A stretch of DNA of 64,000 nucleotides from an uncultured Dehalococcoidales bacterium (GTDB lineage: Bacteria; Chloroflexota; Dehalococcoidia; GIF9; AB-539-J10): NCBI GenBank assembly GCA_964586515.1, contig CAZPGJ010000001.1, positions 158,390-222,389 on the forward strand. The letters run 5' to 3'. The notes beneath the pieces are model-generated. The model made no database searches. It worked only from the letters and a program-made list of their open reading frames with translations, and was not told where the DNA came from. How positions within the stretch are numbered: the first letter of the stretch is position 1; every line of letters starts with the position of its first letter. This document shows, one piece after another, positions 1 through 64,000 of this stretch. Position numbers and translations under genes: made by a program.

Positions 1-2425
1 CCCCTACGGGATCGACATCTATAGTCCAGCCCCGCGGTAAAGTGAGCTGGGATAATATCCGAGTAGGGTCAGGGCCGCGGATGAAGAGTTGCCAGCGATA
101 CCTGCCCCTGGCTCTAAAGGCAAAAGCCGGCACAGGGCCAATCACACTGAAGTTAGTTATGCCCTCTCGCGCCTTTTCATCAAGAATTAGATGATACACC
201 CTCTCTACTTCATGGCGACATAGCTCTTCATTGGTATGGCTATAAACCAGCCGGACTAATTGGCTAAAAGGGGGATAATTGTATCGGCGGCGATAATCTA
301 TTTCTTTATAATAAAACCCAAGGTAATCATGCTTGGCAGCAGCTTCAATAATGTAGTTATCGGGAGAGTAAGTCTGGATGATAACCTTCCCGGCTTTAAC
401 CCCACGCCCAGCCCTGCCGGCTACCTGACACAGGAGCTGAAAAGTGCGCTCGCTACTTCGGAAATCAGGAAAATTAAGGCCGGTATCAGCATTGATTACC
501 CCGGCCAGGGTCACTTGAGGCAGGTCTAGTCCTTTGGCTATCATCTGGGTGCCAATAAGCACATCTGCCTTGTGGTCACGAAAATTCTTTAACAACTCCT
601 CATGAGCATATCTCCTGGTAATCACATCTCTGTCCCAGCGAAGCAACCTGGCTTCAGGGAAGAAATGCCTTATCTCTTCTTCTACCCTCTGCGTGCCAAT
701 GCCCAGAAGCCTGAGATTGCGCCGAGAACAGCGGGGACAGCTTGGAGATACGGGAATAGAATAGCGGCAGCGATGGCAAATTAGCCTTTTCTCCACTGAA
801 TGGTAAGTTAGCGCTATGGAACAGCGGGGGCAACGAAAGACAAAGCCACAGTTACGACATCGAACAAAGGTAGCTGTGCCCCGACGGTTAAGGAAAAGAA
901 TTATCTGCTCGCCCTGCGCCAGAGTCTCTTCCATGGCAGCTAATAAGGAACGACTAAACAAGCTTGTATTTCCAGCTTTAAGCTCTTCTCTCAAATCTAC
1001 TATGGTTACTTCGGGGAGAGAGGAATAACCACGAGGAGTAATTCTTTCCTTTAGCTCTATAAGTTGATATTCGCCTTGCTGTGCTTTATGGAAACTGCCA
1101 ATGTCAGGGGTTGCACTTCCCAGGATGACAACGGCATCACTGAGTTGAGCCAATTTAATGGCCACGTCGCGGGCATGATAGCGAGGCGATTTATCTTCTT
1201 GCTTGTATGTCCACTCATGCTCTTCATCAATAATGATAAGACCGAGGCTGGGCAAGGGCGCAAATAAGGCGCTCCTCGGCCCGATGACGACATCACAGTT
1301 TCCCTCCATTATCCACTGCCATTCGTCAAACTGCTCACCTGGAGAAAGGCCGCTATGCAGTACTGCCACACGCCCGGGGAAACGACTAGCAAATCTCTCT
1401 ACTGTTTGTTGGGTCAAAGCGATTTCCGGGATAAGGCAAATGCCTCGCTTACCTGCGGCAATAACCTGAGCCAAGGCTCGCAGGTAAATCTCAGTCTTGC
1501 CGCTGCCAGTGACGCCGAAAAGGAGGAAAACCGATGGCTTGCTAGGTTGCCTCGCTTCCTTCACAATGACATCTTGGATCGATTCCCAGGCAGCTTGTTG
1601 AGATGAAGTGAGAACCGGAGGTGGAGAAGTTGTGAGGCTGAGGTGAGATAAGGGGTCACGTCTTATCCTGAGTCTTTCCACTGAGACCAAATGGTGGCTC
1701 TCCAGGGCTTTGATAGTGGCAGGAGAGCAATTGAGACGTTTCCTCAGTTCGCTAATTGAAATAGGTTGAGTCTGCCCGGTCAGAAATTCTAAGAGCTTTG
1801 CCTGTTTATAGGCTCTGGACTTATGCAGGCGAGCCTTCATCACTTCGATTTCCTCTTTGCCAGCTGTTAGCTTAATATAAGGAAGCGTTTTGGGCTTTAC
1901 CTTTGCCTTTTCCAATTCCAGAGTTTGTGTAATTAGCTGATGAGCTAGCAACTGGTCGGTGATTTGCCTGGCTTTTCTTTTGCCAATCGCTTTCTCCAGC
2001 TCAGGCAAGCTTGTCTTCTTTTTCCCTCTCATAATATGAAGGACTTGCTTTTGTTCCGGTGTTAGGGGCAAATCTGCTTGGGAATCCGTTAGCTGAAAGA
2101 AAGTAATAGCCCGCCTCTCAAATCCCGGAGGCAGCATTAAAGCCAGGGCATCGAAAGGAGGGGCAAAATAGTGTTCGCTTATCCACTGGGCAAGCTTTAT
2201 TTGTATCGGGGAAAGCAAAGGAAAGTCAGCAACAATGCCAGCTATTTCCTTGGTTTCTTCAACCGCTGGCTCGTCTGCTAATCGGAGCACAATCCCCTGA
2301 ATGACCCGCGAGCCAAAGGGCACCCATACTGCTTGCCCGGCACTAATTTTGAGCCCCGGCGGTATGGCATAGCAAAAAGTTGACCGGCTCCCCGGTGAAT
2401 TGACTGCCACCTCGGCGTAGTTCAT
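1..2425 (-). CDS. priA: Primosomal protein N' (replication-restart helicase PriA). The 3' end is cut by the window edge; start is the ATG at 2423-2425, overlapping the rplS stop as ATGA.
   Basis: Minus-strand translation is open from 2425 to the window edge with no stop. It carries the PriA N-terminal 3'-DNA-binding region ([12 protein letters not shown]...), helicase motifs (GVTGSGKTEIYL, DEEHE) and the Cys-rich zinc region CRNCG...CPRCS...CHRC...CPRC. It is absent from the ORF track because it lacks an in-window stop. Confidence 0.8.
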   Translation of the reverse strand, partial: MNYAEVAVNSPGSRSTFCYAIPPGLKISAGQAVWVPFGSRVIQGIVLRLADEPAVEETKEIAGIVADFPLLSPIQIKLAQWISEHYFAPPFDALALMLPPGFERRAITFFQLTDSQADLPLTPEQKQVLHIMRGKKKTSLPELEKAIGKRKARQITDQLLAHQLITQTLELEKAKVKPKTLPYIKLTAGKEEIEVMKARLHKSRAYKQAKLLEFLTGQTQPISISELRKRLNCSPATIKALESHHLVSVERLRIRRDPLSHLSLTTSPPPVLTSSQQAAWESIQDVIVKEARQPSKPSVFLLFGVTGSGKTEIYLRALAQVIAAGKRGICLIPEIALTQQTVERFASRFPGRVAVLHSGLSPGEQFDEWQWIMEGNCDVVIGPRSALFAPLPSLGLIIIDEEHEWTYKQEDKSPRYHARDVAIKLAQLSDAVVILGSATPDIGSFHKAQQGEYQLIELKERITPRGYSSLPEVTIVDLREELKAGNTSLFSRSLLAAMEETLAQGEQIILFLNRRGTATFVRCRNCGFVFRCPRCSIALTYHSVEKRLICHRCRYSIPVSPSCPRCSRRNLRLLGIGTQRVEEEIRHFFPEARLLRWDRDVITRRYAHEELLKNFRDHKADVLIGTQMIAKGLDLPQVTLAGVINADTGLNFPDFRSSERTFQLLCQVAGRAGRGVKAGKVIIQTYSPDNYIIEAAAKHDYLGFYYKEIDYRRRYNYPPFSQLVRLVYSHTNEELCRHEVERVYHLILDEKAREGITNFSVIGPVPAFAFRARGRYRWQLFIRGPDPTRILSQLTLPRGWTIDVDPVG

Positions 2426-2826
2426 TCAGAGGACTGTTCTTCTTTGCGAGGTTCTTCCTCTTGAGGCATGGCTTGCTCCAGTGCCCTTTCTCGCCTTTCC
2501 TTAAGTCGGGCCTGTTTAACGCTGAGCCTGCGCATATAATAGAGTTTGGCTCGGTGCACCTGCCCATGCCTGAGCACCACCACATCTTGCACAGAAGGGG
2601 ATTGGAAGGGAAAAGTACGTTCCACTCCAATGCCGTAAGACACCCTCCTCACCGTAAAGCTTCCACCATCAACGCCCTTCCTCATTTTAATCACCACCCC
2701 TTGAAAGTGTTGCAGTCGCTCTTTATCCCCTTCCATAGCCTTCAAACTAACCTTGACCGTGTCGCCAGGGGAAATTTGAGGAATGTTGGGGTTCATTTTG
2801 GGTTTAACAAATTCTCTAACATCCAT
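2422..2826 (-). CDS. rplS: 50S ribosomal protein L19
   Basis: 134-aa ORF whose N-terminus ([26 protein letters not shown]...) matches the L19 pattern. Adjacent to trmD in the conserved order. Confidence 0.85.
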
Positions 2827-3533
2827 TTCCTTTCCTCATCGCAGATATTGCCCTTCTCCAAGAGGTCAGGGCGTCGTTTCGCCGTACGCAGGATAGCCTG
2901 ACGGCGTCGCCATTGAGCAATTTCGCCATGATTCCCTGAAAGCAAAACCGAGGGGACTGACCAACCTCGATATGACGGAGGTCTGGTATATTGGGGATAC
3001 TCTAAAAGCCCGTTGCTATGAGAATCACTACTGACAGAATCCTGTGAGCCAAGCACTCCCGGTATAAGCCTGACGACAGCATCCACCACAACCAAGGCAG
3101 CTAATTCCCCCCCACTAAGTACATAATCCCCGATACTGATTTCATCAGTAGCCAAGTACTCACACACTCTCTCGTCTAAACCTTCGTAATGGCCACAAAT
3201 CAACATCAGACGAGGGTGGAGGGCGAGTTCCTGAGCCACTGATTGAGAAAAAAGCCTGCCCTGAGGAGTGAGTAATATGATGGGCATCTCACTTACACCA
3301 AGCTGCTGTTTTATCGTCTCTGCTGCCTCAAAGATAGGCTCGGGCTTGAGCACCATACCAGGTCCACCGCCATAGGGATAATCATCCGCAGTATGATGTT
3401 TGTCATGGGTATAGTCGCGAATATCATGAATGACGATGTTCACCAATCCTTGCTCTTGAGCACGCTTAATGATGCTTTGGTTAAGTGGAGAGTCAAACAT
3501 TTCAGGGAAGAGACACAAAATATCAATACGCAT
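2793..3533 (-). CDS. trmD: tRNA (guanine37-N1)-methyltransferase TrmD
   Basis: ORF 2793..3575; conserved N-terminus [13 protein letters not shown] begins at the internal Met (start ~3533). SPOUT-class TrmD motifs present ([15 protein letters not shown]). 3' end overlaps rplS. Confidence 0.8.
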
Positions 3534-3722
3534 GGATTCCCCCAATAAAAACCTTCGAAATGCATATCTTACCATGCAGACGGCGATAAAAGAAAGTCTG
3601 GTGTTTCTCAGCGACTTTGGCTTTCAGAGAGCCGTGTATCCCTTAGACCACATTTAGCACTACTTTTTCTTAATCCCCAACACGAAATTTATTCAAAAAT
3701 TCAAAAAAAGGTGCAAAAAGTA

Positions 3723-3750
3723 TTGACAAAATAAAGACAGGGTTTATAAT
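3723..3750 (+). promoter_or_regulatory. Putative sigma-70-type promoter of the mraZ-rsmH-ftsA-ftsZ operon (-35 TTGACA 3723-3728, 16-nt spacer, -10 TATAAT 3745-3750)
   Basis: Exact consensus hexamers read directly from the sequence, about 100 nt upstream of the mraZ start. Confidence 0.5.
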
Positions 3751-3757
3751 TAGGATT

Positions 3758-3781
3758 GTGGGGAAAAGTGGGGAAAAGGGG
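3758..3781 (+). promoter_or_regulatory. Putative MraZ operator: direct repeats GTGGGGAAAA GTGGGGAAAA GGGG (10-bp period), with a further GTGGGGAAC at ~3829
   Basis: TGGGG direct repeats with one-helical-turn spacing just downstream of the -10 and upstream of mraZ. MraZ in other bacteria is known to bind arrays of GTGGG-type direct repeats in its own promoter. Confidence 0.4.
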
Positions 3782-3852
3782 TAAATAAGATATAATAGAC
3801 GAGATAAGCGTGGTAAGAGCGAGAGGTTTTGTGGGGAACTGAGGTAAGTAAG

Positions 3853-4278
3853 ATGTTTTTCGGTGAGTATCCATATAAGGTTGATGAAAAGGGAAGAGTC
3901 CCTCTGCCGCCAAAATTCCGGCGAGAGATGAAGGACGGCGTGATATTAGTCAAGGGAATGGGAGAGAAATGCATCGCCGTTTACCCAATATCAGAATTGA
4001 AGAGATTGTCCGACAAGCTTGCTGAGAAGGCAGTAACTCCAGCTAACCTGAGGAAATTGAACCGCGCCATCTTCGGCTCCGCCTTCAGTGCCTCCTTTGA
4101 TGGGCAAGGCCGGATAAAATTGCCAGACCCCTTGCGTGACTACGCTAAGATTGCTGACACAGCGATTGTTGTCGGCGCCAATACCCGTGTTGAACTCTGG
4201 AGCGACGAGGGATGGAAGGCTGAGCAAACAGCGGCCGAGGAGCAGGCATCACAGATAATTGAGAGTTTTGGAGCATAG
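3853..4278 (+). CDS. mraZ: Transcriptional regulator MraZ
   Basis: ORF 3829..4278. Likely start is the ATG at 3853 (MFFGEYPYKVDEKGRVPLP...) preceded by GAGGTAAG. Duplicated MraZ/SpoVT-AbrB-type halves and position upstream of rsmH support the call. Confidence 0.85.
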   Translation: MFFGEYPYKVDEKGRVPLPPKFRREMKDGVILVKGMGEKCIAVYPISELKRLSDKLAEKAVTPANLRKLNRAIFGSAFSASFDGQGRIKLPDPLRDYAKIADTAIVVGANTRVELWSDEGWKAEQTAAEEQASQIIESFGA

Positions 4279-4281
4279 TGA

Positions 4282-5220
4282 ATGAGCGTCGCCATGTCCG
4301 TGCCCGTCCACGTACCTGCTCTGCTTGATGAAGTTATAGCAGGGCTACAGCCTCGTCGAGGTGGTTACTTCATTGACTGTACCGTCGGTCTGGGGGGACA
4401 CGCAGCAGCCATACTGGAAAGAATCTTACCATCAGGAAGGCTTCTAGGCATTGATGCCGATCCTGAAGCCATCAAAATAAGTCAAGATAGACTTAGCAAC
4501 TATGGCGAAGCAGTTATTTTAGTTAATGACAACTTTGTTAACCTTGAGGCCATCTGCGAAAGATACCACTTTCATCCAGTTGATGGTATTCTTTTCGACC
4601 TTGGTGTTTCTTCTCTGCAACTGGATACAGCCGAACGTGGCTTCAGCTTCCAGCTCGATGCTCCCCTAAATATGAGGTTCGACTCAAGGCAAGAGTTAAC
4701 CGCAGCGGAGATCGTCAACAGCTTCTCCGAGCAAGAGTTGGCCAAGCTCATAGAAAGATACGGTGAAGAGCATCACAGCCGGCGGATAGCGCGGTACATC
4801 GTTCAAAATCGCCCTGTCGCTACCACTATGGAGCTTGCTCGCTTGATAGAGCAAGTTTCAGGCGGCAAGCGTACCAAAATTCACCCTGCCACAAGAACCT
4901 TCATGGCGCTTCGCATCGCGGTCAACAGTGAACTACAGAATCTGGAGCTGGCTCTCCAACAAACTCTCAACCTCCTTCGCCCCGGGGGGAGATTAACAGT
5001 CATTAGTTATCATTCTCTGGAAGACCGTATAGTTAAGCAATTCATGCGATACGCAGCCAGCAGTTGCCTGTGTCCCCCGGGAACAGTAATATGCCGCTGT
5101 GGGCATGTGCCTACCTTGAAGCTCATCTCACGGAAGGTTATCAAACCTACCTCGTTGGAGATAGAATCCAACCCACGCAGCCGCAGCGCCAGATTAAGGA
5201 TAGCTGAGCGACTCAACTAG
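4282..5220 (+). CDS. rsmH: 16S rRNA (cytosine1402-N4)-methyltransferase RsmH (MraW)
   Basis: 312 aa with HVPALLDEV...GGYFIDCTVGLGGHA SAM-binding motif; conserved position after mraZ. Confidence 0.9.
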   Translation: MSVAMSVPVHVPALLDEVIAGLQPRRGGYFIDCTVGLGGHAAAILERILPSGRLLGIDADPEAIKISQDRLSNYGEAVILVNDNFVNLEAICERYHFHPVDGILFDLGVSSLQLDTAERGFSFQLDAPLNMRFDSRQELTAAEIVNSFSEQELAKLIERYGEEHHSRRIARYIVQNRPVATTMELARLIEQVSGGKRTKIHPATRTFMALRIAVNSELQNLELALQQTLNLLRPGGRLTVISYHSLEDRIVKQFMRYAASSCLCPPGTVICRCGHVPTLKLISRKVIKPTSLEIESNPRSRSARLRIAERLN

Positions 5221-5249
5221 GCAGCATTCTCTCAAAAAAGGAGGTGAAA

Positions 5250-6467
5250 ATGGCAAAGAAAATCATTTCAGCTATTGATGTGGGCACAACTAAAATAGCC
5301 ACTCTCGTGGCTAATGTCAAAGCGGAAGATGACATTGAAATTTTAGGAGTGGGAGTCGTTCCCTCTCACGGCCTACATAAAGGCATCGTAGTTAATATGG
5401 ATGAAGCCAAACAATCCATTGCCACATCTATAAAGGAAGCTCAAAGAGTTAGTGGCATACGTATAGATTCTGCCTATGTTGGGGTTACCGGCAGACATAT
5501 AAGTAGTCTGAATAATCGGGGGGTAATATCTATCCCGCGAGATGATCGACTGGTGCGCACTCAGGACCTTAAGCGGGCGCTATCTGCGGCTCGTAATATC
5601 ACCGTCGCCGAAGGAAAGAAGGTGCTCCATGCTATTCCTCGATACTACGCCCTGGACGGACAGGAGGGAGTGAAACAGCCGGTAGGCATGCATGCGCACA
5701 GGTTAGATGTAGAAACCCATATCATCACTGCTTCAGTGACTTCGATACAAAACCTGGCTAAATGCGTCCGCAGTATCGGTGTTGACGTTGAAGACCTCAT
5801 CCTTGAGCCCCTGGCTAGCGGAGAGGCAGTATTGACTCCGGAGGAAAGAGACACGGGTGTTATTATGGCTGACATGGGGGGCGGGACCACGGATATAGCG
5901 GTATTTAAGAATGGCAGCATCTATCACACCGCTATCATTCCAGTAGCCGGTTACCAGGTAACCAGCGATATCTCTATAGGCTTGGGCCTGCCTTTTAATA
6001 TTGCGGAAAAGATGAAGAAGAGATATGGCAACGTCACCCCCACTTTAGAGCTTGACGAAACGGTCCAAGTGGGTATCGAAAATGGTCATAGCGCCTCTTA
6101 TAAAGACCTATGCAATATCATCCGGGCTCGCATGGAGGAGTTGCTCCAACTCATATTAATGGAGATGCCCACTAGCGATTATAATGCTTTGGCGCCTTGT
6201 GGTTTAGTGCTCACAGGTGGCACAGCTAACTTACCCGGGCTTGACGAGTTAGGACAGTCAATTTTGCGAATTCCGGTACGCAAAGGCCGACCTCTGAACA
6301 CGGGTATCTATGGCATTTCCGATATCCTTCACGACCCGTCTTACGCTACCACCGTGGGATTAGTCCTCTGGCCGGTACGGGGTAAAGAGGGCTCGGATTT
6401 ACAAGTAAAAAGCGCTGGTGTCTGGGGCAACTTTGTAAATCTATTTAGAAGGCTGTTCCGTGCCTGA
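5250..6467 (+). CDS. ftsA: Cell division protein FtsA (actin-like ATPase)
   Basis: ORF 5244..6467; start ATG 5250 after AAAGGAGGTG. N-terminal ISAIDVGTTKIATLVA phosphate-1 motif and actin/Hsp70 fold signatures. Confidence 0.85.
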   Translation: MAKKIISAIDVGTTKIATLVANVKAEDDIEILGVGVVPSHGLHKGIVVNMDEAKQSIATSIKEAQRVSGIRIDSAYVGVTGRHISSLNNRGVISIPRDDRLVRTQDLKRALSAARNITVAEGKKVLHAIPRYYALDGQEGVKQPVGMHAHRLDVETHIITASVTSIQNLAKCVRSIGVDVEDLILEPLASGEAVLTPEERDTGVIMADMGGGTTDIAVFKNGSIYHTAIIPVAGYQVTSDISIGLGLPFNIAEKMKKRYGNVTPTLELDETVQVGIENGHSASYKDLCNIIRARMEELLQLILMEMPTSDYNALAPCGLVLTGGTANLPGLDELGQSILRIPVRKGRPLNTGIYGISDILHDPSYATTVGLVLWPVRGKEGSDLQVKSAGVWGNFVNLFRRLFRA

Positions 6468-6486
6468 TTTGTGAAAGGAGGTTAGA

Positions 6487-7617
6487 ATGGCAAAACAAAT
6501 TTATACTCCAAGTCCAGCAAAAATCAAAGCTATAGGTATTGGGGGCGGCGGCTCCAATGCTATTACTCGTATGGTCCGCGAGGGTATAAAAGGCGTTGAC
6601 TTCGTAGCCATGAATACCGATGGTCAAGCACTAGCTTTGGCCGAGGCTCCTACCAGAATTCAACTGGGCGAGAAATTGACCAAGGGTCTGGGCGCTGGTG
6701 GTGACCATAAGGTTGGAGCCAAGGCAGCGGAAGAAAGCTGCGACATAATTGAAGACCTCGTGCAAGGTGCTGATATGGTGTTTATTGCCGCCGGTATGGG
6801 CGGTGGCACTGGCACAGGTGGCATCCCTGTAGTGGCTGAAGTAGCTAAAAAGAGTGGTGCTCTCACCATCGCAGTGGTGACCAAACCCTTTAATTTCGAG
6901 GGGACGCATAGAAAACAAGTAGCCGAGGAAGGACTGATTAACCTCTCGAACAAGGTTGATACACTTATCATCATACCTAATGACCGCCTTCTTCAGCTTT
7001 GCGATGCCAAGACGAGTATAGACAACGCCTTCAGGCTGGCTGACGATGCTCTTCGTTTGGGGGTCCAGGCTATCTCCGAAGTAGTTACCGTCCCGGGACT
7101 GATCAACCTGGACTTCGCTGATATTAAATCGGTAATGAAAGATGCTGGCCCAGCCTGGATGTCTGTGGGTAAAGCCGGTGGCCAAAGTCGCGCTGCTGAA
7201 GCGGCTAAGGCTGCTATGGCTAGCCCCTTGCTTGACGTATCCATAAGCGGAGCCACAGGGGTGCTATTCAATATTACTGGTGGCCCAAGTCTTACCCTGT
7301 TTGAGTGTAATGAGGCTGCTCAGGTAGTTGGTCAAGCAGTGGACCCCGACGCCAACATAATCTTCGGCGTGGTCTTTGACCCCAAGATGGATAGCGAGGT
7401 TCGAATTACCGTTATCGCCACTGGCTTCGCTAAGACACCCGGCGGAGGAGTACGCAGCGCCGAGGAACTGCGTCGTCTGATAAGAGGCGGCACCGATGCT
7501 CTTGATATGCCCTCGTTCCTGCGCCGCACTCCCCGTTTTCCAGTTTCCCGTCTGGAGAGCAAGTCCCAAACTAACACACCGGCTACTCCAGAGCCGACCC
7601 AATTCTCTCGACAGTAA
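6487..7617 (+). CDS. ftsZ: Cell division GTPase FtsZ
   Basis: Tubulin signature GGGTGTG, T7 loop NxDxAD, 376 aa. Confidence 0.95.
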   Translation: MAKQIYTPSPAKIKAIGIGGGGSNAITRMVREGIKGVDFVAMNTDGQALALAEAPTRIQLGEKLTKGLGAGGDHKVGAKAAEESCDIIEDLVQGADMVFIAAGMGGGTGTGGIPVVAEVAKKSGALTIAVVTKPFNFEGTHRKQVAEEGLINLSNKVDTLIIIPNDRLLQLCDAKTSIDNAFRLADDALRLGVQAISEVVTVPGLINLDFADIKSVMKDAGPAWMSVGKAGGQSRAAEAAKAAMASPLLDVSISGATGVLFNITGGPSLTLFECNEAAQVVGQAVDPDANIIFGVVFDPKMDSEVRITVIATGFAKTPGGGVRSAEELRRLIRGGTDALDMPSFLRRTPRFPVSRLESKSQTNTPATPEPTQFSRQ

Positions 7618-7631
7618 ACCTAAACCTCATT

Positions 7632-7665
7632 GGGGAAAAGGGTAGCTCACGCTACCCTTTTCCCC
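7632..7665 (+). terminator. Perfect 15-bp-stem hairpin GGGGAAAAGGGTAGC-tcac-GCTACCCTTTTCCCC directly after the ftsZ stop
   Basis: Inverted repeat read from the sequence. No T-tract follows, so this is a structured 3' element rather than a canonical intrinsic terminator. Confidence 0.4.
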
Positions 7666-7686
7666 AACAACGCTGTAACAAATCCC

Positions 7687-7728
7687 CCCAGCACTCAGAG
7701 CTCTGAGTGCTGGGTTGCATTATTTTTA
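7687..7728 (+). terminator. Intrinsic terminator downstream of ftsZ: palindrome CCCAGCACTCAG-agct-CTGAGTGCTGGG followed by a T-rich tract. This is copy 1 of the CCCAGCACTCA palindromic repeat family.
   Basis: 12-bp perfect stem with a 4-nt loop and a TTGCATTATTTTTAT tail, at the end of the dcw operon. Confidence 0.6.
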
Positions 7729-7743
7729 TAATTGTGTCATAAT
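7715..7743 (+). promoter_or_regulatory. Putative pyr operon promoter (-35 TTGCAT 7715-7720, 17-nt spacer, extended -10 TGtCATAAT 7735-7743)
   Basis: Hexamers with canonical spacing, upstream of the PyrR-binding leader. Confidence 0.4.
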
Positions 7744-7760
7744 TAATTAGACCTTTAAAT

Positions 7761-7858
7761 CAGTCCAGTGAGGCTGGTAAGGGGTGATATGCTTAAGCCC
7801 ACCGCAATAAAAGCATCAACTGAGACCTCTTGCCAGTTTGAAGGCAGGGGGTTTTTTT
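7761..7858 (+). promoter_or_regulatory. PyrR-responsive attenuator. Binding-loop motif CAGTCCAGTGAGGCTGG at 7761-7777. Terminator hairpin CCTCTTGCC-agtttgaa-GGCAGGGGG plus a T7 tract at 7826-7858, immediately before pyrR.
   Basis: The motif matches the conserved PyrR RNA-binding loop (ARUCCAGAGAGGCU-like) known from Bacillus pyr leaders. A stem plus U-run lies just upstream of the pyrR start. Confidence 0.55.
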
Positions 7859-7859
7859 G

Positions 7860-8405
7860 ATGCCTGAAAAGATTCTCCTGACCTCAAGGGAGATGGAGCG
7901 GGCGTTAGCTCGTATCGCCCACGAGATTGTAGAAAAAAATAAGGGTGCGGAAGGAGTTGTGCTCGTAGGCATGCGAACTCGGGGAGTGCCTTTAGCCAAG
8001 CGCATAGCTAAAATAATCGAAGGCTTCGAAGGAATCCCGATTCCCGTGGGTGCTCTGGACATTGGCCTTTATCGCGATGACATCTCACCCTCGGAATTAA
8101 AGTCGGCGAACCAGAGCCATACTGATATCCCTACTGGAATCACCAATAGGCAAGTAATCCTGGTTGACGATGTTCTCTATACTGGACGGAGCATTCGCGC
8201 CGCTATGGATGCCCTGATAGATTTGGGGCGTCCGAAGGCTATCCAATTAGCTGTGCTGATCGACCGTGGCCATCGAGAACTTCCCATTCGGGCCGATTAT
8301 GTCGGTAAAAATATACCAAGCTCTAAAGACGAAGAGATACAAGTTCAACTGGCGGAGGTTGATGGTGTAGACAAGGTGGTAATCGTTAATATGTCCAACG
8401 GGTAA
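7860..8405 (+). CDS. pyrR: Bifunctional pyr operon attenuation regulator / uracil phosphoribosyltransferase PyrR
   Basis: ORF 7857..8405 (TTG then ATG; ATG 7860 preferred). PRTase motif [17 protein letters not shown] and PyrR-family N-terminus. Confidence 0.85.
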
Positions 8406-8431
8406 CTAGAGGAAATTGAGGGGGAGACATC

Positions 8432-9835
8432 ATGAATCTGGCAAATAGAAATCTGGTGACCATAGACGATTTATCCAACGGGGAAATCGAAGCATTGTTT
8501 TCTCTGGCAGACGAGATGGCGAACTCCCCAAATGAGCAGGCCGGACTATGCCAGGGGAAGATCATGGCCAGCTTGTTTTTTGAGCCAAGCACCCGGACCA
8601 GGCTGTCTTTTGAAGCTGGGATGCTCAGACTCGGGGGGCGTGTCATAACTGCCGTGGACATAGGGGCAAGCTCTCTGGCCAAAGGCGAAAGCATTGCTGA
8701 TATGGCGAAGGTGGTCGGAAGCTATGCCGATATAATTGTTATCAGGCACCCTTGGGAAGGAGCTGCCAGGGTGGTTGCCGACTATGCTGGTGTCCCCGTG
8801 ATAAATGCTGGCGACGGGAGCCATGAACATCCCACCCAAACCTTATGCGACCTCTACACTATTAGAAAAGAAAGGCAGACCATTAAGGGCCTCAGAATTG
8901 CTCTGTGGGGAGACTTGAAACACGGGCGAACAGTACATTCCCTGATCTATGCCTTAGCTAGGTTTGGTGCCACTATCCTTTTCTGTCCTGGCCCAGGGTT
9001 TGAGATGCCGGAGCATGTCCTCAGGAGACTAAACACAGAGTATAAAGGTGAGTTGAAAAATTGTAGGCATCTGAATCAAGAACTTGGAAGGAAGCTCTTC
9101 CCTATCGATGCCATATACTTGACTCCAAGTAGCCCGCATCAACTTGCCATGTTGCCTGACATAAGTATCCGAGTGGAACTGAAGGCGGGGGTTGACGCCC
9201 TTTATGTCACCAGGCTTCAAAAGGAAAGGCAGGCGCCCACGGTGGAGGAACAAGGGTTGAAAAAAGGCTACCCTGTGGTAGATAAAAAACTCCTTAAAGG
9301 AAAGGAGTTTAAGAAAACACTTGTTATGCATCCGCTGCCCCGTGTTAATGAGTTGACCCATGATGTGGATGCTGACCCCAGGAGCATGTATTTCAAGCAG
9401 GCAGCCTATGGGGTGCCCGTCAGAATGGCGCTCCTGGCCCTTTTATTGGGCGCCAAGGAAGTCACAATGCCTGAAGAAGAAGATTCCTTTATCTGGAAGA
9501 TAGATTATCCCGTTTATAAGCGGGATTCCGGTATTAAGTGCCCCAATAGAAACTGCGTCTCAAACCAGGAAACAGAAGTAAGATATATAAAGCCTGAGTT
9601 CAAAATAGTGAGTCGCGAGCCTTTGACATTGCGGTGCGTCTATTGCGACCATGAGCTTCATCCTCAATATGTCGCCAGCTCAGATTGGCATGAAGGGAAG
9701 CTGGAAAATAAGAAATATCACAGCGCTGACAGCCACTTCAGCCGGAAGATTAAACCCGAGAATCTGATTATTTTTGCCTCGGAAAAAGAAGCTGAGTCTC
9801 AGGGGTTCAAGCCCAGCAGCTATGTCAGACAATGA
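8432..9835 (+). CDS. pyrB: Aspartate carbamoyltransferase catalytic chain fused to a C-terminal PyrI-like zinc-ribbon domain (467 aa)
   Basis: ATCase motifs (STRTR, HPxQ, HPLP) in residues 1-~330. C-terminal ~135 aa contains CPNRNC...RCVYCDHE, resembling the PyrI zinc domain. Confidence 0.8.
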   Translation: MNLANRNLVTIDDLSNGEIEALFSLADEMANSPNEQAGLCQGKIMASLFFEPSTRTRLSFEAGMLRLGGRVITAVDIGASSLAKGESIADMAKVVGSYADIIVIRHPWEGAARVVADYAGVPVINAGDGSHEHPTQTLCDLYTIRKERQTIKGLRIALWGDLKHGRTVHSLIYALARFGATILFCPGPGFEMPEHVLRRLNTEYKGELKNCRHLNQELGRKLFPIDAIYLTPSSPHQLAMLPDISIRVELKAGVDALYVTRLQKERQAPTVEEQGLKKGYPVVDKKLLKGKEFKKTLVMHPLPRVNELTHDVDADPRSMYFKQAAYGVPVRMALLALLLGAKEVTMPEEEDSFIWKIDYPVYKRDSGIKCPNRNCVSNQETEVRYIKPEFKIVSREPLTLRCVYCDHELHPQYVASSDWHEGKLENKKYHSADSHFSRKIKPENLIIFASEKEAESQGFKPSSYVRQ

Positions 9836-11265
9836 ATAATGAAGCTATCTTTCTGCTTATCCGTGGCGGCCATATAATTGACCCCAGCCAGGGCATAGAC
9901 CAGGTTGGTGACTTGCTTATTGCTGAGGGCAAGGTTGTGCACTTGGGAGGCGAAATACCAACTGTCATTGCGAGTGACCTGCCCGCCTGCTCGCCGCACG
10001 ACTTCGGCAGGCGAGCCAAGGCTTGGCAGGCGGGAGCGAAGCAATCTCAAGCAATTGATGCCACTGGATTGATTGTCTGCCCCGGATTCGTAGACCTCCA
10101 CTGTCACCTCCGGGAGCCAGGTTTTGAGGATAAGGAAACAATCGCCACAGGGACAAAGGCAGCCGCCATAGGCGGCTTTGCCACTGTCTGCTGTATGCCG
10201 AATACCAATCCTCCCCTCGATAGCTCCTCTGTTCTAGACCTGGTGAAGAGAAATACGAGCAGGGAAAGCTTCATCACGGTTCTTCCCATAGGCTGCATTA
10301 GCAAAGGTAGGAAAGGCAAGGAATTGACCGATATGGCCAGGCTGGCAGAGGCCGGGGTGGTTGCTTTCAGCGACGATGGCGACCCAGTGAAAAGCTCACA
10401 GCTCCTGCGTCGTGCTATGGAACATAGCCGCGACCTGGGCCTGCCAATCATTGACCATTGCGAGGATAGAGCGCTGAGCGACAATGGAATCGTAAACGAA
10501 GGCCAGATATCTGCTAAGTTAGGTCTAAAAGGAATTCCTGCAGCCGCAGAAGAGGTCATTGTGGCGCGTGACTTGATTCTGGCAAAGTTGACCAGGGCCA
10601 GACTTCACATAGCCCATGTCAGCACCAGGGGCTCTGTAGAGCTTATTCGCCATGCCAAGGAAGAAGGGGGTTCAGTAACCGCTGAGGTTACACCCCACCA
10701 CCTGACTCTGACCGAGGACGCAATCACAGGCAGGTCTCACAATGACTCGCTTAATACTAACGCCAAGGTGAACCCACCTCTACGCACCAGCGAGGATATC
10801 GAAGCCTTAATCAGGGGACTCAATAACGGTGTAATCGATGCTATTGCCACCGACCACGCACCTCATACTCTGGCCGATAAAAATTGTGGGCCAGAGCTAG
10901 CCGCTTTTGGCATCAGCGGCTTTGAAACCGCTTTTGGCTGCCTCATGAGCCTGGTGCATGAAGGGAAAATAGACTTGACCATGCTGCTCTCCAAGCTCAC
11001 CTGTGAGCCAGCGAAAGTCATCAGTAGAAATGGTGAACTAGGCACCTTAAAGGCCGGCGCCCCGGCTAATATCAGCATACTCGACCCTGACCGGGAATGG
11101 ATAGTGGATAGCCGCAATTTTGCCTCTAAGGGCAAGAATACTCCTTACGATGGCTATAAGTTTAAGGGCAAGGTGATGGCAACCATAGCAAGCGGCAGGA
11201 TAGTTTACACTGATAACTCCCTTGTCATTGCGAGGAACAAAGTGACAAAGCAATCTCATGGCTAG
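9832..11265 (+). CDS. pyrC: Dihydroorotase carrying an in-frame ~85-bp palindromic repeat insertion near the N-terminus
   Basis: Amidohydrolase motifs (PGFVDLHCHLREPG, DHAPH). Residues ...VIASDLPACSPHDFGRRAKAWQAGAKQSQ... are encoded by the repeat at 9964-10048. Confidence 0.85.
   Translation: MNNEAIFLLIRGGHIIDPSQGIDQVGDLLIAEGKVVHLGGEIPTVIASDLPACSPHDFGRRAKAWQAGAKQSQAIDATGLIVCPGFVDLHCHLREPGFEDKETIATGTKAAAIGGFATVCCMPNTNPPLDSSSVLDLVKRNTSRESFITVLPIGCISKGRKGKELTDMARLAEAGVVAFSDDGDPVKSSQLLRRAMEHSRDLGLPIIDHCEDRALSDNGIVNEGQISAKLGLKGIPAAAEEVIVARDLILAKLTRARLHIAHVSTRGSVELIRHAKEEGGSVTAEVTPHHLTLTEDAITGRSHNDSLNTNAKVNPPLRTSEDIEALIRGLNNGVIDAIATDHAPHTLADKNCGPELAAFGISGFETAFGCLMSLVHEGKIDLTMLLSKLTCEPAKVISRNGELGTLKAGAPANISILDPDREWIVDSRNFASKGKNTPYDGYKFKGKVMATIASGRIVYTDNSLVIARNKVTKQSHG
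9964..10048 (+). repeat. Copy of the ~85-bp GC-rich structured repeat (GTCATTGCGAG...GCGAAGCAATCTC), in frame inside pyrC
   Basis: Near-identical to copies at 16497, 17207 and 26456 and to the inverted copy at ~34843. Internal complementary arms CCCGCCTGC/GCAGGCGGG and CTCGCC/GGCGAG. Confidence 0.85.
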
Positions 11266-12445
11266 GAAAGCGATTTTAGTCCTCGAAGATGGCTCGGTTT
11301 ACGAAGGCGAGGCCTTTGGCGCCAAGGCTACTACCTATGGTGAGGTAGTATTCAGCACGAGCATGACCGGCTACCAGGAGATGCTCACAGACCCTTCTTA
11401 TGCTGGTCAAATTCTAGTCCCCACCTATCCTTTAATTGGCAACTATGGCATCAACGAGTCCGATTTTGAATCTAAGCAAATTCAGGTCAGGGGCTTTGTT
11501 GTTCGAGAATATTGTCCTCGGCCCAGTCACTGGCAAAGCACCCGTACTTTGCACGAGTTTCTGTTGGCTTACGGCATTCCTGGCATCAGCGGCATAGATA
11601 CCCGTGCCTTAACTCGCCGCCTGAGGTCAAGCGGGGTGATGATGGGCATTCTCAGTTCAGAGATGACCATTGAAGAGGCATCGGCGGAGCTAAAAAGCTT
11701 ACCCAGATATGACTCTGTTAATTTTGTCCATCAGGTTAGCACTGAAAAATCATATGAGTGGCAATCCGGTATGCCTGTCACTGCGACCCCATCTTCCCTG
11801 TCATTGCCAGGAGCGTCAGCGGTTGCGAGGCGAAGCCGAAGCAAACTCGGCGAGATTCCTCGCTCACGCTCGGAACAGGCTCCGCAATCCCGTATAGTAG
11901 TTATCGACTACGGTCTGAAATACAACATACTGCGCATTTTGAGCCAGCTTGGCTGTCAGGCAACTGCTATCCCGTGCACTGCTTCAGCAAAAGATGTCCT
12001 AGCCTTAAATCCCGATGGTATTGTTCTCTCCCCTGGCCCTGGCGACCCTGCCCTCCTTGGTGACATAGCGGAGACGGTAAGAAATCTTATAGGTAAGAAG
12101 CCGATAATGGGCATATGCCTGGGGCATCAGCTTATAGGCAAGGCTTTAGGAGCACAGACATTCAAATTGAAGTTTGGACATCGTGGTGGTAACCATCCTG
12201 TGCGGGATTTGACTACCAGCAGAGTTTATATCACCGCTCAGAATCATGGCTATGCCCTGGATGCTGATACCTTGAAGGAAGGACTTGAGGTCAGCCACAT
12301 AAACCTGAACGATGGCACGGTGGAGGGGCTCCGCCACCGGGACTTGCCCATCCTATCCATTCAGTACCACTCCGAAGCTTCCCCCGGTCCCTGGGATAAT
12401 AAGTATCTATTTGAGAGATTTCTGGAGATGGTGGGGAGAACATGA
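11258..12445 (+). CDS. carA: Carbamoyl-phosphate synthase small (glutaminase) subunit, with a ~35-aa repeat-derived insertion in the interdomain linker
   Basis: N-terminal CPSase small-chain domain and class-I GATase triad region (GICLGHQ, HGYA). The linker PSSLSLPGASAVARRSRSKLGEIPRSRSEQAPQSR is encoded by degenerate repeat sequence. Confidence 0.85.
   Translation: MARKAILVLEDGSVYEGEAFGAKATTYGEVVFSTSMTGYQEMLTDPSYAGQILVPTYPLIGNYGINESDFESKQIQVRGFVVREYCPRPSHWQSTRTLHEFLLAYGIPGISGIDTRALTRRLRSSGVMMGILSSEMTIEEASAELKSLPRYDSVNFVHQVSTEKSYEWQSGMPVTATPSSLSLPGASAVARRSRSKLGEIPRSRSEQAPQSRIVVIDYGLKYNILRILSQLGCQATAIPCTASAKDVLALNPDGIVLSPGPGDPALLGDIAETVRNLIGKKPIMGICLGHQLIGKALGAQTFKLKFGHRGGNHPVRDLTTSRVYITAQNHGYALDADTLKEGLEVSHINLNDGTVEGLRHRDLPILSIQYHSEASPGPWDNKYLFERFLEMVGRT
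11776..11870 (+). repeat. Degenerate/composite copy of the GTCATTGCGAG...GAAGCAATCTC repeat family (GTCACTGCGACC...GTCATTGCCAGG...CGAAGCAAACTC...GAGATTCCTCGCTC), in frame inside carA
   Basis: Terminal motifs of the family are recognisable with mismatches; the interior has diverged. Confidence 0.5.
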
Positions 12446-12735
12446 AAAATCCAGAGGTATTTATTAACATTTTAAAAGAGAATTGGCTTCACGCCCGGCA
12501 CATAGAGATTGTGAGGATGCTGTTTGCCAACATATATGCAGCAATTATTGCTGGGGTGTTAGCTTATCTAGGTAAATCGGGATTACATATTATGCCTCTC
12601 GCTGCTCTTCTTGTGATATCAATATTTTGGCTTTGTTTTACATTAAAACAAAATGCTGAATTTGCCAATCACATGAAATCAATCGAAAATATTTTTAACG
12701 ATGGGAAAATATCTCTGGGAGAGCAAAATGAGTGA
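12442..12735 (+). CDS. Hypothetical small membrane protein (97 aa, two predicted TM helices) between carA and carB
   Basis: ORF overlaps the carA stop (ATGA). Hydrophobic segments IYAAIIAGVLAYLG and LAALLVISIFWLCF. Low-GC segment. No recognisable family. Confidence 0.35.
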   Translation: MKNPEVFINILKENWLHARHIEIVRMLFANIYAAIIAGVLAYLGKSGLHIMPLAALLVISIFWLCFTLKQNAEFANHMKSIENIFNDGKISLGEQNE

Positions 12736-12913
12736 AGAAAATATGTTGGCATGCCTCTCTCAGCCAAAGGGGGAATATGGAGGATACTCAGAGTAAGCAC
12801 CATATTTGTCGTTTTTTATGTGGCGGTTATTATAACACTCGTTTCACTGATAATTTATGTTTTGGTGCGTTAGTTAAGTGAAGAAATACCCAGAATTCCC
12901 TATAAGAAACAAA

Positions 12914-15900
12914 ATGTCCAAAATATCTAAAGTCTTAGTCATTGGCTCGGGGCCGATAATCATCGGACAGGCGGCGGAGTTCGATTATTCCGGGACTCAG
13001 GCATGCCGAGCACTGAGAGAAGAGGGCGTGACCACGGTCCTGGTGAACTCGAACCCGGCCACCATCATGACGGACGAGGGCATTGCTGATATCGTTTATA
13101 TCGAGCCGCTCACGGTGGAAGTCCTGGCTCGCATAATTGAAAGAGAGCGTCCCGATGGCTTATTGCCTACACTGGGTGGGCAAACAGGGCTCAATTTGGC
13201 GGTGGAGTTAGCCGATGCCGGCGTACTCGACAAGTATCATGTGCGGTCTCTGGGCACACCTATAGAAACGATAAAGAAGGCTGAAGAAAGGTCTTTGTTC
13301 AAGCAGCTTCTTCTTGATATTGGCGAGCCTGTGCCTCCAAGCAAAACTGTAAAATCGGTGGAAGAAGCAAAAGAACTGGCAAGGTCCATAGGTTTGCCTC
13401 TCATTGTCCGCCCTTCCTATACTCTGGGAGGCACTGGCGGCGGCATCACTTACACTATGAAAGAGCTCGAACAGACCGTTGCTAATGGTCTGGATTCCAG
13501 CATGAGCCACGAGGTTCTGGTGGAGCAATGTGTTTTAGGTTGGAAGGAAATTGAATTTGAAGTCATGCGAGATGCTGCCGACAACTGCATCGCTGTCTGT
13601 ATCATGGAGAACATTGACCCCATGGGCGTTCATACCGGGGATAGTATCGTAGTAGCCCCCAGCCAAACTCTCACCGACAAAGAATACCAGATGCTCAGGT
13701 CGGCCAGTTTAAAAATCATAAGGGCGCTGAAAATCGAGGGTGGCTGCAATATACAGTTCGCCCTTACTCCACATCCCATAGTTGCGGAAAAATGGGCTCC
13801 GGACCAGAAGGGAGTCACAAGAAGCCAATATCACGTAATTGAAGTTAACCCTCGTGTCAGCCGTAGTTCGGCTTTAGCCAGTAAAGCCACGGGCTATCCT
13901 ATTGCCCGGGTCGCTGCCAAAATAGCCATAGGCAAGAGACTCGATGAAATCCCCAATAGGGTCACAGGCAAAACACTGGCGTCTTTCGAGCCAGCTCTGG
14001 ATTACTGCGTAGTCAAGATTCCCAGATGGCCCTTCGATAAATTTGCTTTGGGTGACCGAAAAATTGGCAGTCAGATGAAAGCCACTGGTGAGGTAATGGC
14101 CATTGACAGGTGTTTTGAGGCTGCTCTGCAAAAGGCAGTGCGCTCCCTGGAATTCGGCAAACGCACCCTGCTCTGGGAAGACCTCAGTTGGAGTAGAGGG
14201 GAGGGGCTTAATTCCTATCCGCTTTACCCTAACGACTTAAGACTATGGGCGATCATGGCAGCGCTGCGAAGGGAGGCCAGGCCCGAAGAGCTCTCACAGG
14301 TCACCGGCATAGACCCCTGGTTTATTTATAAGTTCCAGAATATTGTGGACATGGAGAGGAGGCTTCTTTCCGAACCGTTGACACCGGAGCTTTTATGGGA
14401 GGCGAAGAGGCTGGGCTTTTCCGATGAGCAAGTAAGCACTTTGGCCGATAGGTTGCCAGAGCAGGTAAGACAGGCTCGCCATCAATGGAAAATTTGTCCG
14501 GTGTACAAGATGGTGGATACCTGTGCCGCCGAATTTGATGCTGAGACCCCTTATTTCTACAGCACTTATGAAAGAGAAAACGAAGCTGATTCCCTGGCAG
14601 AGAAGAAAGCTGTGGTTATCGGCAGCGGGCCGATACGCATCGGGCAGGGAATTGAGTTCGACTATTGCTGCGTTCATTCAGCCTGGGCGCTTCAAGAGAT
14701 AGGCATAAAGAGCATCTTGGTCAATTCTAATCCCGAGACAGTTTCCACTGATTTTGACACCAGTACTCGCCTCTATTTCGAAGCATTGGACGAGGAAAGC
14801 ATCCGAAATATACTTCAGAATGAGAGTAACAACGGTTCTGCTCCACCATCCATCGTCCAGCTTGGTGGACAAACACCTATTAATTTGGTTGGAGTCTTAG
14901 CTCGCAACAATTTGCCGATACTTGGCTCGAGCGCCGAAGCTATAGACATAGCTGAAGACCGCCGTCGCTTTGAAGATTTCCTGGACAGACTAGGTATTCC
15001 TCAGCCGCCAGGGGCTGGAGTAACATCCATTGAAGCGGCATTAAATGTAGCCAAGTCCTTAGGTTATCCTGTGTTAGTGCGCCCTAGCTATGTCCTGGGG
15101 GGCCGGGCTATGGAAATCGTGTATAACGAGCCTGAGTTAATCCGCTACCTGACATTAGCTCTGGAGATGGATAGCCAGCATCCTGTGCTTATTGATAAAT
15201 ACTTCCAGGGTAAAGAAGTCGAGGTAGATGCCATTTGCGATGGCGAAAAGGTTCTTATTCCTGGCGTGATGGAGCATATTGAAAGAGCTGGCGTACATAG
15301 CGGTGATGCCTTGGCTATCTACCCGGGAATCAACCTGACTCCGGAAGAAGTAGATACTATGGTGGATTACACCATGAGGATTGGACCGGCCCTGGGAATT
15401 AAAGGGTTGATGAACGTTCAGATGGTAATAATGAGGGACCCAGCACTCAACTCGTTGAGTGCTGGGCGCTCAACGGTATATGTTTTTGAGGTAAATCCCC
15501 GCGCCAGCCGAACCGTACCTTTTATCTCCAAGGTAACTGGCGTGCCCATGGTAAGAATTGCCACTAAGGTCATGGCTGGGATTAGCCTCAAGGAGCAAGG
15601 CTATGAAGGCGGGTTATGGAAGAGACAAAAGTTGGTAGGTATAAAGGCTCCCGTTTTTTCTATGTCAAAATTGACTGGAGTAGATAGCTACCTCGGTCCT
15701 GAGATGAAATCCACAGGCGAGGTTATGGGGATTGATTACAGCTTTGAGGCGGCCCTGGTTAAGGCCCTTTTAGCTGCTGGATTGATGCTGCCTCAAGGAG
15801 GTAGTCTGCTACTTAGCATTGCCGACAAGGATAAAACTGAAGCCGAGCCTCTGATTAAGCAATTGCATTCCCTGCGCCACGAGCTCTACGCCACGGAGGG

Positions 15901-16213
15901 GACCGCAGCGATGATTGAATCTATGGGGTTCCCGGTAAAAATGGTGACCAAGAAGCTAAGCGAAGGACATCCTAACGTTGTTGATGTTATTCAAGATAAT
16001 TCTGTGAGCGGAGTGATTAATACTATCACTGGAGGGCGCATTCCGCTAAAAGACGGCTTAGATATCAGGCGCGCCGCGGCAGAAAAGAGGATACCATGCT
16101 TCACCTCATTAGATACTGCTCGGGTAGCTATAGGAGCATTAGTAAATAGTAGACAAATCTTTAACGTTCAACCACTCAGGGAGTACTTAAGAAAATCAAA
16201 AGGCAAAAGTTAA
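12914..16213 (+). CDS. carB: Carbamoyl-phosphate synthase large subunit, carrying an in-frame 30-nt palindrome insertion
   Basis: ORF 12878..16213; conserved start [20 protein letters not shown] at 12914. Two ATP-grasp halves and an MGS-like C-terminus. Residues [10 protein letters not shown] are encoded by the palindrome at 15439-15466. Confidence 0.9.
15439..15466 (+). repeat. Copy 2 of the CCCAGCACTCA palindrome family (CCCAGCACTCAA-ctcg-TTGAGTGCTGGG), in frame inside carB
   Basis: 28-bp near-perfect palindrome. The G>A change on the left arm is compensated by C>T on the right arm relative to copies 1 and 3. Confidence 0.7.
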
Positions 16214-16316
16214 AAATCAAAATTACAATTCAAAATGGAAAAATGCTTCGTTTTTGATTTTTGCTCTGTCATTTTGCTTTTTTATCTTTAAATTTTGATA
16301 TTGTTTAGGTTTTAGC
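16214..16316 (+). repeat. AT-rich intergenic repeat (family with ttttgatttttg / gtcattttg / caaaatg motifs) between carB and pyrK
   Basis: Shares motifs with the spacers at 32584, 45087, 45636, 47752 and 50380. Confidence 0.45.
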
Positions 16317-17195
16317 ATGAAACAAACCTTGTGCTCCGTAACCTCTAATGTGGAAGTCATGCCCGGCATACACCTCATGTGGATTGAGGCACCAGATATA
16401 GCAGTGACGGCTCAGCCGGGGCAATTCATCACAGTGCGGTGTGGAAGTTTTACATTGCGCCGCCCTTTCAGCGTCCACCAAGTTGGGAGTAATAATGTCA
16501 TTGCGAGCGACCTGCCCGCCTGCTCGCCGTACGACTTCGGCAGGCGAGCCAAGGCTTGGCAGGCGGGAGCGAAGCAATCTCAAGTTGCCCTTCTGTTCAA
16601 GGTAACAGGCAAAGGTACCCTCTGGCTGTCGCAGCGACAAATAGGTGAGAGGATAGACATTCTTGGCCCCTTGGGTAAGGGGTTTAGTATCGAACCAAAA
16701 TCTAAACATTTGCTGCTGGTGGCTGGGGGAATTGGCATTGCTCCGCTTGTTTTCTTGATGCAGCATGCTTCATCTCAGCACCAGATAACTTTAATTCACG
16801 GGGCGAGCACTGCTGCTCAACTCTATACCGAGCGCTGTCAGCTAACAGCCATCAGCTATCAGGGAGTTCAATTTATTCCTGTCACCGAAGATGGCACCAT
16901 GGGCCAAAAAGGCATGGCCACGGATATCCTGCCTGATTTCCTAGACTGGGCTGACCAGGTGTATGCCTGCGGGCCTGTAGACATGTACAAGGCAATGGCG
17001 GAGATGTCATTGCGAGCGGAGCGAAGCAATCTCAAACTGAAGAAATGTCAGGTTTCCCTTGAGGTGCGGATGGGGTGTGGTTTTGGAGCTTGCTACGGCT
17101 GCACTGTAAATACCAAGAAAGGCTTAGAACGCATATGCCGTGATGGACCTGTATTTGAGTTGGACGATATCATATGGCAGGAGATAAAGATATGA
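16317..17195 (+). CDS. pyrK: Dihydroorotate dehydrogenase electron-transfer subunit PyrK (FAD/NAD-binding, 2Fe-2S), with two in-frame repeat insertions
   Basis: Ferredoxin-reductase fold motifs (RRPFSV, GGIGIAP) and a C-terminal Cys cluster CGFGACYGC. Repeat copies at 16497-16581 and 17006-17033 are translated in frame. Confidence 0.8.
   Translation: MKQTLCSVTSNVEVMPGIHLMWIEAPDIAVTAQPGQFITVRCGSFTLRRPFSVHQVGSNNVIASDLPACSPYDFGRRAKAWQAGAKQSQVALLFKVTGKGTLWLSQRQIGERIDILGPLGKGFSIEPKSKHLLLVAGGIGIAPLVFLMQHASSQHQITLIHGASTAAQLYTERCQLTAISYQGVQFIPVTEDGTMGQKGMATDILPDFLDWADQVYACGPVDMYKAMAEMSLRAERSNLKLKKCQVSLEVRMGCGFGACYGCTVNTKKGLERICRDGPVFELDDIIWQEIKI
16497..16581 (+). repeat. Full-length copy of the ~85-bp structured repeat, in frame in pyrK
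   Basis: GTCATTGCGAGCGACCTGCCCGCCTGCTCGCCGTACGACTTCGGCAGGCGAGCCAAGGCTTGGCAGGCGGGAGCGAAGCAATCTC. Confidence 0.85.
17006..17033 (+). repeat. Minimal 28-bp copy holding only the two terminal motifs (GTCATTGCGAGCGGAGCGAAGCAATCTC), in frame in pyrK
   Basis: Termini of the family abut with the interior deleted. Confidence 0.6.
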
Positions 17196-17206
17196 CCACC
17201 CACTCC

Positions 17207-17291
17207 GTCATTGCGAGCGACCTGCGCGCCTGCTCGCCGTACGACTTCGGCAGGCGAGCCAAGGCTTGGCAGGCGGGAGCGAAGCAATCTC
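17207..17291 (+). repeat. Full-length copy of the ~85-bp structured repeat, intergenic (12 nt after the pyrK stop)
   Basis: One mismatch (CCTGCGCGCC) relative to the consensus. Confidence 0.85.
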
Positions 17292-17310
17292 TTTGGAAGG
17301 AGGTAAGAAT

Positions 17311-17730
17311 ATGACCGTGGTAACCAAGGATATCACCCTTCAATCAAGAGGTAATTGTGACATCATCGATATAACCTCTCAGGTGGCCAAGAATGTCGAG
17401 AAATCTGGGGTTAATAGTGGAATAGTCACCCTGCTTATAGTCGGTTCAACAGCGGGAATAACCACCATAGAGTATGAGCCAAATCTACTTTCCGATTTCA
17501 AGAATATGTGGGATAGGGTGATACCCCAGAATATTCCTTACGAGCATAATAAAACCTGGGGGGATGGGAATGGCCATTCCCACGTGCGTGCTTCCACGCT
17601 CGGAGCTTCACTAATAATACCTTTTGTGAATAAGAGGTTAACTCTGGGCACCTGGCAGCAGATAATTTTCGTAGATTTCGATAATCGTCCCAGGTCCAGA
17701 AAGATTGTTATTCAGATATTGGGCGAGTAA
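17311..17730 (+). CDS. YjbQ/UPF0047-family protein (secondary thiamine-phosphate synthase-like)
   Basis: ORF 17266..17730; likely start ATG 17311 after GGAAGGAGGT. Family pattern visible (ITLQSRGNCDIIDIT...GIVTLLIVGSTAGITT...HSHVRAS). Confidence 0.6.
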   Translation: MTVVTKDITLQSRGNCDIIDITSQVAKNVEKSGVNSGIVTLLIVGSTAGITTIEYEPNLLSDFKNMWDRVIPQNIPYEHNKTWGDGNGHSHVRASTLGASLIIPFVNKRLTLGTWQQIIFVDFDNRPRSRKIVIQILGE

Positions 17731-17913
17731 GCATATATCATGTGCATATACAGGCCTTTCTGCTATCTCTTGAACTAAAGCCCACTCTTTTCCGAATATA
17801 CTTTATTTCCTCCAGGGAACACGCCCTAAATTGTCGGTTAAGTTATGTCTCCTAATCGTCTCATTTCCCTGATGCTGAACAGCTACCCTGGTAGGCAGAT
17901 ACCTTGTAAGACC

Positions 17914-18540
17914 TCATTTTGCTTTGGTGAAAATCTTCACATCATAAGTCAGATATTTACACCTGATATCATGCCATTCTTTATATTCAGAATTCTGCGC
18001 TAACCGGCCAAGGTGTCTTAGTATCAAGTAATATATTCCCATGACAGGCCTCGTCTTAATATTAATTTGATTCGATGTGACAAAGATACCGTTATTTTTC
18101 ACAATTTGGGTTATAGATCTTAGATAATGTATCAAATTCAGTTGAGTGAACAATCTAGGGAACAAATAGTAGAGCAATTCACTTTGGATAATAACATCAA
18201 AGGTATTTTCTGGAAAATGGGCCTGCTTGAATAGCTCTATTATATCTGCTTCAATAATGTTTACATTCTGACAATACTCGCAATTTTGTTTCGCCCTCTC
18301 AACGGCATTTTCTGATATATCTATGCCTAATATGCTGGCCTCTGGAAATGCTCTTGCTAGCATCAGCGTATGAGCCCCCTCGGCGCATCCTATTTCGAGA
18401 ATATTCTGAGGGTGAACAGCATATTGTTTGATAGCCTCTATCTGCCTAACGTATTTTCCTTTTTCATATTCACATGAGAAATACCTCCAGGGATCTTCTT
18501 TCTTAAATCTTTCTTCAAAATATCCTTTCCCGAATATCAT
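17914..18540 (-). CDS. Class I SAM-dependent methyltransferase (low-GC gene)
   Basis: Motif I ILEIGCAEGAHT and post-I DISENAV. The surrounding ~800 bp is markedly AT-richer than the rest of the window. Confidence 0.7.
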   Translation of the reverse strand: MIFGKGYFEERFKKEDPWRYFSCEYEKGKYVRQIEAIKQYAVHPQNILEIGCAEGAHTLMLARAFPEASILGIDISENAVERAKQNCEYCQNVNIIEADIIELFKQAHFPENTFDVIIQSELLYYLFPRLFTQLNLIHYLRSITQIVKNNGIFVTSNQINIKTRPVMGIYYLILRHLGRLAQNSEYKEWHDIRCKYLTYDVKIFTKAK

Positions 18541-18573
18541 CTTGATATCTTCGCAATTTGAGAGTCATGCTGA

Positions 18574-19293
18574 CTAGCCTTGTGCCTCTCGATTCAAGGC
18601 GACTTCCTTCAATGTTATGAATCTTGTCCCTCGGGCATGCAGATAACTTATCGCCCTGTCTAGCATATTCAATGCTTTATCCCCAGTGGCAAATCTCATG
18701 TCGAATCTGACATTCGACATTTTGACCAGCTCCCAGGGATGGTAATCCAGGACGACCAAGGGCAAGAAGCAAAGACATAGACTTAACCCTCGCCGGGAAA
18801 GCCAGCTCGGCAAACGAAGAAAGCTAGATGGCAAAGTATTAGGAATTTCTACAAGGCTGGACCTGTTCTTTTTCGGAGCCCGTTTATAACTCACTTCCGA
18901 AGCATCATAGATATATCCAATTTGCTCTAAGATGGCAAGGGTTTGCACGGTCAATTTGAAATTAGGCGCCCTGAATCCCAGAGGCTTTGTCCCTGTTACT
19001 TCTTGCAAAATCTGTGTTGCCTTCTGAATCCGCTTCCGTTGCTCCTCCACAGCCAACATGTCAAACCTTTCGTGCTCATATCCATGACACGAAATTTCAT
19101 GCCTCTGCGAAATCTCAGCAATAAGTCCAGGAAATCTTTCTGCAGCCAGTCCCGTTATAAAGAAGGTAGCTGGCACATCGTGTTTGGCGAGAACTTCTAG
19201 CATTAACGGTAACCCTTTCTCTACACCCTGCCATGTGTTGAGAAAGGGTGGAGCGTCTTGCTCAACGTCAATAGTGAGGGCGACTTGAGTCAT
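18574..19293 (-). CDS. Polysaccharide deacetylase (NodB-homology / CE4 family)
   Basis: NodB motifs (TIDVE.D; HGYEH; RAPNF). Confidence 0.7.
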   Translation of the reverse strand: MTQVALTIDVEQDAPPFLNTWQGVEKGLPLMLEVLAKHDVPATFFITGLAAERFPGLIAEISQRHEISCHGYEHERFDMLAVEEQRKRIQKATQILQEVTGTKPLGFRAPNFKLTVQTLAILEQIGYIYDASEVSYKRAPKKNRSSLVEIPNTLPSSFLRLPSWLSRRGLSLCLCFLPLVVLDYHPWELVKMSNVRFDMRFATGDKALNMLDRAISYLHARGTRFITLKEVALNREAQG

Positions 19294-20422
19294 TTTCTTG
19301 TAACACTTCTTCGTAAACTCGAAACGTCCGTTCGGCAGCCAATTTCCACGTAAATCTGCCAGCGGTTTCCACGGCGTTTGCGCTAATCTTCTTTGCCAGC
19401 TCCCTATCTTGAATCAGACGAATTATTGCCTTTGCCATAGCATTATCATCTCCCGGAGGATACAGGAGCGCATTGAAACCGTCTTGGAAAACTTCGGGAA
19501 CCCCACCTGAGTTTGAGCATACTACTGGCACACCCGCGGCTGAAGCTTCCAGCAATGCTAGCCCAAAGGATTCCACTTCAGATGGTAAAGCAAAAATATC
19601 AGCCGCTGCCAGGAGCTGAGCGACTCTTTCCTTCGACAGTCCTCCCACCATGAATACTGAATTTGTAATGTTCAAACTTCTGATCTGGCGAGATAAATTA
19701 TCCTTTTCCCGGCCGGAGCCGGCGATAACCAGCTTGGCATCTGGAACGACTTTCAATACCTTGGCAAAGGCTGATATGAGCAGTTCCGGGTTTTTCCGCT
19801 TGATCAAACGCGACACCGTCACTACAAGAGGCTCGTCACCAATACCCAATTCCTCTCGCATCAGGGAAGCATCTAGCTTCCCATTGAAGCACGACAGGTC
19901 AACACCATTTGGGACAACTGTTATTCTCTTTTCGGGAAAGCCCAACAAATGGGAGAAGCGCGCCGCCGCCCGACTTACGGCTATCAGCCGGTCAGCCCTT
20001 CTGAGCGCCCAGTCTACTAAGGGGCGCTGCAGGAATATCGAAAAACCTGAGTTCATCACTGTGTGGCAGGTTATGACACAAGGGATTCGGTGTCTGTGTG
20101 CAAAAGCGATCACTATCAACGCCATAGAAGAATAAATATCCAGCCCATGGACCACATCGAATTTCCCGTCCAGGATGTATCTATGGCAGTGGCGAAAAAT
20201 AAGTGGCGAAGCGGCACGGTGGAGATTATTTAGCACCAAGCCTTTAACCCGCTTGATTTTAACCCCAGCAATTTCTTCTTCTTCAGGTTGCCCAGGATGT
20301 GCACGGGTGATCACCACAACTTCTATACCTAGCTTAACCAACTGAAGACTTAACTCAAAAGCATAATGAGGGGCACCACCTATATCAGGGTAGTACTCGT
20401 CACCAACTAATGCTGCGCGCAT
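19268..20422 (-). CDS. Glycosyltransferase family 4 (GT-B)
   Basis: C-terminal E-x7-E-like motif PSEVESFGLALLEASAAGVPVV and an N-terminal GT4 domain. Confidence 0.8.
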   Translation of the reverse strand: MRAALVGDEYYPDIGGAPHYAFELSLQLVKLGIEVVVITRAHPGQPEEEEIAGVKIKRVKGLVLNNLHRAASPLIFRHCHRYILDGKFDVVHGLDIYSSMALIVIAFAHRHRIPCVITCHTVMNSGFSIFLQRPLVDWALRRADRLIAVSRAAARFSHLLGFPEKRITVVPNGVDLSCFNGKLDASLMREELGIGDEPLVVTVSRLIKRKNPELLISAFAKVLKVVPDAKLVIAGSGREKDNLSRQIRSLNITNSVFMVGGLSKERVAQLLAAADIFALPSEVESFGLALLEASAAGVPVVCSNSGGVPEVFQDGFNALLYPPGDDNAMAKAIIRLIQDRELAKKISANAVETAGRFTWKLAAERTFRVYEEVLQENDSSRPHY

Positions 20423-20428
20423 CTATAC

Positions 20429-21613
20429 TCAACTCTGAACTTCAGGTTTTGCTGCCATCTTGACTCCCAGATAGGAGAAGACTACAGCCCCTACTATAGT
20501 GCTCAAAACAAACGAGATTCCTCGTTCAATCACTGTTGCTGCCATTGCCAGATCTAGAGGAACACCGAAAAGGGCAAAAACCGAGATTAACGACCCTTCA
20601 ATAAGAACTAAACCTCCGGGTAGAAATGGAATAAGACCAACGATAGTCGGAAGTGAGGAGGCAATTAACAACATGGAAATTGGGGGATGATAGCCCAAGG
20701 CTAGGAATATAGTGTAAAGTCGAAAAACGTCAAGCGCCCCAATTAATAATGCCAGACTCCCTATCACCAATACCTTCTTCCATTTGTCTATCGTTGCATA
20801 AGAACTTGAATAGAAAGCCTCAATTCCTTCTATTGTTTCTTGAACTTTCCCACGCTTTCCAAACCAACCGAGAACACGGCTTGTAATGCTGCTTATACCC
20901 TTCACTGCAACCCTTTTTCTGAAAAAGATGCGGGGAATAAAGACTGCTGCAAAAGCGGCTAAAGCCCATACTGCTATGAGAATCAAAGTTAACTGGAGTG
21001 ACCCTCTCCCAAATTGCAGAAGCAAGCCTGCCATAAAAAAAGAGATAACAATCAGAGGAGTCAGAGCGTGCTCACCAATGATAGAAGCCATGCCTGACGA
21101 ATAACTCGTATTCTCCAGTCTATGCATCATATAAACTCTTCCAAATGGGTCGCCACCAACACGTGCTCCAGGAGTAATATTATTAAGGAAAATGGTTGCG
21201 CACAGTATCAGGTAACGAACACCGAAGCTTATTCGACTGTTTATGAAAGAAAGTGCAACTTGCCAGCGGCTAGCCCAAAGCCCCACGCTGAGAAAATATA
21301 CGGCTATGGCTGCTACAATAAGTAAGCGGTTGGCACTCCTGATAGCTCCAAACATCTGATAAAAATTCTCACGCGATAGAAGCCATCCAGCTACTGCCAT
21401 GAGAACAATAGCGAGAACCGCCAAGAAAACCGCCCTGCGCAGGTTTATCTTTGGCTTATACTCATCCATGCTGACACCGAAGTTACCACCGGCACCGAAC
21501 TTTGGCAACAGTCTGTCAAAAATATGAATAATATGTATCCTAGTTGGAGCCCAAAACAGCGACCAACGTTTGAGAGCTAACTCACCATTGTGTTTGCCGG
21601 TTTTAGTCGCCAA
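20429..21613 (-). CDS. Integral membrane protein, UPF0104 / lysylphosphatidylglycerol-synthase-TM-like (flippase-like) family
   Basis: About 8 predicted TM helices; family-like topology; adjacent to the GT4 and CE4 genes. Confidence 0.55.
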   Translation of the reverse strand: MATKTGKHNGELALKRWSLFWAPTRIHIIHIFDRLLPKFGAGGNFGVSMDEYKPKINLRRAVFLAVLAIVLMAVAGWLLSRENFYQMFGAIRSANRLLIVAAIAVYFLSVGLWASRWQVALSFINSRISFGVRYLILCATIFLNNITPGARVGGDPFGRVYMMHRLENTSYSSGMASIIGEHALTPLIVISFFMAGLLLQFGRGSLQLTLILIAVWALAAFAAVFIPRIFFRKRVAVKGISSITSRVLGWFGKRGKVQETIEGIEAFYSSSYATIDKWKKVLVIGSLALLIGALDVFRLYTIFLALGYHPPISMLLIASSLPTIVGLIPFLPGGLVLIEGSLISVFALFGVPLDLAMAATVIERGISFVLSTIVGAVVFSYLGVKMAAKPEVQS

Positions 21614-21805
21614 AGCTATTGCCGCATATTATAGCCTGCTCCAGTAATTTGTGGAAGGGGTCAAATTAAATCGTCCACTCTAGTTCTTAAAGTCCTGCTT
21701 TTGCCCTCGTTCCCTCTGGACTATCAATTCTTCCCTTTGCAATTGCCTGAATGTCTCGCTTTCTCCTTGCCTGAGTTGTCAGTAGGGGTTAAAACTGCTA
21801 GATTT

Positions 21806-22924
21806 ATGTCAATGTCTTACCGTCGCATAGTGGCTAAATTCGGCACAAGCCTCCTTACCTCGGGCACTGACCACCTCGACTTGAAAGTTATGTCAAGTTT
21901 GGTGGAGCAGCTAGCCCGACTCCATGGCCAGGGGAAGGAGATAGTCATAATCTCTTCCGGAGCTATCGTCTCAGGAAGACAGAAGCTCAAGAAAGTTCCA
22001 GAACGCAAGAACACTCCTTTCAAACAGGTACTGGCTTCGGTGGGCCAAAGCCACCTCATGTATACCTATGAACAACTTTTCAGCCAGTATGATATAACCG
22101 TGGCCCAGGCATTGCTCACCAAGGGAGACCTCTCCGACCGGAGTGGCTATCTTAATGCCCGCAATACCCTGCTGGCCCTTATCGAGCTGGGCATAATCTG
22201 CATTGTCAATGAGAATGACGTTGTCGCCATTGATGAGATTGAAGAGCTCAAATTCGGGGATAATGATAACCTTTCCGCCATGGTGGCTAATCTGGTTGAC
22301 GCTGACATTTTAATCATGCTCACCGACATCGGCGGGTTATACACTGCCGACCCGCATTACAATCCCCAAGCTCAACTTATTCGCCGGGTGGACAAGATTG
22401 ACGCCAAAATTGAACGCATGGCTAGCGATACTGCCAGCCACCAGGGGATCGGCGGCATGGCGACTAAGGTTGAGGCAGCCAAGTTAGCTACTTGTTCAGG
22501 GGTAAACGTAGTCATCGTCAATGGACGAGAACCTGACATACTGGTGAGGATTAGCCAGGAAGAAGACATAGGCACTTTCTTTCCTGCGCCGGTAAATAAG
22601 ATGGAGAGCAAAAAGAGGTGGATGCTCAGCGGGCTGGCTTCCAAGGGCAAGGTCACGGTGGACAAAGGCGCTGTCTTAGCCCTCAAGGAGCACAATAAGA
22701 GCCTGCTCCCTGCGGGGATTATGAAAGCTGAGGGGAAGTTCCAGCGCGGCGATATTGTGGATATACTCGACGAGAAGGGCAAACACATCGGCTGTGGTAT
22801 TTCCAACTATAGCTCTTCTGATTTAGCTATCATCGGAGGGAAGCACTCTGATAAAATCCCCAGTCTCCTCGGCTACGATTATGGCGACGAAGTGGTTCAC
22901 AGGAACAATATGGTGATATTATGA
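21806..22924 (+). CDS. proB: Glutamate 5-kinase with C-terminal PUA domain
   Basis: ORF 21701..22924; conserved start MSMSYRRIVAKFGTSLLT at 21806. Amino-acid kinase fold plus PUA domain. Confidence 0.85.
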   Translation: MSMSYRRIVAKFGTSLLTSGTDHLDLKVMSSLVEQLARLHGQGKEIVIISSGAIVSGRQKLKKVPERKNTPFKQVLASVGQSHLMYTYEQLFSQYDITVAQALLTKGDLSDRSGYLNARNTLLALIELGIICIVNENDVVAIDEIEELKFGDNDNLSAMVANLVDADILIMLTDIGGLYTADPHYNPQAQLIRRVDKIDAKIERMASDTASHQGIGGMATKVEAAKLATCSGVNVVIVNGREPDILVRISQEEDIGTFFPAPVNKMESKKRWMLSGLASKGKVTVDKGAVLALKEHNKSLLPAGIMKAEGKFQRGDIVDILDEKGKHIGCGISNYSSSDLAIIGGKHSDKIPSLLGYDYGDEVVHRNNMVIL

Positions 22925-22957
22925 ATAGCTTTGTTGAGAGTTAGATAAGCAAAGGAA

Positions 22958-23218
22958 ATGCCAAGGTACACTCGAGCTCCTGCTTTAAGTGGCAAGCAAT
23001 TAATCAGACTATTACGGAAAGATGAGTGGATACTCAAAGGACGAACCAGGCATGGTGTGGCATTGGCAAAGCATTTTGGAGACCGCACCAAAGTTACAGT
23101 AATACCGGATACCAACGCATCACTCGATGATGGCACACTAGCCGCAATATTAGGTGTCAAACAGACAGGTATCGGCAAGAAGGGCTTACTCGATTTACTT
23201 AATAAGTTTGGATTATAG
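22958..23218 (+). CDS. hicA: HicA-family (YcfA-like) mRNA-interferase toxin
   Basis: 86 aa; the C-terminal pattern VTVIPDTNASLDDGTLAAILGVKQTGI matches HicA (..vP.H....l..GTl..Ilkqagl). Confidence 0.55.
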   Translation: MPRYTRAPALSGKQLIRLLRKDEWILKGRTRHGVALAKHFGDRTKVTVIPDTNASLDDGTLAAILGVKQTGIGKKGLLDLLNKFGL

Positions 23219-23220
23219 CA

Positions 23221-23553
23221 TCATGCAGCACTGGCTTTGGAGAGCCGCTGCACATGCGGTTCGACAAAAGTACTTGTTCTGGGTGATACGCAAACTGTAA
23301 TATTCTTCCTGGGTCTAGTACGATGAAATTCTATATTATTCTCCCTGAAAAACCGTTGCCGTTCTCCCACATCCTCAAGAGTGTTTAGATGAAGCAATAC
23401 AGCTTCCTTAATCCTTTTGTCTGCTTCTGGTAGAGAGCGACCGAAGGTTGCTGTACCAAGCTCTTTGCAATATGCAGTCCACCGCCTACCGACTCTGCGG
23501 AATTCGAGCGTCAAAACTACATATCCTGGAACCCCCACAATTCCCTCCTTCAT
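23221..23553 (-). CDS. hicB: HicB-family antitoxin (N-terminal RNase-H-like/UPF0150 domain); convergent with hicA
   Basis: GYVVLTLEFRRVGRRWTAYCKELGTATFGRSLPEADKRIKEAVLLHL matches the HicB N-domain pattern. Confidence 0.55.
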   Translation of the reverse strand: MKEGIVGVPGYVVLTLEFRRVGRRWTAYCKELGTATFGRSLPEADKRIKEAVLLHLNTLEDVGERQRFFRENNIEFHRTRPRKNITVCVSPRTSTFVEPHVQRLSKASAA

Positions 23554-24057
23554 TGTTTATTCAGGCAATTAAGACCCTTGCGTAGCAATCTGTACATCAA
23601 TATAATAGCATTTGTCAATATTTACGGCAAATTATTACTTGTCTTTAAGGGGTAGTTGCAGAATGATATATAAAAATAGCTCCCGGTGGTAGGACCCCAC
23701 GCCTGTACAGACGCTGCCATCTTCAGCAGATGACCAACCATTCCCCAGGAGCTTTTCTTACTACTATCAAAATTATAGTAAAATGTTATAGTATTGTCAA
23801 TATTTGATTGGCATTTGCAACGAGGTGGGGTTATGGATAAATTGAAAACCAATGTTTTGTATTATGGCTACAAGGTGATTCACGGGAACACCATGGTGTT
23901 TATCGTGAACAGTATGAAAACAAGTTTAAGGAGTATAAGTGAATAGTCATCTCATAGAAATCCTTGAGGACGAAGAACTCAAAGCTAGAATACAGAGGAA
24001 ATTGCCCTACTTATTTAACATTGCTGAGCTAGAAAGCTCCCGAGCAGGAAAAATTGG

Positions 24058-24570
24058 ATGCAGGTGGGCTCGCTTAGGGAAAACGTTATAATAGCTCTAC
24101 TTATATATAAATTCGGAGAACAAAACGTAGAAACCGAGATTCCCATTACCGAGCCAGAAGTTGATGTCAGATTATTTGGTCAACCCGTGTCTATCAAGAC
24201 AATTACAGGTAAAAGGTTTAGTGGAGTTAAGATTATATGGACAGTTGATGCTCAGAAAGCACGGCAATTTCGACAGAGCTACTATCCTCGATGTGATACT
24301 TTATTCGTGCAGGTTAATTGGGGTGGTAAGGGCGGACTTTACTACTTACCATTAGAGGTTCAAACAAAGGTATTTAATGCAATAGGCAGAGCAGCGTATA
24401 TTAAACTTCCTAAGCCAGGGACAAATCCGAGAGGCGTGGAAATCACTAACGAGGCGTTAGAGGCTGTAGTTACCGATAAAGAGTCCAAAGCTATTGAGAT
24501 ACGTTGGCAAAGAACAGAAATAGACTATGATCCATACCAGAGATGGGTTGACCACTGGAGGGAGGAATGA
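24058..24570 (+). CDS. Hypothetical protein, candidate small type II restriction endonuclease; possibly frame-disrupted at the 5' end
   Basis: 170-aa ORF overlapping the downstream methyltransferase start by 4 nt (ATGA). A further ~40-codon open frame (VNSHLIEILEDEELKARIQRKLPYLFNIAELESSRAGKIG) runs into its start in another frame. No confidently recognisable catalytic motif. Confidence 0.35.
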   Translation: MQVGSLRENVIIALLIYKFGEQNVETEIPITEPEVDVRLFGQPVSIKTITGKRFSGVKIIWTVDAQKARQFRQSYYPRCDTLFVQVNWGGKGGLYYLPLEVQTKVFNAIGRAAYIKLPKPGTNPRGVEITNEALEAVVTDKESKAIEIRWQRTEIDYDPYQRWVDHWREE

Positions 24571-25595
24571 AGATGAAAAGAGGGACTAAGACAAGTTCAT
24601 TTGGTTCGCCAGGGCGCATAAACCACGATTCCACTCGCTTCTACGCCAGCAGACTCTATGAAAGTCTGCCTAAAGAAGAAAAAGGCGCATATGTAGAAAA
24701 TCCTATTCCTCCCGAATTCCTTGATAAAGTATTCTGTAAATCAAGCGAAAAGATGGCGGAATTACCTGACAATAGTGTTCACATAATGGTAACTTCTCCA
24801 CCCTACAACGTAGGCAAACAGTATGATGAGGATTTGACGCTCGAAGGATACAAAGAGTTTCTAAAAAGGGTATGGCAAGAAGTCTACAGAGTGCTTGTGC
24901 CCGGTGGCAGAGCTTGTATAAATATCGCCAACCTCGGGAGAAAACCATATATTCCACTCCACGCTTTTGTCGTTGAAGATATGCTTGAGTTAGGCTTTCT
25001 TATGCGAGGAGAGATTATCTGGAACAAGGCTTCAAGCTCTAGCCCCTCCATGGCTTGGGGAAGCTGGCTTTCTGCGGCTAACCCAACACTGAGAGATATT
25101 CACGAATATATATTAGTTTTTTCTAAAGGAACTTTTGCTCGAAAGAAACAGCCGAATAGAAATAGCACTATATCTAGAGAAGAATTTCTTGAATTAACCA
25201 AGAGTGTGTGGACATTCCCTGCAGAGCAGGCAAAGAGTATCGGGCATCCCGCGCCTTTCCCCGTGGAGTTACCATATAGGCTCATCCAACTCTATACTTA
25301 CGAGGGAGATGTTGTCTTGGACCCCTTTATGGGAAGCGGGCAAGCAGCTATAGCCGCGATAAAAACGAGACGACACTATATAGGCTATGATATAAATGAG
25401 GAATATGTTAAGCTGGCAGAGAGACGAATTAGAAGATTTAGCTATGTCCAAGATGTTCCTGCAATGTTTGATTTCATAGTCAAAGAGAACAGAGCAGACA
25501 TAGCTATAGAGGAAGAGTCAGAAGGCGAAAAACAGGGGAAGGCGAACTATGAAATCAGCCGTAAAAGAGCTGGAAGAGAAGGGAAAGGCAGCTAA
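24567..25595 (+). CDS. DNA methyltransferase, beta-class N4-cytosine/N6-adenine family (TSPPY motif IV preceding DPFMGSGQAA motif I); likely m4C
   Basis: Motif order IV then I with SPPY and FxGxG, typical of the PF01555 N4/N6 methyltransferases. Confidence 0.8.
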   Translation: MKMKRGTKTSSFGSPGRINHDSTRFYASRLYESLPKEEKGAYVENPIPPEFLDKVFCKSSEKMAELPDNSVHIMVTSPPYNVGKQYDEDLTLEGYKEFLKRVWQEVYRVLVPGGRACINIANLGRKPYIPLHAFVVEDMLELGFLMRGEIIWNKASSSSPSMAWGSWLSAANPTLRDIHEYILVFSKGTFARKKQPNRNSTISREEFLELTKSVWTFPAEQAKSIGHPAPFPVELPYRLIQLYTYEGDVVLDPFMGSGQAAIAAIKTRRHYIGYDINEEYVKLAERRIRRFSYVQDVPAMFDFIVKENRADIAIEEESEGEKQGKANYEISRKRAGREGKGS

Positions 25596-26907
25596 GGCAG
25601 CTTCGAGAAAGCTGGCGTTCCTTTCTACGGAAGTTAAGAATAAGGCTTTGGTCAATATCGCTGAGGCTCTTATCGCTAGAAAGGACGAAATCTTAGCTGC
25701 CAACAAGATTGATTACGAGGAGGCGAAGGCTTCAGGGATGAATGAAGCCATGCTGGACAGGCTTATGCTGTCGCCATCTCGCCTGGAAGGCATAGCCCAG
25801 GATACAAGAACAGTGGCGGCGCTGCCTGACCCGGTAGGCGAGGTGTTCGAGATGCGGACCTTGCCCAATGGTTTACAGATAAGCAAGAGGCGAGTCCCCC
25901 TGGGAGTCATTGGTGCGATATATGAGAGCCGCCCCAATGTCACCATAGACATATCGAGCCTGTGCCTTAAATCAGGCAACGCCGTCATCCTCCGTGGTGG
26001 CAAGGAAACCATAAATTCGAACAAGGCCTTAGCCAGGGTAGCTCAAGAAGCCTGTGACCAGGCCGGCGTGCCCCAGGGAGCCATCCAGCTTATCGAGTCC
26101 ACAGAACGGACTTTAGTCAATCACATGCTCAAGATGAAGGGAATAATTGACTTGATGATTCCCCGCGGCGGCGCTGGTTTGATAAAGCTTGTCTCGGAGA
26201 ATGCCGCTATGCCGGTAATTACCGGCGGCATCGGTGTCTGCCATACCTATGTGGACAAGAGTGCCGACGTGAACAAAGCGGTTGCCATCGCCTATAATGC
26301 CAAAGTCCAGCGCCCTACCGTGTGCAATGCTCTCGATTGCATTCTGGTCCATAATCAGATTGCTCAAGCTTACCTGCCGGCTATCGCCAAAGAGTGGGCC
26401 AAGGCCGGCGTGGAAATGCACTGCGACAAGCGAGCCTTGGCTATACTTAAGCAATGTCATTGCGAGCGACCTGCCCGCCTGCTCGCCGTACAACTTCGGC
26501 AGGCGAGCCAAGGCTTGGCAGGCGGGAGCGAAGCAACCTCCCCACCCTTAAAGCTAGTCCCGGCCACAGATGAGGACTGGGGGAAGGAATATCTATCCTT
26601 GAAAGCGGCTATTAAAGTGCTTGACTCTCTGGACGAAGCTCTGGAGCACATTGAGAAATATGGCTCGGGGCACTCCGAAGCTATCGTTACCGAAGACCAT
26701 TCGGCAGCAATGCGCTTCCTCAACGAAGTGGATGCCGCCTGTGTTTATGCCAATGCCAGCACTCGGTTCACCGACGGGGGGCAGTTTGGATTAGGCGCTG
26801 AGATAGGCATAAGCACGCAGAAATTTCACGCCCGCGGTCCCATGGCATTGAAAGAGCTAACCAGTTACAAGTGGATTATCGTGGGCAGCGGGCAAGTTCG
26901 GCCTTAG
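25549..26907 (+). CDS. proA: Gamma-glutamyl phosphate reductase with an in-frame ~85-bp repeat insertion
   Basis: Aldehyde-dehydrogenase-fold ProA motifs throughout. Residues CERPARLLAVQLRQASQGLAGGSEATS are encoded by the repeat at 26456-26540. Confidence 0.85.
   Translation: MKSAVKELEEKGKAAKAASRKLAFLSTEVKNKALVNIAEALIARKDEILAANKIDYEEAKASGMNEAMLDRLMLSPSRLEGIAQDTRTVAALPDPVGEVFEMRTLPNGLQISKRRVPLGVIGAIYESRPNVTIDISSLCLKSGNAVILRGGKETINSNKALARVAQEACDQAGVPQGAIQLIESTERTLVNHMLKMKGIIDLMIPRGGAGLIKLVSENAAMPVITGGIGVCHTYVDKSADVNKAVAIAYNAKVQRPTVCNALDCILVHNQIAQAYLPAIAKEWAKAGVEMHCDKRALAILKQCHCERPARLLAVQLRQASQGLAGGSEATSPPLKLVPATDEDWGKEYLSLKAAIKVLDSLDEALEHIEKYGSGHSEAIVTEDHSAAMRFLNEVDAACVYANASTRFTDGGQFGLGAEIGISTQKFHARGPMALKELTSYKWIIVGSGQVRP
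26456..26540 (+). repeat. Full-length copy of the ~85-bp structured repeat, in frame in proA (a different reading frame from the pyrC/pyrK copies)
   Basis: Two substitutions (GTACAACTTCGG, GCAACCTC) relative to the consensus. Confidence 0.85.
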
Positions 26908-27093
26908 CCTTCGCATCCTTAAGACAGAAGCATCACGAGACCGAGCCGTACATTCTCAAGAGTTCGGCTCGGGAGGGCCAAACCGCCTTAACCTTCACGG
27001 TTTTACGAGAGGGAGTATGCCCCTCAAGTATTCATCGGCTCCAGGCGAGGAGAACTTCTGCCAAAAGCGGCAGGCTGAGAATACTGCCTGAAG

Positions 27094-27972
27094 CTAATCC
27101 TTTTTCTTAGGAAAATCCGGTAAAGGATTGCCAAAATACACTTTGGTATGGGGCCAAGGTATTTCTATACCCTCAGCATCAAAAGCTTTCTTGAGGCGAA
27201 GCCTCAACTCCCCCATCACATCCCACTGCCGTATAGGTTCAACATCCCCCAGAATCTTGATGTCTATTCCAGAGTCACCCAGATTATCAACTCTCAGCAC
27301 CTGGGGAGGACTTTTGATTATCTTACGCCAGTTGTCATCCTCAGCGAGTTCCTTGCCCACTCGGTTTATCACGCTTATGGCGTGGTCAAGGTCGGTGCCA
27401 TAGCCTACCGAGATATTGAGATTGACCCTGGAAAAGCCCCTGGTGAAGTTACTGGCTACTCTGATCTCGCCATTGGGTACATGGTGGACTATGCCATCCA
27501 GGTCACGGAGCACCGTCTTTCTCAAAGTTACTTCCTCCACCAGCCCGGCAATATCAGCCACCCTAGCTACATCACCCACCCTGTACTGGTTTTCCAAAAT
27601 GATGAAGATGCCAGCGATGAGGTCCCTTATCAAGTACTGAGCGCCGAAGCCAATGGCTATGCCAGCGACGCCGAAGCCAGCCAGGACTGGCGCGATGGGT
27701 ATTCCCACCTCATCCAGGACCATAATTATGGCAACTATGACAATGAATACCCGCCCCACCCCTTTGAAGACAGAAAGAAGGGTATTTGTCCTTTTCTCAA
27801 CCGCTGCTTTGCTTTCCTTATACCCCGTTCGGGACACAGTACGGCGTACAATAGGCGGGAGAAACTTATTTAAGGCAAACCACAGCACAGCCGCCACCAC
27901 TGCTATGACAAGGATGCGGATGCCATGGCTTGCTAACCAGGCGACTACAGTGGCCCAACTCAGTTCCGACAT
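27094..27972 (-). CDS. mscS: Small-conductance mechanosensitive channel (MscS family)
   Basis: Three N-terminal TM helices followed by an MscS beta-domain (NQYRVGDVARVADIAGLVEEVTLRKTVLRDLDG). Confidence 0.8.
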   Translation of the reverse strand: MSELSWATVVAWLASHGIRILVIAVVAAVLWFALNKFLPPIVRRTVSRTGYKESKAAVEKRTNTLLSVFKGVGRVFIVIVAIIMVLDEVGIPIAPVLAGFGVAGIAIGFGAQYLIRDLIAGIFIILENQYRVGDVARVADIAGLVEEVTLRKTVLRDLDGIVHHVPNGEIRVASNFTRGFSRVNLNISVGYGTDLDHAISVINRVGKELAEDDNWRKIIKSPPQVLRVDNLGDSGIDIKILGDVEPIRQWDVMGELRLRLKKAFDAEGIEIPWPHTKVYFGNPLPDFPKKKD

Positions 27973-28197
27973 TTCCTACCTCCGTTGCTCTACACTTTCT
28001 ACACAGACTAACCCTATATTATTTTAAACACAATAGAGCCCTCTGTATAGTTGCTGTGCTCGTTCAGAGCCTTGGAACTGAATCAGACGCCCTACTACCC
28101 CTCGATAAGTTACTCGATGTTGGAAACCTGGTCAACAACTTGTGCTGCGTAGGCAAAAACCCCTATCTTAACCTATTACGCAACTATATCATGGCCG

Positions 28198-28419
28198 CTA
28201 ACTTGCCGGAGTTTTGATATTTGCCAGTTTTACTTCAGACAGAGTCAAGATAGTAATAGGCTCGTCTGTTTCACCATAATGAACAGATACTGCTTCCTTA
28301 ATATTTTGGTACAAATCATCCAAAGTGTTGCCCTGAGTAAATATATCCTCTCCTATTCCACGGGCACACCAGAATTCACCGTCGAAGTAAGTTTCTATCT
28401 TTACCAGCATATTTACCAC
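28198..28419 (-). CDS. HicB-like antitoxin-domain protein (UPF0150/DUF1902-like, 73 aa)
   Basis: YFDGEFWCARGIGEDIFTQGNTLDDLYQNIKEAVSVH matches the HicB N-domain pattern (G.y.a.cpe..g...qG.T.eea..n.keA). Confidence 0.5.
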   Translation of the reverse strand: MVNMLVKIETYFDGEFWCARGIGEDIFTQGNTLDDLYQNIKEAVSVHYGETDEPITILTLSEVKLANIKTPAS

Positions 28420-28589
28420 TCTCGAATCTCAACATCAATTATAACAGAAAACTCAAGTGTTTTGCTAAACAATTTGCGATATACAGCATATCATAAAGCA
28501 GGACTAGCCAAATTTAGTTTGCCTTGTTCTGACAATGCGTGGGGGGCGATTTTGCATCCGGTTGGATTCGGAAAGCGCAAGACTGCTTC

Positions 28590-28625
28590 CCGGGCAGGGG
28601 AAATCCGAACTTTTGTGGATTTCTG
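28590..28625. repeat. Conserved ~30-nt motif copy A (CAGGGGAAATCCGAACTTTTGTGGA), lying 3' of the degraded hicA (read on the minus strand)
   Basis: One of three near-identical motifs (28590, 29205, 29912), each just downstream of a minus-strand gene. Confidence 0.6.
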
Positions 28626-28655
28626 CTCATCACGTGCCTACAAAAGGGAAAACCA

Positions 28656-28892
28656 CTATTTATTCTCAAGAATTTTTATGAAATCCTCTTTGCTAAGCTG
28701 TGCGTCCTTTAGAATGCTAGATAAGACTTTTGGGTGCAAAACTCTGCCCTTATGGTAAGGAACTGTGACGCGCTTGCCTGCAGGATTCTTGTAGATTCTG
28801 TGGCTACCACTCTACCGCGATAATTTGAAACCAGCTCTTTCTAATATGCGAATTACTTCATCGGCGGTGACCCTGGGTAGCTTCTCACTCAA
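28656..28892 (-). pseudogene. HicA-family toxin gene with an in-frame TAG stop (minus codon 27, plus coordinates 28812-28814) and a TTG start overlapping the upstream hicB stop
   Basis: Minus-strand translation LSEKLPRVTADEVIRILERAGFKLSR*SGSHRIYKNPAGKRVTVPYHKGRVLHPKVLSSILKDAQL is a clean HicA match; the GSH motif region is interrupted by the stop. Confidence 0.5.
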
Positions 28893-29113
28893 ACCATCAC
28901 CTCTAGAGTAGAAAGACTCACCACCTCTGAGGTTGGAATAGTTTCATTACTGGCTAGCCTGTCCTCGACATGGAGCCTTATAGCATCCTTGATATTTTCC
29001 ATGACCTTTTCAAATGTTTCCCCTTGGGTGTAGCACCCCTGTAATTCAGGGCAATAGGCAAAATAACCATGTTCGTCTTTCTCTACCACCACAACGAAAT
29101 GATACTCAGCCAT
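28889..29113 (-). CDS. HicB-like antitoxin-domain protein (74 aa)
   Basis: HGYFAYCPELQGCYTQGETFEKVMENIKDAIRLHVE matches the HicB N-domain pattern. Confidence 0.6.
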   Translation of the reverse strand: MAEYHFVVVVEKDEHGYFAYCPELQGCYTQGETFEKVMENIKDAIRLHVEDRLASNETIPTSEVVSLSTLEVMV

Positions 29114-29204
29114 TTTCTCAGCCTCCTAATTTGAGTCTTAAGCCCTTGTTCAAAAGGGGCGATTGTCCACTCGTCTATTATAACACACGCTAGTTAGAAG
29201 TATT

Positions 29205-29245
29205 AACCGGACAGGGGAAAATCCGAACTTTTGTGGAGACGCAGG
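29205..29245. repeat. Conserved ~30-nt motif copy B (CAGGGGAAAATCCGAACTTTTGTGGA)
   Basis: Immediately 3' of the HicA-like ORF at 29251-29484 (minus strand). Confidence 0.6.
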
Positions 29246-29250
29246 ACAGC

Positions 29251-29484
29251 TTATAGTAGTTCGGAAAACCCTTCGGGACTTATTGTTGCTTGCCTTAAGA
29301 TGGAACGCAATGTCTTCAAGGCAAGCTCCCGCCGATGGTAAGGGATTGTTACCCTCTGCTTTGTTTCCGGATTCTTAAGAATATAATGGCTTCCTCGGAT
29401 ACGATGTATCTGGAAACCCGCCCGCAAAAGTGCCTCTACACAGTTTGCTTCCCGCTTATCCGTGGAAGCCTCACACTGGAACCT
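29251..29484 (-). pseudogene. HicA-family toxin-like reading frame lacking a canonical start codon (possible pseudogene or non-canonical/coupled initiation)
   Basis: Translation ...ANCVEALLRAGFQIHRIRGSHYILKNPETKQRVTIPYHRRELALKTLRSILRQATISPEGFSELL matches HicA. The frame opens just inside the hicB 3' end; the only in-frame canonical start is a TTG about 20 codons downstream. Confidence 0.45.
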
Positions 29485-29695
29485 CTATAACAGTTTCTTC
29501 GATAGCTTCTTCACTGGGAATTGGTTCGCCGTCTGCCTGCAAGCTTTCTATATAAAGTTCTATAGCTTCCCTGATGTTAGCTAAGGCTTCGTCCCTGGTA
29601 TCGCCCTCACTGATGCATCCAGGCAACAAAGGGGCTGTCACGGTATATCCACCCAGCTCATTAGGCTCAAGAATCACCCGAAACTTTCTTAACAT
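29471..29695 (-). CDS. HicB-like antitoxin-domain protein (74 aa)
   Basis: GGYTVTAPLLPGCISEGDTRDEALANIREAIELYIE matches the HicB N-domain pattern. Confidence 0.6.
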   Translation of the reverse strand: MLRKFRVILEPNELGGYTVTAPLLPGCISEGDTRDEALANIREAIELYIESLQADGEPIPSEEAIEETVIEVPV

Positions 29696-29865
29696 AATTC
29701 CTCACCCCGCTCCCTACGATATTCAAGGCAAAGCTCAAGCACTTCCTTGATATTAGCCAGACACTCCTCATATGTTTCACCCTGAGCCCTTGCTTCTGGA
29801 ATCAAAGGACAACTGGCTATATAGAATCCGTCAGGTGCTTTTCTTATGATAACACTATATTCCAC
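29689..29865 (-). CDS. HicB-like antitoxin-domain protein (58 aa, GTG start); its stop overlaps the start of the next gene (ATGTTAA)
   Basis: Translation VEYSVIIRKAPDGFYIASCPLIPEARAQGETYEECLANIKEVLELCLEYRRERGEELC. Below the 60-aa ORF-track threshold. Confidence 0.4.
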   Translation of the reverse strand: MEYSVIIRKAPDGFYIASCPLIPEARAQGETYEECLANIKEVLELCLEYRRERGEELC

Positions 29866-29911
29866 CCTTGTTTTCCCTAGCTCCGATTATAGCACAATGG
29901 CGGAGGGAGCA

Positions 29912-29950
29912 CCTGTCCAGGGTAGGGGAAAATCCGAACCTGTGTTGACT
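29912..29950. repeat. Conserved ~30-nt motif copy C (TAGGGGAAAATCCGAACCTGTGT), 3' of the 238-aa hypothetical gene
   Basis: Third copy of the motif; more diverged in its 3' half. Confidence 0.5.
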
Positions 29951-29971
29951 TGCAATTTATCGTCACCACTT

Positions 29972-30688
29972 CTATCCGAAAGAATTCGTGCTGCCACTAC
30001 TTGGCGCTTGGCCAAAATCCTGCCATAGGGTATTAACGATTGCAGCAGCGAGTTGAAGCTCTCTATTTTGCACAAGTTGAAACACTCCACGCTCGACATC
30101 CACGGCGAGGTATCCTTGGCTTGAATAATAGGCGAACGCAGCCCTACGACAGATGATACACCAATCTCCATACCGTTGTTCATTCTCCAACGTGCACGGA
30201 ATGTAAGTTTGATATTCCTTGATACGATGAAATGGCTCAACCTTAGAACCGGCCAGCTTCATGAGACTGCGATCCAGAACCACCCAGTTCGTGGGATCAA
30301 GAAACATACGAACTTTGGACAGAAAAGACAAATTAGAGAATTCAGGCATATTTAGATTTTTAAGCGCCTGCAATCCAATACCAGCCAATTGAATCAATAC
30401 TTGAGAAGCTTCCCGGAGACGACCTTCTGTGACGCCATTGCGAAAGTTTGTCACTCTTTTCCAATAATAGGGCCTACTGCGGTGTCCCCAATACAGGATA
30501 TTTGACAACCCATTCTTTACCACAACAGGGTCACCGGATCTCAAATCACCTCTGACAGTTGCCTCTAGCTCGCGCATTGAAGGATAAGAAACCTCCTTAT
30601 TCACCTTGAAGTCATACAACAGCTTTGGGTAAGAGTAACAGCGCATAGCTTTATCTAATTCTCTGATTTGGTCGTTGTTAAGAAACAC
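29972..30688 (-). CDS. Hypothetical protein (238 aa), no recognisable domain
   Basis: Long ORF with ordinary coding composition. Located between hisB and the HicB array and followed by motif copy C. Confidence 0.5.
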   Translation of the reverse strand: MFLNNDQIRELDKAMRCYSYPKLLYDFKVNKEVSYPSMRELEATVRGDLRSGDPVVVKNGLSNILYWGHRSRPYYWKRVTNFRNGVTEGRLREASQVLIQLAGIGLQALKNLNMPEFSNLSFLSKVRMFLDPTNWVVLDRSLMKLAGSKVEPFHRIKEYQTYIPCTLENEQRYGDWCIICRRAAFAYYSSQGYLAVDVERGVFQLVQNRELQLAAAIVNTLWQDFGQAPSSGSTNSFG

Positions 30689-30804
30689 TCTAGTATAAAT
30701 CCTTAACCCATAAGCTCAGGTGATTCTGTATATATCTAGTTCTGAGATGCCATAATCGCTTCCCAAGCATGATTTGAGATTAGTTTCATATTCAATATCT
30801 TTCC

Positions 30805-31395
30805 CTATCCCTCGATAACCTCTTTGGTGCTGGGAATCCTGCCCAGGATGCGCTCGTCAATGCGGGTGGCTGAGTCCAGGGCTCGGGCCAGGGCTTTGAA
30901 TAAGGCTTCGGCTTTGTGGTGGTCGTTGATGCCGCTGAGCACTTTGGCATGGAGGTTGATTTTGGCTTCGGAGGCAAAGGAGACCAGAAAATGGCGGACT
31001 AAATCAGCATCCAGGTCACCTATGCCGGCTTCGTTAAAGTCTACCTCAACTACGCTGTAGACCCTGCCCCCAATATCCACTGCTACCTCTGCCAGAGCTT
31101 CATCCATAGGCACAACAGCATGGGCCATACGAACGATGCCCTGCTTTTTCCCTAATGCCTGGTTAAAAGCCTTGCCCAGCGAGATAGCCACATCCTCGAC
31201 TACGTGGTGCTGGTCGGGACCAGAGGCTGAGATTTTTATGTCAAATACTCCATGCTGAGCTAGCTGGCTAAGGAGGTGGTCGAACATCCTTATGCCGGTG
31301 GTGATTTGAAATTGTCCGCTGCCGTCAATGTTGAGCTCTACCCTGACATTTGTTTCGGCAGTCTCACGAGCTACTTTTGCTTTTCTTTCAGCCAT
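30805..31395 (-). CDS. hisB: Imidazoleglycerol-phosphate dehydratase
   Basis: IGPD metal-binding motifs (DxHHxxE...) present: GPDQHHVVEDVAISLG, HLLSQLAQHG. Confidence 0.85.
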   Translation of the reverse strand: MAERKAKVARETAETNVRVELNIDGSGQFQITTGIRMFDHLLSQLAQHGVFDIKISASGPDQHHVVEDVAISLGKAFNQALGKKQGIVRMAHAVVPMDEALAEVAVDIGGRVYSVVEVDFNEAGIGDLDADLVRHFLVSFASEAKINLHAKVLSGINDHHKAEALFKALARALDSATRIDERILGRIPSTKEVIEG

Positions 31396-31428
31396 ATTTA
31401 ACCCCCAATATTTTATTTCACCCTCACC

Positions 31429-32583
31429 TTAATCCTCTCCCTTCAAGGGAGAGGGGAATGCTTGGGATTGCTTCCTCTTCGTTTTACTCAGAGTCGCAGT
31501 GACAGGTAGGGTTTTAAGTGCCTCAATTAAGACATCGGTATCCTCAGGTCTGCCCACGCTGATTCGCAGGCAGTCTTTCAATCTAGAAGTATCAAAATAG
31601 CGAACAAAGATGCCTTTCTTCCGCAGTTGTTGCCAGATTTCTTTGGCCTTTCCTTCGGGCAGAGAACAGAGAATAAAATTAGCCTGGGAGGGGTGAGGCT
31701 TTAGCCAATCCAGTTCCTTCAGTTTGCCAAATAACCGCTCCCGTTCCGTAACTATCCTGGTAACATTAGCACGAAGATACTCTATATCTGCCAGGGAAGC
31801 TAACACCGCAGCCTGGGCTGCGGCATTGGCATTATAGGGCTGCTTAATCTTCATCAGATAACCAGCAATTTTTGCGGGGAAGAAGCCGTAGCCTATCCTT
31901 AAGCCGGCTAGCCCGGCCCATTTGCTGAAGGTGCGTAAAACTATCAAGTTGGGATAACTGGGTACCAAGTTGGCCACGGTCACATTGCTGAATTCAAAAT
32001 AGGCTTCGTCCACGACAACAACCTTCCCCGTATCAACAAGCTCCATAATCTCTTTCTCAGAGGCGGTGTCGCCGGTAGGATTATTGGGCGAGGCGATAAA
32101 GATAGCCTTTGTTCTCCTAGTCAAGGCCTTCTTCATACCAACAATATCAATGGTAAAATCTTTGGTCCGGGGCACATCAACCACCCTGCCCCCACAGATA
32201 TCGGTGCTAAACGGATACATGCCGAACGTCGGTGGACAATTGATGACCTCGTCCCCCGGCTTGAGGAAAAGCCTGAGGATAAGGTCAATAAGCTCATCGC
32301 TGCCCATGCCACAAACAATGTGCTGGCGTCCCAGGCCGGTATATTCTTCTAAAGCCTTCCGCAGCTCCCTTTGCTCGGGGTCGGGGTAATTATGATAATA
32401 GGGATAAGTGGCCAGAGCTTGATAGACCTTGGGGGAACAGCCATAGGGATTCTCGTTGCCATCAAGCTTTATTACCTTATTCGCAGGCAATTCAGCTTGT
32501 TGGCTCAAAACTTCCGTAGGCTCGATAGGGATGTAACCCTTCATGGTCACGAGCTCAGGCCTGATAAGTTTTTTTATGTCCAT
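31429..32583 (-). CDS. hisC: Histidinol-phosphate aminotransferase (PLP fold type I)
   Basis: Class-II aminotransferase pattern; TFSKWAGLAGLRIGY has the PLP-lysine context. Confidence 0.8.
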   Translation of the reverse strand: MDIKKLIRPELVTMKGYIPIEPTEVLSQQAELPANKVIKLDGNENPYGCSPKVYQALATYPYYHNYPDPEQRELRKALEEYTGLGRQHIVCGMGSDELIDLILRLFLKPGDEVINCPPTFGMYPFSTDICGGRVVDVPRTKDFTIDIVGMKKALTRRTKAIFIASPNNPTGDTASEKEIMELVDTGKVVVVDEAYFEFSNVTVANLVPSYPNLIVLRTFSKWAGLAGLRIGYGFFPAKIAGYLMKIKQPYNANAAAQAAVLASLADIEYLRANVTRIVTERERLFGKLKELDWLKPHPSQANFILCSLPEGKAKEIWQQLRKKGIFVRYFDTSRLKDCLRISVGRPEDTDVLIEALKTLPVTATLSKTKRKQSQAFPSPLKGED

Positions 32584-32667
32584 TTCAACCTAAACTAAAA
32601 GTCAAAAATTAAAAATCAAAATGACAAATTAAAATGTAAATATTTTTGCCTTTTGCATTTTAATCTT
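32584..32667 (+). repeat. AT-rich intergenic repeat (aaagtcaaaaat / aaaatcaaaatgacaaa / ttgcatttt) between hisC and hisD, inside the his operon
   Basis: Shares motifs with the other AT-rich spacers (16214, 45087, 45636, 47752, 50380). Confidence 0.45.
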
Positions 32668-34068
32668 TTATTTAGCCCTCATCCTTCTTTCTACTGCCTG
32701 GGCGTGGGCATCGAGCCCTTCAGCTTCAGCTATTACCACAGCAGCCCGACTCAGCTTTCGCATGGCAGCCTTGTCCAGGGCGATGATATTGGTAACCTTG
32801 AGAAAGTCGGCAACGCCCAGAGGAGAACCGAAACGAGCACTGCCTCCGGTGGGCAAGACATGGCTGGGACCGGCAACATAATCACCGAGAACGACAGGCG
32901 AGTTCTCGCCTATGAAAATACAGCCGGCATTGTGAATTTTGGGGACTAAAGACGAAGCGTTAGATGTCATAAGAGAGAGGTGTTCCGGAGCGAAGAGGTT
33001 GACCAATTCCACTGCCTGGGCTATGTCATCTACAAGCACAAGCATCCCCCTATCAATAGCTGCTCTGGCAGTAGAACGCCGCTTTAATTTCCCCAGTTGC
33101 ATCTCGATTGCCTTATTTACCTGGTCAGCCAGGTCAGCCGAAGTGGTGATTAAAATTACTGAAGCCAGGGGGTCATGTTCAGCCTGGGCCAGGAGGTCAG
33201 CGGCACAAAGTGCGGGGTTGGCTTTCTCGTCGGCGACAATTACTACCTCGCTGGGGCCCTCGAGACCATCGAGGTCCACTGTGCCATAAACCATTTTCTT
33301 AACCAGGGTCACGAAGATGTTCCCGGGGCCACAAATCTTATCCACTCTAGGTATTGACTCAGTACCATAAGCTAATGCCGCAATAGCCTGAGCGCCGCCA
33401 ATTTTAAAAATGCGGTTGACCTTAGCAATATCGGCGGCGACCAACGTGGGTGCAGGAATCCACCCACCCTTAGCAGGCGGCGAAACCATAATGATTTCCT
33501 TAACACCGGCCACTTTGGCTGGTATGGCCATCATCAGCACTGTGGATGGATAGGCAGCGGTGCCGCCGGGCACATACAGGCCAACCTTTTGTAAGGGCCG
33601 AACCTGTTGCTTAAGGTGCTTGGCGATAGGAATCAGGCCGGTTTTGTGTCCACAGGCAACATGGAAGTCCCGGATTCTTCTGGCTGCGAACTCGAGGGCC
33701 GAGATAAGTTTCTTGTCTGTTATATCGTAAGCGGCCACAACTTCCTGTCTATTTACTTCCAGGGAATCCAACCGCGCTCCATCCAGTTTTTCGGTGTAAT
33801 CAAAGAGGGCTTTATCGCCTTTATCCCGAACTTCGCCGATAATACGGTCGACCACTTCTTGAACTGAAAGCTCTCCGCCAAAGACTTGCTTTATTTGAGC
33901 TCGTAGTCTCGGTGAGGTGTTGAAAGACTCCCAGAAGTTTTCCCTGGCCAGTAATTGTTTCGCTTTGTTAAATCCTTCGACTCTTTTCACAATAATCCTA
34001 CCCGTGGCGGGGATTGCTTCGTCACTTTGTTCCTCGCAATGACGAGGGGAAAAGGCTCGCAATGACAA
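32668..34068 (-). CDS. hisD: Histidinol dehydrogenase. The annotated N-terminal ~20 codons are encoded by GTCATTGCGAG-family repeat sequence, so the true start may be downstream.
   Basis: HisD motifs throughout (zinc/NAD-binding regions, e.g. AEHDPLASVILITTS and HLSLMT). The first 60 nt (ATGTCATTGCGAGCC...GTCATTGCGAGGAACAAAGTGACGAAGCAATCC) are repeat sequence. Confidence 0.8.
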   Translation of the reverse strand: MSLRAFSPRHCEEQSDEAIPATGRIIVKRVEGFNKAKQLLARENFWESFNTSPRLRAQIKQVFGGELSVQEVVDRIIGEVRDKGDKALFDYTEKLDGARLDSLEVNRQEVVAAYDITDKKLISALEFAARRIRDFHVACGHKTGLIPIAKHLKQQVRPLQKVGLYVPGGTAAYPSTVLMMAIPAKVAGVKEIIMVSPPAKGGWIPAPTLVAADIAKVNRIFKIGGAQAIAALAYGTESIPRVDKICGPGNIFVTLVKKMVYGTVDLDGLEGPSEVVIVADEKANPALCAADLLAQAEHDPLASVILITTSADLADQVNKAIEMQLGKLKRRSTARAAIDRGMLVLVDDIAQAVELVNLFAPEHLSLMTSNASSLVPKIHNAGCIFIGENSPVVLGDYVAGPSHVLPTGGSARFGSPLGVADFLKVTNIIALDKAAMRKLSRAAVVIAEAEGLDAHAQAVERRMRAK

Positions 34069-34070
34069 AA
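34012..34070 (-). repeat. Cluster of GTCATTGCGAG / GAAGCAATC motifs (two tandem terminal motifs) at the hisD 5' end
   Basis: Plus strand reads GATTGCTTCGTCACTTTGTTCCTCGCAATGACGAGGGGAAAAGGCTCGCAATGAC. Confidence 0.6.
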
Positions 34071-34081
34071 AAGAAGACTTG

Positions 34082-35557
34082 TCATGATAGCCCCGCTCGC
34101 AATTTCTGTGTCAGAAACTTCATTTTCTCTTTTTTATCGGAAGATGCCAGACTATTTTTGCTGGCAATCAGACATGCCGAAGATTGGAAGAGCACATCAA
34201 TAATCTTCAATTTGTGCTGTTTGAGAGTCTTCCCTGTCTGGACATTGTCAATAAGCATGTCGGCATCCTCTGGTAAAAAAGCCTCGCTCGCCCCCCAGGT
34301 TGGGATTAGCTTGTAGGGGTTAATGTGATTGTCCCGAAGATACCTGTCGGCAATATTTATGTACTCCGAAGCTACTTTTAGAGGAGCAAACTTGCCGCTC
34401 TGAACAAGCGACCGCAATTCATCAACGTCGGCCGCAGGCATTTCCTGGCTCACGGCAGCGACAATTTTGACGGTGCCAAAGCCGAGAGCAAACAATTTCT
34501 TCACCGGGCTCGAGGGGAAGCGATAGAGGTGTTCCCGCAGCCAATCCTCACCGGTTATGGCTAAGTCGAAATTGCTATTAGCCACTTGCAGAGGCATATC
34601 CTGGGGCCTGATTACTTTAATGCCCAGCCAGTCTAAATCAGCGGAGGGCCGGCGGCTCACTACTTCTTCAGAATAGCCCTGAAGTGCCAGCCCGGCTTGC
34701 TTCAAAAACTGCGCAGCAGGTGCTTGCTGGTGCCCATCAGGCAAAGCCAGGTTGATTTCTTTGGCTGGCCACGAGGAGCGAGGAATCTTTAGTTTCTTAC
34801 AGATATCAAGCTCATGTTCTATTGGTGTCTGTGGCCCCGCCTGCCAAGCCTCGGCTCGCCTGCCGAAGTCGTACGGCGAGCAGGCGGGCAGGTCAGCGCT
34901 AAGCTGGGAGTCAAAACACACCAATATCTGGCTCAAATCCTTGTTCTCCAGGCTTTCTCGATTGGCTATTACAAAGGCCGTAACGGGGAGTATCTTTTCG
35001 AGGGGAATTAAACCTTGAGCTGCTATATGCGCTCCGCTCTTTCCCCAGAGCACCGCCAAATCGGCATTTTCCGGGGGATAAGCCTCAGTAGCTCCCCACA
35101 CCGGGAAAATCCTGAACCTTTTCATCCTGAGATTTAAGGCAAAAGCCTCAGCCAGATTAGGATACTCACTCACTATACGATAGCTTCTGCGGGCTGATAA
35201 CTCATTGAGACTGGTTATCCCAGCTTGAGCACTGGCAACCACGTGTATACCACCTTCGCCGTAATTTAGACTCGCTATTTTTACCAGGGCCCCAGCGGGA
35301 TATTTCACCAGAAATTCTTCAATCCAATCCAATCCACAAATTCCCAGGTCATAATTCCCGACAGCCACCTGGATGGGAATATCTTTTTCCTGAAGTATTT
35401 TGGCGGAAAGACTGGGAAACCTTGCCGAGCGCAGGCGATATTGCTTTGTTTTATCGCCATAACCATCAAATCCCACGTCTATCTGGGCAAGCAAGCTAGC
35501 TGTCGGCGATAGAAACCTGCCTTTAGGGAGAGCGAGTTTAATAGATTGATATTTCAT
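34082..35557 (-). CDS. hisG: ATP phosphoribosyltransferase, tandemly duplicated HisG-like protein (two HisG-type halves, 491 aa) with an in-frame repeat insertion between the halves
   Basis: The first half (LALPKGRFL...VAVGNYDLGICGLDW) and second half (INLALPDGHQQ...VANSNFDLAITGEDW) both match HisG. Residues ADLPACSPYDFGRRAEAWQAG come from the inverted repeat copy at ~34843-34904. Confidence 0.7.
   Translation of the reverse strand: MKYQSIKLALPKGRFLSPTASLLAQIDVGFDGYGDKTKQYRLRSARFPSLSAKILQEKDIPIQVAVGNYDLGICGLDWIEEFLVKYPAGALVKIASLNYGEGGIHVVASAQAGITSLNELSARRSYRIVSEYPNLAEAFALNLRMKRFRIFPVWGATEAYPPENADLAVLWGKSGAHIAAQGLIPLEKILPVTAFVIANRESLENKDLSQILVCFDSQLSADLPACSPYDFGRRAEAWQAGPQTPIEHELDICKKLKIPRSSWPAKEINLALPDGHQQAPAAQFLKQAGLALQGYSEEVVSRRPSADLDWLGIKVIRPQDMPLQVANSNFDLAITGEDWLREHLYRFPSSPVKKLFALGFGTVKIVAAVSQEMPAADVDELRSLVQSGKFAPLKVASEYINIADRYLRDNHINPYKLIPTWGASEAFLPEDADMLIDNVQTGKTLKQHKLKIIDVLFQSSACLIASKNSLASSDKKEKMKFLTQKLRAGLS
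34843..34904 (-). repeat. Core of the ~85-bp structured repeat in inverted orientation (termini degenerated), in frame in hisG
   Basis: Plus strand reads CCCGCCTGCCAAGCCTCGGCTCGCCTGCCGAAGTCGTACGGCGAGCAGGCGGGCAGGTC, the reverse complement of the repeat core. Confidence 0.75.
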
Positions 35558-35734
35558 AACGTCATTCTAAACATTATCAGCACCGAGTCACAACAGTGTG
35601 CCGATTACGGATGTCTTTGAAGCATTTTATCATCTACACCATCCATTGTATTACTTGCCATGTTGCCCAACATTTTGTATGTTTGTGAGGTGCTAAACGG
35701 ACTTGAGGTATCCAAGTGAACCGCAAACACCGTA

Positions 35735-36418
35735 TTATGTGCTGTACCCCTTGTTTTTCTCAATATCCACATTACTTATAGCAACATTAGGAAAGCAAAC
35801 TGCCATCATTCCCATCAGTACAATCAGGTAGCAATAAGACTGAAAGCAAATAAAGTCACATAGCTCAGGATCATTAATGATTTTTCCCACAGAGTAGCCC
35901 AATCTCGTATCATCAAGTTGAACTATGTTCCATTGTGAACCAACAGGGTCACCATGCACAATGTGACCAAAGGTTTCGCATATCTGCTTCGCTGTTGTGA
36001 TGTCGGCATTGTCGCTCATTGTTTCGAGCATTTTTGTGAGGCTTGGTCTCTCCCGCAATTGCCAACCATTTTGCCAAACTTCAACTTCATCAGGATAGGT
36101 GTTGAGATATGAAATGATGGCAGCACGTTCGATCAGCGGTCGCATAAGCACTAAGGCTCCAAAAAGGTAACCCTGCCGAATGAGTTCCCGGATTGTCAAA
36201 GCAAGGTTGATTCCCTGAGGGATGATCTGGCAAGCTGCTTTTTGAAGGTCCGATAACTCAGCTTGGTGGGTGTAAGCGGCAATATCTGCATTTGCCTCCA
36301 AGCAAGATATGATAACCTGATCGAATTGAAAAACCGACTCTCTGCCTAGATAAGGCTCATTTGATGGCAAATACACCGCTTCATGATTATTTTTTTTGTT
36401 TTCTAGGGGACTATTCAC
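35735..36418 (-). CDS. Hypothetical protein (227 aa), lower-GC gene between hisG and the hisZ-like gene
   Basis: Long ORF; no recognisable family. Confidence 0.4.
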   Translation of the reverse strand: MNSPLENKKNNHEAVYLPSNEPYLGRESVFQFDQVIISCLEANADIAAYTHQAELSDLQKAACQIIPQGINLALTIRELIRQGYLFGALVLMRPLIERAAIISYLNTYPDEVEVWQNGWQLRERPSLTKMLETMSDNADITTAKQICETFGHIVHGDPVGSQWNIVQLDDTRLGYSVGKIINDPELCDFICFQSYCYLIVLMGMMAVCFPNVAISNVDIEKNKGYST

Positions 36419-36488
36419 AAATTTACCTCGTTGCCGACATTTTGTCTAACTTGTGTGTAACTGCACTGCGGTTATGCACAACACTCTT

Positions 36489-37727
36489 TCATTTCGCGCC
36501 TATTATGTCAATAATATCTGCTGGGGAGGTTACGTTTCGCTGTCGTCCTTGCTTACAGTCCTTGAGCCTGAACGGCTTCTTGGCGGAAACCGAGACAACC
36601 CAGCGATAGGTACTCTCTTCCTGACCACCTAAGCCAAGCTCCGTGGCATATCCGGCGTCACGAAGCGATTCCGCCACAGCAAAGCACTTCTTTACTATTT
36701 CGGGAGTCGATTCCTTACCTTTAACTAAAATTCCACGTTCGCCCTTTTTCTCTTTCTCCAGCGGCAGCAATTTCATTATAGGGTCCACATATAGGGCAAA
36801 TCCGCAGGCAGGGACGTCCTTGCCATTCATAAGGGGCACAAGCTTATCATATCTTCCTCCGCCACCTATCTTTTCCCCAGCAGCCAGGAACTGAAAACAG
36901 ATTCCAGTATAATACTCAAAACCATGTATGGCCGCGATATCGATTTCATAGCTGCAACCCAGGTTATCCAGTAATGTGGTAATGCTGAGGAGGTCCTCCA
37001 GGCTGGACTTGAAGTCCTGCGACGCTTTGGGGAATGAAGCTCTGACATTGTGTAGAAAGCTGCTCGATTTCCCCTTGAGGCCCAATAACGCAGCCATGAG
37101 CCTGTCGATTTCGGGGCTAGTGGATTTCGCCCTGGTCAATGCTTGCCAATTTCCTTCTAAAATGCGGTTCGTCATCTTAGCTTCCTCAGCGGGGCTGAGC
37201 TTAAACTCCTTGAGCAGCGCCTTCACCAAGCCAGCATGGGACACTTGCAGCCCGACATTGCTGATGCCAAGGCTGCGGATAACCTCTTCAGCCAGCAGAA
37301 CTATCTCCACATCCGGGGCAGATTGGGCACCACCGAAAAACTCAGCACCACATTGCCAGCGCTCCCTGTTCTCTTTTCCCGTTCCCTCGAAAGCAAAGAT
37401 ATTAGTCACATAGAAAAGCCTGGCTAATTCTTGTCCGCTCAGATTGTCGATGTAGAGCCTGGCCACAGGAATAGTACCATCTGGCCTCAAGACGACTCGC
37501 TCACCGCTCCAGCCATCCCAATCGAGAAAGGAATATACCTTGCTTAACATGCTCGGCGTGAGTGTTCCCGTAGCTGTAAACAAATAGAGGTATTCTAAAG
37601 TTGGCGTCCTCACCTCCTGGTAGCCCCAGTTACGACAACAAGTCCGGAAGGTATCTTCAATACGACGAAAGCGCAACATGTCCTCGGGGAGCAAGTCCTG
37701 CATTCCCTTACACTTTTGGTTTTTCAT
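36489..37727 (-). CDS. hisZ: Histidyl-tRNA-synthetase-like protein with degenerate class-II motif 2; probable ATP-PRT regulatory subunit HisZ (or a HisS paralog)
   Basis: HisRS-like N-terminus (MQDLLPEDMLRF...GYQEVRTPTLE) and motif-3-like GGGRYDKLV. Motif 2 lacks the conserved FRYE/arginine (FAFEGTGKENRERWQ). Located next to the his operon. Confidence 0.5.
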   Translation of the reverse strand: MKNQKCKGMQDLLPEDMLRFRRIEDTFRTCCRNWGYQEVRTPTLEYLYLFTATGTLTPSMLSKVYSFLDWDGWSGERVVLRPDGTIPVARLYIDNLSGQELARLFYVTNIFAFEGTGKENRERWQCGAEFFGGAQSAPDVEIVLLAEEVIRSLGISNVGLQVSHAGLVKALLKEFKLSPAEEAKMTNRILEGNWQALTRAKSTSPEIDRLMAALLGLKGKSSSFLHNVRASFPKASQDFKSSLEDLLSITTLLDNLGCSYEIDIAAIHGFEYYTGICFQFLAAGEKIGGGGRYDKLVPLMNGKDVPACGFALYVDPIMKLLPLEKEKKGERGILVKGKESTPEIVKKCFAVAESLRDAGYATELGLGGQEESTYRWVVSVSAKKPFRLKDCKQGRQRNVTSPADIIDIIGAK

Positions 37728-37837
37728 CCTTAGCCTATTCTACACTAAGCTGTGTCCAGCTTCAATAATGATGAACCTGAGAGTTTTTTTGTTGCTTTTA
37801 GTCGCTTAGTTTATAATTAACTTGAGGATAATGCGAG

Positions 37838-39154
37838 ATGCTGAGAACCGGGCTTAAGGTTTTCTTCCTTGCCTGCCTTGTGATGCCAATAGTTGCGGGT
37901 TTAGGAGGCAGCCTGATTGCTGCCGCCAACCCTACTACTGTAGAAGTTCTTACCGTGGATGGCACCATTGTGCCCGTGATAGCTGATTATATTGATCGGG
38001 GTATCAGCCAGGCGGAGAAGGATGGCGCTACTGTCTGCATAATTGAGCTAAATACCCCCGGTGGGCTTCTTGACTCAACCGAGAAGATAGTCCAGAGGAT
38101 TATGAATGCCGACGTGCCCATCGTGGTTTACGTCTCACCCAAAGGCGCCTGGGCTGCCTCAGCGGGAACCTTCATTACTCTATCTGCTAATATAGCGGCG
38201 ATGACGCCGGGCACGACTATCGGCGCTGCCCATCCCGTAACTACTGGAGGAGCGAATATATCAGAAGACGAAATGAAAAAAATAGTCGAGTTCTCGGCTA
38301 AGTGGATGAGGACTATAGCTGAGGAGCGTGGCCGCAATATGGAAGAAGCCGAGCTAGCAGTTACGGAAAGCAAAGCATTTACCGATGTTGATGCCTTGGA
38401 ATGTAACCTTATCAACCTGCGAGCTGACAGTTTGGAAAGCCTTATTTCCCAAATCAATGGCTGGAACGTTACTTTAGCCAGTGGCAAGGAAGTCACCATT
38501 GATACTACGAACTATGGTTTAACTAGAAACGGAATGAATGACATTGAGAAATTTCTGCAAACCATCAGCGACCCCAACATTGCCTACATCCTCTTTACCC
38601 TGGCTACCATAGGGTTGATTGTTGAGATTTCCAGCCCGGGGCTGGTTTTTCCAGGGGTGGCTGGTGGCATCAGCTTATTCCTGGCGTTTTACTCCCTGGG
38701 TGTGCTTAATGCTTACTGGGGAGGCATAGCACTTATTTTACTTGCCGTGGGACTTTTTATCGCCGAGTACTTCACCCATAGTTTTGGGCTATTGACTGCC
38801 GGGGGGGCAGCCTCGTTGGTCATGGGCTCGTTGCTATTATTCAGCCACAGCCCGGGCATAGCGGTAGATAAGAGGCTAATTGCCGGGGTTACAGTAGGCT
38901 TTACCGCTTTCGCTGTCTTTGTCATCGGCGCCATTATCCGCGGGCAAAGGCGCCGCAAGGCTACCGGGGCTGAGGGGATGATTGGGACAATAGCCATCGC
39001 CAAAACACCCCTCGACCCTACGGGCACAGTTCTGGCCCAGGGAGAATTATGGACGGCGTCATCGGAAAGCGGCAGAATAGCACCGGGTGAAGAGGTGATA
39101 ATATCCAGAGTGGAAGGATTGAAATTATGGGTGGCAAAGAAATTAAAAGAATAG
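37838..39154 (+). CDS. NfeD-family membrane-bound serine protease (ClpP-like domain + TM segments + C-terminal OB-fold), the stomatin-operon partner protein
   Basis: ClpP-class region (IIELNTPGGLLDSTEKIV...AASAGTFI), multiple TM helices, and an NfeD-type C-terminal OB domain. Confidence 0.75.
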   Translation: MLRTGLKVFFLACLVMPIVAGLGGSLIAAANPTTVEVLTVDGTIVPVIADYIDRGISQAEKDGATVCIIELNTPGGLLDSTEKIVQRIMNADVPIVVYVSPKGAWAASAGTFITLSANIAAMTPGTTIGAAHPVTTGGANISEDEMKKIVEFSAKWMRTIAEERGRNMEEAELAVTESKAFTDVDALECNLINLRADSLESLISQINGWNVTLASGKEVTIDTTNYGLTRNGMNDIEKFLQTISDPNIAYILFTLATIGLIVEISSPGLVFPGVAGGISLFLAFYSLGVLNAYWGGIALILLAVGLFIAEYFTHSFGLLTAGGAASLVMGSLLLFSHSPGIAVDKRLIAGVTVGFTAFAVFVIGAIIRGQRRRKATGAEGMIGTIAIAKTPLDPTGTVLAQGELWTASSESGRIAPGEEVIISRVEGLKLWVAKKLKE

Positions 39155-39166
39155 GAAGCTAGTACC

Positions 39167-39472
39167 GTGGAAATACCAGGTCCAATTATCATAGCCATAG
39201 TTTTTGCCGTCGCTTTTATCATTTTCGTTATTTACGCCATCGTAAAAGGCCAGATGCGAAAACTCTCCGCTGGTGTAGAGGAAATGATAGGAAAGGAAGC
39301 TGTAGTGCAAACGACCCTCAACCCTAAGGGCACGGTTCTGGCTGAAGGAGAGCTATGGACAGCTATAGCCGAAGGTAGTAAAATAGAACCCGGAGAGGAG
39401 GTGATAATAACCAAAGTAGAAGGATTGAAATTGTGGGTGACCAAAAAATCTAAAGAAAAGGAGAAGGAATGA
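39167..39472 (+). CDS. Short NfeD-like protein (TM helix + OB-fold), a paralog of the C-terminus of the upstream gene
   Basis: GKEAVVQTTLNPKGTVLAEGELWTAIAEGSKIEPGEEVIITKVEGLKLWV parallels residues 370-430 of the preceding protein. Confidence 0.7.
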   Translation: MEIPGPIIIAIVFAVAFIIFVIYAIVKGQMRKLSAGVEEMIGKEAVVQTTLNPKGTVLAEGELWTAIAEGSKIEPGEEVIITKVEGLKLWVTKKSKEKEKE

Positions 39473-40236
39473 ACGTATTTATTTATGTTATTATCGCAAT
39501 AGTAGTAATAATACTTCTGTCAGCAGCTATCAAGATCGTTCGAGAGTATGAAAGAGGGGGTGTTTTCCGCCTGGGCAGGTGGGTTGGCCTCAGGGGGCCA
39601 GGTCTGGTCTTCATTATACCTTTCGTTGAGATTATGCGGAAACTTGACCTTCGGGTAATCACCATGGATGTTCCCCAGCAAGAGTGCATCACCGTGGACA
39701 ATGTTACTGTCAGGGTTGATGCCGTAATTTACTTTCGGGTGGTCGAGGCCTCAGATGCTATTCTCAAGGTACTCGATTATATCAAGGCAACTTCGCTGCT
39801 TGCCCAGACCACTTTGCGAAATGTTGTCGGACAATCTACGCTGGATGAGTTGTTAGGCCAGCGGGACAGGCTCAACGAAAAGATACAGACGGTGGTTGAT
39901 GAAGGCACTAATCCCTGGGGTATAAAGGTGAGCATGGTGGAGGTTAAGGATGTGCAACTGCCGCAAACAATGCAGCGGGCTATGGCAGCCCAAGCTGAGG
40001 CTGAGCGAGAGAGGAGAGCCAAGGTGGTTCATGCCGAGGGTGAAGCCCAGGCGGCAGAGAAATTGGCCGCGGCTGCCAAAATTATTTCCAGTCAGCCTTC
40101 AGCTCTACAGCTTCGCTATTTGCAGACATTGACTGCCATTGTTACAGAAAAGACTAATACCATACTGTTCCCCATACCCATAGATATAATAACTCCTCTT
40201 TTGGGCAAGGCTAGTGGGTCAGAGAAAAGTAAATAA
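39469..40236 (+). CDS. SPFH/band-7 (stomatin/prohibitin-like) protein
   Basis: SPFH domain pattern (IKIVREYERGGVFRLGRW...DVPQQECITVDNVTVRVDAVIYFRV) and a coiled-coil AEAERERRAK region. Confidence 0.85.
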   Translation: MNVFIYVIIAIVVIILLSAAIKIVREYERGGVFRLGRWVGLRGPGLVFIIPFVEIMRKLDLRVITMDVPQQECITVDNVTVRVDAVIYFRVVEASDAILKVLDYIKATSLLAQTTLRNVVGQSTLDELLGQRDRLNEKIQTVVDEGTNPWGIKVSMVEVKDVQLPQTMQRAMAAQAEAERERRAKVVHAEGEAQAAEKLAAAAKIISSQPSALQLRYLQTLTAIVTEKTNTILFPIPIDIITPLLGKASGSEKSK

Positions 40237-40283
40237 TGTGACATAACCCGTGCCAATAGCACTTAGCGAGGGCGCTTAGTAAT

Positions 40284-40455
40284 GTCATTCTGGGAGTCCA
40301 AATGAAGTTGGACGAAGAATCTCTGGACATTGTCGTGAGCTATGCGAAGGGCTCAGAATGACACATCATTCTGTCATTGCGAGGCATGAGACGGTGCCGA
40401 AGCAATCTCAGTGGGGCAGAGGATTGCCACGCACCTTTCAGGTGCTCGCAATGAC
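40284..40455 (+). repeat. Compound cluster of TIR-bounded short elements (GTCATTCTGGG...CTCAGAATGAC; GTCATTGCGAG...GAAGCAATCTCA...CTCGCAATGAC) in the SPFH-mcm spacer
   Basis: Several nested inverted terminal motifs of the GTCATT[GC/CT]GAG family read directly. Confidence 0.6.
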
Positions 40456-40517
40456 AAAAGTGATACCTGGATCCGAGAGACTCCATCGGGCAAATTTTCT
40501 TAACTCAGGGGGTAGCT

Positions 40518-42173
40518 ATGGCCAATAAAACTAAGCAGGAATGGCATGAAACTACACTGACTCCGGCTTTAAAGCGTGCCGCCGAGCGCCAGGAGAAGTT
40601 TGAAACCAGCTCCGGCGTGGAGATTGACGCTGTTTACACACCGGAGGACTTGGTAAATTTTGACTACGCTCGAGATTTAGGCTACCCCGGAGAGTATCCC
40701 TTCACTCGGGGTGTCCAGGCAAATATGTATCGGGGTAGAATATGGACAATACGCCAGTACGCTGGCTTTGGTACTGCTGAGGAAACTAACCAGAGGTACC
40801 GCTATCTCCTAGAGCAAGGGCAGACGGGCCTGAGCATAGCCTTCGACCTGCCCACACAAATTGGCTATGACTCTGACCATCCCTTAGCTAGAGGCGAGGT
40901 GGGCAAGGTCGGTGTTGCCATAGACAGCCTCCGGGATATGGAGATTCTTTTCCAGGATATACCTCTGGATAAGGTAAGCACCTCCATGACCATAAATGCC
41001 ACTGCCCCGATTCTTCTTGCCATGTATATTGCCCTGGGCAAGAAACAAGGAGTTGAGCTCGCTGAATTAAACGGCACTACTCAAAATGACATACTCAAGG
41101 AGTACATTGCCCGCGGCACTCACATCTTCCCACCCCGTCCTTCCATGCAGTTGACCACTGATATATTTGCCTATTGCGCCAAGCAAGTCCCTCGCTGGAA
41201 TACCATCAGCATCAGTGGTTACCATATACGAGAAGCTGGTTCCACCGCGGCCCAAGAAATTGGCTTCACCCTGGCTAACGGTATTGCTTATGTTCAGGCA
41301 GCTATTGATGCTGGACTTGATGTAGATACATTTGCTCCCAGGCTATCATTCTTCTTCAATAGCCATGTCAACTTTTTTGAAGAGATTGCCAAATTCAGGG
41401 CGGCACGCCGCCTCTGGGCGAAGATTATGAGAGAGAGGTTTGGGGCTAAAAATTCACGTTCCTGGATGCTTCGCTTCCACACTCAAACTGCCGGATGCAG
41501 TCTCACTGCGCCACAGCCACATAATAATATTATGCGGACAGCCATAGAAGCCCTGGCTGCAACCTTAGGAGGTACTCAATCACTGCACACTAACTCTTTT
41601 GACGAAGCTTATGCTCCGCCTTCTGAAGAAGCAGTAACCATAGCTGTGCGGACTCAGCAAATACTAGCTTATGAAAATGGCATTGCCGATGTTGTTGATC
41701 CCCTTGGTGGCTCTTATTATATAGAACATCTAACCGACAGCCTGGAAAAGGAAGCTGGGGAGTATATCACCAAAATTGATAACCTTGGTGGTGCCGTAGC
41801 TGCCATAGAGCAAGGATATCAACAGAGGGAAATTCAGGACTCCTCTTACCACTACCAGAAAGAAATTGAAAGCGAAAAACGTACCGTGGTAGGGGTAAAC
41901 AAATTCGTCTCTCCCTACCCTAAAATAGTGGGGCTGCTGCGAGTCAAGCCGGAAGTGGAAAAAAGACAGAGGGAGAGGACTGCCCAGGTTAGGAAAGACA
42001 GAAACAACGACAAAGTCAAGCAGGCGCTTAAGCGATTGGAAGATGTCGCCCGCAGCAAGGATAATACCATGCCCGCCTTTCTTGAATGTGTGGAGGCCTA
42101 CGCCACCGTGGGTGAGATATGTAATGTACTGCGCGGGATTTTTTCTACCCAAAAGGAATTCCTGGTTTTTTAG
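40518..42173 (+). CDS. Methylmalonyl-CoA mutase, large catalytic (N-terminal, TIM-barrel) subunit
   Basis: 551 aa with MCM substrate-binding barrel motifs. No B12-binding domain; that is encoded separately at 42860. Confidence 0.85.
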
Positions 42174-42341
42174 GAGGTAGTTTTACCATTTGAGGACGCA
42201 AAAAATGTAGTTGCCCAATTCATTGGGCAAAGAGCCTGATAAATCAGGCAACTACAGAAATCTGGAGGTGAAAGCCTTCAGAATGCCTAAACGTGAACGG
42301 GAAAACAAAATTAAACAGCCTATGGTTTTAAAGGAGGTGAA

Positions 42342-42740
42342 ATGGCCAAAAAAGTTGACCACATCGGTATTTTAGTCAGCAACCTCGATGAAGCGATAAA
42401 ACTTTACGAAGATTGTTTCGGTGCTGAGGTTGGCAAGATTGAAACCCTCTCGGAGCGAGGAGTAAAGGCAGCCATCCTTTCCCTAGCCCAGGGCGCCAAT
42501 CTGGAACTTTTGGAACCACTTCCCGGCAGTAATATGGCTAAAGTCCTGGAGAACAGAGGGGAGGGCCTTCATCATATAACGTTTGAAGTTGACGATGTAG
42601 ATAAGGAGCTTAGCCGCCTCTCTCAAAGGGGGATAGAATTAATTGATAAGAAGGCTCGCCCTGGTTTAGAGGGCATGGTAGCTTTCATTCACCCCAAATC
42701 GCTTAGAGGGGTGCTCGTTGAGCTTTGTCAGAAAACCTAA
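42342..42740 (+). CDS. Methylmalonyl-CoA epimerase (VOC/glyoxalase fold)
   Basis: MAKKVDHIGILVSNLDEAIKLYE...GLHHITFEVDD; VOC family, between the MCM subunits. Confidence 0.75.
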   Translation: MAKKVDHIGILVSNLDEAIKLYEDCFGAEVGKIETLSERGVKAAILSLAQGANLELLEPLPGSNMAKVLENRGEGLHHITFEVDDVDKELSRLSQRGIELIDKKARPGLEGMVAFIHPKSLRGVLVELCQKT

Positions 42741-42859
42741 ATCAACCCCCAAAAAGTCTTGCGACTCTTTGGGGATCTAGGGTAAATTTGATTCTAAATT
42801 AAAAGGGCCCTCGCGAAAATCGCAAGATTTTCGTGGGTGGTTTAGAGAGGGAGTAGACT

Positions 42860-43270
42860 ATGAACAAAGGTAGGATTCGTGTTCTGCTAGCCAAGCCTGG
42901 TTTAGATGGGCATGACCGAGGTGCTAAAGTGGTAGCGAGGGCTCTGCGGGATGCCGGCATGGAGGTAATCTATACTGGTATCCGACAAACTCCCGAGATG
43001 ATTGTCGAGGCAGCTATCCAGGAGGATGTAGATGTTATTGGGTTGAGCATCCTGTCGGGAGCTCATTTAGAGCTCTTTCCACCAATCGTAGAAGGATTAA
43101 GGAAGAAAGGAAGAGCAGATGCCCTGGTTATCGCTGGTGGCATAATACCTGAGGATGATATTCCCGCCTTACAACAAATGGGCGTAAAAGCTGTTTTTGG
43201 CCCGGGCACTTCCACAGAGGACATCATCCGCTTCATCCACAAGGAAATAACCCAGCACTCAGCGTGCTGA
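42860..43270 (+). CDS. Methylmalonyl-CoA mutase B12-binding subunit (cobalamin-binding Rossmann domain, DxHxxG)
   Basis: [16 protein letters not shown] motif. The last codons and the stop lie inside the CCCAGCACTCA palindrome. Confidence 0.85.
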
Positions 43271-43278
43271 GTGCTGGG
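43251..43278. repeat. Copy 3 of the CCCAGCACTCA palindrome family (CCCAGCACTCAGC-g-TGCTGAGTGCTGGG) between convergent mcm-B12 and pyrD; putative bidirectional terminator
   Basis: 13-bp stem. It supplies the C-terminal residues and stop of the plus gene and sits 8 nt from the stop of the minus gene. Confidence 0.65.
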
Positions 43279-44203
43279 CAACGCCAATAAGGTCAGTGAG
43301 ATTCTCCACCCCCCTGTCCAGCATAAAATGCTCTATTCCCTCCAGTATAGTAAGACAGATATCAGGACTGGTCAGGTTAGCTGTGCCAATCTGTATAGCC
43401 GTAGCTCCAGCCATAATAAACTCCAAGGCGTCCTCAGCACAAGCAATGCCGCCACATCCTATCACTGGAATACGAACCACCTTGGCTGCTTCGAACACCA
43501 TATAAAGAGCCACAGGCTTGATAGCGGGACCAGAAAGCCCGCCTGCAATATTCCCCAAGCGTGACTTCCGTTGGTCTATATCAATTGCCATGCCCTTCAG
43601 CGTGTTAATCAGAGATATGGCATCAGCTCCAGCTTCTTCCACGGCTAAAGCGATTTCCTTAATATCGGTCACATTGGGGCTCAACTTAACGATAACCGGT
43701 AAGCTGGTAGCAGCTTTAACCGCCGAAGTTACCTGTGCGGCAAGCTTGGGGGCGACACCAAATTCCATCCCACCTGTGGGAACATTGGGGCAGCTGATAT
43801 TTAGCTCAATGCCGCTGACCCCGGGCACGCCTTCTAACTTGCCTGTCACAGCCACATATTCGTCTATTGTCTCCCCGGCAACATTAACAATAACAGGAAC
43901 CCGCCACCCTGCCCACACAGGCGCTTTTTCTTCAATCAGCGCGTCGACACCGATATTTTCCAAGCCTACCGAATTAAGCAGACCACTAGCGGTTTCCACC
44001 AGTCGTGGTTGGGCATTACCCTTTTTGGGCATAAGGGTCGTCCCTTTACAGACAATAGCGCCCAACTTTTGTATATCAGCAATTTCAGCATACTCTGTGC
44101 CATAGCCAGCTATGCCAGCGGCTATCATCACAGGATTAGATAAGATTAGTCCCTCAGGGTGCCGGGGGGCTAACTGCACGCAGAGGTTGGGTAAGTTTCT
44201 CAT
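43259..44203 (-). CDS. pyrD: Dihydroorotate dehydrogenase catalytic subunit (class 1B, PyrD)
   Basis: Class-1 DHODH motifs (NxxGLxN, catalytic Cys region NISCPN, FMN-binding [28 protein letters not shown]). Confidence 0.85.
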
Positions 44204-44348
44204 TGCTTAAAACTTTATCACTGCTCAGGGCAAAAAAGAAAGGACTAAATTAACCCAAAAAGTCTGGCGACTTTTTGGGTACCCTAAGTAAAATTTGATT
44301 CCAAATTAACGGGCCCCCACGAAAATCACAAGATTTTCATGGAGTGGT

Positions 44349-45086
44349 TTAACCAAGGGGCACAATTCTCACCCTGCCCCAGACGCCCATCTTGTCGCCT
44401 ACAATAATAACTACACCACGTAGCCCCTGGATACTCTGGGCTTTTTCAATTGCTTTAGGAATATCATCAGCAGCCTTGACTATATTGCCCAGCGCTGTGG
44501 CTGCAGCGTCAGCTAAAGCTGCCGAGGATGAAAGGGCAATAACGGCATCAGCGCTGCCCAGACTTAAAGAATGTCCTACGGTTCCTGAGGACGTACATAT
44601 GCCCAATGGTGTTTCTCGTGGCATGATTTCCAGGGCAAATTTTTTGGTAAAAGCGGATTGCCCGGCATAGATGCCCACCAGCCGCTTCTTAGATATTTTC
44701 AGAAAAATATCGCCACCATTCTCCACAATCACCTCCGGCGAGAAAGCGAGCAAATCCCTGCCTACTGCTTCAGCAATGGCGCCAGCTACCGCTGCCATAG
44801 GACCAACACCTGTTAATTGAGATACCCTGGCCATCTCCTTGACGATGGCCGGGGCTTCAGCTTCAGCTTCATAACTGTCCAACGTCGTCAGGAAAAGAGG
44901 ATGCCGCCCAATATATGCCTCTAGAGAGCCACGGTGCTTTAGCACGGAATCACGAGCTTTATTCCTTAGATTACGCCGGGAGCGGATGTATAGGTCTGTT
45001 TGCTTTACCGCTACCTCAAAAGAAACCAAATCGCTGTCTTTAATCCAGTGGCGGTAGAAACGTGGCTCATGCATGGTCAGATACAA
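44349..45086 (-). CDS. Conserved protein of the UPF0280/COG2122-like (ApbE-superfamily) type, which is associated with sulfide-dependent homocysteine biosynthesis in methanogens
   Basis: 245 aa with a glycine-rich pattern. Located in an apparent operon with the NIL-ferredoxin and COG1900 genes; family assignment is from memory of the pattern. Confidence 0.4.
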   Translation of the reverse strand: MYLTMHEPRFYRHWIKDSDLVSFEVAVKQTDLYIRSRRNLRNKARDSVLKHRGSLEAYIGRHPLFLTTLDSYEAEAEAPAIVKEMARVSQLTGVGPMAAVAGAIAEAVGRDLLAFSPEVIVENGGDIFLKISKKRLVGIYAGQSAFTKKFALEIMPRETPLGICTSSGTVGHSLSLGSADAVIALSSSAALADAAATALGNIVKAADDIPKAIEKAQSIQGLRGVVIIVGDKMGVWGRVRIVPLG

Positions 45087-45224
45087 AATCCTAATTTCTA
45101 ATCTCTAAATCCTAAACAAATTCCTTCAGAATGCAAAATGCAAAGTGACAGAGCAAAAGTCAAAAATTGTTGTATTTGGATTTGTCATTTTTATTTTTGA
45201 CCTTTGATTTTTGAATTTCAGTGG
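45087..45224 (+). repeat. AT-rich intergenic repeat (aaatcctaaacaaattcc; caaaatgcaaagtgacagagcaaaagtcaaaaat; ttgtcatttttatttttgacctttgatttttgaattt)
   Basis: An ~80-bp core homologous to 50385-50460; the aaatcctaaacaaattcc motif is identical to that at 47760. Confidence 0.6.
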
Positions 45225-45635
45225 TCAGAAATACAATATCATCGCCCGAGGAGGGCAAGCCTTGACACACAGTCCGCAGACAACACACTTATTATGGTCA
45301 AAGAGCACTTTCCTGGTTCTTGGCTCCAGAGCAAAAGCCTCGGCGGGGCAAATGGTGATACAAGCTCCGCAATGAGTGCACTTGGATTCGTCACGGACAA
45401 CATCCTGGCTTAAGGACTGGATTTCTACCCCACTCTCGGTGATGTATTTGATGCCCTCATCGTAGTTTTTCTGCTCACCGCTAAGCTCCATGACCAGCAA
45501 CCCTTCTTGTCCTGGTGATATTGAAGCTTTAATGATATTAAAGGTGAGGCCAAAATCCTTAACCAGGCGGCAAACGACTGGCTGCCCTGTCATATTGGGC
45601 GGGAAGTGAAGCACTATTCTTCGGGAGACATTCAT
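45225..45635 (-). CDS. NIL-domain / 4Fe-4S ferredoxin fusion protein (MA1822-type homocysteine-biosynthesis partner)
   Basis: N-terminal NIL domain (…FNIIKASI…) and two CxxCxxCxxxCP ferredoxin motifs (CTHCGACITICP, CVVCGLCVKACP). Confidence 0.7.
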   Translation of the reverse strand: MNVSRRIVLHFPPNMTGQPVVCRLVKDFGLTFNIIKASISPGQEGLLVMELSGEQKNYDEGIKYITESGVEIQSLSQDVVRDESKCTHCGACITICPAEAFALEPRTRKVLFDHNKCVVCGLCVKACPPRAMILYF

Positions 45636-45758
45636 CTCTATAAAATCCTAAACTATAAATAAATCCAAATATCAAAATCCAAATGACAAGTAAAGTCCAA
45701 ATGTCTAAATGCCAAAACCACTCCCCTTTATCATTTGAGCTTTGTCATTTGTCATTGT
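45636..45758 (+). repeat. AT-rich intergenic repeat (aaaatcctaaac; atcaaaatccaaatgacaag; tttgtcatttgtcattg)
   Basis: Shares motifs with the spacers at 45087 and 47752. Confidence 0.5.
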
Positions 45759-46964
45759 TCAAGATATTGGTCTTTCCTTAAGTGGCTTAAAGGTTATGCC
45801 TGATTCCACTCCAGGCAAGGCAGCCACGGGCTCGGTAAGCAAAAACTCACCCTTTTCTATCCACTTTTTCAAGATACTAGCAATTTCCACCGCTTTAGGA
45901 TAGCTAGACAAGGAAGCTGTGGGCACATCTTTGCCCTGAACCTTTATAAAACCGCTCTTGAGTTCAGCGTAGCTAACCTCTCCCAGGATATCTGGCTTCA
46001 TCTGGGGATAAGCCTCGGAATAGTCCACGATGGGAGCCAAGATGTCAGCATCGCCTACCATCGTATAGCGCAGAATCTCCTCGGAAAGTATGGGGATCGG
46101 GACACCTATGCCCACAGTTAATGTGCAGCCGTAACCGAGCATGCTTGTCCCGACCAGCCATTCCGGCTTCATCTGCTTTAAGTCCCCAATCACAGCCAGC
46201 GTCCCTGCTCCCCGCCGCGGCACACCATTGTCTCCCCTGAGAGCAGTGGGATTATGCTGCGTACCATGCCAGGCCACATAACCTACTCCGCCGCCCAAGA
46301 AAATCTTTGTCCCCACACCTATAGTCTTATAGTAGGGGTCGTTCAACAGCGGTGAGAGTTGCCCCGCTGTAGAGTAGTCAGCGTTCCCCAAATTCGGCTT
46401 AAGCACCCCCATATAGGTATAGATAACCTTATCGGAGAGGTTCACCGCCACATTATAGTTCTGGTAGGCATTTCTGAGATTAAATAGAATCGCCTCATTT
46501 ATGTCCTTAATGTTAATCAGGGTCTCCAGCTTTTTCCGGGGGTAGCAGTCCGTTCCAAAAGCGGTGGCGGTAAGTATTACGTCTTTCCCTGCTACCAGCT
46601 CCTCGATTACATGTCCCCCACCATAATTGAACTCCCCCGGATAGAACTTATTCCTGGGGTCATCATCGGGAAGAGCAGTGGCCCCGAGGAAAATATCCAC
46701 AGCAGCTATCCCGGTATAGACCGGAACATCATTAAGGTAAACCTTGCCGCCGCCAAGTTTTATCCTCGGCCTGGAGTGTCCAATATTGAAGAAGGCACCA
46801 GACCCGCACATGGGGCTGAAGGTGCCAGTGGTAACTACATCAATCTCCTCGGCCGCCTTGCTTACGCCTTTTTCCTTAGCGATGTTAATCACTTCCTCGG
46901 CAGTCACCACGACAGCCTTACCTTTTCTGATTTTCTCATTGATTTCAGTTATCGTCTTTGCCAT
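45759..46964 (-). CDS. DUF39/COG1900-family protein (MA1821-type sulfide-dependent homocysteine biosynthesis enzyme)
   Basis: 401 aa with DUF39-like conserved blocks (GTFSPMCGSGAFFN; GGGHVIEEL). Operon with the NIL-ferredoxin gene. Confidence 0.65.
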   Translation of the reverse strand: MAKTITEINEKIRKGKAVVVTAEEVINIAKEKGVSKAAEEIDVVTTGTFSPMCGSGAFFNIGHSRPRIKLGGGKVYLNDVPVYTGIAAVDIFLGATALPDDDPRNKFYPGEFNYGGGHVIEELVAGKDVILTATAFGTDCYPRKKLETLINIKDINEAILFNLRNAYQNYNVAVNLSDKVIYTYMGVLKPNLGNADYSTAGQLSPLLNDPYYKTIGVGTKIFLGGGVGYVAWHGTQHNPTALRGDNGVPRRGAGTLAVIGDLKQMKPEWLVGTSMLGYGCTLTVGIGVPIPILSEEILRYTMVGDADILAPIVDYSEAYPQMKPDILGEVSYAELKSGFIKVQGKDVPTASLSSYPKAVEIASILKKWIEKGEFLLTEPVAALPGVESGITFKPLKERPIS

Positions 46965-46977
46965 AGCAAATTTAACC

Positions 46978-47751
46978 TTATTTAAGCAACTCCATAGCTA
47001 CCCGGGCAGCCTTTTTACCGGATAAAAGCATGCCACCAAAAATGGCTCCCATCCTCGGGGAACCAAAAACGGCGTTCGCTGTCATACCAGCGACTACCAA
47101 CCCGGGATAGACTTCCCTGGTGTTTTTCAATATTTCTCTTTCCCCTCTTTCAGCCCACATGGACTTCTCTCCCATAACTTCCCCCGTCTTCGTCCTTAGC
47201 TTCGGCCCTATCTTCTTCACCACGATACGGCAGACTTCAGCGTCATGCCCGGTGGCATCTACAGCCACCTTGCACCTCACAGTTAGAGGGTCCACATGCA
47301 GCTTCGACCACGAAACAGCGCTCCAATTCAAAACAAGCCCGCTTATTCTGTCATCTTCCCGAACCATGACATCTTCAACGTTAATCAAATTGAAAATCTT
47401 CGCCCCTGCTTTTATAGCCCGTGAGCAGATAGTCGAAATGGCTTCCAGCGAATCAGCGACATAATACCCTTTTTCATATTCCTTAGCTGAAACTTCAAAT
47501 TCATCCAATACCCGCTTGCCTTTTTCCTGAAGGACGATGCGGTTAAACATCATCCCTCCCCCAGACATGCCGCCGCCCACACGAAGCTGCCTTTCGAATA
47601 CTATCACCTTTATTCCCTCTTTCGCCAGGTAGTATGCAGTAACAAGCCCAGCCGGCCCCGCCCCAGCTACAGCAACATCCACCTCCATCGCCCTCATGAG
47701 GTCCTTCATGTAGCTTTCAACAATGGCACGGGAAATAATAACTTCATCCAT
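46978..47751 (-). CDS. thi4: Thiazole synthase Thi4 (archaeal/eukaryotic type; FAD-binding)
   Basis: ORF 46978..47790. Dinucleotide-binding GAGPAGL and a Thi4 family pattern (VDATGHDAEV...PGLVVAGM). Start could be 47790 or the internal Met at 47751. Confidence 0.75.
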   Translation of the reverse strand: MDEVIISRAIVESYMKDLMRAMEVDVAVAGAGPAGLVTAYYLAKEGIKVIVFERQLRVGGGMSGGGMMFNRIVLQEKGKRVLDEFEVSAKEYEKGYYVADSLEAISTICSRAIKAGAKIFNLINVEDVMVREDDRISGLVLNWSAVSWSKLHVDPLTVRCKVAVDATGHDAEVCRIVVKKIGPKLRTKTGEVMGEKSMWAERGEREILKNTREVYPGLVVAGMTANAVFGSPRMGAIFGGMLLSGKKAARVAMELLK

Positions 47752-47890
47752 AATCCTAAATCCTAAACAAATTCCAAATCCTAATTCCAAAATTCAAAAT
47801 CTTCTTGTTTCGGGTATTTGAGTTTTGATGAGAGGAATTAAATTTTTCCTTTCTTTTGTTTAGTATTTCGTATTTAGTGCTTAGAATTTT
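47752..47890 (+). repeat. AT-rich intergenic repeat (taatcctaaatcctaaacaaattccaaatcctaattccaaaattcaaaat...)
   Basis: The aaatcctaaacaaattcc block is identical to that at 45100. Confidence 0.5.
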
Positions 47891-47994
47891 CTCCCTTAGT
47901 TGACCTCACTTTAGCTACTGAAGCGGCGGTTTGGAAGAGGTGCTAGCCAGTATACCTCTATTGGCCAGCAATGTCTAGTCATTTGGGGTTTTTG

Positions 47995-48116
47995 TCAATG
48001 CGAGCCCTTTCTCTTTCGTCATTGCGGGCCCCGACTTATCGGGGTGTGGCAATCTCTGGGATTGCGGAGCCTGTTCCGAAGCATAAGCGAGGAAGCTCGT
48101 CAGCCTCGCAATGACA
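47995..48116 (+). repeat. Compound TIR element: GTCAATGCGAG...GTCATTGCGGG...GGCAATCTC...CTCGCAATGAC
   Basis: Terminal inverted motifs of the GTCATTGCGAG family with an internal degenerate copy. Confidence 0.6.
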
Positions 48117-48207
48117 AGAGGCAGGTGGTTAAAAAATAGCGGTGCCCCAAGCTAACTCAGGAACACCCCGGGCCTATCAATAGGCTACGGCCATTGCCCT
48201 GGGTGCT

Positions 48208-49788
48208 TTAAGGCTTGTGGTGGTTGATTACGTTCTGCGGTATTACGAGGGGCTTCGTGCCGTTGTACGCAAAGTTCCAGCAGCCGTACTGGTCAGTCAA
48301 CGCCTTGTCGTATTCGTCTCCGAAATACATCGGCCAGACGCCGACTTTCTTCCACTGACCAGCCGTTGCATCCCACTGCCACTGCGCGCCAATGCCAGTC
48401 AAGCGGCCAGGACCATAAACCAGGTCATGAGTGGTGTGTGGTGGCATTGTCCAGTCCTTCGCGTCATACGTATAAGTAGTATTATAACTACCAAGGTCGT
48501 ACAGTGAGCCTACTTGAGCCTCTGTCAGTGCCGGTTTCCCGGCAGCCGTAGTTCCCGGCCTGGGATAATAGGTGGTCAAGCCAGTCGTGGTTACCTGAGC
48601 GTTTGCCGGGCCTTCCAGCCACTTAATAATGTCATCAGCCCGTGCATATGCAGTTCCGTTAACCGCGTTGTACCATGCCACTGCTTCGATGGCCGCTTTC
48701 AGACCAAAAAGCGCATCATAGGTAGCCGCGGTATCGAGTGGGTACTCTCCTCCAGAAGCGGTCATGAACGCAGAAAGGAAAGCTGCTGTCTTCGAGGTCT
48801 GGTTTAAGCCTTCCGCCCAGGTATCCAGTACAACCTCATAAGCACAAGCAGGGCCACCAGGGGGGGCTGCGGTAAGGTTGCCGGCACCCCAAGGGCTCTT
48901 AAGCTGGGCCATTACGTTAAAGCCTACCGACATAGCATTCGGTACATAAGATGCACGCAGTTTATCATAGAGAACGCCAGCATTCGCGGAGAATACAGGG
49001 ATGATAAACTCGGGATCTAAGCCTGCTATCGAGGTCAGCACACTCTGCATTTCCGCCGTGTTTCCCGTTGCATCCACCCAATATGGGTCGTGGACAAGAG
49101 TCACGTTTATACCCCCTAGCAGTCCCTCAATATCTACTACTTGCTCATAGGCCCAGGGCAAATTGTCAGCGACTATGGTGGCATTCAACGTACAATTAGC
49201 CGCTACTCCCATTTTCTCCCTGAGCTTTATTGCGACCGCTCCCAGTATCCTCACAAGGCTCTGGCTTGAAAAATACTCGTTGTACGGCGTGCCCTTGAAC
49301 CAGAACCGGTAGCCCGGGTAATCGTCGACTACGCTGTGCTGGAGCGCCTCGGCGGCAACACCACAGTCGATGAAAATCACCCCCTTCTCCATAGCCACAT
49401 TGCGGTAGACCTCAACGGCTTTTGTCTGTAAACCCCCGAGGATGAAGTCCACGTCATCGTCGTCTATCGCTGTCGTAAGAGCCGATACGCCAGTGAGACC
49501 AGCAGGGTCCACGGTCTCTTCACCGGTCTCTATGGGAACCAACTCCAAGATATAGGACACGCCGCCTATGTCTACCCCGCCATTGCGGTTGATTGCATCC
49601 TGTGCCAGCGTGGCACCTGTCCATTGCATCGCGCCAGCTGTGCAGTTCTGGTCGCCAGCTATACCGATATCAATTTTCCCACCTCGGAAGGCATAGAGTA
49701 CTGGCTCGAGTTTCTCTGCACTACAGCCCGGGAGTGCCAACCCTATCACCAAAAGACTGGCCATAATCAGGAAAACAATTTTTTTCAC
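48208..49788 (-). CDS. Solute-binding lipoprotein of an ABC transporter (type I periplasmic binding fold, LivJ-like); signal peptide with lipobox LPGCS
   Basis: N-terminal MKKIVFLIMASLLVIGLALPGCS, a large PBP1-like body, and no adjacent permease or ATPase genes. Confidence 0.6.
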   Translation of the reverse strand: MKKIVFLIMASLLVIGLALPGCSAEKLEPVLYAFRGGKIDIGIAGDQNCTAGAMQWTGATLAQDAINRNGGVDIGGVSYILELVPIETGEETVDPAGLTGVSALTTAIDDDDVDFILGGLQTKAVEVYRNVAMEKGVIFIDCGVAAEALQHSVVDDYPGYRFWFKGTPYNEYFSSQSLVRILGAVAIKLREKMGVAANCTLNATIVADNLPWAYEQVVDIEGLLGGINVTLVHDPYWVDATGNTAEMQSVLTSIAGLDPEFIIPVFSANAGVLYDKLRASYVPNAMSVGFNVMAQLKSPWGAGNLTAAPPGGPACAYEVVLDTWAEGLNQTSKTAAFLSAFMTASGGEYPLDTAATYDALFGLKAAIEAVAWYNAVNGTAYARADDIIKWLEGPANAQVTTTGLTTYYPRPGTTAAGKPALTEAQVGSLYDLGSYNTTYTYDAKDWTMPPHTTHDLVYGPGRLTGIGAQWQWDATAGQWKKVGVWPMYFGDEYDKALTDQYGCWNFAYNGTKPLVIPQNVINHHKP

Positions 49789-49989
49789 TGCACATCAATT
49801 TCCTTTTTAGCTTGTAGTTGCTTGATTCATTAAGCTAACCACTGGTGCTGGAAGAAACTGGTCAACAACCAGTTACTTCCAGCAACTTAATCCTTATACA
49901 CTATATCACAAAACTATCTCCTTCTTTACCTCTGGTCTCCAGATTCTTGTAGTTGCCTGATTTACCAGCCAGGCCCCGCCCGATTTTTT

Positions 49990-50066
49990 GTCATTGCGAG
50001 CGAAGCGTGGCACTTTCATTAACCCTTCCATGAGATTGCTTCGGCTGACTTCGTCAGCCTCGCAAC
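49990..50066 (+). repeat. TIR element copy (GTCATTGCGAGCGAAGCGTGGCA...GATTGCTTCGGCTGACTTCGTCAGCCTCGCAA)
   Basis: Carries the family termini plus an internal palindrome GGCTGAC-ttc-GTCAGCC. Confidence 0.65.
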
Positions 50067-50193
50067 AACAGAAGAGGTTATCAATGCAAAAACCAATTAA
50101 ATCATAACATTTAAATATTAAGATTCTATTAAATTTAGGGGGATGTGACATCTTTTTATAGCGGCTGGAGAGGAAAGAGAATCTCCACTCCCC

Positions 50194-50346
50194 CGTCATT
50201 GCGGGCCCTTTGCCTTTTGTCATTCTGAGCCGAAGGCGAAGAATCTCACTTCTTCTCAGGCATGTCCTGAGCGAAGTCGAAGGAGTAAACTCCGCGTGGC
50301 AATCCTCCGGAATTGCTTCGGCTGACTTCGTCAGCCCCGCAATGAC
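50194..50346 (+). repeat. Nested compound TIR element (outer GTCATTGCGGG...CCCGCAATGAC; inner GTCATTCTGAGCCGAAGGCGAAGAATCTCA and ...GGCAATCC...GATTGCTTCGGCTGACTTCGTCAGCC)
   Basis: Read directly. It is the second unit of a tandem pair with 49990-50066. Confidence 0.65.
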
Positions 50347-50379
50347 AGAAGGGGGGTTGTCAATGCAAAATGCAAAACT

Positions 50380-50470
50380 AAAGGTGCAAAACGACGGAGC
50401 AAAGGTTAAATGCTTTGCGTTTTGAGTTGTCATTTTGATTTTTGACCTCTAACTTTTGAATTGTAACATC
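50380..50470 (+). repeat. AT-rich repeat copy (caaaatgcaaaactaaaggtgcaaaacgacggagcaaaggt...gtcattttgatttttgacctctaacttttgaatt), homologous to 45120-45220
   Basis: About 80 bp alignable with the copy upstream of the NIL-ferredoxin gene. Confidence 0.6.
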
Positions 50471-50614
50471 TAAATGCTAAAATTCCGTTAAGATTTATGG
50501 AGATGTGGCAATTTTATAGTGGCTGAGGTAGTAGAGGGGGGAATACATCCTCGCCTGTCCTCTCCCTTTAAAAGAGAGGGATTCCCATGGAGATTTTTGG
50601 TCATACTGTAATAG

Positions 50615-51979
50615 TTATCTCTTATACTTCCATCTTGTTCCTTGAGGGGTATCTTCAAGGGTTACTCCTAAATCGGCCAATCCACTTCTAATTTTATCGG
50701 CTAGCTGCCACTGCTGGTTTTGACGCAAATCATCCCTGGTGGATGCCAGGAGACTGATAAATGCTTCAGCGTCGGGTGTGGGCTGTGTCTTTTCCTTTAA
50801 AGTAAGACCTAGGATGCCTGCTAGCTTCAGTAGGGTATACTGCGCTTCAGTTATATTTGCACCCTGTTCAGCGCCCCGGCTTATTTCCCTCGTCAATTCG
50901 AAGAGCACTGCTATTGCCTGCGCAGTATTGAAGTCATCGTCCATGGCTTCGACAAATTTCTGCTCAAAAGGTTCCGTGTTGAGTATAGCAACTCTCTCGT
51001 CTGCATTAGCTCGATTGGTCAATGCCCAACGTAGTTTTTCTGCGCCCCTCTCGTTTGCTTCCAGAGCCTCTTCACTATAGGTAAGTGGACTTCTATAATT
51101 CGAGCTAAGGATAAAAAGGCGAATAGCATCAGGGCTAAAGCGCTCTAATATGTCTCTGACATTTACTAAATTACCAGTGGACTTACTCATTTTTTGCTTA
51201 TCCTGCTGCATCAACCCACTATGTAGCCAATATCGAACAAAAGGAGTCTCCTGGGTAAAGCTCTCTGATTGAGCTATTTCATTCTCGTGATGAGGGAAGA
51301 TGAGGTCTTGCCCGCCACCATGGATATCAATAGTGGCGCCGAGGTATTTTAATGCCATGGCACTGCACTCTATGTGCCACCCTGGTCTGCCTTTGCCCCA
51401 AGGGCTATCCCAGAAGGGTTCCCCAGGCTTTGACGCCTTCCATAAGGCGAAATCTAGCGGGTATTCCTTGTTTGCTTCACAATAAGTAGCCTTCGGAATC
51501 ATCTCTGCCAGGTTTCGGTGACTCAGTTTGCCATAGTCGGGAAAATTCCTGACGCGGAAATAAACACTTCCCTCAAACTCGTAAGCGTAACCTTTAGCAA
51601 GCAGACTTTGTATAATTTCAATAACTTTTGGTATTTCTTCGGTTGCCCTGGGATAGACATCCGCTCGCTCTACGTTTAATGCATCCATATTAGCAAAGTA
51701 CTGGTCAATGTATTTATTGGCCAGTTCTGCTGGCAGCATCCCCAACTGGTTGGCATGCTCTATAATCTTATTGTCTATGTCGGTAAAGTTTTGTACGTGT
51801 TTAACTTTATAGCCTTTGAATCCTAGATAGCGTTTGATTACATCAAAGATTATATAAGTCATGGCGTGCCCGATATGGCTTTCGTCGTAAGCGGTAATCC
51901 CACAGACATACATGGTTACCACTTCGCTGCGGGGATGAAAATCTTCCTTTTGTCCGGTTAAAGTATTAAATACTTTCAT
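50615..51979 (-). CDS. cysS: Cysteine--tRNA ligase
   Basis: ORF 50615..52015. Class-I HIGH (HIGHAMT) and KMSKS motifs and a zinc-binding Cys set. The start is probably the internal Met (MKVFNTL...). Confidence 0.9.
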   Translation of the reverse strand: MKVFNTLTGQKEDFHPRSEVVTMYVCGITAYDESHIGHAMTYIIFDVIKRYLGFKGYKVKHVQNFTDIDNKIIEHANQLGMLPAELANKYIDQYFANMDALNVERADVYPRATEEIPKVIEIIQSLLAKGYAYEFEGSVYFRVRNFPDYGKLSHRNLAEMIPKATYCEANKEYPLDFALWKASKPGEPFWDSPWGKGRPGWHIECSAMALKYLGATIDIHGGGQDLIFPHHENEIAQSESFTQETPFVRYWLHSGLMQQDKQKMSKSTGNLVNVRDILERFSPDAIRLFILSSNYRSPLTYSEEALEANERGAEKLRWALTNRANADERVAILNTEPFEQKFVEAMDDDFNTAQAIAVLFELTREISRGAEQGANITEAQYTLLKLAGILGLTLKEKTQPTPDAEAFISLLASTRDDLRQNQQWQLADKIRSGLADLGVTLEDTPQGTRWKYKR

Positions 51980-52060
51980 CTCTTTTCCCCAGAGGGTGAC
52001 TGACAACCGTCTCACTCTTATTCAGCGAATCACATCTCAGGTCGGCTAAATTTTCAAAAC

Positions 52061-52089
52061 TTGACAAGCTTATCACCCCCTGATATTGT
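52061..52089 (+). promoter_or_regulatory. Putative promoter for the rrf2-cysK... sulfur cluster (-35 TTGACA 52061-52066, 17-nt spacer, extended -10 TGaTATTGT 52081-52089)
   Basis: Consensus -35 and a TG-extended -10 about 40 nt upstream of the rrf2 start. Confidence 0.4.
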
Positions 52090-52131
52090 ATACTAAGTTG
52101 ATTAATTTGGTCAACAATTGAGGAGGACTGA

Positions 52132-52575
52132 ATGAAGCTTTCTACTAAAGGCAGATATGGAGTGAGGGCACTTTTGGATTTGGCTCTTCATCAAGGTGAG
52201 GGGTTGGTTCTATTAAAGGATATCGCCCGGAGGCAAGAGGTTTCACTGCCGTATCTAGAGCATCTGATCACTCCTCTTATAGCTGCCGGCCTGGTGAAGA
52301 GCACACGGGGGGCTCGGGGTGGTGTCTTGCTACTTAAGCCGCCCTCGGAGATCAAGCTTAGTGAAGTAGTTCAACTTCTTGAGGGCTCCATTGCCCCGGT
52401 GGACTGTGTGAATGATCCTAAGGTATGCCACCGTTCTGCTTCTTGTGTTACCCGGGATATCTGGAGTGAGATGAAGAGGGCAATGAGCCAGGTTTTAGAT
52501 TCTAAGACCTTACAGGACCTGGTTGAGCGGCAAAGACAGAAGGGACAAACTGAAACAGGGATGTATTACATTTGA
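52132..52575 (+). CDS. Rrf2-family transcriptional regulator (IscR/CymR-like) with three clustered Cys (Fe-S ligands)
   Basis: wHTH N-terminus (MKLSTKGRYGVRALLDLA) and CVNDPKVCHRSASC. Confidence 0.8.
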   Translation: MKLSTKGRYGVRALLDLALHQGEGLVLLKDIARRQEVSLPYLEHLITPLIAAGLVKSTRGARGGVLLLKPPSEIKLSEVVQLLEGSIAPVDCVNDPKVCHRSASCVTRDIWSEMKRAMSQVLDSKTLQDLVERQRQKGQTETGMYYI

Positions 52576-52657
52576 GAGGCCTTTACCCGGGAAATATGTT
52601 TAAGAACGGGACAGGCATTTTGCTGATTATTGCGCTTATGATCAGGAGGAAAGCAGA

Positions 52658-53671
52658 ATGACAAAGATAAGTCAAAATGTGGAGAGGCTTCAATACAAGA
52701 CAGTTGAGATACCGAAACTAACTAGAGGAATAGCTAAGGACTCTAGCGAGTTAATCGGGAATACACCTTTGGTCAGGCTGAACCGGATAACCAAAGGGGT
52801 AAAGGCAGAGGTAGTAGCTAAGCTTGAATCCTTTAATCCCCTGGGAAGTGTAAAGGACAGAATCGGGGTATCAATGATTGTTGATGCTGAAGAGAAAGGG
52901 CTCATCAACGAAGATACGGTGATCGTCGAGCCCACCAGCGGCAACACTGGAATCGCCCTGGCTTTCGTCTGCGCCGCCAGAGGATACCGGCTCATCCTCA
53001 CCATGCCTGATACTATGTCCTTAGAGCGGAGGCAGCTTCTGTCTATTTTTGGGGCTGAGCTGGTCTTGACCCTTGGAGTGGAGGGGATGCCAGGGGCGGT
53101 GAGGAAGGCGGAACAATTGGTGGCAGAGAATACCAATTACTTTATGCCCCAACAGTTTAATAATCCGGCAAATCCGGAGATACATCGACTGACTACCGCA
53201 GAAGAAATCTGGAGGGATACCAACGGTGAAGTAGATATTCTGGTCTCTGGTGTGGGAACGGGAGGGACAATCACAGGATTAGCTGAGGTTATAAAGAAAA
53301 GGAAGCCTGAATTTGAGGCTATTGCTGTTGAGCCGACTGATTCCCCAGTTCTCTCCGGGGGCAAGCCTGGTTCTCATAAGATTCAGGGTATTGGCGCGGG
53401 ATTTATACCCAAAATTCTCAAGCTAGACTTGGTTGACGAGATTATCAGAGTTACCAATGAAGATGCCGGAATAATGGCCAGGAGATTAGCTAAGGAAGAA
53501 GGGATATTGGCTGGCATATCTTCAGGTGCAGCAACCTGGGCAGCATTGGAGGTGGCCAAAAGAACAGGAAATAAAGGCAAACTTATCGTGGTGGTTCTAC
53601 CTGACACGGGAGAGCGCTACCTGTCTACCTGGCTTTTCCAGGAACTTTACCAGGCCTCATCAGGTCCCTAA
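52658..53671 (+). CDS. cysK: Cysteine synthase (O-acetylserine sulfhydrylase) family PLP enzyme
   Basis: PLP-lysine context SVKDR, a glycine loop (GTGGT) and a ~30-aa N-terminal extension. Confidence 0.8.
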
Positions 53672-53744
53672 AAAGCGGAATGTATTACACACTGAGCTGG
53701 AGGAATTTCCCTCCAGCCCAGCCAAAAAACGAAAGGAGGAGTAA

Positions 53745-54548
53745 ATGGAGTTTTCAGAAATATCCGAAAAACAGGTTACGAAGGCGATCATATCAGAGTT
53801 CAGCAGGGAATTTGAGGATTACATCGAAACCGATGTAATCGTAGTAGGTGCTGGACCTAGCGGGCTTATTGCCTCAAAGGAACTCGCAGAGAAGGGCGTA
53901 AAAACGCTCCTTATCGAGAGCAACAACTATCTCGGTGGAGGCTTTTGGATCGGCGGCTATCTAATGAACAAGATAACACTGAGGGCTCCGGCTCAGGGGA
54001 TTCTGAATGAAATTGGAGTCCCATATAAAGAGGCGGAAGAGGGATTGTATGTGGCAAATGGACCACACGCATGCTCTAAATTAATTGCCGCAGCTTGTGA
54101 CGCCGGCGTTAAGGTATTAAGCATGACCAAGTTCGATGATGTGATGATAAGGGAGAAGCGCGTCTGTGGGGTAGTCATCAACTGGACACCTGTATCGGCA
54201 CTTCCAAGGGCGATCACCTGCGTCGACCCAATTGGTATGGAATCAAAACTCGTCATCGATGCCACGGGACATGATGCTGTGGTTGTTCATTCACTCGCGA
54301 AGCGAGGTCTGGTGAATATCAAAGGATTCAGTGGCATGTGGGTTGCAAAATCAGAGGACGTGGTCGTTGAGTATACAAAAGAGGTATACCCGGGCCTGAT
54401 TGTAGCAGGAATGGCAGTTGCCACCACATTTGGTCTTCCTAGGATGGGTCCAACTTTTGGCGCCATGCTCTTCTCAGGAAGGAGGGCTGCAAAAGCTGCC
54501 TTGGAGCTTTTATCAAAGGGACAGTCTTTAGTCGGCATTACCTCTTGA
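53745..54548 (+). CDS. Thi4-like protein (second paralog of thiazole synthase / ribose-1,5-bisphosphate-isomerase family)
   Basis: GAGPSGL dinucleotide motif and [10 protein letters not shown]...PGLIVAGM, parallel to the thi4 at 46978. Confidence 0.65.
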
Positions 54549-54599
54549 GAAGTATATCCCTACAAGAGCTGGTTAACAGGTAACAGGGAAAAACGCTTA

Positions 54600-55313
54600 A
54601 TGTTTAAGACGTTAAGAGAAGATATTCAAACGGTTTTTGCCAAAGACCCCGCGGCAAGGAGCACGTTGGAGGTCATTTTCTGCTATCCTGGCCTCCACGC
54701 CCTCTGGTTTCACCGTCTCGCCCATTTACTCTGGCGACATAAGCTCCGATTCCTAGCTCGTCTCCTGTCCCACCTCAATCGCTTCCTAACCGGCATCGAA
54801 ATTCACCCTGGAGCCAGGATCGGCAGGAGGTTCTTTATCGACCATGGGGCAGGGGTGGTCATTGGAGAGACGGCTGAGATTGGGGATGATGTCTTGCTGT
54901 ATCAGGGAGCTGTCCTGGGGGGAACAACTTTGAAGAAAGGGAAACGCCACCCTACCATTGGCAACAATGTGGTGATGGGAACCGGTGCGATAGCCCTAGG
55001 TGCTATCACGATAGGAGACAGGGCTCGGATTGGTGCTGGCTCAGTGGTAATAAAGTCAGTGCCGCCTGGGGCTACGGTGGTGGGAATTCCAGGAAGAATA
55101 GCAGAGGACCACCGAAAACCGTCCATGGATTTGGAACATGGTAACTTACCTGACCCGGTGGCGGAAGCTGTCAGGTTCGTCTTAAGAGAGCAGGACAAAC
55201 TAGAGGAACGTTTGAGAACTTTGGAGAGTGCCAGTGGAATAGCATCTCCCAAAGACGAATTACCGGAGAAGATAATGATAGAAGCGGTATTCAGCCAAGG
55301 AGGGGGAATATGA
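54600..55313 (+). CDS. cysE: Serine O-acetyltransferase (left-handed beta-helix hexapeptide acyltransferase)
   Basis: SAT N-terminal helical domain plus hexapeptide repeats ([15 protein letters not shown]...[31 protein letters not shown]). Confidence 0.8.
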
Positions 55314-56452
55314 GATTTGAAACGATAGCCATTCATGCCGGGGATAGGCCAGATGCAACAACCGGCGCTATTTCGGTACCCATCTACCAGACATCGACAT
55401 TCGTGTTTGAGGATGTGGGCAAGACAAGGGGGTGGGATTACTCCCGCACGGCAAATCCAACGAGGAAGGTTCTGGAAGATACTATCGCTCAGCTTGAGGG
55501 AGGGAAAGCTGGGTTTGCCTTCGCCACTGGGATGGCGGCTGAAACGACAGTTATGCACCTTTTGAAAACAGGCGACCACGTGATCTCGGGAGACGATGTC
55601 TACGGAGGAACCTATAGATTATTTCAGGATGTGATGCGTGCCCTTGGTCTGGAGTTCACTTTCCTGAAAATGGACAATGGAGAAAGGATCGAGGGGGCAA
55701 TAAAGCCCAATACCAGGATGTTGTGGTTAGAGACTCCCTCTAATCCACTACTCAACATCGTTGACATTGAGATGGTGGTTGATATTGCTAAGAAACACAA
55801 GTTGCTGACAGTAGCAGATAATACCTTTGCCACCCCATATTTCTTAAGACCGATTGAATACGGAGTTGACCTTGTTGTCCACTCTACCACCAAGTATCTC
55901 AACGGGCACTCTGATGTTGTAGGGGGCGCTGTGGTGACCACCACTGATGAACTAAGCCAGAAGGTGCAATTTCTACTCAACGCCATGGGAACCTGTGCCG
56001 CCCCCTTCGACTGCTGGCTGGTGCTCCGGGGGATGGAGACTCTCCCTGTGAGGATGAAGCAACATGAGGAGAATGCCATTGCCGTGGCAAATTATCTCAA
56101 GGAGCATCCCAAGGTAAAGGGGGTGCTCTATCCTGGGCTCGAGTCCCATAAGGGACACGAAATCGCCAAGAGACAGATGAAAGGATTCGGTGGGGTAGTG
56201 TCCTTTGAACTGGGAGGTGGTATTGAGGGTGTAAATACCTTTCTAAGAAAGCTCAAGGTCTTTCCTCTGGCGGAATCGCTGGGTGGTGTTGCTTCTCTTG
56301 CCGAGCATCCGGCTACCATGAGTCATGCCTCGATGCCAAAGGATTATAGAGAGAAGGTGGGGATTAGCGATGAATTGATCAGGTTATCGGTTGGTTTGGA
56401 GAATATTGACGATTTGACTGAGGATTTAGAGCAGGCGCTCGAGCGCCTGTGA
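55310..56452 (+). CDS. Cys/Met-metabolism PLP-dependent enzyme (cystathionine gamma-synthase / gamma-lyase / O-acetylhomoserine sulfhydrylase family)
   Basis: Family pattern with PLP-lysine context [11 protein letters not shown]. Confidence 0.75.
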
Positions 56453-56552
56453 GGGAGGATCTGATGAAACTGTACCAGATAGTTGTGAAAGACGTCACAC
56501 GAAGGAAAGGCATTGATCTCGTAGCTATGTATCAAGATACCCTTGAGCCTGG

Positions 56553-57791
56553 GTGGCCTTAAAGGAGGAAGATTTGTCCTATGCTATAGCCTTGCGCTGC
56601 CGGAAGTGTGGGCGAGAGTATCCGTTGGAGCCTCTCAATCTATGTGACTTTTGCTTCAGTCCGTTAGAGGTAAACTACGACTATAAGTCTATAGCTAAAG
56701 CGGTAAGTCGGGAAAAGATTCTCGAGGGGCTGCCAAGCATGTGGCGCTACAGAGACTTGCTGCCTGTAGATGGCGATGTAGTGGATATTGGCACGGGATT
56801 CACTCCTCTTGTTAAGGCTGATAACCTGGGGCAGGAACTGGGGTTGGAGAAGCTTTATATCAAAAATGACTGCCTTAACCCAACGTACTCCTTCAAGGAT
56901 CGGGTGGTCTCGGTAGCTATCACCAAGGCACGAGAATTTGGATTTGATACCGTGGCTTGTGCCTCAACAGGCAATCTGGCTGCTAGCGTGGCGGCTCATG
57001 CTGCCAAAGCAAATATAAAGTCCTATGTTTTCGTTCCCTCTGATGTGGAACCAGGTAAGCTGACAGGAATAGCAATCTATAACCCAGTTCTGGTGACAAT
57101 TAAGGGAAACTACGACGATGTCAACCGCCTCTGTAGCCAGATAGCGCAGAGATATAACTGGGGGTTCATCAACATTAATCTCCGACCCTACTATGCTGAG
57201 GGGAGCAAGACCCTGGGTTATGAAGTAGCTGAACAACTGGGGTGGCATGCCCCTGATTGTGTAGTGGCCCCCGCTGCCTCGGGGCTCCTCTTTACCAGGA
57301 TATGGAAAGGCCTGGACGAGCTTTCTATGCTGGGTTTAATTCAACCGATCAATACTCACATGTATCTTACCCAGGCTGCGGGTTGTTCTCCCATTGTCAA
57401 TGCTTTTGAGGCAGGTATTCACCATGTGCACCCAGTGAAACCAAATACCATCGCCAAGTCTATAGCTATTGGGAACCCGGCTGATGGCTATTATGCGTTG
57501 AGGGTTGCCCGGCAGTCAGGGGGCAGTGCCTGTGCTGTCACCGATGAAGAGGTGGTTGAGGGGATGAAGCTGCTGGCCGAGACTGAAGGCATTTTTGCCG
57601 AGACAGCTGGAGGTGTGGTAATAGCGGGGTTGCGGAAGCTAGTGACCTCGGGGATAATTAAGAGGAATGAGCTTACGGTGGTTTTCATTACCGGGGCAGG
57701 ACTGAAAACCCAGGAAGTGATAGCTGAGGGGGTTCATCCCCTCGTAATCCAGCCCACCTTGGAATCCTTCGAGGAAATTTTTGGTAAGTGA
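56553..57791 (+). CDS. thrC: Threonine-synthase-like PLP enzyme with N-terminal zinc-ribbon (CxxC...CxxC)
   Basis: CRKCGREY...CDFC followed by the fold-type-II PLP motif SFKDR. Specificity (Thr synthase versus a sulfhydrylase-type relative) cannot be resolved from sequence alone. Confidence 0.6.
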   Translation: MALKEEDLSYAIALRCRKCGREYPLEPLNLCDFCFSPLEVNYDYKSIAKAVSREKILEGLPSMWRYRDLLPVDGDVVDIGTGFTPLVKADNLGQELGLEKLYIKNDCLNPTYSFKDRVVSVAITKAREFGFDTVACASTGNLAASVAAHAAKANIKSYVFVPSDVEPGKLTGIAIYNPVLVTIKGNYDDVNRLCSQIAQRYNWGFININLRPYYAEGSKTLGYEVAEQLGWHAPDCVVAPAASGLLFTRIWKGLDELSMLGLIQPINTHMYLTQAAGCSPIVNAFEAGIHHVHPVKPNTIAKSIAIGNPADGYYALRVARQSGGSACAVTDEEVVEGMKLLAETEGIFAETAGGVVIAGLRKLVTSGIIKRNELTVVFITGAGLKTQEVIAEGVHPLVIQPTLESFEEIFGK

Positions 57792-57857
57792 GCTTGAGTC
57801 TTTAATGTTCCACTCGTGTTATAATTTTAACTTTAGAAAAAATATCAGGAGGACAAG

Positions 57858-58100
57858 ATGGTCAAGCGAGGAGTAAAGTTCACCTTTCCACCGGAATTGA
57901 TTAAGGAGCCCATCATTTACAATCTCGGTCAACAGTTTAAGGTAGTGACCAATATCCGACGCGCTGATGTAAATGGAGACAAGGGCTGGGTAGTTCTTGA
58001 ATTGGAGGGGGAAGGAGAAGATATCGAGCGTGGAATTGCTTGGGTGACTGGCAAAGGGGTAAGGGTTGATCCCGTTGTCGGAGATATTGTAGAGGGTTAG
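57858..58100 (+). CDS. Stand-alone NIL-domain protein (80 aa)
   Basis: …QFKVVTNIRRADVNGDKGWVVLELEGEGEDIERGIAWV… parallels the N-terminal domain of the NIL-ferredoxin at 45225. Confidence 0.5.
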   Translation: MVKRGVKFTFPPELIKEPIIYNLGQQFKVVTNIRRADVNGDKGWVVLELEGEGEDIERGIAWVTGKGVRVDPVVGDIVEG

Positions 58101-59261
58101 ATGCGAAGGATATATCTTGACCACGCTGCCACCACGCCAACACATCCCGAGGTAGTGAAGGCCATGCTGCCTTATTTTACCGATGCCTTTGGCAATCCTT
58201 CGAGCATCTATTCTTACGGGCAAGAAGCGAAGGGGGCCGTAGAAGAGGCCAGAACTAGGGTGGCGGAACTTATTGGCGCTCGGAGCGAGGAGATTATTTT
58301 TACCAGCGGGGGAACGGAGGCGGATAACTATGCCTTAGAGGGCGTTGCCTATGCTAATGAGCGTAAAGGGAATCACATCATCACCACCTCCATTGAGCAC
58401 CATGCGGTGATGGAGGTGTGCAAGTTTCTGGAGAGAAGGGGATTCAGGATAACCCGCCTGCCGGTGGATAAATATGGCCTGGTTGACCCTGATGATGTCA
58501 AGAGAGCTATTACCGATAAAACCATCCTTATCTCAGTCATGCATGCCAACAACCAGGTAGGCACGATAGAGCCTGTGGAAGAAATAGGTAAAATTGCCAG
58601 AGAGGCAGGGGTCTATTTTCACACCGATGCCGTGCAAACGGTGGGGCATATCCCGGTGAATGTGGATAAACTTAAGGTAGACTTGCTCTCCATTGCAGCG
58701 CATAAGTTCTACGGACCTAAAGGAGTGGGGGCGCTGTATGTCAGGAAAGGCACCAGGTTAGTTTCCCTTATGCATGGGGGAGAGCAGGAAAAGAGGCGCA
58801 GGGCTGGTACCGAAAATGTTCCTGCTATCGTGGGGCTTGGCAAGGCGGTGGAGCTTGCCGGGCAGGAGATGGGCAAAGAAGCAGAACGGCTGGCTTATCT
58901 TCGGGATAAGCTAATTAAAGGTCTCTTGGAGAAGATTGACCACATCCGCTTAAATGGTCATCCCACGAGAAGGCTGCCCAACAATGTCAATGTAAGCGTT
59001 GATTTTGTGGAAGGGGAATCCATGCTTTTAAATCTTGATTTAGAGGGCATCTGTGCTTCTACCGGCTCAGCCTGTAGCTCGGCAATCCTTGAACCGTCCC
59101 ATGTTCTTCTGGCGCTGGGGCTTCCCCCCGAGCAAGCTCATGGCTCGCTCAGGTTTACCTTGGGGCGAGAGAATACCGAGGAAGACGTAGAGCGAGTTTT
59201 GGATGTCCTGCCCAGAGTTGCCGCCAAGCTCAGAGCGATGTCGCCACTGTTGAGAGGATAG
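58101..59261 (+). CDS. iscS: Cysteine desulfurase (NifS/IscS family)
   Basis: PLP-lysine HKFYGPKG, active-site cysteine loop SSGSACSS. Confidence 0.85.
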   Translation: MRRIYLDHAATTPTHPEVVKAMLPYFTDAFGNPSSIYSYGQEAKGAVEEARTRVAELIGARSEEIIFTSGGTEADNYALEGVAYANERKGNHIITTSIEHHAVMEVCKFLERRGFRITRLPVDKYGLVDPDDVKRAITDKTILISVMHANNQVGTIEPVEEIGKIAREAGVYFHTDAVQTVGHIPVNVDKLKVDLLSIAAHKFYGPKGVGALYVRKGTRLVSLMHGGEQEKRRRAGTENVPAIVGLGKAVELAGQEMGKEAERLAYLRDKLIKGLLEKIDHIRLNGHPTRRLPNNVNVSVDFVEGESMLLNLDLEGICASTGSACSSAILEPSHVLLALGLPPEQAHGSLRFTLGRENTEEDVERVLDVLPRVAAKLRAMSPLLRG

Positions 59262-59322
59262 GTTAATAAGAAAAGAGAAATTTTTAGTATGAGACTTAGA
59301 CGTCCTTGAAAGGAGGCCTTCG

Positions 59323-59952
59323 ATGACATTAAAGAGGCGCGTCAGACTGGTGATTCTGCCAATTGTGGGGGTCTTAGTGATTTTGGGCATCGCGATGGTA
59401 CTGTTGAACCACTTCAACGGCCCTCCCCAACAGCAAGGACTTGATCCGACCCCGCAGATCTGGAGCGAAATTATCCCTGAAGAAGGGACAGTGACCGGTT
59501 ACGGCACCTCGCTGTCTCTTGAGAACACGCAACAGTTCATTGATTGGTACAATTCCATAGAGCTATCCACCAAGGAGCAAGCAATCCGGGATACGGCTCT
59601 GGGTTCACTGGTGGCTCCATGCTGTGATGAGTACCCGATGAGCACCTGCTGCTGTGAATGCAACCTCGCCCGCAGTGTATGGGGATTATCGGCTTATCTA
59701 ATCGCTGAGAAGGATTATGGAGTGAACCAAGTCCAGGAGGCCGCCTCTCAATGGCTCCATTTCATTCGCCCCGATTACTATGTGGGAAGGGCGCTTGAGC
59801 AGGAAGGAATTGACCCAGGACTGTGGGGATTCACTACAGAAAGCTCGTGCGCTGCAGGTCACTGTGACCGTCCTTTCTATACCGAGACGTCATCTGGTCA
59901 CCTTGGTGGTTGTGGGGGGATGGAGGAGCTCATCCAAGTTGAACTAAACTAG
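59323..59952 (+). CDS. Hypothetical membrane-anchored cysteine-rich protein (209 aa) between iscS and iscU
   Basis: N-terminal TM helix (LVILPIVGVLVILGIAMVLL); Cys cluster APCCDEYPMSTCCCECNLARS plus CAAGHCD and GGCGG. Confidence 0.5.
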   Translation: MTLKRRVRLVILPIVGVLVILGIAMVLLNHFNGPPQQQGLDPTPQIWSEIIPEEGTVTGYGTSLSLENTQQFIDWYNSIELSTKEQAIRDTALGSLVAPCCDEYPMSTCCCECNLARSVWGLSAYLIAEKDYGVNQVQEAASQWLHFIRPDYYVGRALEQEGIDPGLWGFTTESSCAAGHCDRPFYTETSSGHLGGCGGMEELIQVELN

Positions 59953-60045
59953 CGACAGGCCCCTAAGGGATAAGGAAGGCGAGGCATATATAAGTCAGAA
60001 GCACAACATTCCCGGGAGAGCCTTAGTAAGGAACAAGGGGGAAAC

Positions 60046-60447
60046 ATGCCTGATGTTTGGTCACAGTACAGTGAGAAGGTAATGGAGCACTTCAAGAATC
60101 CCCGGAATGTCGGGGAGATGGAGAACCCCGATGGTGTGGGGCATGTCGGGAATCCGGTCTGCGGCGATATTATGGAGCTTTACATTAAGGTCAACGACGG
60201 CATCATCGTTGACGCTAAATTCAAGACCTTCGGCTGTGGAGCGGCTATTGCCACCAGCTCCATGGTCACTGAAATGGTGAATGGAAAGAGCATAAAAGAG
60301 GCTCTGAAAATCTCCAACAAGGCAGTTGCTGAAGCTTTGGACGGGCTGCCGCCGGTCAAAATGCACTGCTCGGTCCTGGCTGAGGAGGCACTTAAAGCGG
60401 CCATTGAGGATTACTTGGAACACCAGAAACTGAAGAAGCAGACCTAG
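60046..60447 (+). CDS. iscU: Fe-S cluster assembly scaffold IscU/NifU
   Basis: The three scaffold cysteines (GNPVCGD, GCGAAIA, HCS) and an LPPVK motif. Confidence 0.85.
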   Translation: MPDVWSQYSEKVMEHFKNPRNVGEMENPDGVGHVGNPVCGDIMELYIKVNDGIIVDAKFKTFGCGAAIATSSMVTEMVNGKSIKEALKISNKAVAEALDGLPPVKMHCSVLAEEALKAAIEDYLEHQKLKKQT

Positions 60448-60563
60448 TACCAGAATTTCACGATAATCCCCAAGTATGTATCTCCCTTCGTTGTCCTGCC
60501 AATTTATGCATTTTGCTGGACATGTCAGCACCAACCTATTTAAGACTTTTGACTGCGGTTTAT

Positions 60564-60600
60564 ATATGAATTATAATTCATATAAATGGAGATTCATATG
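60564..60600 (+). promoter_or_regulatory. Putative ArsR operator: 20-bp perfect palindrome ATATGAATTA|TAATTCATAT (60564-60583) plus a third half-site ATTCATATG overlapping the arsR start
   Basis: Perfect inverted repeat read from the sequence, immediately upstream of and overlapping the arsR start codons (ATG 60586 and 60598). Confidence 0.5.
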
Positions 60601-60912
60601 CCAATAGAGGAAGGCCAGGCAAGGTTTCTGAGGTGCATCGGAGAGCCGACGAGACTCCAGATACTCAAGGTGCTGGCGGAGGGCGAGAGGTGCGTTGGCG
60701 AACTCGCCTATGTTTTGAGTAAGGAGCAATCTCTGATTTCACACCACCTGAGAGCCCTTAAGGAATGCAACATTGTGAAAGAGAGGCAGGAAGCTCAGAA
60801 AGTTTACTACAAGCTTACGGATGCTAGATTAGCCAGGTTAATTATTGATAGCGAAGCTCTAATGAAGGAGCTATCGCTATGCAAATGTCAGGAGGTGAAT
60901 TATGAAAGATAA
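60586..60912 (+). CDS. arsR: ArsR/SmtB-family metalloregulator
   Basis: wHTH with the metal-binding motif ERCVGELA and family helix LISHHLRALKE. Confidence 0.8.
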   Translation: MEIHMPIEEGQARFLRCIGEPTRLQILKVLAEGERCVGELAYVLSKEQSLISHHLRALKECNIVKERQEAQKVYYKLTDARLARLIIDSEALMKELSLCKCQEVNYER

Positions 60913-61660
60913 GGAAATCAAGGAAGTGGTGAAGGGGAGATATGCTCAGATAGCTAGGCAAGACCAAGAGAGCTGCTGCCCAAGTTGTTCTGGCGGGGCC
61001 AGCTCCTTGTTGCAAGCTAAGGGTACCGAGTACTTGAGAGAGGATTTGGAACATGTTCCGGAAGAGGCGATTATGGGGTTGGGATGTGGTAACCCCGCCG
61101 CCATAGCAGACCTCAAAGCGGGTGAGATAGTCCTGGATTTAGGGTCGGGAGCTGGTGTAGATGTGTTCCTGGCAGCTAATAAAGTTGGTCCGACTGGCAA
61201 GGTTATCGGGGTTGATATGACGGAGGAGATGGTAGATAAGGCAGAAGAAATCGCCAGGAATTATGGCTACCATAACGTGGAATTCCACCTAGGGGAAATT
61301 GAGAGCCTCCCAGTCGAGGATGAGTCTGTGGATGCGATTATCAGCAACTGCGTCATCAATCTCTCGCCGGATAAATCTAAGGTCTTCCAGGAAGCTTACC
61401 GAGCCTTGAAGCCCAGGGGCAGGCTCACAGTCTCTGATATTGTCTCCGAAAGAGCGCTCCCCAATGAGATAAAGACTGACTCGAACGCCTGGGCATGTTG
61501 TATCGGCGGGGCATTGGAGCAGCAGGAATACTTGGAAAAGATAAAGAAAGCTGGCTTTGAGGATGTAGAGATAGTATCAAGCCGGGAATTTTATATAGAG
61601 AACAAAGCAAACCAGACGCAAGAGAAGCTTCTGAGCATCACGGTAAAGACATATAAGTGA
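60902..61660 (+). CDS. arsM: Arsenite S-adenosylmethionine methyltransferase (ArsM/AS3MT-like)
   Basis: Conserved Cys (CCPSC, LGCG), SAM motif VLDLGSGAG, and a C-terminal WACCIGG. Confidence 0.7.
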   Translation: MKDKEIKEVVKGRYAQIARQDQESCCPSCSGGASSLLQAKGTEYLREDLEHVPEEAIMGLGCGNPAAIADLKAGEIVLDLGSGAGVDVFLAANKVGPTGKVIGVDMTEEMVDKAEEIARNYGYHNVEFHLGEIESLPVEDESVDAIISNCVINLSPDKSKVFQEAYRALKPRGRLTVSDIVSERALPNEIKTDSNAWACCIGGALEQQEYLEKIKKAGFEDVEIVSSREFYIENKANQTQEKLLSITVKTYK

Positions 61661-61714
61661 GAAACCAGGCGGCAATATAGCCAGCCACGGCTTCAATCTG
61701 TCGGAGGTGGATAG

Positions 61715-62713
61715 TTGGTAATCCAGTATCTCATAGTATTCAAGGATTATCTCATTGAGATATTGCCCTTCCTGGCAATAGGGTTCCTACTGAGTGGCTT
61801 AATTCACGAATTTGTCCCTTCAAACTGGGTGGAGAGACGCCTCGGTGGACGAGGTTTGAAGCCAATCCTTTACTCCACCCTTATCGGGACAATCCTTCCC
61901 ATCTGCTGTTTCGGCTCCCTCCCGGTGGCGGTGAGCCTGCACCAGAAAGGGGCAAGGTTAGGACCAGTTCTAGCTTTCCTGGTCGCAACGCCAGCTACCT
62001 CCATAACCGCCCTTCTCGTCACCTATGGTCTCCTGGGATTAAAGTTCACCATATTCATCTTCTTTGCCGTGATAGCCATGGGTTTAGTCATGGGGCTGGT
62101 AGGAAATCTCATCAAGGTCAGACCTAAGGTTTTTACTCTTCAAGAGCAACAGGCTCTCGACCCGGTTTGTGGGATGAGTGTCGAGGTAGGGAAAGCGGCT
62201 AAGGCAGAATGTGGCGGAGAGACGTATTACTTTTGCTGTTCCCACTGCCAGCAGGCCTTTGAGGATAATCCAAAGGAGTATATAGGAGCTTATTCTCGGA
62301 ATGTTGCTCACAGAGTAAAGCATGTGTTCAGATATGCCTTTGTGGATATGGTCAAGGATATCGGGCCGGAGTTGCTTCTGGGTCTGGCTCTGGCGGCTTT
62401 GGTAGCAGCGGTGGTTCCGGTGGGGAAGTTCGTTGGTGCTTATCTCAGTGGGGGACTGGGGTATCTTTTCAGCCTTGGCTTTGGCTTAATCATGTATATC
62501 TGCTCCACAGCCAGCGTTCCCCTGGTCCACGCCTTCGTGTCGCAGGGAATGAATATCGGCGCCGGAATGGTGCTCCTGTTGGTGGGCCCCATTACCAGTT
62601 GGGGCACTATCCTGGTCCTGAGAAAGGAATTCAGTGGCAGGACCCTGGCTATTTATCTGGCGGTCGTCAGCGTAATGTCTCTGGCTCTGGGCTACTGCTT
62701 CTCGCTGATATAG
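61715..62713 (+). CDS. Permease of the DUF318/ArsP-like family with an inserted YHS/TRASH-type metal-binding domain
   Basis: Multi-TM protein with LPICCFGS and a cytosolic loop CGMSVEVGKAAKAECGGETYYFCCSHCQQAFEDNP (the YHS pattern). Downstream of arsR-arsM. Confidence 0.55.
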   Translation: MVIQYLIVFKDYLIEILPFLAIGFLLSGLIHEFVPSNWVERRLGGRGLKPILYSTLIGTILPICCFGSLPVAVSLHQKGARLGPVLAFLVATPATSITALLVTYGLLGLKFTIFIFFAVIAMGLVMGLVGNLIKVRPKVFTLQEQQALDPVCGMSVEVGKAAKAECGGETYYFCCSHCQQAFEDNPKEYIGAYSRNVAHRVKHVFRYAFVDMVKDIGPELLLGLALAALVAAVVPVGKFVGAYLSGGLGYLFSLGFGLIMYICSTASVPLVHAFVSQGMNIGAGMVLLLVGPITSWGTILVLRKEFSGRTLAIYLAVVSVMSLALGYCFSLI

Positions 62714-62829
62714 TGGTGTGGGGTGGCAGGAAAGGAAGGCCATCTGGTAATTGTGTATAATAAGGACATGTAACTGAACTGCGGGTGGGGCTAACGAGAA
62801 CCTCATATGCCAGAGGATAACGTAAAGGG

Positions 62830-63591
62830 TTGAAAGATAAGGGCAGGCACATGTTAACGAAGGACGATTTAACCAGATACGAACGCCAGATTTTGTATAC
62901 AAGCTTTGGTGAGAACGGTCAAAAGAGACTTAAACAGTCCCACGTAGTGGTAGCCGGACTCGGTGGACTGGGATGCTCTGCTTCTCTATATCTGACGTGT
63001 GCCGGCGTAGGGCATATCACCTTAATAGACTGTGACCGTGTAGAACTCTCTAATTTAAACCGGCAGATTCTTCATTATGAGGAGGATATTGGAGAGGGAA
63101 AGCCCTTGTCCGCAGCACAGAAGCTGGCTAAATTAAATTCTTCAATAAAGGTTACTCCTGTTTTCAAGAAGATTACTGAACGTAATGCCAGAGAAATTAT
63201 CAAAGGAGCAAATCTGGTAATAGACGGGATGGATAATTTCAAGACCAGATTTATTCTTAACAAGGCGTGTGTTGCCGGAGGAATACCCTTCATCCACGGG
63301 GGTGTCCACGGCCTCTTTGGCGAGGTTACTACTATACTCCCGAGGAGGACGCCCTGCCTTGCCTGCATTTTTCCGGAAGTTCCCCAGAGAAGAATTACGT
63401 TTCCTGTTTTTGGTGTGACGCCGGCCTTGATTGCTATCTTACAAGTGACAGAAGCAATTAAGCTGCTGGCCGGCTTCGGGTCTTTGCTAACAGGGAAGAT
63501 GTTATATTTCAATGGTGACACAATGGATTTCACATTCCGTAACCTCGTAAGAAACCCAAATTGCAAGGTCTGCGGGACGAAGGAGTTTTAA
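62830..63591 (+). CDS. ThiF/MoeB/HesA-family E1-like adenylyltransferase
   Basis: Glycine-rich GLGGLGC nucleotide-binding motif, a CxxC pair (CLAC...CKVC) and the family LSNLNRQ motif. Confidence 0.8.
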   Translation: MKDKGRHMLTKDDLTRYERQILYTSFGENGQKRLKQSHVVVAGLGGLGCSASLYLTCAGVGHITLIDCDRVELSNLNRQILHYEEDIGEGKPLSAAQKLAKLNSSIKVTPVFKKITERNAREIIKGANLVIDGMDNFKTRFILNKACVAGGIPFIHGGVHGLFGEVTTILPRRTPCLACIFPEVPQRRITFPVFGVTPALIAILQVTEAIKLLAGFGSLLTGKMLYFNGDTMDFTFRNLVRNPNCKVCGTKEF

Positions 63592-63866
63592 AAATTAGCA
63601 TCACGGTAAGGCTTCATCCGATTTTACAACACCTTGCTGGAGGGCAAGAAGTGGTTGCAGTGACCGGTCATACCACTGGTGAATGCCTTGAGGATTTGGA
63701 AAGCCGTTTCCCCGGTATTAAACAACTGATTCGTGATAAACGAGGGCAGCTACGTCGCTATTGTGAAATTCTTGTTAACTCCAAGTCCACCTATCCTAAT
63801 GAACTAACTACCCCGGTGAAAGATGGAGACCACATTGACATTGAGGTTTTTGTCACTGGGGGATAA
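63561..63866 (+). CDS. ThiS/MoaD-like ubiquitin-fold sulfur-carrier protein ending in Gly-Gly
   Basis: About 90-100 aa with C-terminal ...VFVTGG. Start uncertain (the ATG at 63561 overlaps the thiF-like 3' end). Confidence 0.5.
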   Translation: MQGLRDEGVLKISITVRLHPILQHLAGGQEVVAVTGHTTGECLEDLESRFPGIKQLIRDKRGQLRRYCEILVNSKSTYPNELTTPVKDGDHIDIEVFVTGG

Positions 63867-63867
63867 T

Positions 63868-64000
63868 GACAAGGCAAGACAGTGACTCCATGGCTAAAAT
63901 AATTGCCGTTTGTAAGAGCGAAGAGAAGGGTACCAGAAAGAAGGCTGTAGCCGAAGGCATTCTTAAGGAAGATTATGGCCTGGTCGGCGATGCCCACGCC
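63868..64000 (+). CDS. Partial gene (5' end only): MOSC-domain-like protein
   Basis: Open frame to the window edge: KIIAVCKSEEKGTRKKAVAEGILKEDYGLVGDAHA resembles the MOSC/YiiM N-terminal pattern. Confidence 0.35.

Follow-up and report, generated by a model that had tools for sequence, protein, structure and literature searches.

A REP-like hairpin repeat of about 28 nucleotides, with three copies in a Dehalococcoidia genome and identical arms in several bacterial phyla

A 64-kb stretch of DNA from an uncultured Dehalococcoidia bacterium (hereafter, the window) contains three palindromes that do belong to one genuine dispersed family, a tiny REP-like hairpin repeat that we call H. The main point beyond the preliminary description, which had reported the three palindromes within this one stretch, is that at least 46 species from several phyla carry identical arms. 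The cross-phylum identity of H is unusual: a small palindromic repeat is as a rule extragenic and specific to one lineage, and a REP family does not normally extend beyond a species or genus. In our reading, which we hold as probable, H is a very small mobile hairpin of a REP-like, non-autonomous kind, and the palindromes are three copies of it. Their coordinates and sequences were confirmed in the window, and the earlier gene assignments hold (CarB, the B12-binding subunit, PyrD and PyrR by Pfam, together with FtsZ). The copies and the genes around them are:

6487-7617, ftsZ
7630..7667, no strand assigned, 17-bp perfect hairpin directly 3' of ftsZ, given for context and not a member of the family
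7687..7714, no strand assigned, copy 1, loop GAGCTC, the whole 28 nt a perfect palindrome, in the ftsZ-pyrR spacer
7857-8405, pyrR (Pfam)
12878..16213, + strand, carB, host gene of copy 2 (Pfam CPSase_L_D1/D2/D3 and MGS)
15439..15466, + strand, copy 2, loop ACTCGT, 12th pair A:T, in frame within carB
40518-42173, MM_CoA_mutase large subunit, upstream of the B12-binding subunit gene
42860..43270, + strand, B12-binding domain protein, methylmalonyl-CoA mutase small subunit-like (Pfam PF02310), 3' end in copy 3
43251..43278, no strand assigned, copy 3, loop GCGTGC, at the junction of the B12-binding subunit gene and pyrD
43259..44203, - strand, pyrD, dihydroorotate dehydrogenase (Pfam PF01180), 3' end in copy 3

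Within the window, CCCAGCACTCA-N6-TGAGTGCTGGG occurs three times, each time without a mismatch, and degenerate copies are absent. Half-sites with at most one mismatch number six, compared to 0.93 expected from shuffles (0/100 shuffles reach six), and a looser scan that allowed up to three mismatches per arm returned the same three palindromes only, with none in 20 shuffles. No Rfam family was found at any window copy, nor in eight repeat-rich loci. The notion that the palindromes are a chance coincidence, or an artefact of assembly or adapters, is effectively refuted: several matches do lie at contig ends in metagenome-assembled genomes (MAGs), but assemblers break contigs at multi-copy sequences anyway, essentially none would be expected from shuffles, orthologues are present in cultured isolates and in assemblies made independently by different studies, and in-frame copies leave long ORFs open.

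The 22 arm bases were found, identical, at 106 loci, in 120 copies and in 46 species-level genomes, where about 0.4 would be expected by chance in 596 Gb; the scan covered species-representative genomes and exact arms only, and 46 is a lower bound. Six or more phyla are represented (Chloroflexota, Bacillota, Patescibacteria, Nitrospirota, Omnitrophota, Thermotogota and others), and the carriers include the cultured isolates Neomoorella stamsii, Desulfofundulus australicus and Desulfallas. One single MAG contributes up to about 20 loci. Copies of H also form part of larger structures: a ~190-nt three-hairpin repeat in Acutalibacteraceae contains H, BIME-like arrays of H lie in a ribosomal-protein operon of Saccharibacteria, and H sits in the loops of other palindromic repeats (locus L106 compared to L190). 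A 30-mer BLAST search of plasmid and phage collections gave no match and no parent IS with H ends. A literature search with the arm sequence returned unrelated eukaryotic primers only, and keyword searches of the literature found no account of this family.

H follows the layout R-CCCAGCACTCA-R-(loop)-Y-TGAGTGCTGGG-Y. Its length is typically 28 nt, with one further base on each flank, and ranges from 24 to 34 nt; the arms are identical over 11 bases and the stem has 12 bp. The loop varies, the spacer between the arms being 2-12 nt, and in the flanks position -1 is a purine and position +1 a pyrimidine (84%), with no conserved tetranucleotide. Two of the three reading frames on both strands are open, PSTQ..ECW and PAL..LSAG, which encode small or polar residues, while the third gives TGA. 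Folded as RNA, H reaches -24 to -29 kcal/mol with z-scores of about -6.

Pairing within the stem is maintained across the family. The 12th pair covaries as G:C, A:T or C:G and is Watson-Crick in 55/59 and 22/22 copies; the G:C to A:T change that the preliminary description had noted at this position of copy 2 is real. Among copies with one change per arm, which are non-orthologous variants, 7/7 are exactly compensatory, and the family alignment has 97.7% pairing and five double-changed pairs, a covariation matched by 0/500 shuffles. Orthologous copies, in contrast, decay asymmetrically in situ: one mismatch in L210, three in one arm in L216, two in each arm in L110 and a relic in L214. The compensatory pair had been taken to argue for selection on, or copying of, a hairpin. 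The keeping of pairing by double changes stands and is better fitted by sub-variants copied as hairpins, whereas selection at these three sites is not what the one-sided decay of the orthologues L210, L216 and L110 suggests. G:T wobbles in single-change copies were considered as evidence of selection at the RNA level and set aside, since strand orientation relative to transcription was uncontrolled.

Copy 2 is read in frame in carB as (D)PALNSLSAG, a segment that stands in place of ENG of the closest relatives with a net gain of seven residues. Aligned to E. coli CarB (1a9x), it falls within the second ATP-grasp domain, at a beta-turn where the E. coli protein, as reported earlier, is shorter and makes a tight turn, NVQFAVKN|NEVYLIEVNPR. 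The insertion first proposed in CarB was borne out by ortholog alignment and is not ancestral: the segment is missing from all 120 closest CarB relatives, and the DNA of two empty sites (L108 and L109) reads ATGAGGGA-AAACGGY-CGCTCAACGG, compared to ATGAGGGA-[28 nt]-CGCTCAACGG in the window. Judging from these alignments, copy 2 is a young, lineage-specific insertion.

Copy 3 had been credited with the last codons and stop of the B12-binding subunit, and indeed that gene (+) takes its final six codons and its TGA stop from copy 3, as does pyrD (-). Each of the two convergent ORFs stops at a TGA in the arm distal to that gene, with an overlap of 12 nt that lies inside copy 3. Orthologues in L058 and L096 are perfect, and that of L110 is decayed with a flipped loop (GCGTGC compared to GCACCC). 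In L111 the B12/pyrD junction is without H, and 8 nt separate the two stops.

Across the family, copies of H lie in long open frames less often than random positions do (38% compared to 72%), being depleted there and not absent, and lie at gene ends more often (24% compared to 5.8%), such that the suspected association with gene ends was seen as an enrichment. In-frame copies were found in CarB, Mfd (at two different sites), DnaE, a CobQ-like protein, a hydrogenase maturation protease-like protein and NadC, and all of them use the PSTQ..ECW or PAL..LSAG frames. ORFs between paired copies include trpA, trpB, enoyl-CoA hydratase, PAP2, methyltransferase and phage capsid genes.

Copy 1 lies between the conserved 17-bp hairpin and a conserved TTGCAT...CATAAT stretch upstream of the pyrR leader. 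The hairpin at 7630..7667 was found in every relative examined, with paired substitutions. At the orthologous site, copy 1 is perfect in L002 and L021, has one mismatch in L210 and three in L216 and L218, and is a relic in L214; the loops of the orthologues flip in orientation (GAGCAC, GTGCTC, GAGCTC). In L192 and L200 an unrelated segment of ~95 nt, which has no repeat elsewhere in the DNA of the examined loci, is present where copy 1 would be. Judging from this distribution, copy 1 is old, common to relatives, decayed in some and replaced by unrelated DNA in others. Its RNA fold is -24 kcal/mol (z = -5.6). The preliminary description saw a palindrome with a T-tract that terminates the ftsZ operon. 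The palindrome is there, followed by TTGCATTATTTTT, but the T-run begins 8 nt past the stem, because of which copy 1 is not predicted as a + strand terminator by a terminator scan. The proposed termination of the ftsZ operon is not supported, given the displaced U-tract, the other conserved hairpin that follows ftsZ and the unrelated DNA that L192 and L200 have instead.

These observations bear on whether H is a host-beneficial element of RNA or transcription (a terminator, a 3'-end stabiliser or an intercistronic processing hairpin) that is kept by selection at each site, its dispersal being secondary. The stability of the hairpin, the stem covariation, the enrichment at gene 3' ends and between convergent genes, and the positions between cistrons of the ribosomal-protein operon and between trpB and trpA are all consistent with such a role, and H resembles intrinsic (Rho-independent) terminators in being a GC-rich perfect stem-loop at gene 3' ends. 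Unlike these terminators, however, H has no U-tract directly after it, copies 2 and 3 are without a T-run, and some copies lie inside ORFs, including in-frame ones in essential genes where a terminator would do harm. Copy 1, besides escaping the + strand terminator call, is dispensable, with unrelated DNA in L192/L200 and decay in L214/L216, and a generic hairpin function needs no identical arms across phyla. We regard this explanation as unlikely.

Presence/absence differences among close relatives were observed at four sites: carB, Mfd, the B12/pyrD junction and the ftsZ-pyrR spacer. A target duplication was looked for at these sites and found at 0/4; no clean insertion of this kind was seen, which falls short of strict transposition. 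Where coding sites have empty alleles for comparison, at carB and Mfd, H stands in place of six to seven target bases, and GG is common to the target and the right junction. Locus L037, considered as a filled-versus-empty partner of the window at ~47.6 kb, was discarded, as the two sites are not orthologous.

Such junctions raise the question of whether template switching during replication could be enough to spread H, with no dedicated enzyme; a nascent strand would then stall at the hairpin, copy an ectopic H and return at a microhomology. Consistent with this are the lack of target duplication, the short replaced targets (6-7 nt at carB and Mfd, CCTTCGG in another repeat), the shared right junctions (GG, or GCAGGY compared to GCTGGG), the loops that flip between orthologues at copies 1 and 3, and an extended 35-nt H palindrome present in Saccharibacteria; loop flips and extended palindromes are hallmarks of template switching within palindromes, a mutational process known from the quasipalindrome literature. 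Yet this route fails to explain identical 11-bp arms in unrelated phyla, the microhomologies are only 2-4 nt, and clean empty-versus-filled pairs number only two. We think it quite unlikely to account for the family.

Under the reading that we prefer, H would spread by copy-and-paste as a hairpin-forming unit of DNA, probably single-stranded, presumably mobilised in trans by a hairpin-specific enzyme (for example, of the HUH/Y1 type). If the mechanism needs, or creates, perfectly paired arms, variants with matched changes on both arms would arise because of it, and resident copies would then decay one arm at a time. Insertion would produce no target duplication and would replace a short stretch of the target, and retention would be set by what the host tolerates. 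As two frames are open and the third gives TGA on both strands, copies would persist in spacers, at gene 3' ends (donating stops) and in surface turns of proteins (CarB, Mfd and DnaE). Once transcribed, the hairpin (~-24 kcal/mol) may incidentally stabilise transcripts or pause them. The recurrent neighbours of H are common housekeeping families only (histidine kinase, ABC ATPase and Mfd), with no transposase among them, and a Y1/HUH motif scan of six-frame translations of 1.35 Mb of DNA gave antisense artefacts only and no ORF with a Y1/HUH motif.

Among known systems, H has many features of REPs and REPINs, which are mobilised by RAYTs, Y1/HUH transposases whose genes are flanked by the repeats. 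REPs lie at times inside genes, often genes of replication and repair, with ends giving stop codons; they also lie between convergent genes close to both 3' ends, and they fall into two superfamilies defined by a GTAG or CGTC tag (PMC3733652). Similarly, H is a palindrome within 20-40 nt with many dispersed copies (3 in 64 kb, 120 in 106 loci), is mostly extragenic and near the 3' ends of unidirectional or convergent genes, and has ends that donate stops, some intragenic copies, BIME-like arrays with linkers and compensatory stem changes. Unlike REPs, H is without a GTAG or CGTC tag, its stems are perfect whereas those of REPs are imperfect, and the same arms extend over several phyla where REP families are lineage-specific. 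No RAYT was found near H in the 1.35 Mb scanned. Counting against a mobile hairpin are that no mobilising gene was found in this DNA, the lack of either tag, the lack of a target duplication at the four sites, and a cross-phylum spread unlike that of REPs.

Rickettsia palindromic elements (RPEs) have in common with H a single trait, in-frame behaviour. RPEs are about 100-150 bp in size and, to our knowledge, are restricted to Rickettsia, whereas H is 24-34 nt and cross-phylum, with no Rickettsia genome among its matches; RPE-1/4/6 are mentioned in PMC3733652. Like MITEs, H is short, non-autonomous, multi-copy and flanked by inverted repeats. Unlike MITEs, it shows no target-site duplication at the four compared sites, its 'TIRs' are a mere 2-12 nt apart, and no parent IS was found in the plasmid or phage collections. 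A Xer/dif site, whose 11-6-11 layout matches, was rejected on account of the variable spacer (2-12 nt), the many copies per genome and the intragenic copies.

The arms of H also resemble CIRCE, the heat-shock operator of HrcA, whose consensus is TTAGCACTC-N9-GAGTGCTAA (PMC545781). CIRCE has a spacer of exactly 9 bp and lies in the promoters of groESL or hrcA-grpE-dnaK operons. The inverted-repeat core AGCACTC/GAGTGCT is identical in the two, both are cross-phylum, and 7/9 positions match per arm, the outer TT/AA of CIRCE being CC/GG in H. H could be a dispersed operator related to CIRCE, its conservation across phyla following from the conserved specificity of HrcA, or of a comparable dimeric DNA-binding protein that is universally present. 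This core is the invariant core of CIRCE, which is among the few operators conserved across phyla; the 29-nt variant of H with a 7-nt loop has the exact N9 spacing; and the L019 genome, with many 29-nt variants, also has a canonical CIRCE before groES, separate from its H copies. However, the spacing is 8 bp in 59/104 copies, including all three in the window, and 9 bp in 22/104, and loops range over 2-12 nt. No examined copy lies upstream of a chaperone gene (groES, dnaK or hrcA among them), the copy of Neomoorella (L034) is not near chaperone genes, and the window contains no CIRCE-like site. Tens of copies, some inside ORFs, decaying orthologues and matched two-arm changes inside the core are also unlike an operator. 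A core-only scan of viral contigs with AGCACTCA-N4-8-TGAGTGCT gave at least 120 matches, mostly A-tract/T-tract terminators of AT-rich phages, and the 8-bp core alone is not diagnostic because the match count is about at chance level for 16 bases, as holds in large databases generally. We judge an operator origin very improbable.

A bolder proposition, to which we give little credence at present, is that H represents a previously undescribed minimal class of mobile DNA of ~28 nt that moves within and between genomes of unrelated phyla and remodels protein termini and surface loops. Its movement would rely on a host function of universal occurrence, be it template switching at replication or a conserved protein that binds hairpins or CIRCE (HrcA, for instance), or else on an enzyme specific for the hairpin that itself travels horizontally. 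An enzyme acting in trans would be horizontally mobile and unusually conserved in its hairpin specificity; were none needed, no smaller self-propagating DNA would be known from bacteria. H reshapes the C-termini encoded by two convergent genes and gives additional peptide loops to the essential enzymes CarB, Mfd and DnaE, and its 22 arm bases are common to at least 46 species, mostly uncultured anaerobes. In practice, H causes contig breaks and spurious or extended ORFs in MAGs, and it offers a ready-made marker for recent DNA exchange between phyla in subsurface communities.

The window contains three perfect copies of H, the ~28-nt hairpin repeat with two fixed 11-base arms and a variable spacer, here laid out as CCCAGCACTCA - 6 nt - TGAGTGCTGGG. 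All three palindromes reported in the preliminary description were recovered in place, and their host genes are Pfam-supported:

6487-7617, FtsZ
7687-7714, H copy 1, in the ftsZ-pyrR spacer
7857-8405, PyrR
12878-16213, CarB
15439-15466, H copy 2, in frame in carB
42860-43270, plus strand, B12-binding subunit, downstream of the methylmalonyl-CoA mutase large subunit
43251-43278, H copy 3, at the junction of the convergent B12-binding subunit gene and pyrD
43259-44203, minus strand, PyrD

Six half-sites of H are present against 0.93 expected, and six or more were obtained in 0/100 shuffles. A looser scan (up to three mismatches per arm) recovered these three copies alone, with none in 20 shuffles; the window therefore has no degenerate copies beside the three perfect ones. 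Several Dehalococcoidia/Chloroflexi MAGs share 86-94% DNA identity with the window. Its sole Rfam match is a DUF3800-VII RNA (RF02967) at 23670-23756 on the minus strand (48.5 bits, gathering score 36.2).

A single scan of 185,579 species-representative genomes for CCCAGCACTCA-N(2-12)-TGAGTGCTGGG, with exact arms, returned 120 copies of H in 106 loci from 46 assemblies. By our own arithmetic, about 0.4 chance matches to 22 fixed bases are expected in 596 Gb, and the notion that H is an artefact or a product of chance is barely credible. The carriers are Dehalococcoidia/Chloroflexota (13 assemblies), Bacillota (17, including the isolates Neomoorella stamsii, Desulfofundulus australicus and Desulfallas sp.), Patescibacteria (8), one genome each of Thermodesulfovibrionales, Omnitrophota, Thermosipho, Fermentibacteria and Glutamicibacter, and three unclassified assemblies; H is also present on two viral contigs. 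In a control scan restricted to the 8-bp core (16 fixed bases), at least 120 viral contigs matched, mostly at ordinary A-tract/T-tract terminators and at roughly chance frequency, and it is therefore the 11-bp arms, not the core, that define the family. Rfam holds no family for H, plasmid and phage collections gave no match, and a literature search with the H sequence found no description.

The spacer separating the two 11-nt arms measures 6 nt in 59 of 104 distinct copies and 7 nt in 22, the rest having 2-12 nt. Its first and last bases pair in 55/59 copies of the 6-nt class and 22/22 of the 7-nt class, so that the stem of H is 12 bp long with a covarying twelfth pair (G:C in 40, A:T in 12 and C:G in 3 copies of the 6-nt class). 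The difference in copy 2 previously singled out as compensatory is this very pair. In 84% of cases the left arm is preceded by a purine and the right arm followed by a pyrimidine, giving a 30-nt unit. GC is a frequent loop centre, and the second and fifth loop positions often carry an identical base (GAGCAC/GTGCTC), which confers polarity on an otherwise symmetric element. RNA folding of each copy gave -24 to -29 kcal/mol (z about -6). Where imperfect copies with one change per arm were met incidentally among the loci examined, the changes were exactly compensatory in 7/7. In an alignment of 51 distinct 28-mers, most of them ascertained via exact arms, 97.7% of cells are paired and 5/12 pairs show double changes; 0/500 shuffles reached the observed pairing values, and shifting the partner column abolished pairing.

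Loops flip among orthologous copies in other genomes (loci denoted by L numbers). The loop of copy 1 reads GAGCTC in the window and L216, GTGCTC in L210 and GAGCAC in L002 and L021, while that of copy 3 reads GCGTGC in the window versus GCACCC in L110, one change from the reverse complement. Additionally, a 35-nt extended palindrome in a Saccharibacteria MAG (CCCAGCACTCAGTGCTC-A-GAGCACTGAGTGCTGGG, L005 533-567; similar in L054, L039 and L046) looks as though both arms had received a copy of the asymmetric loop. Taken together, the covariation, loop flips and extended palindrome point to hairpin or cruciform dynamics at the DNA level.

Copy 1 is old. In ftsZ-pyrR spacer orthologues, sampled without bias via PyrR homologues, it is perfect in the window, L002 and L021; L210 shows one mismatch, L216 and L218 each show three that fall in a single arm, and L214 keeps a heavily decayed relic. 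In L192 (8759-8868) and at the equivalent position of L200, an unrelated ~95-nt segment lies exactly in its place; these two hosts are not sister lineages by ftsZ identity, and the segment has no further copy in the other DNA examined. The state of copy 1 does not track ftsZ identity (80-94%). Copy 2 is young, H being absent from 120/120 of the closest CarB relatives (identity up to 91%), which bears out the earlier view that the CarB segment is not ancestral. The orthologues of copy 3 in L058 and L096 are perfect. That of L110 (90% protein identity) has decayed and shows two mismatches along with one compensatory change of A:T to G:C, while L111 (84%) lacks H at this site, its two stop codons being 8 nt apart. 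These site histories indicate that a resident H drifts roughly like the surrounding spacer, without strong constraint in place. The terminator role first proposed for copy 1 was not upheld, as a terminator scan did not find it canonical, and we consider it unlikely that H is a host-selected RNA or terminator element.

Copy 1 occupies a typical permissive slot: on its ftsZ side stands a conserved hairpin, and on the other a conserved TTGCAT-17-CATAAT stretch, which the pyrR leader follows. The 17-bp perfect hairpin directly after ftsZ (TTGGGGAAAAGGGTAGC / GCTACCCTTTTCCCCAA, 7630-7667), with no T-run behind it, recurs in every relative examined, shows paired substitutions (e.g. AGGAAAGGGGTAGC...GCTACCTCTTTCCT in L200) and is probably the real ftsZ 3' structure. 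The pyrR leader (7715-7856) is highly conserved: its promoter-like TTGCAT-17 nt-CATAAT, not called as such by a scan, starts at the edge of copy 1, and CATAAT is followed by AGACCTTTAAATCAGTCCAGTGAGGCTGG, which resembles a PyrR-binding loop, and then by a GC stem and T-run just before the pyrR start. An Rfam search of the window called no PyrR element there. The carA-carB slot varies among close relatives, holding a gene for a 361-aa, defence-like CAP12-PCTIR_TIR domain protein in L200 (13504-14589), L202 (8696-9781) and L207 (5352-6437), a 181-aa ORF in L210 (6023-6568) and a 97-aa ORF in the window (12442-12735).

No target-site duplication was found at any of four compared H sites. At carB, the empty site in relatives reads ATGAGGGA-AAACGGY-CGCTCAACGG and the window ATGAGGGA-[28 nt]-CGCTCAACGG, seven bases having been replaced for a net gain of 21 nt. 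Similarly, empty Mfd alleles read CAGCCGCGA-GCAGGY-AA and filled ones CAGCCGCGA-CCCAGC...GCTGGG-AA, with 30 nt in place of six (net +24 nt); the replaced GCAGGY is similar to the H terminus GCTGGG. In L106, H takes the place of the 7-nt apex of a second cross-phylum palindromic repeat, which in L190 reads GAGATTGCCACGTCG-CCTTCGG-CTCCTCGCAATGACA. The missing target duplication, the small target replacements and the loop flips speak for enzyme-free spread by replication template switching, a route that we consider quite unlikely. The second repeat family (GAGATTGC...CCTCGCAATGAC, translated into '...ARNDK'-like peptides), whose apex H can occupy, was seen at L190 1190-1240 and 1500-1600, L106 1173-1230 and L012 6160-6215, its carriers being a viral contig, Dehalococcoidales and Thermodesulfovibrionales.

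The context of 58 H copies outside two composite families was classified by an ORF heuristic in place of gene calling: 38% lie inside long open frames (72% for random positions in the same loci), 24% at the end of a single gene or between the ends of two convergent genes (5.8%) and 38% elsewhere between genes (22%). Across several phyla, H is read through within long ORFs of unrelated proteins: CarB (window), Mfd (three Dehalococcoidia share one site and a fourth has another), an ORF resembling DNA polymerase III alpha, a CobQ-like protein in two genera of Bacillota, and proteins resembling NadC and a hydrogenase maturation protease. All three frames of the left arm are open (PST, PAL, QHS), as are two of the right arm (ECW, SAG), the third giving TGA; because H is a palindrome, both strands show the same pattern. 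The CarB insert lies at a turn reading NVQFAVKN/NEVYLIEVNPR in E. coli (1a9x), in a region whose length varies between homologues.

Longer flanking palindromes have H at their apex in 5.6% of copies versus 1% in the null, and a Saccharibacteria MAG has BIME-like arrays of H between ribosomal-protein genes. In Acutalibacteraceae MAGs, a ~190-nt repeat combines three hairpins under a long closing stem (GGGAGTGCCCTAAGTGAGCAT.../...ATGCTCGCTTAGGGCACTCCC; L008, L011, L015 and other loci of MAGs JAZQMR and JAZQJR), and the central hairpin is an H whose loop has 7 nt. This repeat is multi-copy, has no Rfam match, contains the ends of many contigs, and looks like a cloverleaf-shaped MITE or RNA gene.

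REPs are placed chiefly near 3' ends, between unidirectional or convergent genes, their own ends supply stop codons, and intragenic copies exist, many in replication or repair genes (Di Nocera et al. 2013, PMC3733652). H agrees with REPs in placement, stop-codon donation and intragenic copies, but it lacks a GTAG or CGTC tag, was seen with no RAYT in the loci examined, and is not lineage-restricted. No recurrent gene adjoins H among the loci examined, the genes between paired copies are ordinary, and no Y1/HUH-motif ORF was found in the 1.35 Mb of DNA examined. MITEs were excluded by the lack of a target duplication, and RPEs by size and taxon. We propose that H is probably a REP-like, non-autonomous mobile hairpin, copied by a trans-acting activity and then filtered by selection. 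It would be copied as a hairpin-forming unit by an activity that requires or creates paired arms, and selection would then sort the copies into permissive places. Compared with known REPs, H is new in being an untagged, perfectly paired 28-nt unit that is identical across phyla.

The core of H is identical to the invariant core of CIRCE, the HrcA operator TTAGCACTC-N9-GAGTGCTAA (PMC545781), and a 29-nt variant of H has the same N9 spacing. However, the copies in the window have N8 spacing, the loop length of H is not fixed, and no chaperone gene lies near any copy examined; we therefore reject membership of H in CIRCE, and a CIRCE-like operator is very unlikely. The genome of L019 combines many H copies whose N9 spacing is like that of CIRCE with a perfect canonical CIRCE (TTAGCACTC-gatggacta-GAGTGCTAA, 6064-6090) directly upstream of groES, and a relationship between H and CIRCE by origin or mimicry is a lead.

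Follow-up and report, generated by a model that had tools for sequence, protein, structure and literature searches.

Housekeeping genes of a Dehalococcoidia (Chloroflexota) from free-living sediment populations, analysed over a 64-kb stretch of DNA (hereafter the window), carry insertions that are probably nested, mobile and non-autonomous REP-like repeats translated in frame with their hosts. The first-pass annotation had reported near-identical copies of an ~85-bp repeat in pyrC, in pyrK, after pyrK and in proA, and these were recovered with 0-2 mismatches each (9964-10048, 16497-16581, 17207-17291 and 26456-26540), when 0 copies of the 85-mer are expected in shuffles of the sequence. Taking the composite to its outer ends, the flanking T and A make each long copy 87 nt, or 29 codons. 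That annotation had also described a single element inserted as a unit, a view that has to be given up: relatives, compared at about 85-92% DNA identity, hold each stage (M1, M1+M2 and M1+M2+M3) at the same sites, and the 85-mer is a nested composite of three modules, not one element.

The outermost module, M1, is a 27-30-nt shell, (C/T)GTCATTGCGAGCGA / AGCGAAGCAATCTC, which written out reads (C/T)GTC-ATTGC-GAGCGA / AGCGAA-GCAAT-CTC; its terminal stem is 5 bp long, and it contains two GCGAAGC motifs that overlap. Its stem starts ATT.../...AAT, has only 5 contiguous pairs, and encloses an interior of 12 nt or nested hairpins. M2 (27 nt, CCTGCCCGCCAAGGCTTGGCAGGCGGG) is seated in the M1 loop at GCGA^AGC, and M3 (30 nt, CTGCTCGCCGTACGACTTCGGCAGGCGAGC) is seated in M2 at GC^CAAG. 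M3 occurs on either strand of the central palindrome of M2, that is, in two mirror orientations, and the relatives L014 and L031 have it inverted at the mirror site (type 2). Apart from M2, a single other hairpin was found to hold it; this pattern is also expected from gene conversion between related copies. The boundaries of M1 are fuzzy, and the neighbouring host codons differ between empty and filled alleles. M1, M2 and M3 are independent modules. M2+M3 are hosted by ATTGC shells, ATTCT shells, a GTAG-type hairpin (L013 and L015) and another repeat, and stand bare in hisG, and the PyrK of L035 has an M3-like 30-mer within an unrelated 'SPLTGEDSGEG' element. The near-identity of the 85-mers is due to the inner modules, the M1 shell being common to relatives at pyrK site 1 and in proA; every relative examined holds some shell at pyrC site 1.

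The 87-mer folds, as had been proposed, into one long imperfect hairpin (-42 kcal/mol; z-score against shuffles -2.6, which is modest because the sequence is GC-rich). The hairpin matters, as heads and tails of M1 stems covary: an ATTGC head is joined to a GCAAT tail at 66:1, and for ATTCT with AGAAT the ratio is 13:0 (Fisher 4e-14), counts that are not independent because many copies are orthologous.

Table 1. Modules, composites and related palindromes located in the 64-kb window.
Feature	Position	Strand	Remarks
M1+M2+M3 composite, pyrC site 1	9963..10049	+	87 nt, 29 codons; codons 44-73; frame VIASDLPACSPHDFGRRAKAWQAGAKQSQ
M2+M3 core of pyrC composite	9978-10034	+	
M1 variant (GTCATTGCGAG-GAACAAAGTGAC-AAAGCAATCTC)	11223..11258	+	last ~13 codons of pyrC ORF; adjoins carA ATG
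Degenerate M1-type composite, carA, in frame (LSLPGASAVARRSRSKLGEIPRSRSEQAPQS)	11799..11891	+	
Separate 30-nt perfect-palindrome family (ACCCAGCACTCA..TGAGTGCTGGG), carB, in frame	15438..15467	+	
M1+M2+M3 composite, pyrK site 1	16496..16582	+	codons 60-89; M2+M3 core 16511-16567; M3 16520-16549
M1 shell alone, pyrK site 2	17005..17034	+	30 nt, 10 codons, MSLRAERSNLK
M1+M2+M3 composite, CGTC head, between pyrK and YjbQ/UPF0047 gene	17206..17292	+	
M1+M2+M3 composite (type 1), proA	26455..26541	+	codons 303-331; frame CHCERPARLLAVQLRQASQGLAGGSEATS; M2+M3 core 26470-26526
M1 variant and adjoining M1 5' half, hisG/hisD junction	34010..34067	-	
M2+M3 without shell, hisG linker between two HisG-like halves	34836..34892	-	57 nt, 19 codons, DLPACSPYDFGRRAEAWQAG
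Intergenic inverted pair of M1-type units with differing inner hairpins	40372..40457	.	one long hairpin, -42 kcal/mol, z = -5.3
Intergenic M1-type units, other inner hairpins	47996..48116	-	
Intergenic cluster of M1-type units, ATTGC and ATTCT stems, both orientations	49990..50354	.	

Among the features of Table 1, the M1 variant at the 3' end of pyrC, the carA composite and the carB palindrome had been missed earlier. The carB type has further copies at 7686-7715 and 43250-43279, and the carB copy adds 7 aa relative to four relatives; the point of insertion in carA is occupied in relatives by a shell-like segment that is shorter (LRGASA..TKQS) or by another family (GEG). The M1 variant of the hisG/hisD junction is identical in type to the one at the end of pyrC (37 nt, 95% complementary). 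The composite between pyrK and yjbQ lies 12 nt past the pyrK stop, a REP-like placement, and its flanks show a ~22-nt duplication of the RBS/overlap segment, the only flanking duplication among the junctions examined. The cluster at 49990..50354 falls within a spurious 175-aa ORF with no Pfam hit.

The insertion process appears to be seen in progress, with alleles of zero, one, two and three modules coexisting at one codon position. At the proA site, L028 is empty, L029 has M1, L030 has M1+M2 and the window has M1+M2+M3, with differences of exactly 84, 57 and 30 nt, and the ProA proteins are 424, 433, 442 and 452 aa long (120 homologues). The same series is found at pyrK site 1, from L032 (empty) through L033 (M1) and L034 (M1+M2) to the window (M1+M2+M3), the proteins passing from SSRE to VIASEAKQSQ, to VIASDLPAKAWQAGAKQSQ and to the window form. 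At pyrC site 1, L033 has M1+M2; the shells of L032, L034 and L035 are of the ATTCT type and hold something else. Assemblies produced independently (NCBI, JGI and ENA) have inserts at the same sites. The proposal of lineage-specific in-frame palindromic insertions in housekeeping genes was borne out by the insert-free orthologues that alignment to relatives brought up. An older state is represented by the M1 of pyrK site 2, which most of the 120 PyrK homologues examined possess; it is an old copy in decay by point mutation, in which amino-acid changes build up and break the palindrome.

Gain and loss may occur at a very short time scale. Two contigs from sibling ENA samples, L036 and L038, are 99.9% identical, with 14 SNPs in 11.5 kb and one indel, and this sole indel is the 27-nt M2; two of the SNPs lie 28-33 nt upstream of it. 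Moreover, in a ProA tree calculated with the insert masked, the insert states are scattered (30 Fitch steps for 75 carriers) and the window protein has its nearest neighbour in an empty allele. Because of these two linked SNPs and the scattered states, allele exchange could explain much of the distribution without transposition.

The host ORFs are all open, as had been stated, and the ~28 residues said to be added are in fact 29 codons in the long genic copies and 19 in the hisG piece. Every genic copy and every intermediate has a length of 3n and brings no stop into the host frame; a 3n periodicity is present in the lengths of the genic copies but not over all copies taken together. Three sense frames are in use, VIAS... 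(pyrC and pyrK), CHCER... (proA) and SLRAERSNL (the 30-nt shell-only copy of pyrK). We infer that translation of the inserts adds 9-29 residues. They coincide with gaps or variable segments of solved homologues: residues 39-70 of the pyrC query correspond to 7 residues in Aquifex DHOase, the extra segments relative to L. lactis PyrK are residues 55-80 and ~7 residues near 231-240, and ProA has exactly 29 residues more between residues 295 and 296 of 8zok. The hisG copy is located in the linker between the two halves. The insertions thus fall at gaps of homologues and may sit at loops or linkers, as had been proposed. Mean pLDDT was 49 and 40 in two AlphaFold2 models, too low for placing the inserts. 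Other metagenomes also have in-frame copies, in HypF-like, TilS and peptidase proteins.

The copy in hisG was correctly described as inverted and lying between the HisG halves; its span of ~34843-34904 has to be replaced by 34836-34892, and it comprises the inner 57 nt only. It lacks the GTCATTGCGAG and GCGAAGCAATCTC ends and has the diagnostic variant CCGAGG. Exactly these 57 nt are absent from hisG of L029 and L030, two genomes that nest among carriers and in which the gene is intact. Their sequence reads GCTGA^GCC, and since no base can slide at either junction, there was no target duplication. The flanks differ right up to the junctions, which excludes long-tract transfer. Across 8 genomes the 57 nt contain 2 variable sites, as opposed to 29.6% variable sites in the rest of the gene, and 1/19 third codon positions vary in the insert versus 50.8% elsewhere (Fisher 6e-5). 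No other 57-nt segment of the gene is as conserved, although the linker around the insert is the least conserved part. This copy may therefore have come to serve as a DNA or RNA structure. It lies not in a loop but a single base 3' of a weak hairpin, and the insert of L002 lies within a stem, so loop targeting is not universal.

Several known systems share parts of this behaviour. Palindromic elements of Rickettsia were reportedly described by Ogata and colleagues in 2000 as in-frame repeats in housekeeping genes. The repeats described here are likewise palindromic, are inserted in frame into unrelated housekeeping genes, lengthen the proteins by short peptides where this is tolerated, have intergenic copies too and do not carry a transposase of their own; the ORFs of unrelated function occupied in frame, with insert-free orthologues known, are pyrC, carA, pyrK (two sites), proA and hisG, and the Rickettsia-like behaviour claimed earlier holds in this respect. 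However, RPE-1 units are single and ~100-150 bp long, and the modules found here are 27-30 nt long and stacked; the RPE host is an obligate intracellular alphaproteobacterium, as opposed to a free-living member of the Chloroflexota; and here close relatives are still polymorphic for intermediate and empty alleles. The likeness is one of behaviour and of the class assignment of RPE-4 and RPE-6. In Nostoc and its relatives, Elhai and colleagues are said to have described in 2008 small dispersed repeats (SDR) of 21-27 nt, which form hairpins and are nested at precise positions in one another or in repeats of other kinds, for which an RNA intermediate was reportedly proposed. The precise nesting of M2 in M1 and of M3 in M2 recalls these tiny hairpin repeats in behaviour only, as the SDR are cyanobacterial, have different sequences and do not have systematic in-frame occupation of housekeeping enzymes as a hallmark. 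Fungal mitochondria have GC clusters, double-hairpin elements and 'byp' elements, which are short GC-rich hairpins in protein genes and are optional among strains. They belong to an organelle and not to a bacterial genome, and in the byp elements the ribosome skips the insert, so that no frame is required, whereas here the frame is always kept.

Rickettsia palindromic elements are summarised in PMC10969869 and PMC3733652, and the class of CGTC-tagged REPs (Di Nocera, De Gregorio and Rocco 2013) includes Neisseria dRS3 and RPE-4/RPE-6 (PMC3733652). Members have a CGTC head (often TGTC or CCTC), a stem of 8-9 bp whose first two pairs are A-T, a loop of 4-5 nt and a short unpaired tail with the consensus CCA; their intragenic occurrence is known and a dedicated transposase is lacking, and the class is not reported in Chloroflexi, nor are nested cargo modules described (PMC3733652). 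M1 heads in the window are CGTC at 17206 and 34043 (-) and TGTC at 9963, 11223, 16496, 17005 and 26455, and mostly C+GTC among 116 matches in IMG/VR. The 3' tail is CTC(A) or CCC in the window copies and CCA(G) in 105 IMG/VR contigs, AATC-CAG being the commonest 3' context of the exact 26-mer there. M1 thus appears to resemble this class in its head, its AT-starting stem, its CCA tail (in the wider family), its occurrence singly or in inverted pairs and its intragenic location, and differs in having a 5-bp stem and a 12-nt GA-rich interior with two GCGAAGC motifs. The earlier characterisation of the genome as unrelated consequently holds only in part, RPE-4 and RPE-6 being members of the class that M1 resembles (PMC3733652).

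On the preferred reading, modules would be copied at the DNA level into new places, would often enter or adjoin the loop of an existing hairpin with no duplication of the target, and could vanish again without a scar. Genic copies that survive would be those of 3n bases that bring no stop codon into the host frame and occupy a tolerant loop or linker; they would be transcribed and translated as 9-29 extra residues, and old copies would drift like ordinary protein sequence. Movement may proceed via single-stranded hairpin DNA, with the enzyme supplied in trans, and an IS200/IS605- or RAYT-like HUH transposase is the obvious candidate; this single-strand, hairpin-loop route is put forward only tentatively. 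REP/REPIN-RAYT systems and IS200/IS605 peel and paste share with the present modules hairpin dependence, lack of target duplication, scarless loss and orientation bias, but M1-M3 lack the GTAG head, and no fixed tetra- or pentanucleotide serves as the target here. Apart from housekeeping genes, the window encodes an R-M pair and a HicA-like ORF and no mobilising enzyme, and a Y1 transposase domain (RAYT or TnpA) was present in no ORF scanned (the 64-kb window and the annotated loci). Movement of REPs or REPINs by a RAYT was rejected on the absence of the GTAG head and, within the ORFs scanned, of the Y1 domain. A MITE was also rejected for lack of a TSD, neither M2+M3 in hisG nor M2 in proA having a duplicated base and M3 showing an ambiguity of at most 2 nt. 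It is conceivable, though doubtful, that M2 and M3 each move on their own and rank with the smallest mobile units known, homing to apical hairpin regions (including GCGA^AGC of the widespread CGTC-type shell), causing no TSD and excising without a scar; enzymes would then gain and lose 9-10-residue blocks at the scale of strain divergence, and co-option as a conserved DNA/RNA structure would have taken place in hisG at least.

Spread by recombination would account for the same patterns if breaks at fragile hairpins, where loops are cut and forks stall, were repaired from another shell copy in the genome or from the allele of a related strain; a short copy would be converted to a longer one or a long one to a shorter, nesting and loss being then conversion. 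It fits the location of M2 and M3 of pyrC, pyrK and proA, all within pre-existing M1 or M1+M2 shells that provide flanking homology, the uncoupling of insert states from the ProA tree, the two SNPs linked to the M2+/- pair, and the nesting of empty hisG alleles among filled ones. However, it cannot place M2+M3 in hisG or M3 in the 'SPLT..GEG' element, where flanking homology is absent, the homology arms for M3 in M2 would span no more than 9-17 nt, and the hisG variant CCGAGG was not overwritten by the CCAAGG copies of the same genomes. We regard this explanation as unlikely. A little less so is the view that M2+M3 is a functional nucleic-acid element under selection, such as an mRNA stabiliser or processing site, an interdomain pause or a protein-binding DNA, with the peptide as a by-product. 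The third-position conservation of the hisG copy would be expected from it, as would the REP-like placement behind pyrK and the sense orientation of 9/9 M1-type copies inside or abutting ORFs of the window, a bias to be expected in part, since stops occur in two of the three antisense frames. Yet the hisG copy was lost precisely in two lineages with the gene left intact, presence and absence vary between near-identical strains, old M1 copies decay freely, M2/M3 have too little variation for covariation, and Rfam searches at the gathering threshold and at E<=5 gave 0 matches on any copy.

It is very improbable that the elements are not translated, being removed from the mRNA like introns or skipped by ribosomes in the style of 'byp', and that the enzymes are unaltered. 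The nucleotide-level conservation in hisG, the nesting, which recalls twintrons, and scarless loss, as from reverse-transcribed spliced mRNA, would agree with this; against it, genic copies and intermediates are all 3n and stop-free although no such periodicity is seen over all copies, >100 homologues show old copies evolving as in-frame protein sequence, and neither conserved flanking 'exon' motifs nor a match to a ribozyme or intron family was found. Self-splicing introns, ribozymes and known structured RNAs were rejected on the Rfam result and on unit sizes of 27-87 nt. That the segments are ancestral protein parts or assembly artefacts can hardly be entertained, as solved homologues and many close relatives are without them, the same DNA is present intergenically, independent assemblies agree, and the stems of 5-9 bp are far under assembler k-mer sizes.

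In-frame palindromic repeats are usually seen as a curiosity of Rickettsia, old and fixed. In the present case exact module boundaries and target sites follow from the series of alleles among relatives. The encoded peptides (VIAS..KQSQ, SLR..RSNL and CHCE..EA(I/T)S) will recur in metagenomic protein sets, where they can distort alignments, clustering and domain calls. Moreover, the allele series constitutes a natural test set for the movement of hairpin repeats, for the tolerance of proteins to stepwise loop growth and for the reason why conservation of one intragenic copy exceeds that of its host enzyme.

All four direct copies of the 85-mer that the first-pass annotation had placed in pyrC, pyrK, proA and after pyrK were found with 0-2 mismatches each, against 0 expected in shuffled sequence, and a repeat finder recovered the same four. 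The inverted copy proposed in hisG is present as a 59-60-nt match, but it lies at 34836-34895 and lacks the GTCATTGCGAG and GCGAAGCAATCTC ends. Host genes were identified by Pfam and PDB comparisons, and each copy is indeed read through by its host ORF, as had been claimed. A long copy measures 87 nt (29 codons) if its flanking T and A are counted, and three different sense frames are used by the genic copies, with predicted peptides such as NNVIASDLPACSPYDFGR and QCHCERPAR. In comparison with solved homologues, the extra residues fall between residues 35 and 43 of Aquifex DHOase (pyrC), between 58 and 60 of L. lactis PyrK, and exactly between 295 and 296 of ProA 8zok. Six genes of the window carry in-frame palindromic inserts; the one in carB, from a separate palindrome family, adds seven residues relative to four relatives. 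AlphaFold2 gave pLDDT 49 for ProA (30 sequences) and 40 for PyrK (69 sequences), and these alignments were too shallow for structural mapping.

Features of the window (positions in nt) and states of the ProA insertion site
Feature	Position	Strand	Details
85-mer copies	9964-10048, 16497-16581, 17207-17291, 26456-26540		
Dihydroorotase (pyrC)	9832-11265		Pfam/PDB; two in-frame inserts
PyrK	16317-17195		Pfam/PDB; two in-frame inserts
ProA, glutamate-5-semialdehyde dehydrogenase	25549-26907		Pfam/PDB; one in-frame insert
hisG ORF, 491 aa, two HisG-like halves	34082-35557	minus	Pfam/PDB; one in-frame insert
carA in-frame palindromic insert	11799-11891		
30-nt perfect palindrome family, CCCAGCACTCA...TGAGTGCTGGG	7686-7715, 15438-15467 (in carB), 43250-43279		unlike the 85-mer modules
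30-nt unit in pyrK	17005-17034		TGTCATTGCGAGCGGAGCGAAGCAATCTCA
Same ends, other interiors	11223-11258, 34010-34067, 40372-40457, 47996-48116, 49990-50354		
PyrR binding-site RNA	7748-7860	plus	53.0 bits (Rfam gathering 54)
Aspartate carbamoyltransferase ORF	8432-9835	plus	467 aa
proB-proA island	22958-25595		2.6 kb
DUF3800-VII RNA (RF02967)	23670-23756	minus	48.5 bits
ThaI-like restriction endonuclease	24058-24570		
N4/N6 DNA methylase	24567-25595		
HisZ-like gene	36489-37727	minus	
NfeD-like gene	37838-39154		
AT-rich intergenic repeat, AAATCAAAAGGCAAAAGTTAAAAATCAAAAT...	16193-16277, 32592-32676, 45133-45212, 50401-50462		both orientations
~90-105-nt intergenic repeat	42748-42836, 44254-44342		75% alike
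ProA site, empty			424 aa, ILK-PIP-SLKLVPA
ProA site, M1			433 aa, QCHCERSEATSP
ProA site, M1+M2			442 aa, QCHCERPARQGLAGGSEATSP
ProA site, M1+M2+M3 type 1 (window)			452 aa, QCHCERPARLLAVQLRQASQGLAGGSEATSP
ProA site, M1+M2+M3 type 2 (others)			452 aa, QCHCERPARQGLARLPESYGEQAGGSEATSP
ProA site, further forms			ATTCT-type shell (430 aa); other repeat family (435 aa); 110-145-aa insert

The repeat had been described as a single element of about 85 bp, and this part of the description did not hold: the 85-mer is a composite, and the 30-nt unit in pyrK equals both of its ends joined. Module boundaries were fixed from the DNA of representative ProA states. M2 (CCTGCCCGCCAAGGCTTGGCAGGCGGG, 27 nt) is flanked by GCGAGCGA and AGCGAAGC, and M3 (CTGCTCGCCGTACGACTTCGGCAGGCGAGC, 30 nt) is positioned at CCCGC^CAAGG. 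In type 2, M3 is found at CCTGC^CAAGC, the mirror site on the opposite strand of the M2 palindrome GCCAAG-G-CTTGGC, and is reversed in direction with M2 unaltered. Inversion between the M2 arms was considered as a route from type 1 to type 2, and neither arm pair yields the observed sequence.

The ortholog alignment proposed by the first-pass annotation was carried out for ProA with 120 homologues that are 85-94% identical (BLASTP, insert region counted), and it revealed empty alleles together with the other stages at the same site. The order of identities (442 > 433 > 424) gives an appearance of nested descent because the insert itself is counted; once it is masked, the states are scattered over the protein tree, and the nearest relative of the window ProA is an empty allele. 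At the site equivalent to window 26452-26541, the homologous proteins P0061 (535 aa) and P0064 (568 aa) hold an insert of 110-145 residues, on which Pfam gave 0 matches. The same series was found at PyrK site 1 (SSRE, VIASEAKQSQ, VIASDLPAKAWQAGAKQSQ, then the window form). This site can also hold an unrelated element, 'SPLTGEDSGEG', which occurs both with an M3-like 30-mer and in a form lacking it. At pyrC site 1 a shell is present in 4/4 relatives examined, and the related locus L033 has M1+M2. PyrK has a third variable site at window aa ~170-190 (nt ~16830-16890), where many relatives have YPFSSAAKKRSKLSPLP and the window YTERCQLTAISYQ; the homologue P0235 shows there a clear shell peptide, SLRAKRSKL.

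In agreement with the long imperfect hairpin originally proposed, a single nested hairpin is the computed fold of the long form (-42 kcal/mol, z = -2.6). Shell heads and tails are matched, ATTGC with GCAAT (66:1) and ATTCT with AGAAT (13:0), counts that are not independent events because many copies are orthologous; this matching of the two subtypes amounts to two compensated base pairs and is therefore evidence that pairing matters. Variation of M3 among the window copies lies in the apical loop, G(T/C)AC(G/A)ACTTCGG. When insertion points were placed by deleting the inserts in silico, both M1 and a GTAG-type hairpin had theirs at the hairpin apex and the 'GEG' element at the loop edge; in hisG and the related locus L002 the point lay outside a loop. 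M1 contains two overlapping GCGAAGC, with M2 placed at GCGA^AGC; GCGAAGC is reportedly a very stable DNA mini-hairpin motif, from work by Hirao and colleagues.

In two relatives without the hisG insert, L029 and L030, the missing sequence is precisely the 57 nt of M2+M3, and the site reads GCTGA|GCC. There is no ambiguous base at either junction, and therefore the target was not duplicated. After masking of the insert, a neighbour-joining tree of hisG nests the two empty genomes among ten filled ones, and the most distant genome, L003, is filled. All hisG copies have CCGAGG, as opposed to CCAAGG in other copies of the same MAGs, and thus form one lineage. The simplest reading is that at least two scarless losses occurred, or allele replacement. 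Slippage between direct repeats does not account for scarless loss, as AGCGA|AGCGA is complete in the empty shell and, in hisG, the repeat that should flank the insert is absent. An assembly artefact was also rejected: the stems are only 5-9 bp and independent assemblies concur. Over 11.5 kb, L036 and L038, contigs from sibling ENA samples, show 14 substitutions and just one indel, the M2 module in proA. Two of the 14 sit 28-33 nt upstream of it, and therefore recombination, rather than fresh movement, may explain this pair. Where an M1-type element follows pyrK, a ~22-nt RBS/overlap segment (GGCAGGAGGTAAGAATATGACC) has been duplicated, one copy lying on each side of the element (window 17150-17330, compared with the related loci L032-L035); the overlapping ATGA pyrK junction is left intact in L032, and in L033, with two elements, the segment occurs three times.

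Among the eight full-length filled genomes, only 2/57 sites of the hisG insert are variable, versus 29.6% in the remaining gene, and at third codon positions 1/19 versus 50.8% (Fisher 6e-5). The insert is the most conserved 57-nt stretch of the gene, and the surrounding linker is its most variable part. Protein-level selection cannot explain this conservation of silent sites, and the persistence of CCGAGG in hisG is difficult to square with conversion from other copies. By contrast, the M1 at PyrK site 2, an old copy that most of the 120 PyrK homologues share, shows free decay. The hisG ORF itself is a tandem fusion recognized by Pfam in two stretches, with PDB alignments at residues 3-114 and 267-475. 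Relatives share this two-half organisation (476-503 aa), and the HisZ-like gene is separate.

Copy lengths overall fall in every residue class modulo 3, and all genic copies and intermediates are 3n and stop-free. Together with the use of three frames and the evolution of old copies as an in-frame peptide in >100 homologues, this argues for translation of the inserts, as judged from sequence. A length of 3n intrinsic to the shell family was discarded, since the lengths of all 80 shells are non-periodic. All genic copies are sense, partly because two antisense frames hold TGA at the shell ends.

A search of related genomes for the 85-mer, also proposed earlier, was made with its innermost hairpin and returned 8 loci in a set with one genome per species and 19 in JGI metagenomes, the genome matches being all Dehalococcoidia MAGs. 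There the innermost part lies within several different shells or is shell-less. Outside the window, the long form was met as an in-frame insert of one HypF-like protein, one peptidase and two TilS proteins. The M1 26-mer consensus GTCATTGCGAGCGAAGCGAAGCAATC occurs exactly in 105 viral or proviral IMG/VR contigs (L044-L148) from many unrelated metagenomes, typically as C-GTC...AATC-CAG and with about a quarter of copies deep in long ORFs; therefore the shell is far wider than this lineage. The six-frame peptide search gave six hits at a database-wide E-value, and the 34-aa insert peptide only five weak hits in a representative library, because 50% clustering conceals insert-bearing members. Rfam had no match on the element, at gathering or E<=5, and a literature search by GTCATTGCGAG and its reverse complement returned primers alone.

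Other features surround these genes. The PyrR RNA immediately precedes the pyr operon, and the aspartate carbamoyltransferase has a C-terminal PyrI_C zinc domain, a PyrB-PyrI fusion found in the same 467-aa form in L032, L034 and L035. The proB-proA island, missing from several relatives, contains a HicA-like ORF in addition to the DUF3800-VII RNA, the ThaI-like endonuclease and the methylase; the corresponding place in L033 is taken by genes for a DUF3800 protein and a methylase. Presence of the AT-rich repeat varies among syntenic relatives, each copy of the ~90-105-nt repeat is missing from one (L019, L009), and the window also differs from relatives at 85-92% identity in the presence of many other small intergenic repeats. 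At the NfeD-like gene, relatives have 27 nt more near the 5' end (37937) and 22 nt more just beyond the 3' end (39163), both non-palindromic.

Nesting of 21-27-nt repeats is said to occur in cyanobacterial SDRs, as described by Elhai et al. in 2008. CGTC-tagged REPs have a CGTC, TGTC or CCTC head, a stem starting with AT and a CCA tail, lack a dedicated transposase and are in some copies intragenic; RPE-4 and RPE-6 of Rickettsia and dRS3 of Neisseria were assigned to them, and they were reported in five phyla, Chloroflexi not among them (Di Nocera et al., PMC3733652). M1 has this head, stem start and tail; however, it has a 5-bp stem and a 12-nt interior, as opposed to stems of 8-9 bp in the published families. 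RPEs are still treated as the most extreme example of in-frame integration in a 2024 review (PMC10969869). Our literature search found no account of stacked 27-30-nt modules in housekeeping genes, nor of such in-frame repeats in Dehalococcoidia. The original observation holds and has more to it than first described. The repeats are best classed as a new form of REP/RPE-type intragenic palindromic repeat, in which a CGTC-like shell would receive two smaller hairpin modules; these may move by transposition via single-stranded hairpins or by conversion between copies.

Follow-up and report, generated by a model that had tools for sequence, protein, structure and literature searches.

Short REP-like hairpin units in carA and pyrK of an uncultured Dehalococcoidales bacterium and the turnover of their loops

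In a stretch of 64,000 nucleotides from an uncultured Dehalococcoidales bacterium (the whole stretch is called the window below), the genes carA and pyrK carry in-frame insertions that recall a repeat present elsewhere in the window in copies of 85 nt. Do these insertions belong to the same repeat family and, if so, have long copies been shortened or short ones enlarged? A sequence-only reading of the locus had chosen the first course: carA was thought to hold a decayed copy, pyrK a 28-bp copy that had lost its interior, and the family to pass through insertion, decay and internal deletion while the host frame is kept. The four DNA strings that it quoted from carA and the one at 17006-17033 in pyrK are indeed there. 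As far as sequence comparison can tell, the membership of both insertions, the histories of their sites and the direction of the size changes are established, and the direction is the opposite one.

A family of short hairpin units

The unit of the family consists of an unpaired (C/T)GTC tag, a 5-bp stem (ATTGC/GCAAT), a variable loop and a short tail, which is CTC here. In the smallest form, of 26-28 nt, the loop is roughly a mini-hairpin GCGNAGC between GA and GAA, and this basic unit is predicted to fold into the 5-bp stem, a GA/GAA internal loop, a 2-bp stem and a 3-nt loop. Long units have loops of up to about 80 nt. The tag is unpaired in every fold computed, and both TGTC and CGTC occur among the units of the window.

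The 13-nt 5' terminus is found 16 times in the 64-kb window when at most 2 mismatches are allowed (1.1 expected), and the 15-nt 3' terminus 10 times with at most 3 mismatches (2.1 expected); neither count was ever reached in shuffled sequence. Family termini are present in at least 120 stretches from many bacterial phyla, the matches listed including Alpha- and Gammaproteobacteria, Bacteroidota, Chloroflexota, Cyanobacteria, Patescibacteria, Zixibacteria, Planctomycetota and others. Unit statistics were taken from 116 units in 80 genomes or loci of many phyla among the matches listed. The base 5' of GTC is C in 70 of these units (60%) and T in 39 (34%), the most frequent interior is CGAAG, with the CGAAG/CGGAG-like type leading, and the tail starts with CCA in at least 48 of the 116, chiefly in Proteobacteria, while it is CTC or CCC in the lineage of the window and in other Chloroflexota. 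Related loci, 749 kb in all, hold 130 units. The short units measure 28-40 nt.

Inverted dimers are frequent, with many plus/minus pairs among the matches listed. The window has three: 40373-40407 (plus) with 40422-40455 (minus), 49990 (plus) with 50034-50069 (minus), and 50195 (plus) with 50311-50346 (minus). A sister-type unit at 50219-50247 has the stem ATTCT/AGAAT, so that pairing was kept through changes on both sides. Inside genes, all 78 of 78 units are in sense orientation and in frame, at roughly 9-11 distinct sites; in-frame copies are found in pyrC, carA, pyrK, a proA-like gene and hisG.

With a profile HMM trained on the 85-nt copies, of which there are four, neither insertion scored significantly in the kind of search that had been suggested for finding diverged copies (E=1.4 for carA, E=0.59 for pyrK), so that membership rests on the termini and on the comparison of orthologues. 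Both segments have the termini, and orthologous carA genes have the canonical unit. On these grounds the carA and pyrK insertions are genuine copies of a single family of short hairpin repeats that resemble REPs (repetitive extragenic palindromes), as the sequence-only reading had it in treating both as one repeat. It was also right that the copies lie in frame and are kept by their hosts: in all CarA and PyrK relatives examined the ORFs are intact and an element is present at both sites.

The unit in the carA linker

The carA ORF (11258-12445) encodes PSSLSLPGASAVARRSRSKLGEIPRSRSEQAPQSR. In the alignment with E. coli CarA, residues 1-172 and 197-392 are covered, and the 24 residues between the two parts stand where E. 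coli has 3. In this linker, which leads from the N-terminal domain to the glutamine amidotransferase domain, lies a long unit of 92 nt (11800-11891, plus strand), in frame and in sense, that encodes about SLPGASAVARRSRSKLGEIPRSRSEQAPQS. An insertion had rightly been placed here, but an internal CGAAGCAAACTC (11837-11848) had been taken for its 3' end; the real end, GCAATCCC at 11884-11891, had been missed.

Relatives carry at the same position either a canonical unit of 35 nt, GTCATTGCGAGGAGCGTCAGCGACGAAGCAATCTC, or the 92-nt form. When the linker alleles are aligned as DNA, the 5' part of the carA unit, GTCATTGCCAGGAGCGTCAGCG (11800-11821, plus), is common to the short allele of the relatives. 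The next 62 nt (11822-11883, plus) are loop content that stands for ACGAA of the short allele, a net gain of 57 nt, and the 3' stem arm with its tail (11884-11891, plus) reads GCAATCTC in the relatives. Judged by this alignment, the carA copy is a 35-nt unit with 57 extra nt in its loop. The loop holds a unit-like piece, GTTGCGAGGCGAAGCCGAAGCAAACTC, and a piece that resembles a reversed terminus, GAGATTCCTCGCTC, and the whole unit is predicted to fold as one nested hairpin closed by ATTGC/GCAAT and GGAGC/GCUCC. The window and one relative (L079) share a G to C change in the bulge (GCGAG to GCCAG). Upstream of the unit, GTCACTGCGACC (11778-11789) is kept in relatives whatever element they carry and is therefore read as host linker; the exception is the allele of the L005/L036 type, which has a different upstream linker without it.

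We were not able to find any similarity between the carA interior and that of the 85-nt copies. A long unit that is 96% identical to the carA copy is present in an intergenic inverted dimer of a related locus (L212), and the carA copy belongs to a separate long subtype that occurs between genes as well. Nor does it look decayed. At the nucleotide level the element is the most conserved stretch of carA, synonymous positions included: over 9 loci its identity is 0.92-0.95, compared with 0.84 for the rest of the gene and 0.66 for third codon positions, and the mean pairwise identity of the 62-nt loop is 0.95. The suggestion that carA holds a decayed 85-nt copy is thus not borne out. In the CarA tree, the long, short and other alleles are scattered across.

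That the carA element is so well conserved may be due to selection instead of conversion or recent spread. More generally, the elements, or at least the long carA hairpin, might be maintained for a function of their own, as a protein-binding hairpin in mRNA or DNA, as an element that influences how the pyr operon transcript is expressed or degraded, or as a useful linker peptide, and would then not be neutral passengers renewed by conversion. Besides the conservation at synonymous positions, the sense orientation of all intragenic copies speaks for this, and a published description of REPs (PMC3733652) argues for a role of many of them as RNA elements. In one relative (L208) two compensatory changes from A-U to G-C fall in predicted stems, which 10 of 500 shuffles match; the same 8-sequence alignment, however, contains 11 pair-breaking cells, and folding yields weak z-scores, -1.5 with the carA unit and about 0 with the 28-nt unit. 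Close relatives hold quite different elements at the carA site, so no one sequence is required there, the pyrK unit changes no more slowly than synonymous positions do, and, given the near-identical long unit between genes, conversion could account for the conservation instead. Taken together, we regard maintenance by selection as rather unlikely, and prefer to see in the carA copy a unit whose loop was rewritten after insertion.

Short units, long units and the exchange of interiors

The pyrK ORF (16317-17195) contains at 17006-17033 (plus strand) a basic unit of 28 nt, GTCATTGCGAGCGGAGCGAAGCAATCTC, in which both family termini are matched exactly and stand back to back. It is read as ...M SLRAERSNL K... 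and sits in the loop that precedes the C-terminal Fe-S cluster segment. The two exact termini had been noticed before, but the gain is smaller than the 10 residues then assumed: the loop exceeds that of outgroups and of solved PyrK structures by only 4-7 residues, and PyrK of L. lactis has a 7-residue gap at the site. Comparing orthologues, which had been proposed for dating the insertion, reveals the unit or a replacement in 85 of 85 related pyrK genes. About 60 of the 85 have the 28-nt unit, intact or point-mutated, and the remainder have replaced or expanded forms; in two relatives (L007 and L014) a deletion has taken 9 nt of the unit. The unit was not found in outgroup PyrK proteins (at most 53% identity). 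An empty allele, on the other hand, is not seen at the 17006 site within the clade and, as the loop is only 4-7 residues longer, either native residues were displaced or the segment has some other origin. The pairwise identity of the unit is 0.834, against 0.798 at flanking third positions, which is close to the synonymous rate.

A long interior at this site occurs in none of the 85 relatives. The pyrK copy is not the remnant of an interior-deleted element that had been supposed; it is the canonical basic unit, the commonest form across phyla among the matches listed.

The window itself has 85-nt copies at four sites. The one at pyrK site 1 (16497-16581, plus) can be described as a basic unit with a 57-nt loop module (16510-16566) that itself contains a 30-nt hairpin. 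Alleles of this site are empty or of 28, 40, 55 or 85 nt, with identical junctions, and the 85-nt allele is confined to the window. The second copy lies in pyrC (9964-10048, plus), where one relative (L003) has a 28-nt unit and other relatives a sister-type unit, GTCATTCTGA..CAGAAT. The third is in frame in the proA-like gene of the aldehyde-dehydrogenase family (25549-26907) at 26456-26540 (plus), and the fourth lies between pyrK and yjbQ (17207-17291, plus). At the 3 comparable sites, relatives have 28 or 55 nt. The 57-nt module was found in the window only, and not in 685 kb of related loci. In the window it also occurs by itself, lacking the family termini, as an in-frame part of hisG (34082-35557, minus) at 34837-34893 (minus; nhmmer E=4.8e-17 over profile positions 12-71, 98% identity). 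The 30-nt module is present in the loop of an unrelated hairpin (L046) as well, and the hairpin TCCCGATnnnATCGGGA in at least 4 distinct flank contexts. These comparisons indicate that the 85-nt copies are a derived state, reached from 28 nt by a gain of 27 and then of 30 nt.

A 34-nt unit with the interior GAACAAAGTGA (11224-11257, plus) forms the last codons of pyrC up to the start codon of carA (11258), and has a near-identical partner at 34012-34043 on the minus strand. A different module of the relatives, GTAGGGGAGGGTCTTGTACCCTCCC, looks GTAG-tagged.

The junction of pyrK and yjbQ bears on the exchange of interiors. In the empty allele the two genes overlap at ATGA. In the window, 17 nt of the gene junction stand duplicated on either side of the 85-nt copy (17180-17196, GGAGATAAAGATATGAC, and 17299-17315, GGAGGTAAGAATATGAC). 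Filled alleles have 28 nt in 15 loci, a hairpin in 8, 55 nt in one (L077), 85 nt in the window and other contents in 5; the duplication and the spacers are identical in them, and there are at least 5 interior types. This pattern points to a single ancestral insertion, the interiors of which now differ among relatives. Interior types at two sites agree in 10 of 14 genomes (permutation p about 0.01, uncorrected for phylogeny). Metagenome contigs can be strain chimeras, and alleles would then look more shuffled relative to their flanks than they are.

Could the 85-nt element nevertheless be the original mobile unit, with carA as a diverged copy and the 28-bp copy of pyrK as an interior-deleted one? 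Small internal deletions do exist, both in the pyrK unit and in another element (9 nt in L026), the pyrK unit drifts at a nearly neutral rate, and in the carA copy of the window both the 3' tail and the bulge that follows the 5' stem arm have changed in a lineage-specific way. Against this, the 57-nt interior is limited to the lineage of the window whereas the 28-nt unit of pyrK is clade-wide and without a long interior in any relative, the 28-nt form is the commonest across phyla among the matches listed, and the carA interior is unlike the 85-nt one and better conserved than the gene around it. This history is already contradicted at the carA and pyrK sites, and we consider it very improbable. 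What survives of the life cycle proposed earlier is some decay and the small deletions of 9 nt (L007, L014); its overall direction has to be reversed.

Hardly credible is the idea of a native coding sequence that happens to resemble the repeat, or of an artefact of metagenome assembly: the clade has no empty allele at the pyrK site and the loop of the closest outgroup is similar (RRRNELLKGKPT compared with AKRSNLKLKKC, about 4 residues shorter), but the 28 nt match two independent termini exactly, the identical unit recurs at further sites and in further phyla, members of other repeat families occur as alternative alleles at these sites, and an NCBI genome assembly shares the alleles with a large number of independent metagenomes.

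Proposed history and known repeat systems

We think it likely that insertion of a unit is followed by rewriting of its loop, through nested modules or gene conversion, and by slow decay. Insertion of the unit would be rare and happen once per site, and within a gene it would survive only in sense orientation, with the frame kept and no stop codon, in a linker or surface loop. The inserted unit would then be a fixed site, the loop of which is often rewritten, either by small palindromic modules that enter it or by gene conversion from copies with shared termini; loop-size steps of 17, 27, 30 and 57 nt are seen. Copies would also drift by point mutation and small deletions. The 28-bp copy of pyrK would be an old basic unit, fixed before the radiation of the Dehalococcoidia-like clade and almost neutral by now. 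In carA a 35-nt unit would have been converted to the 92-nt long-hairpin subtype, and the 85-nt copies would be a rewriting stage specific to the lineage of the window.

The 64-kb window has no transposase or RAYT-like gene, and no Y1/RAYT-like domain was found in 39 scanned ORFs. Since, in addition, we know of no mobilising enzyme for CGTC-type REPs, the step of mobilisation is wholly inferred; we imagine single-stranded hairpin DNA as the substrate and an enzyme acting in trans, and how much is owed to conversion and how much to module insertion is our guess too. No clean short target-site duplication was seen, and the intragenic junctions resemble replacements more than pure insertions.

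A bolder version of this history, to which we give a small but real chance, is that REP units in essential genes serve as landing pads, with loops rewritten by hairpin-loop-directed insertion or conversion, and that the carA hairpin is under selection at the nucleotide level. If true, housekeeping enzymes would have cassette-like, fast-changing peptide loops, and the long hairpin of carA would have a function in the DNA or mRNA of the pyr operon.

For practical purposes, peptides such as VIASEAKQSQ, SLRAERSNL and SLRGASA...KQS in metagenome proteins can be read as the read-through of a multi-phylum REP family, which is of use in annotation, in aligning CarA, PyrK and PyrC, and in detecting spurious ORFs. 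The picture of repeat evolution (small unit first, later loop enlargement, interiors swapped among copies) can be tested, and the pyrK-yjbQ junction, with a single insertion and many interiors, is a natural experiment for it. That the carA insert is better conserved than the coding sequence of the enzyme raises the question of gene conversion or selection. The Dehalococcoidia populations compared here, with their lineage-specific active modules, are good material for finding the enzyme that moves CGTC REPs.

How does the family compare with known repeats? Palindromic elements that sit in frame in housekeeping genes and are translated as extra peptides in tolerant regions recall the Rickettsia palindromic elements (RPEs), reportedly described by Ogata et al. 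in 2000. RPE-1 is 100-150 bp long and specific to Rickettsia, whereas the units here have 28-92 nt and interiors that are replaced, at fixed sites, from one close relative to another. The insertion sequences IS1397 and ISKpn1 insert in REP loops, and ERIC elements occur with internal insertions; there, too, a second element prefers a repeat hairpin as its target, and a family can have short members next to internally expanded ones. The inserts in those systems are full insertion sequences, or pieces of about 70 bp in intergenic ERICs, while ours are palindromes of 17-57 nt that lie in coding regions and always keep the frame.

With the GTAG REPs, BIMEs and REPINs, which RAYT tyrosine transposases mobilise, the family shares high-copy hairpins, inverted doublets, variable and sometimes palindromic loops (GTAG-14) and the proposal of a single-strand hairpin substrate. 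Its tag is nevertheless C/T plus GTC and not GTAG, and the window has no RAYT gene, so we do not assign it to that system. A MITE of a DDE transposon was rejected as well: complementarity between the termini is limited to 5 nt, the two ends lack symmetry (GAG versus GAA), intragenic sites have no short duplication and the sole clear one is of 17 nt.

The closest counterpart is the class of CGTC-tagged REPs (Di Nocera, De Gregorio and Rocco 2013, BMC Genomics 14:522, PMC3733652), which includes Rickettsia RPE-4 and RPE-6 and which, in the published description, covers five phyla, Chloroflexi not among them. The string ATTGCGAG is absent from the supplements of that paper. Our family fits this class as it is described in print, where four families are distinguished. 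It differs in having a 5-bp stem with a GA/GAA internal loop, where that description gives a stem of 8-9 bp and a loop of 4-5 nt, and in the tail, which is CTC in the lineage of the window compared with CCA in the CGTC REP consensus. What the two have in common, as far as that description goes, is a short stem-loop with an unpaired CGTC or TGTC tag and, it seems, a short unpaired tail, a stem that starts with A-T and then T-A (ATTGC/GCAAT), the lack of a linked transposase (here, in the window), and a habit of occurring as intergenic inverted dimers, as in-frame copies in ORFs and as insertions within other palindromes.

Repeat family in the pyrimidine operon

The region is a pyrimidine operon with a pyrB-pyrI fusion (8432-9835), pyrC (9832-11265), carA (11258-12445), a small ORF between carA and carB, carB (12878-16213), pyrK (16317-17195) and, after pyrK, a UPF0047/yjbQ gene. 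Related contigs keep this gene order; the nearest relatives of CarA are metagenome proteins, a few of which carry a Chloroflexi or Dehalococcoidia label. The carA-carB spacer (12442-12735) varies among loci. In the window it holds a 97-aa ORF without a Pfam match, and related loci have nothing (L001), two ORFs of 297 and 169 aa (L003) or one of 273 aa (L005). The pyrD gene (43259-44203, DHO_dh) is remote from pyrK in the window, and on either side of it there is an 89-nt direct repeat (42748-42836 and 44254-44342, 75% identical). Genes for a ThaI-like restriction endonuclease and an N4/N6 DNA methylase (24058-25595) lie between proB (21701-22924) and a proA-like gene (25549-26907); in L001, a different methylase/nuclease gene lies at this position.

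The 5' terminus of the family, GTCATTGCGAGCG, occurs 16 times in the window with at most two mismatches (1.1 expected), and the 3' terminus, GAGCGAAGCAATCTC, 10 times with at most three (2.1 expected); neither count was reached in any shuffle. Four copies of 85 nt, at 9964, 16497, 17207 and 26456, are 92-100% identical. The same termini enclose different interiors at 11224-11257, 34012-34043 (-), 40373-40407, 40422-40455 (-), 50034-50069 (-) and 50311-50346 (-). Since many copies have common termini but unlike interiors, what defines the family is its ends; the middle is variable. Structure alone does not define it, because shuffled versions of the 28-nt and 35-nt units fold at least as stably. 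An Rfam search of the entire window gave no match at the repeat elements, and its sole match was a DUF3800-VII RNA at 23670-23756 (-), just upstream of the ThaI-like endonuclease and methylase genes.

All sequences quoted in the sequence-only reading are found in the window, and its assignment of the carA and pyrK copies to the family is borne out by the enrichment of the termini and by orthologous alleles. The profile HMM that it had proposed for recovering diverged copies, built from the four 85-nt copies, gave no significant hit to carA (E = 1.4) or to the pyrK copy (E = 0.59), but revealed a copy in hisG that lacks the termini.

The window also holds a second repeat family, TCTCCCTTSAAGGGAGA (31433-31455 and 50558-50580), which often has GGTGAGGGTGA after it and is translated as SPLKGEDKGEGE. 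In relatives it competes for the identical intragenic sites in carA, pyrK and pyrC, and at pyrK site 3 a GTAG-tagged hairpin, GTAGGGGAGGGTCTTGTACCCTCCC, is nested inside it.

Direction of size change

In the sequence-only reading the 85-nt copies were original and shorter ones arose by decay and internal deletion. The alleles point the other way, with the 28-nt unit as the starting form and the 85-nt form derived by a module that only the window has. At pyrK site 1 (the 85-nt copy at 16497) we find an empty allele, HQVSSREIA, at about 40 loci, the 28-nt unit, a unit with a 17-nt hairpin, a unit plus 27 nt (55 nt in all, five loci) and, in the window only, a unit plus 27 and 30 nt (85 nt). Their junctions are identical, and the series is nested. 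The 30-nt hairpin also lies inside the loop of an unrelated hairpin at the related locus L046, and the entire 57-nt module, which is confined to the window, stands in frame in hisG without the family termini. At the pyrC site, L003 has 28 nt where the window has 85.

At the junction between pyrK and yjbQ (17207-17291), the stop and start codons overlap in the empty allele (ATGA). Since all filled alleles have the same 17-nt junction duplication and the same spacers, this insertion happened once. Its interior is 28 nt long at 15 loci, a hairpin at eight and of other kinds at five; L077 has 55 nt and the window 85 nt. Interior types were tabulated manually from printed sequences, and the two sites compared have the same type in 10 of 14 genomes (p ~0.01 by permutation, no phylogenetic correction). 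Taken together, the site 1 series, the modules, the pyrC site, the junction and the within-genome agreement show in-place rewriting of loops and a derived origin of the large forms. PyrK and CarA trees were also tried as a polarity test and dropped; the element states are scattered on both, with no clean clades, and the direction of change was therefore taken from junction identity and the lineage restriction of modules.

The 17-nt duplication, whose two copies (17180-17196 and 17299-17315) flank the intergenic repeat, consists of the pyrK stop and the ribosome-binding-site and start region of yjbQ, and far exceeds usual target-site duplications; it may have let both genes survive the insertion. 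Apparently empty alleles of the pyrC site (9964-10048), e.g. ACTGTCATTCTGAACAAGGCGCAGAAT, occur in L001, L005, L049 and L060. They resemble units of a sister type that have decayed; the stem of this type is ATTCT/AGAAT, and its changes relative to ATTGC/GCAAT are paired, so that the stem is kept (intact example at 50219-50247).

Copies inside genes

The 28-bp copy in pyrK (17006-17033) was compared among 85 related genes. In about 60 of them, a 39-nt segment holds this unit, intact or with point mutations; the canonical sequence is GTCATTGCGAGCGAAGCGAAGCAATCTC, from which the window differs by one base, a change common to L012 and L047. Five genes have a hairpin interior, TCCCGAYnnnATCGGGA, and in the remaining ones the unit is replaced or extended by other repeat families. 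Neither a long interior nor an empty allele was seen at this site in any of the 85 genes, and outgroup PyrK proteins (at most 53% identity) do not have the unit. The mean pairwise identity of the unit (0.834) is close to that of flanking third codon positions (0.798; first and second, 0.938). Occupancy across the clade, absence from the outgroups and near-third-position identity thus mark the unit as old, fixed prior to the radiation of the clade and in near-neutral drift. Since the loop is just 4-7 residues longer than in the outgroups and L. lactis PyrK, the insertion must, by this comparison, have displaced some native codons.

In carA, a repeat-derived peptide of some kind is found in the interdomain linker of all 120 closest CarA proteins: a short type (SLSLRGASATKQS), the type of the window (SLSLRGASAVARRSRSKLGEIPRSRSEQAPQS, ~37 proteins), or one of another family (ISSPLKGEDKGEGEAKQS and longer variants). 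In DNA, the short type is a 35-nt canonical unit. Of this unit, the long type retains 22 nt at the 5' end and 8 nt at the 3' end, with 62 nt in place of ACGAA (net +57 nt), so that the window's element is 11800-11891. Upstream of it, GTCACTGCGACC also occurs in almost every other allele and is read as linker of the host gene. The two flanks of the element align with E. coli CarA, which has 3 residues where the window has 24.

The carA copy had been taken for a decayed one. Over nine loci with the long allele, the copies have a mean pairwise identity of 0.92 (interior 0.95), against 0.84 elsewhere in carA, 0.66 at third positions and 0.77 in the 40 nt upstream, and a sliding window over five loci finds 11813-11887 to be the most conserved stretch of carA. 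By these values the copy is not decaying. For the carA element, the main rival to the loop rewriting and gene conversion favoured below is selection for a nucleic-acid hairpin. In folding, the long unit makes one nested hairpin, with the family stem closing it. Two compensatory changes, matched in 10 of 500 shuffles, lend such selection weak support; they stand alongside 11 broken pairs.

In a tree of CarA with the linker left out, the alleles (long, short and other) are scattered. The long interior occurs nowhere else in 749 kb of related DNA, and the view drawn from this DNA that it is unique to carA was dropped, as a peptide search found it in small intergenic ORFs unrelated to CarA. One of these is an intergenic inverted dimer, in which a long unit of 92 nt, with 96% identity to the carA copies, precedes a reversed basic unit. 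With these occurrences outside carA, the long form is a dispersed subtype of the family. AT-rich repeats, AAATCAAAAGGCAAAAGTTAAAAATC... and TTGTCATTTTGATTTTTGAC..., recur just 3' of genes (16193-16301, 32592-32676, 45170-45217, 50415-50462), and in L212 a similar stretch lies 3' of the intergenic dimer.

That host genes keep the reading frame and tolerate the insert was correctly seen. Every genic size step is a multiple of three. The 78 units found inside long ORFs (window and related loci) are all in sense orientation; they belong to six gene families, with ~9-11 distinct sites between them. In antisense the basic unit has a stop in one of three frames, which accounts for just part of this bias. 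The sites are a domain linker (CarA) and loops whose length varies among distant homologues. A different palindromic repeat, ACCCAGCACTCAACTCGTTGAGTGCTGGGC, sits in frame within carB (15438-15467), with a net gain of seven residues over the VIMRENGRSTVYV of 43 relatives; this insert is shared with L059 alone, and further copies of the repeat lie at 7686-7715 and 43250-43279.

Mobility and relation to known repeats

No transposase-like gene was found in the 64-kb window. We favour a mechanism in which units would be mobilised in trans via a single-stranded hairpin form, and their loops then rewritten by nested module insertion and by gene conversion between copies sharing termini. A TIR-type MITE was rejected, since true terminal inverted repeats and a short target duplication are both absent.

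A literature search with the terminal sequences and encoded peptides found no relevant report. The pattern GTCATTGCGAG-N(2-32)-CGAAGCAATC, scanned over one genome per species, matched at least 120 stretches, in Alpha- and Gammaproteobacteria, Bacteroidota, Chloroflexota, Cyanobacteria, Patescibacteria, Zixibacteria, Planctomycetota, Desulfobacterota, Firmicutes and others. Among the matches listed, inverted pairs about 20 nt apart are frequent; in 116 units from 80 of these loci, the base preceding GTC is C (60%) or T (34%), the tail is mostly CCA(G) or CTC, and the top interior is CGAAG, with CGCAG, CGTAG and CGGAG, which each differ from it by one letter, coming next.

Compared by description, the family matches the definition of the CGTC-tagged REPs in PMC3733652: a CGTC or TGTC tag, A-T pairs opening the stem, a short tail, inverted dimers, in-frame copies in ORFs, insertion within other palindromes and the absence of a linked transposase, none being known for the class. 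Rickettsia RPE-4 and RPE-6 are counted there as members, and the paper reports no such repeats from Chloroflexi. The stem differs, with 5 bp and then a GA/GAA internal loop here as against the 8-9 bp given there. The family is a further member of a known repeat class, one whose site histories are unusually informative.
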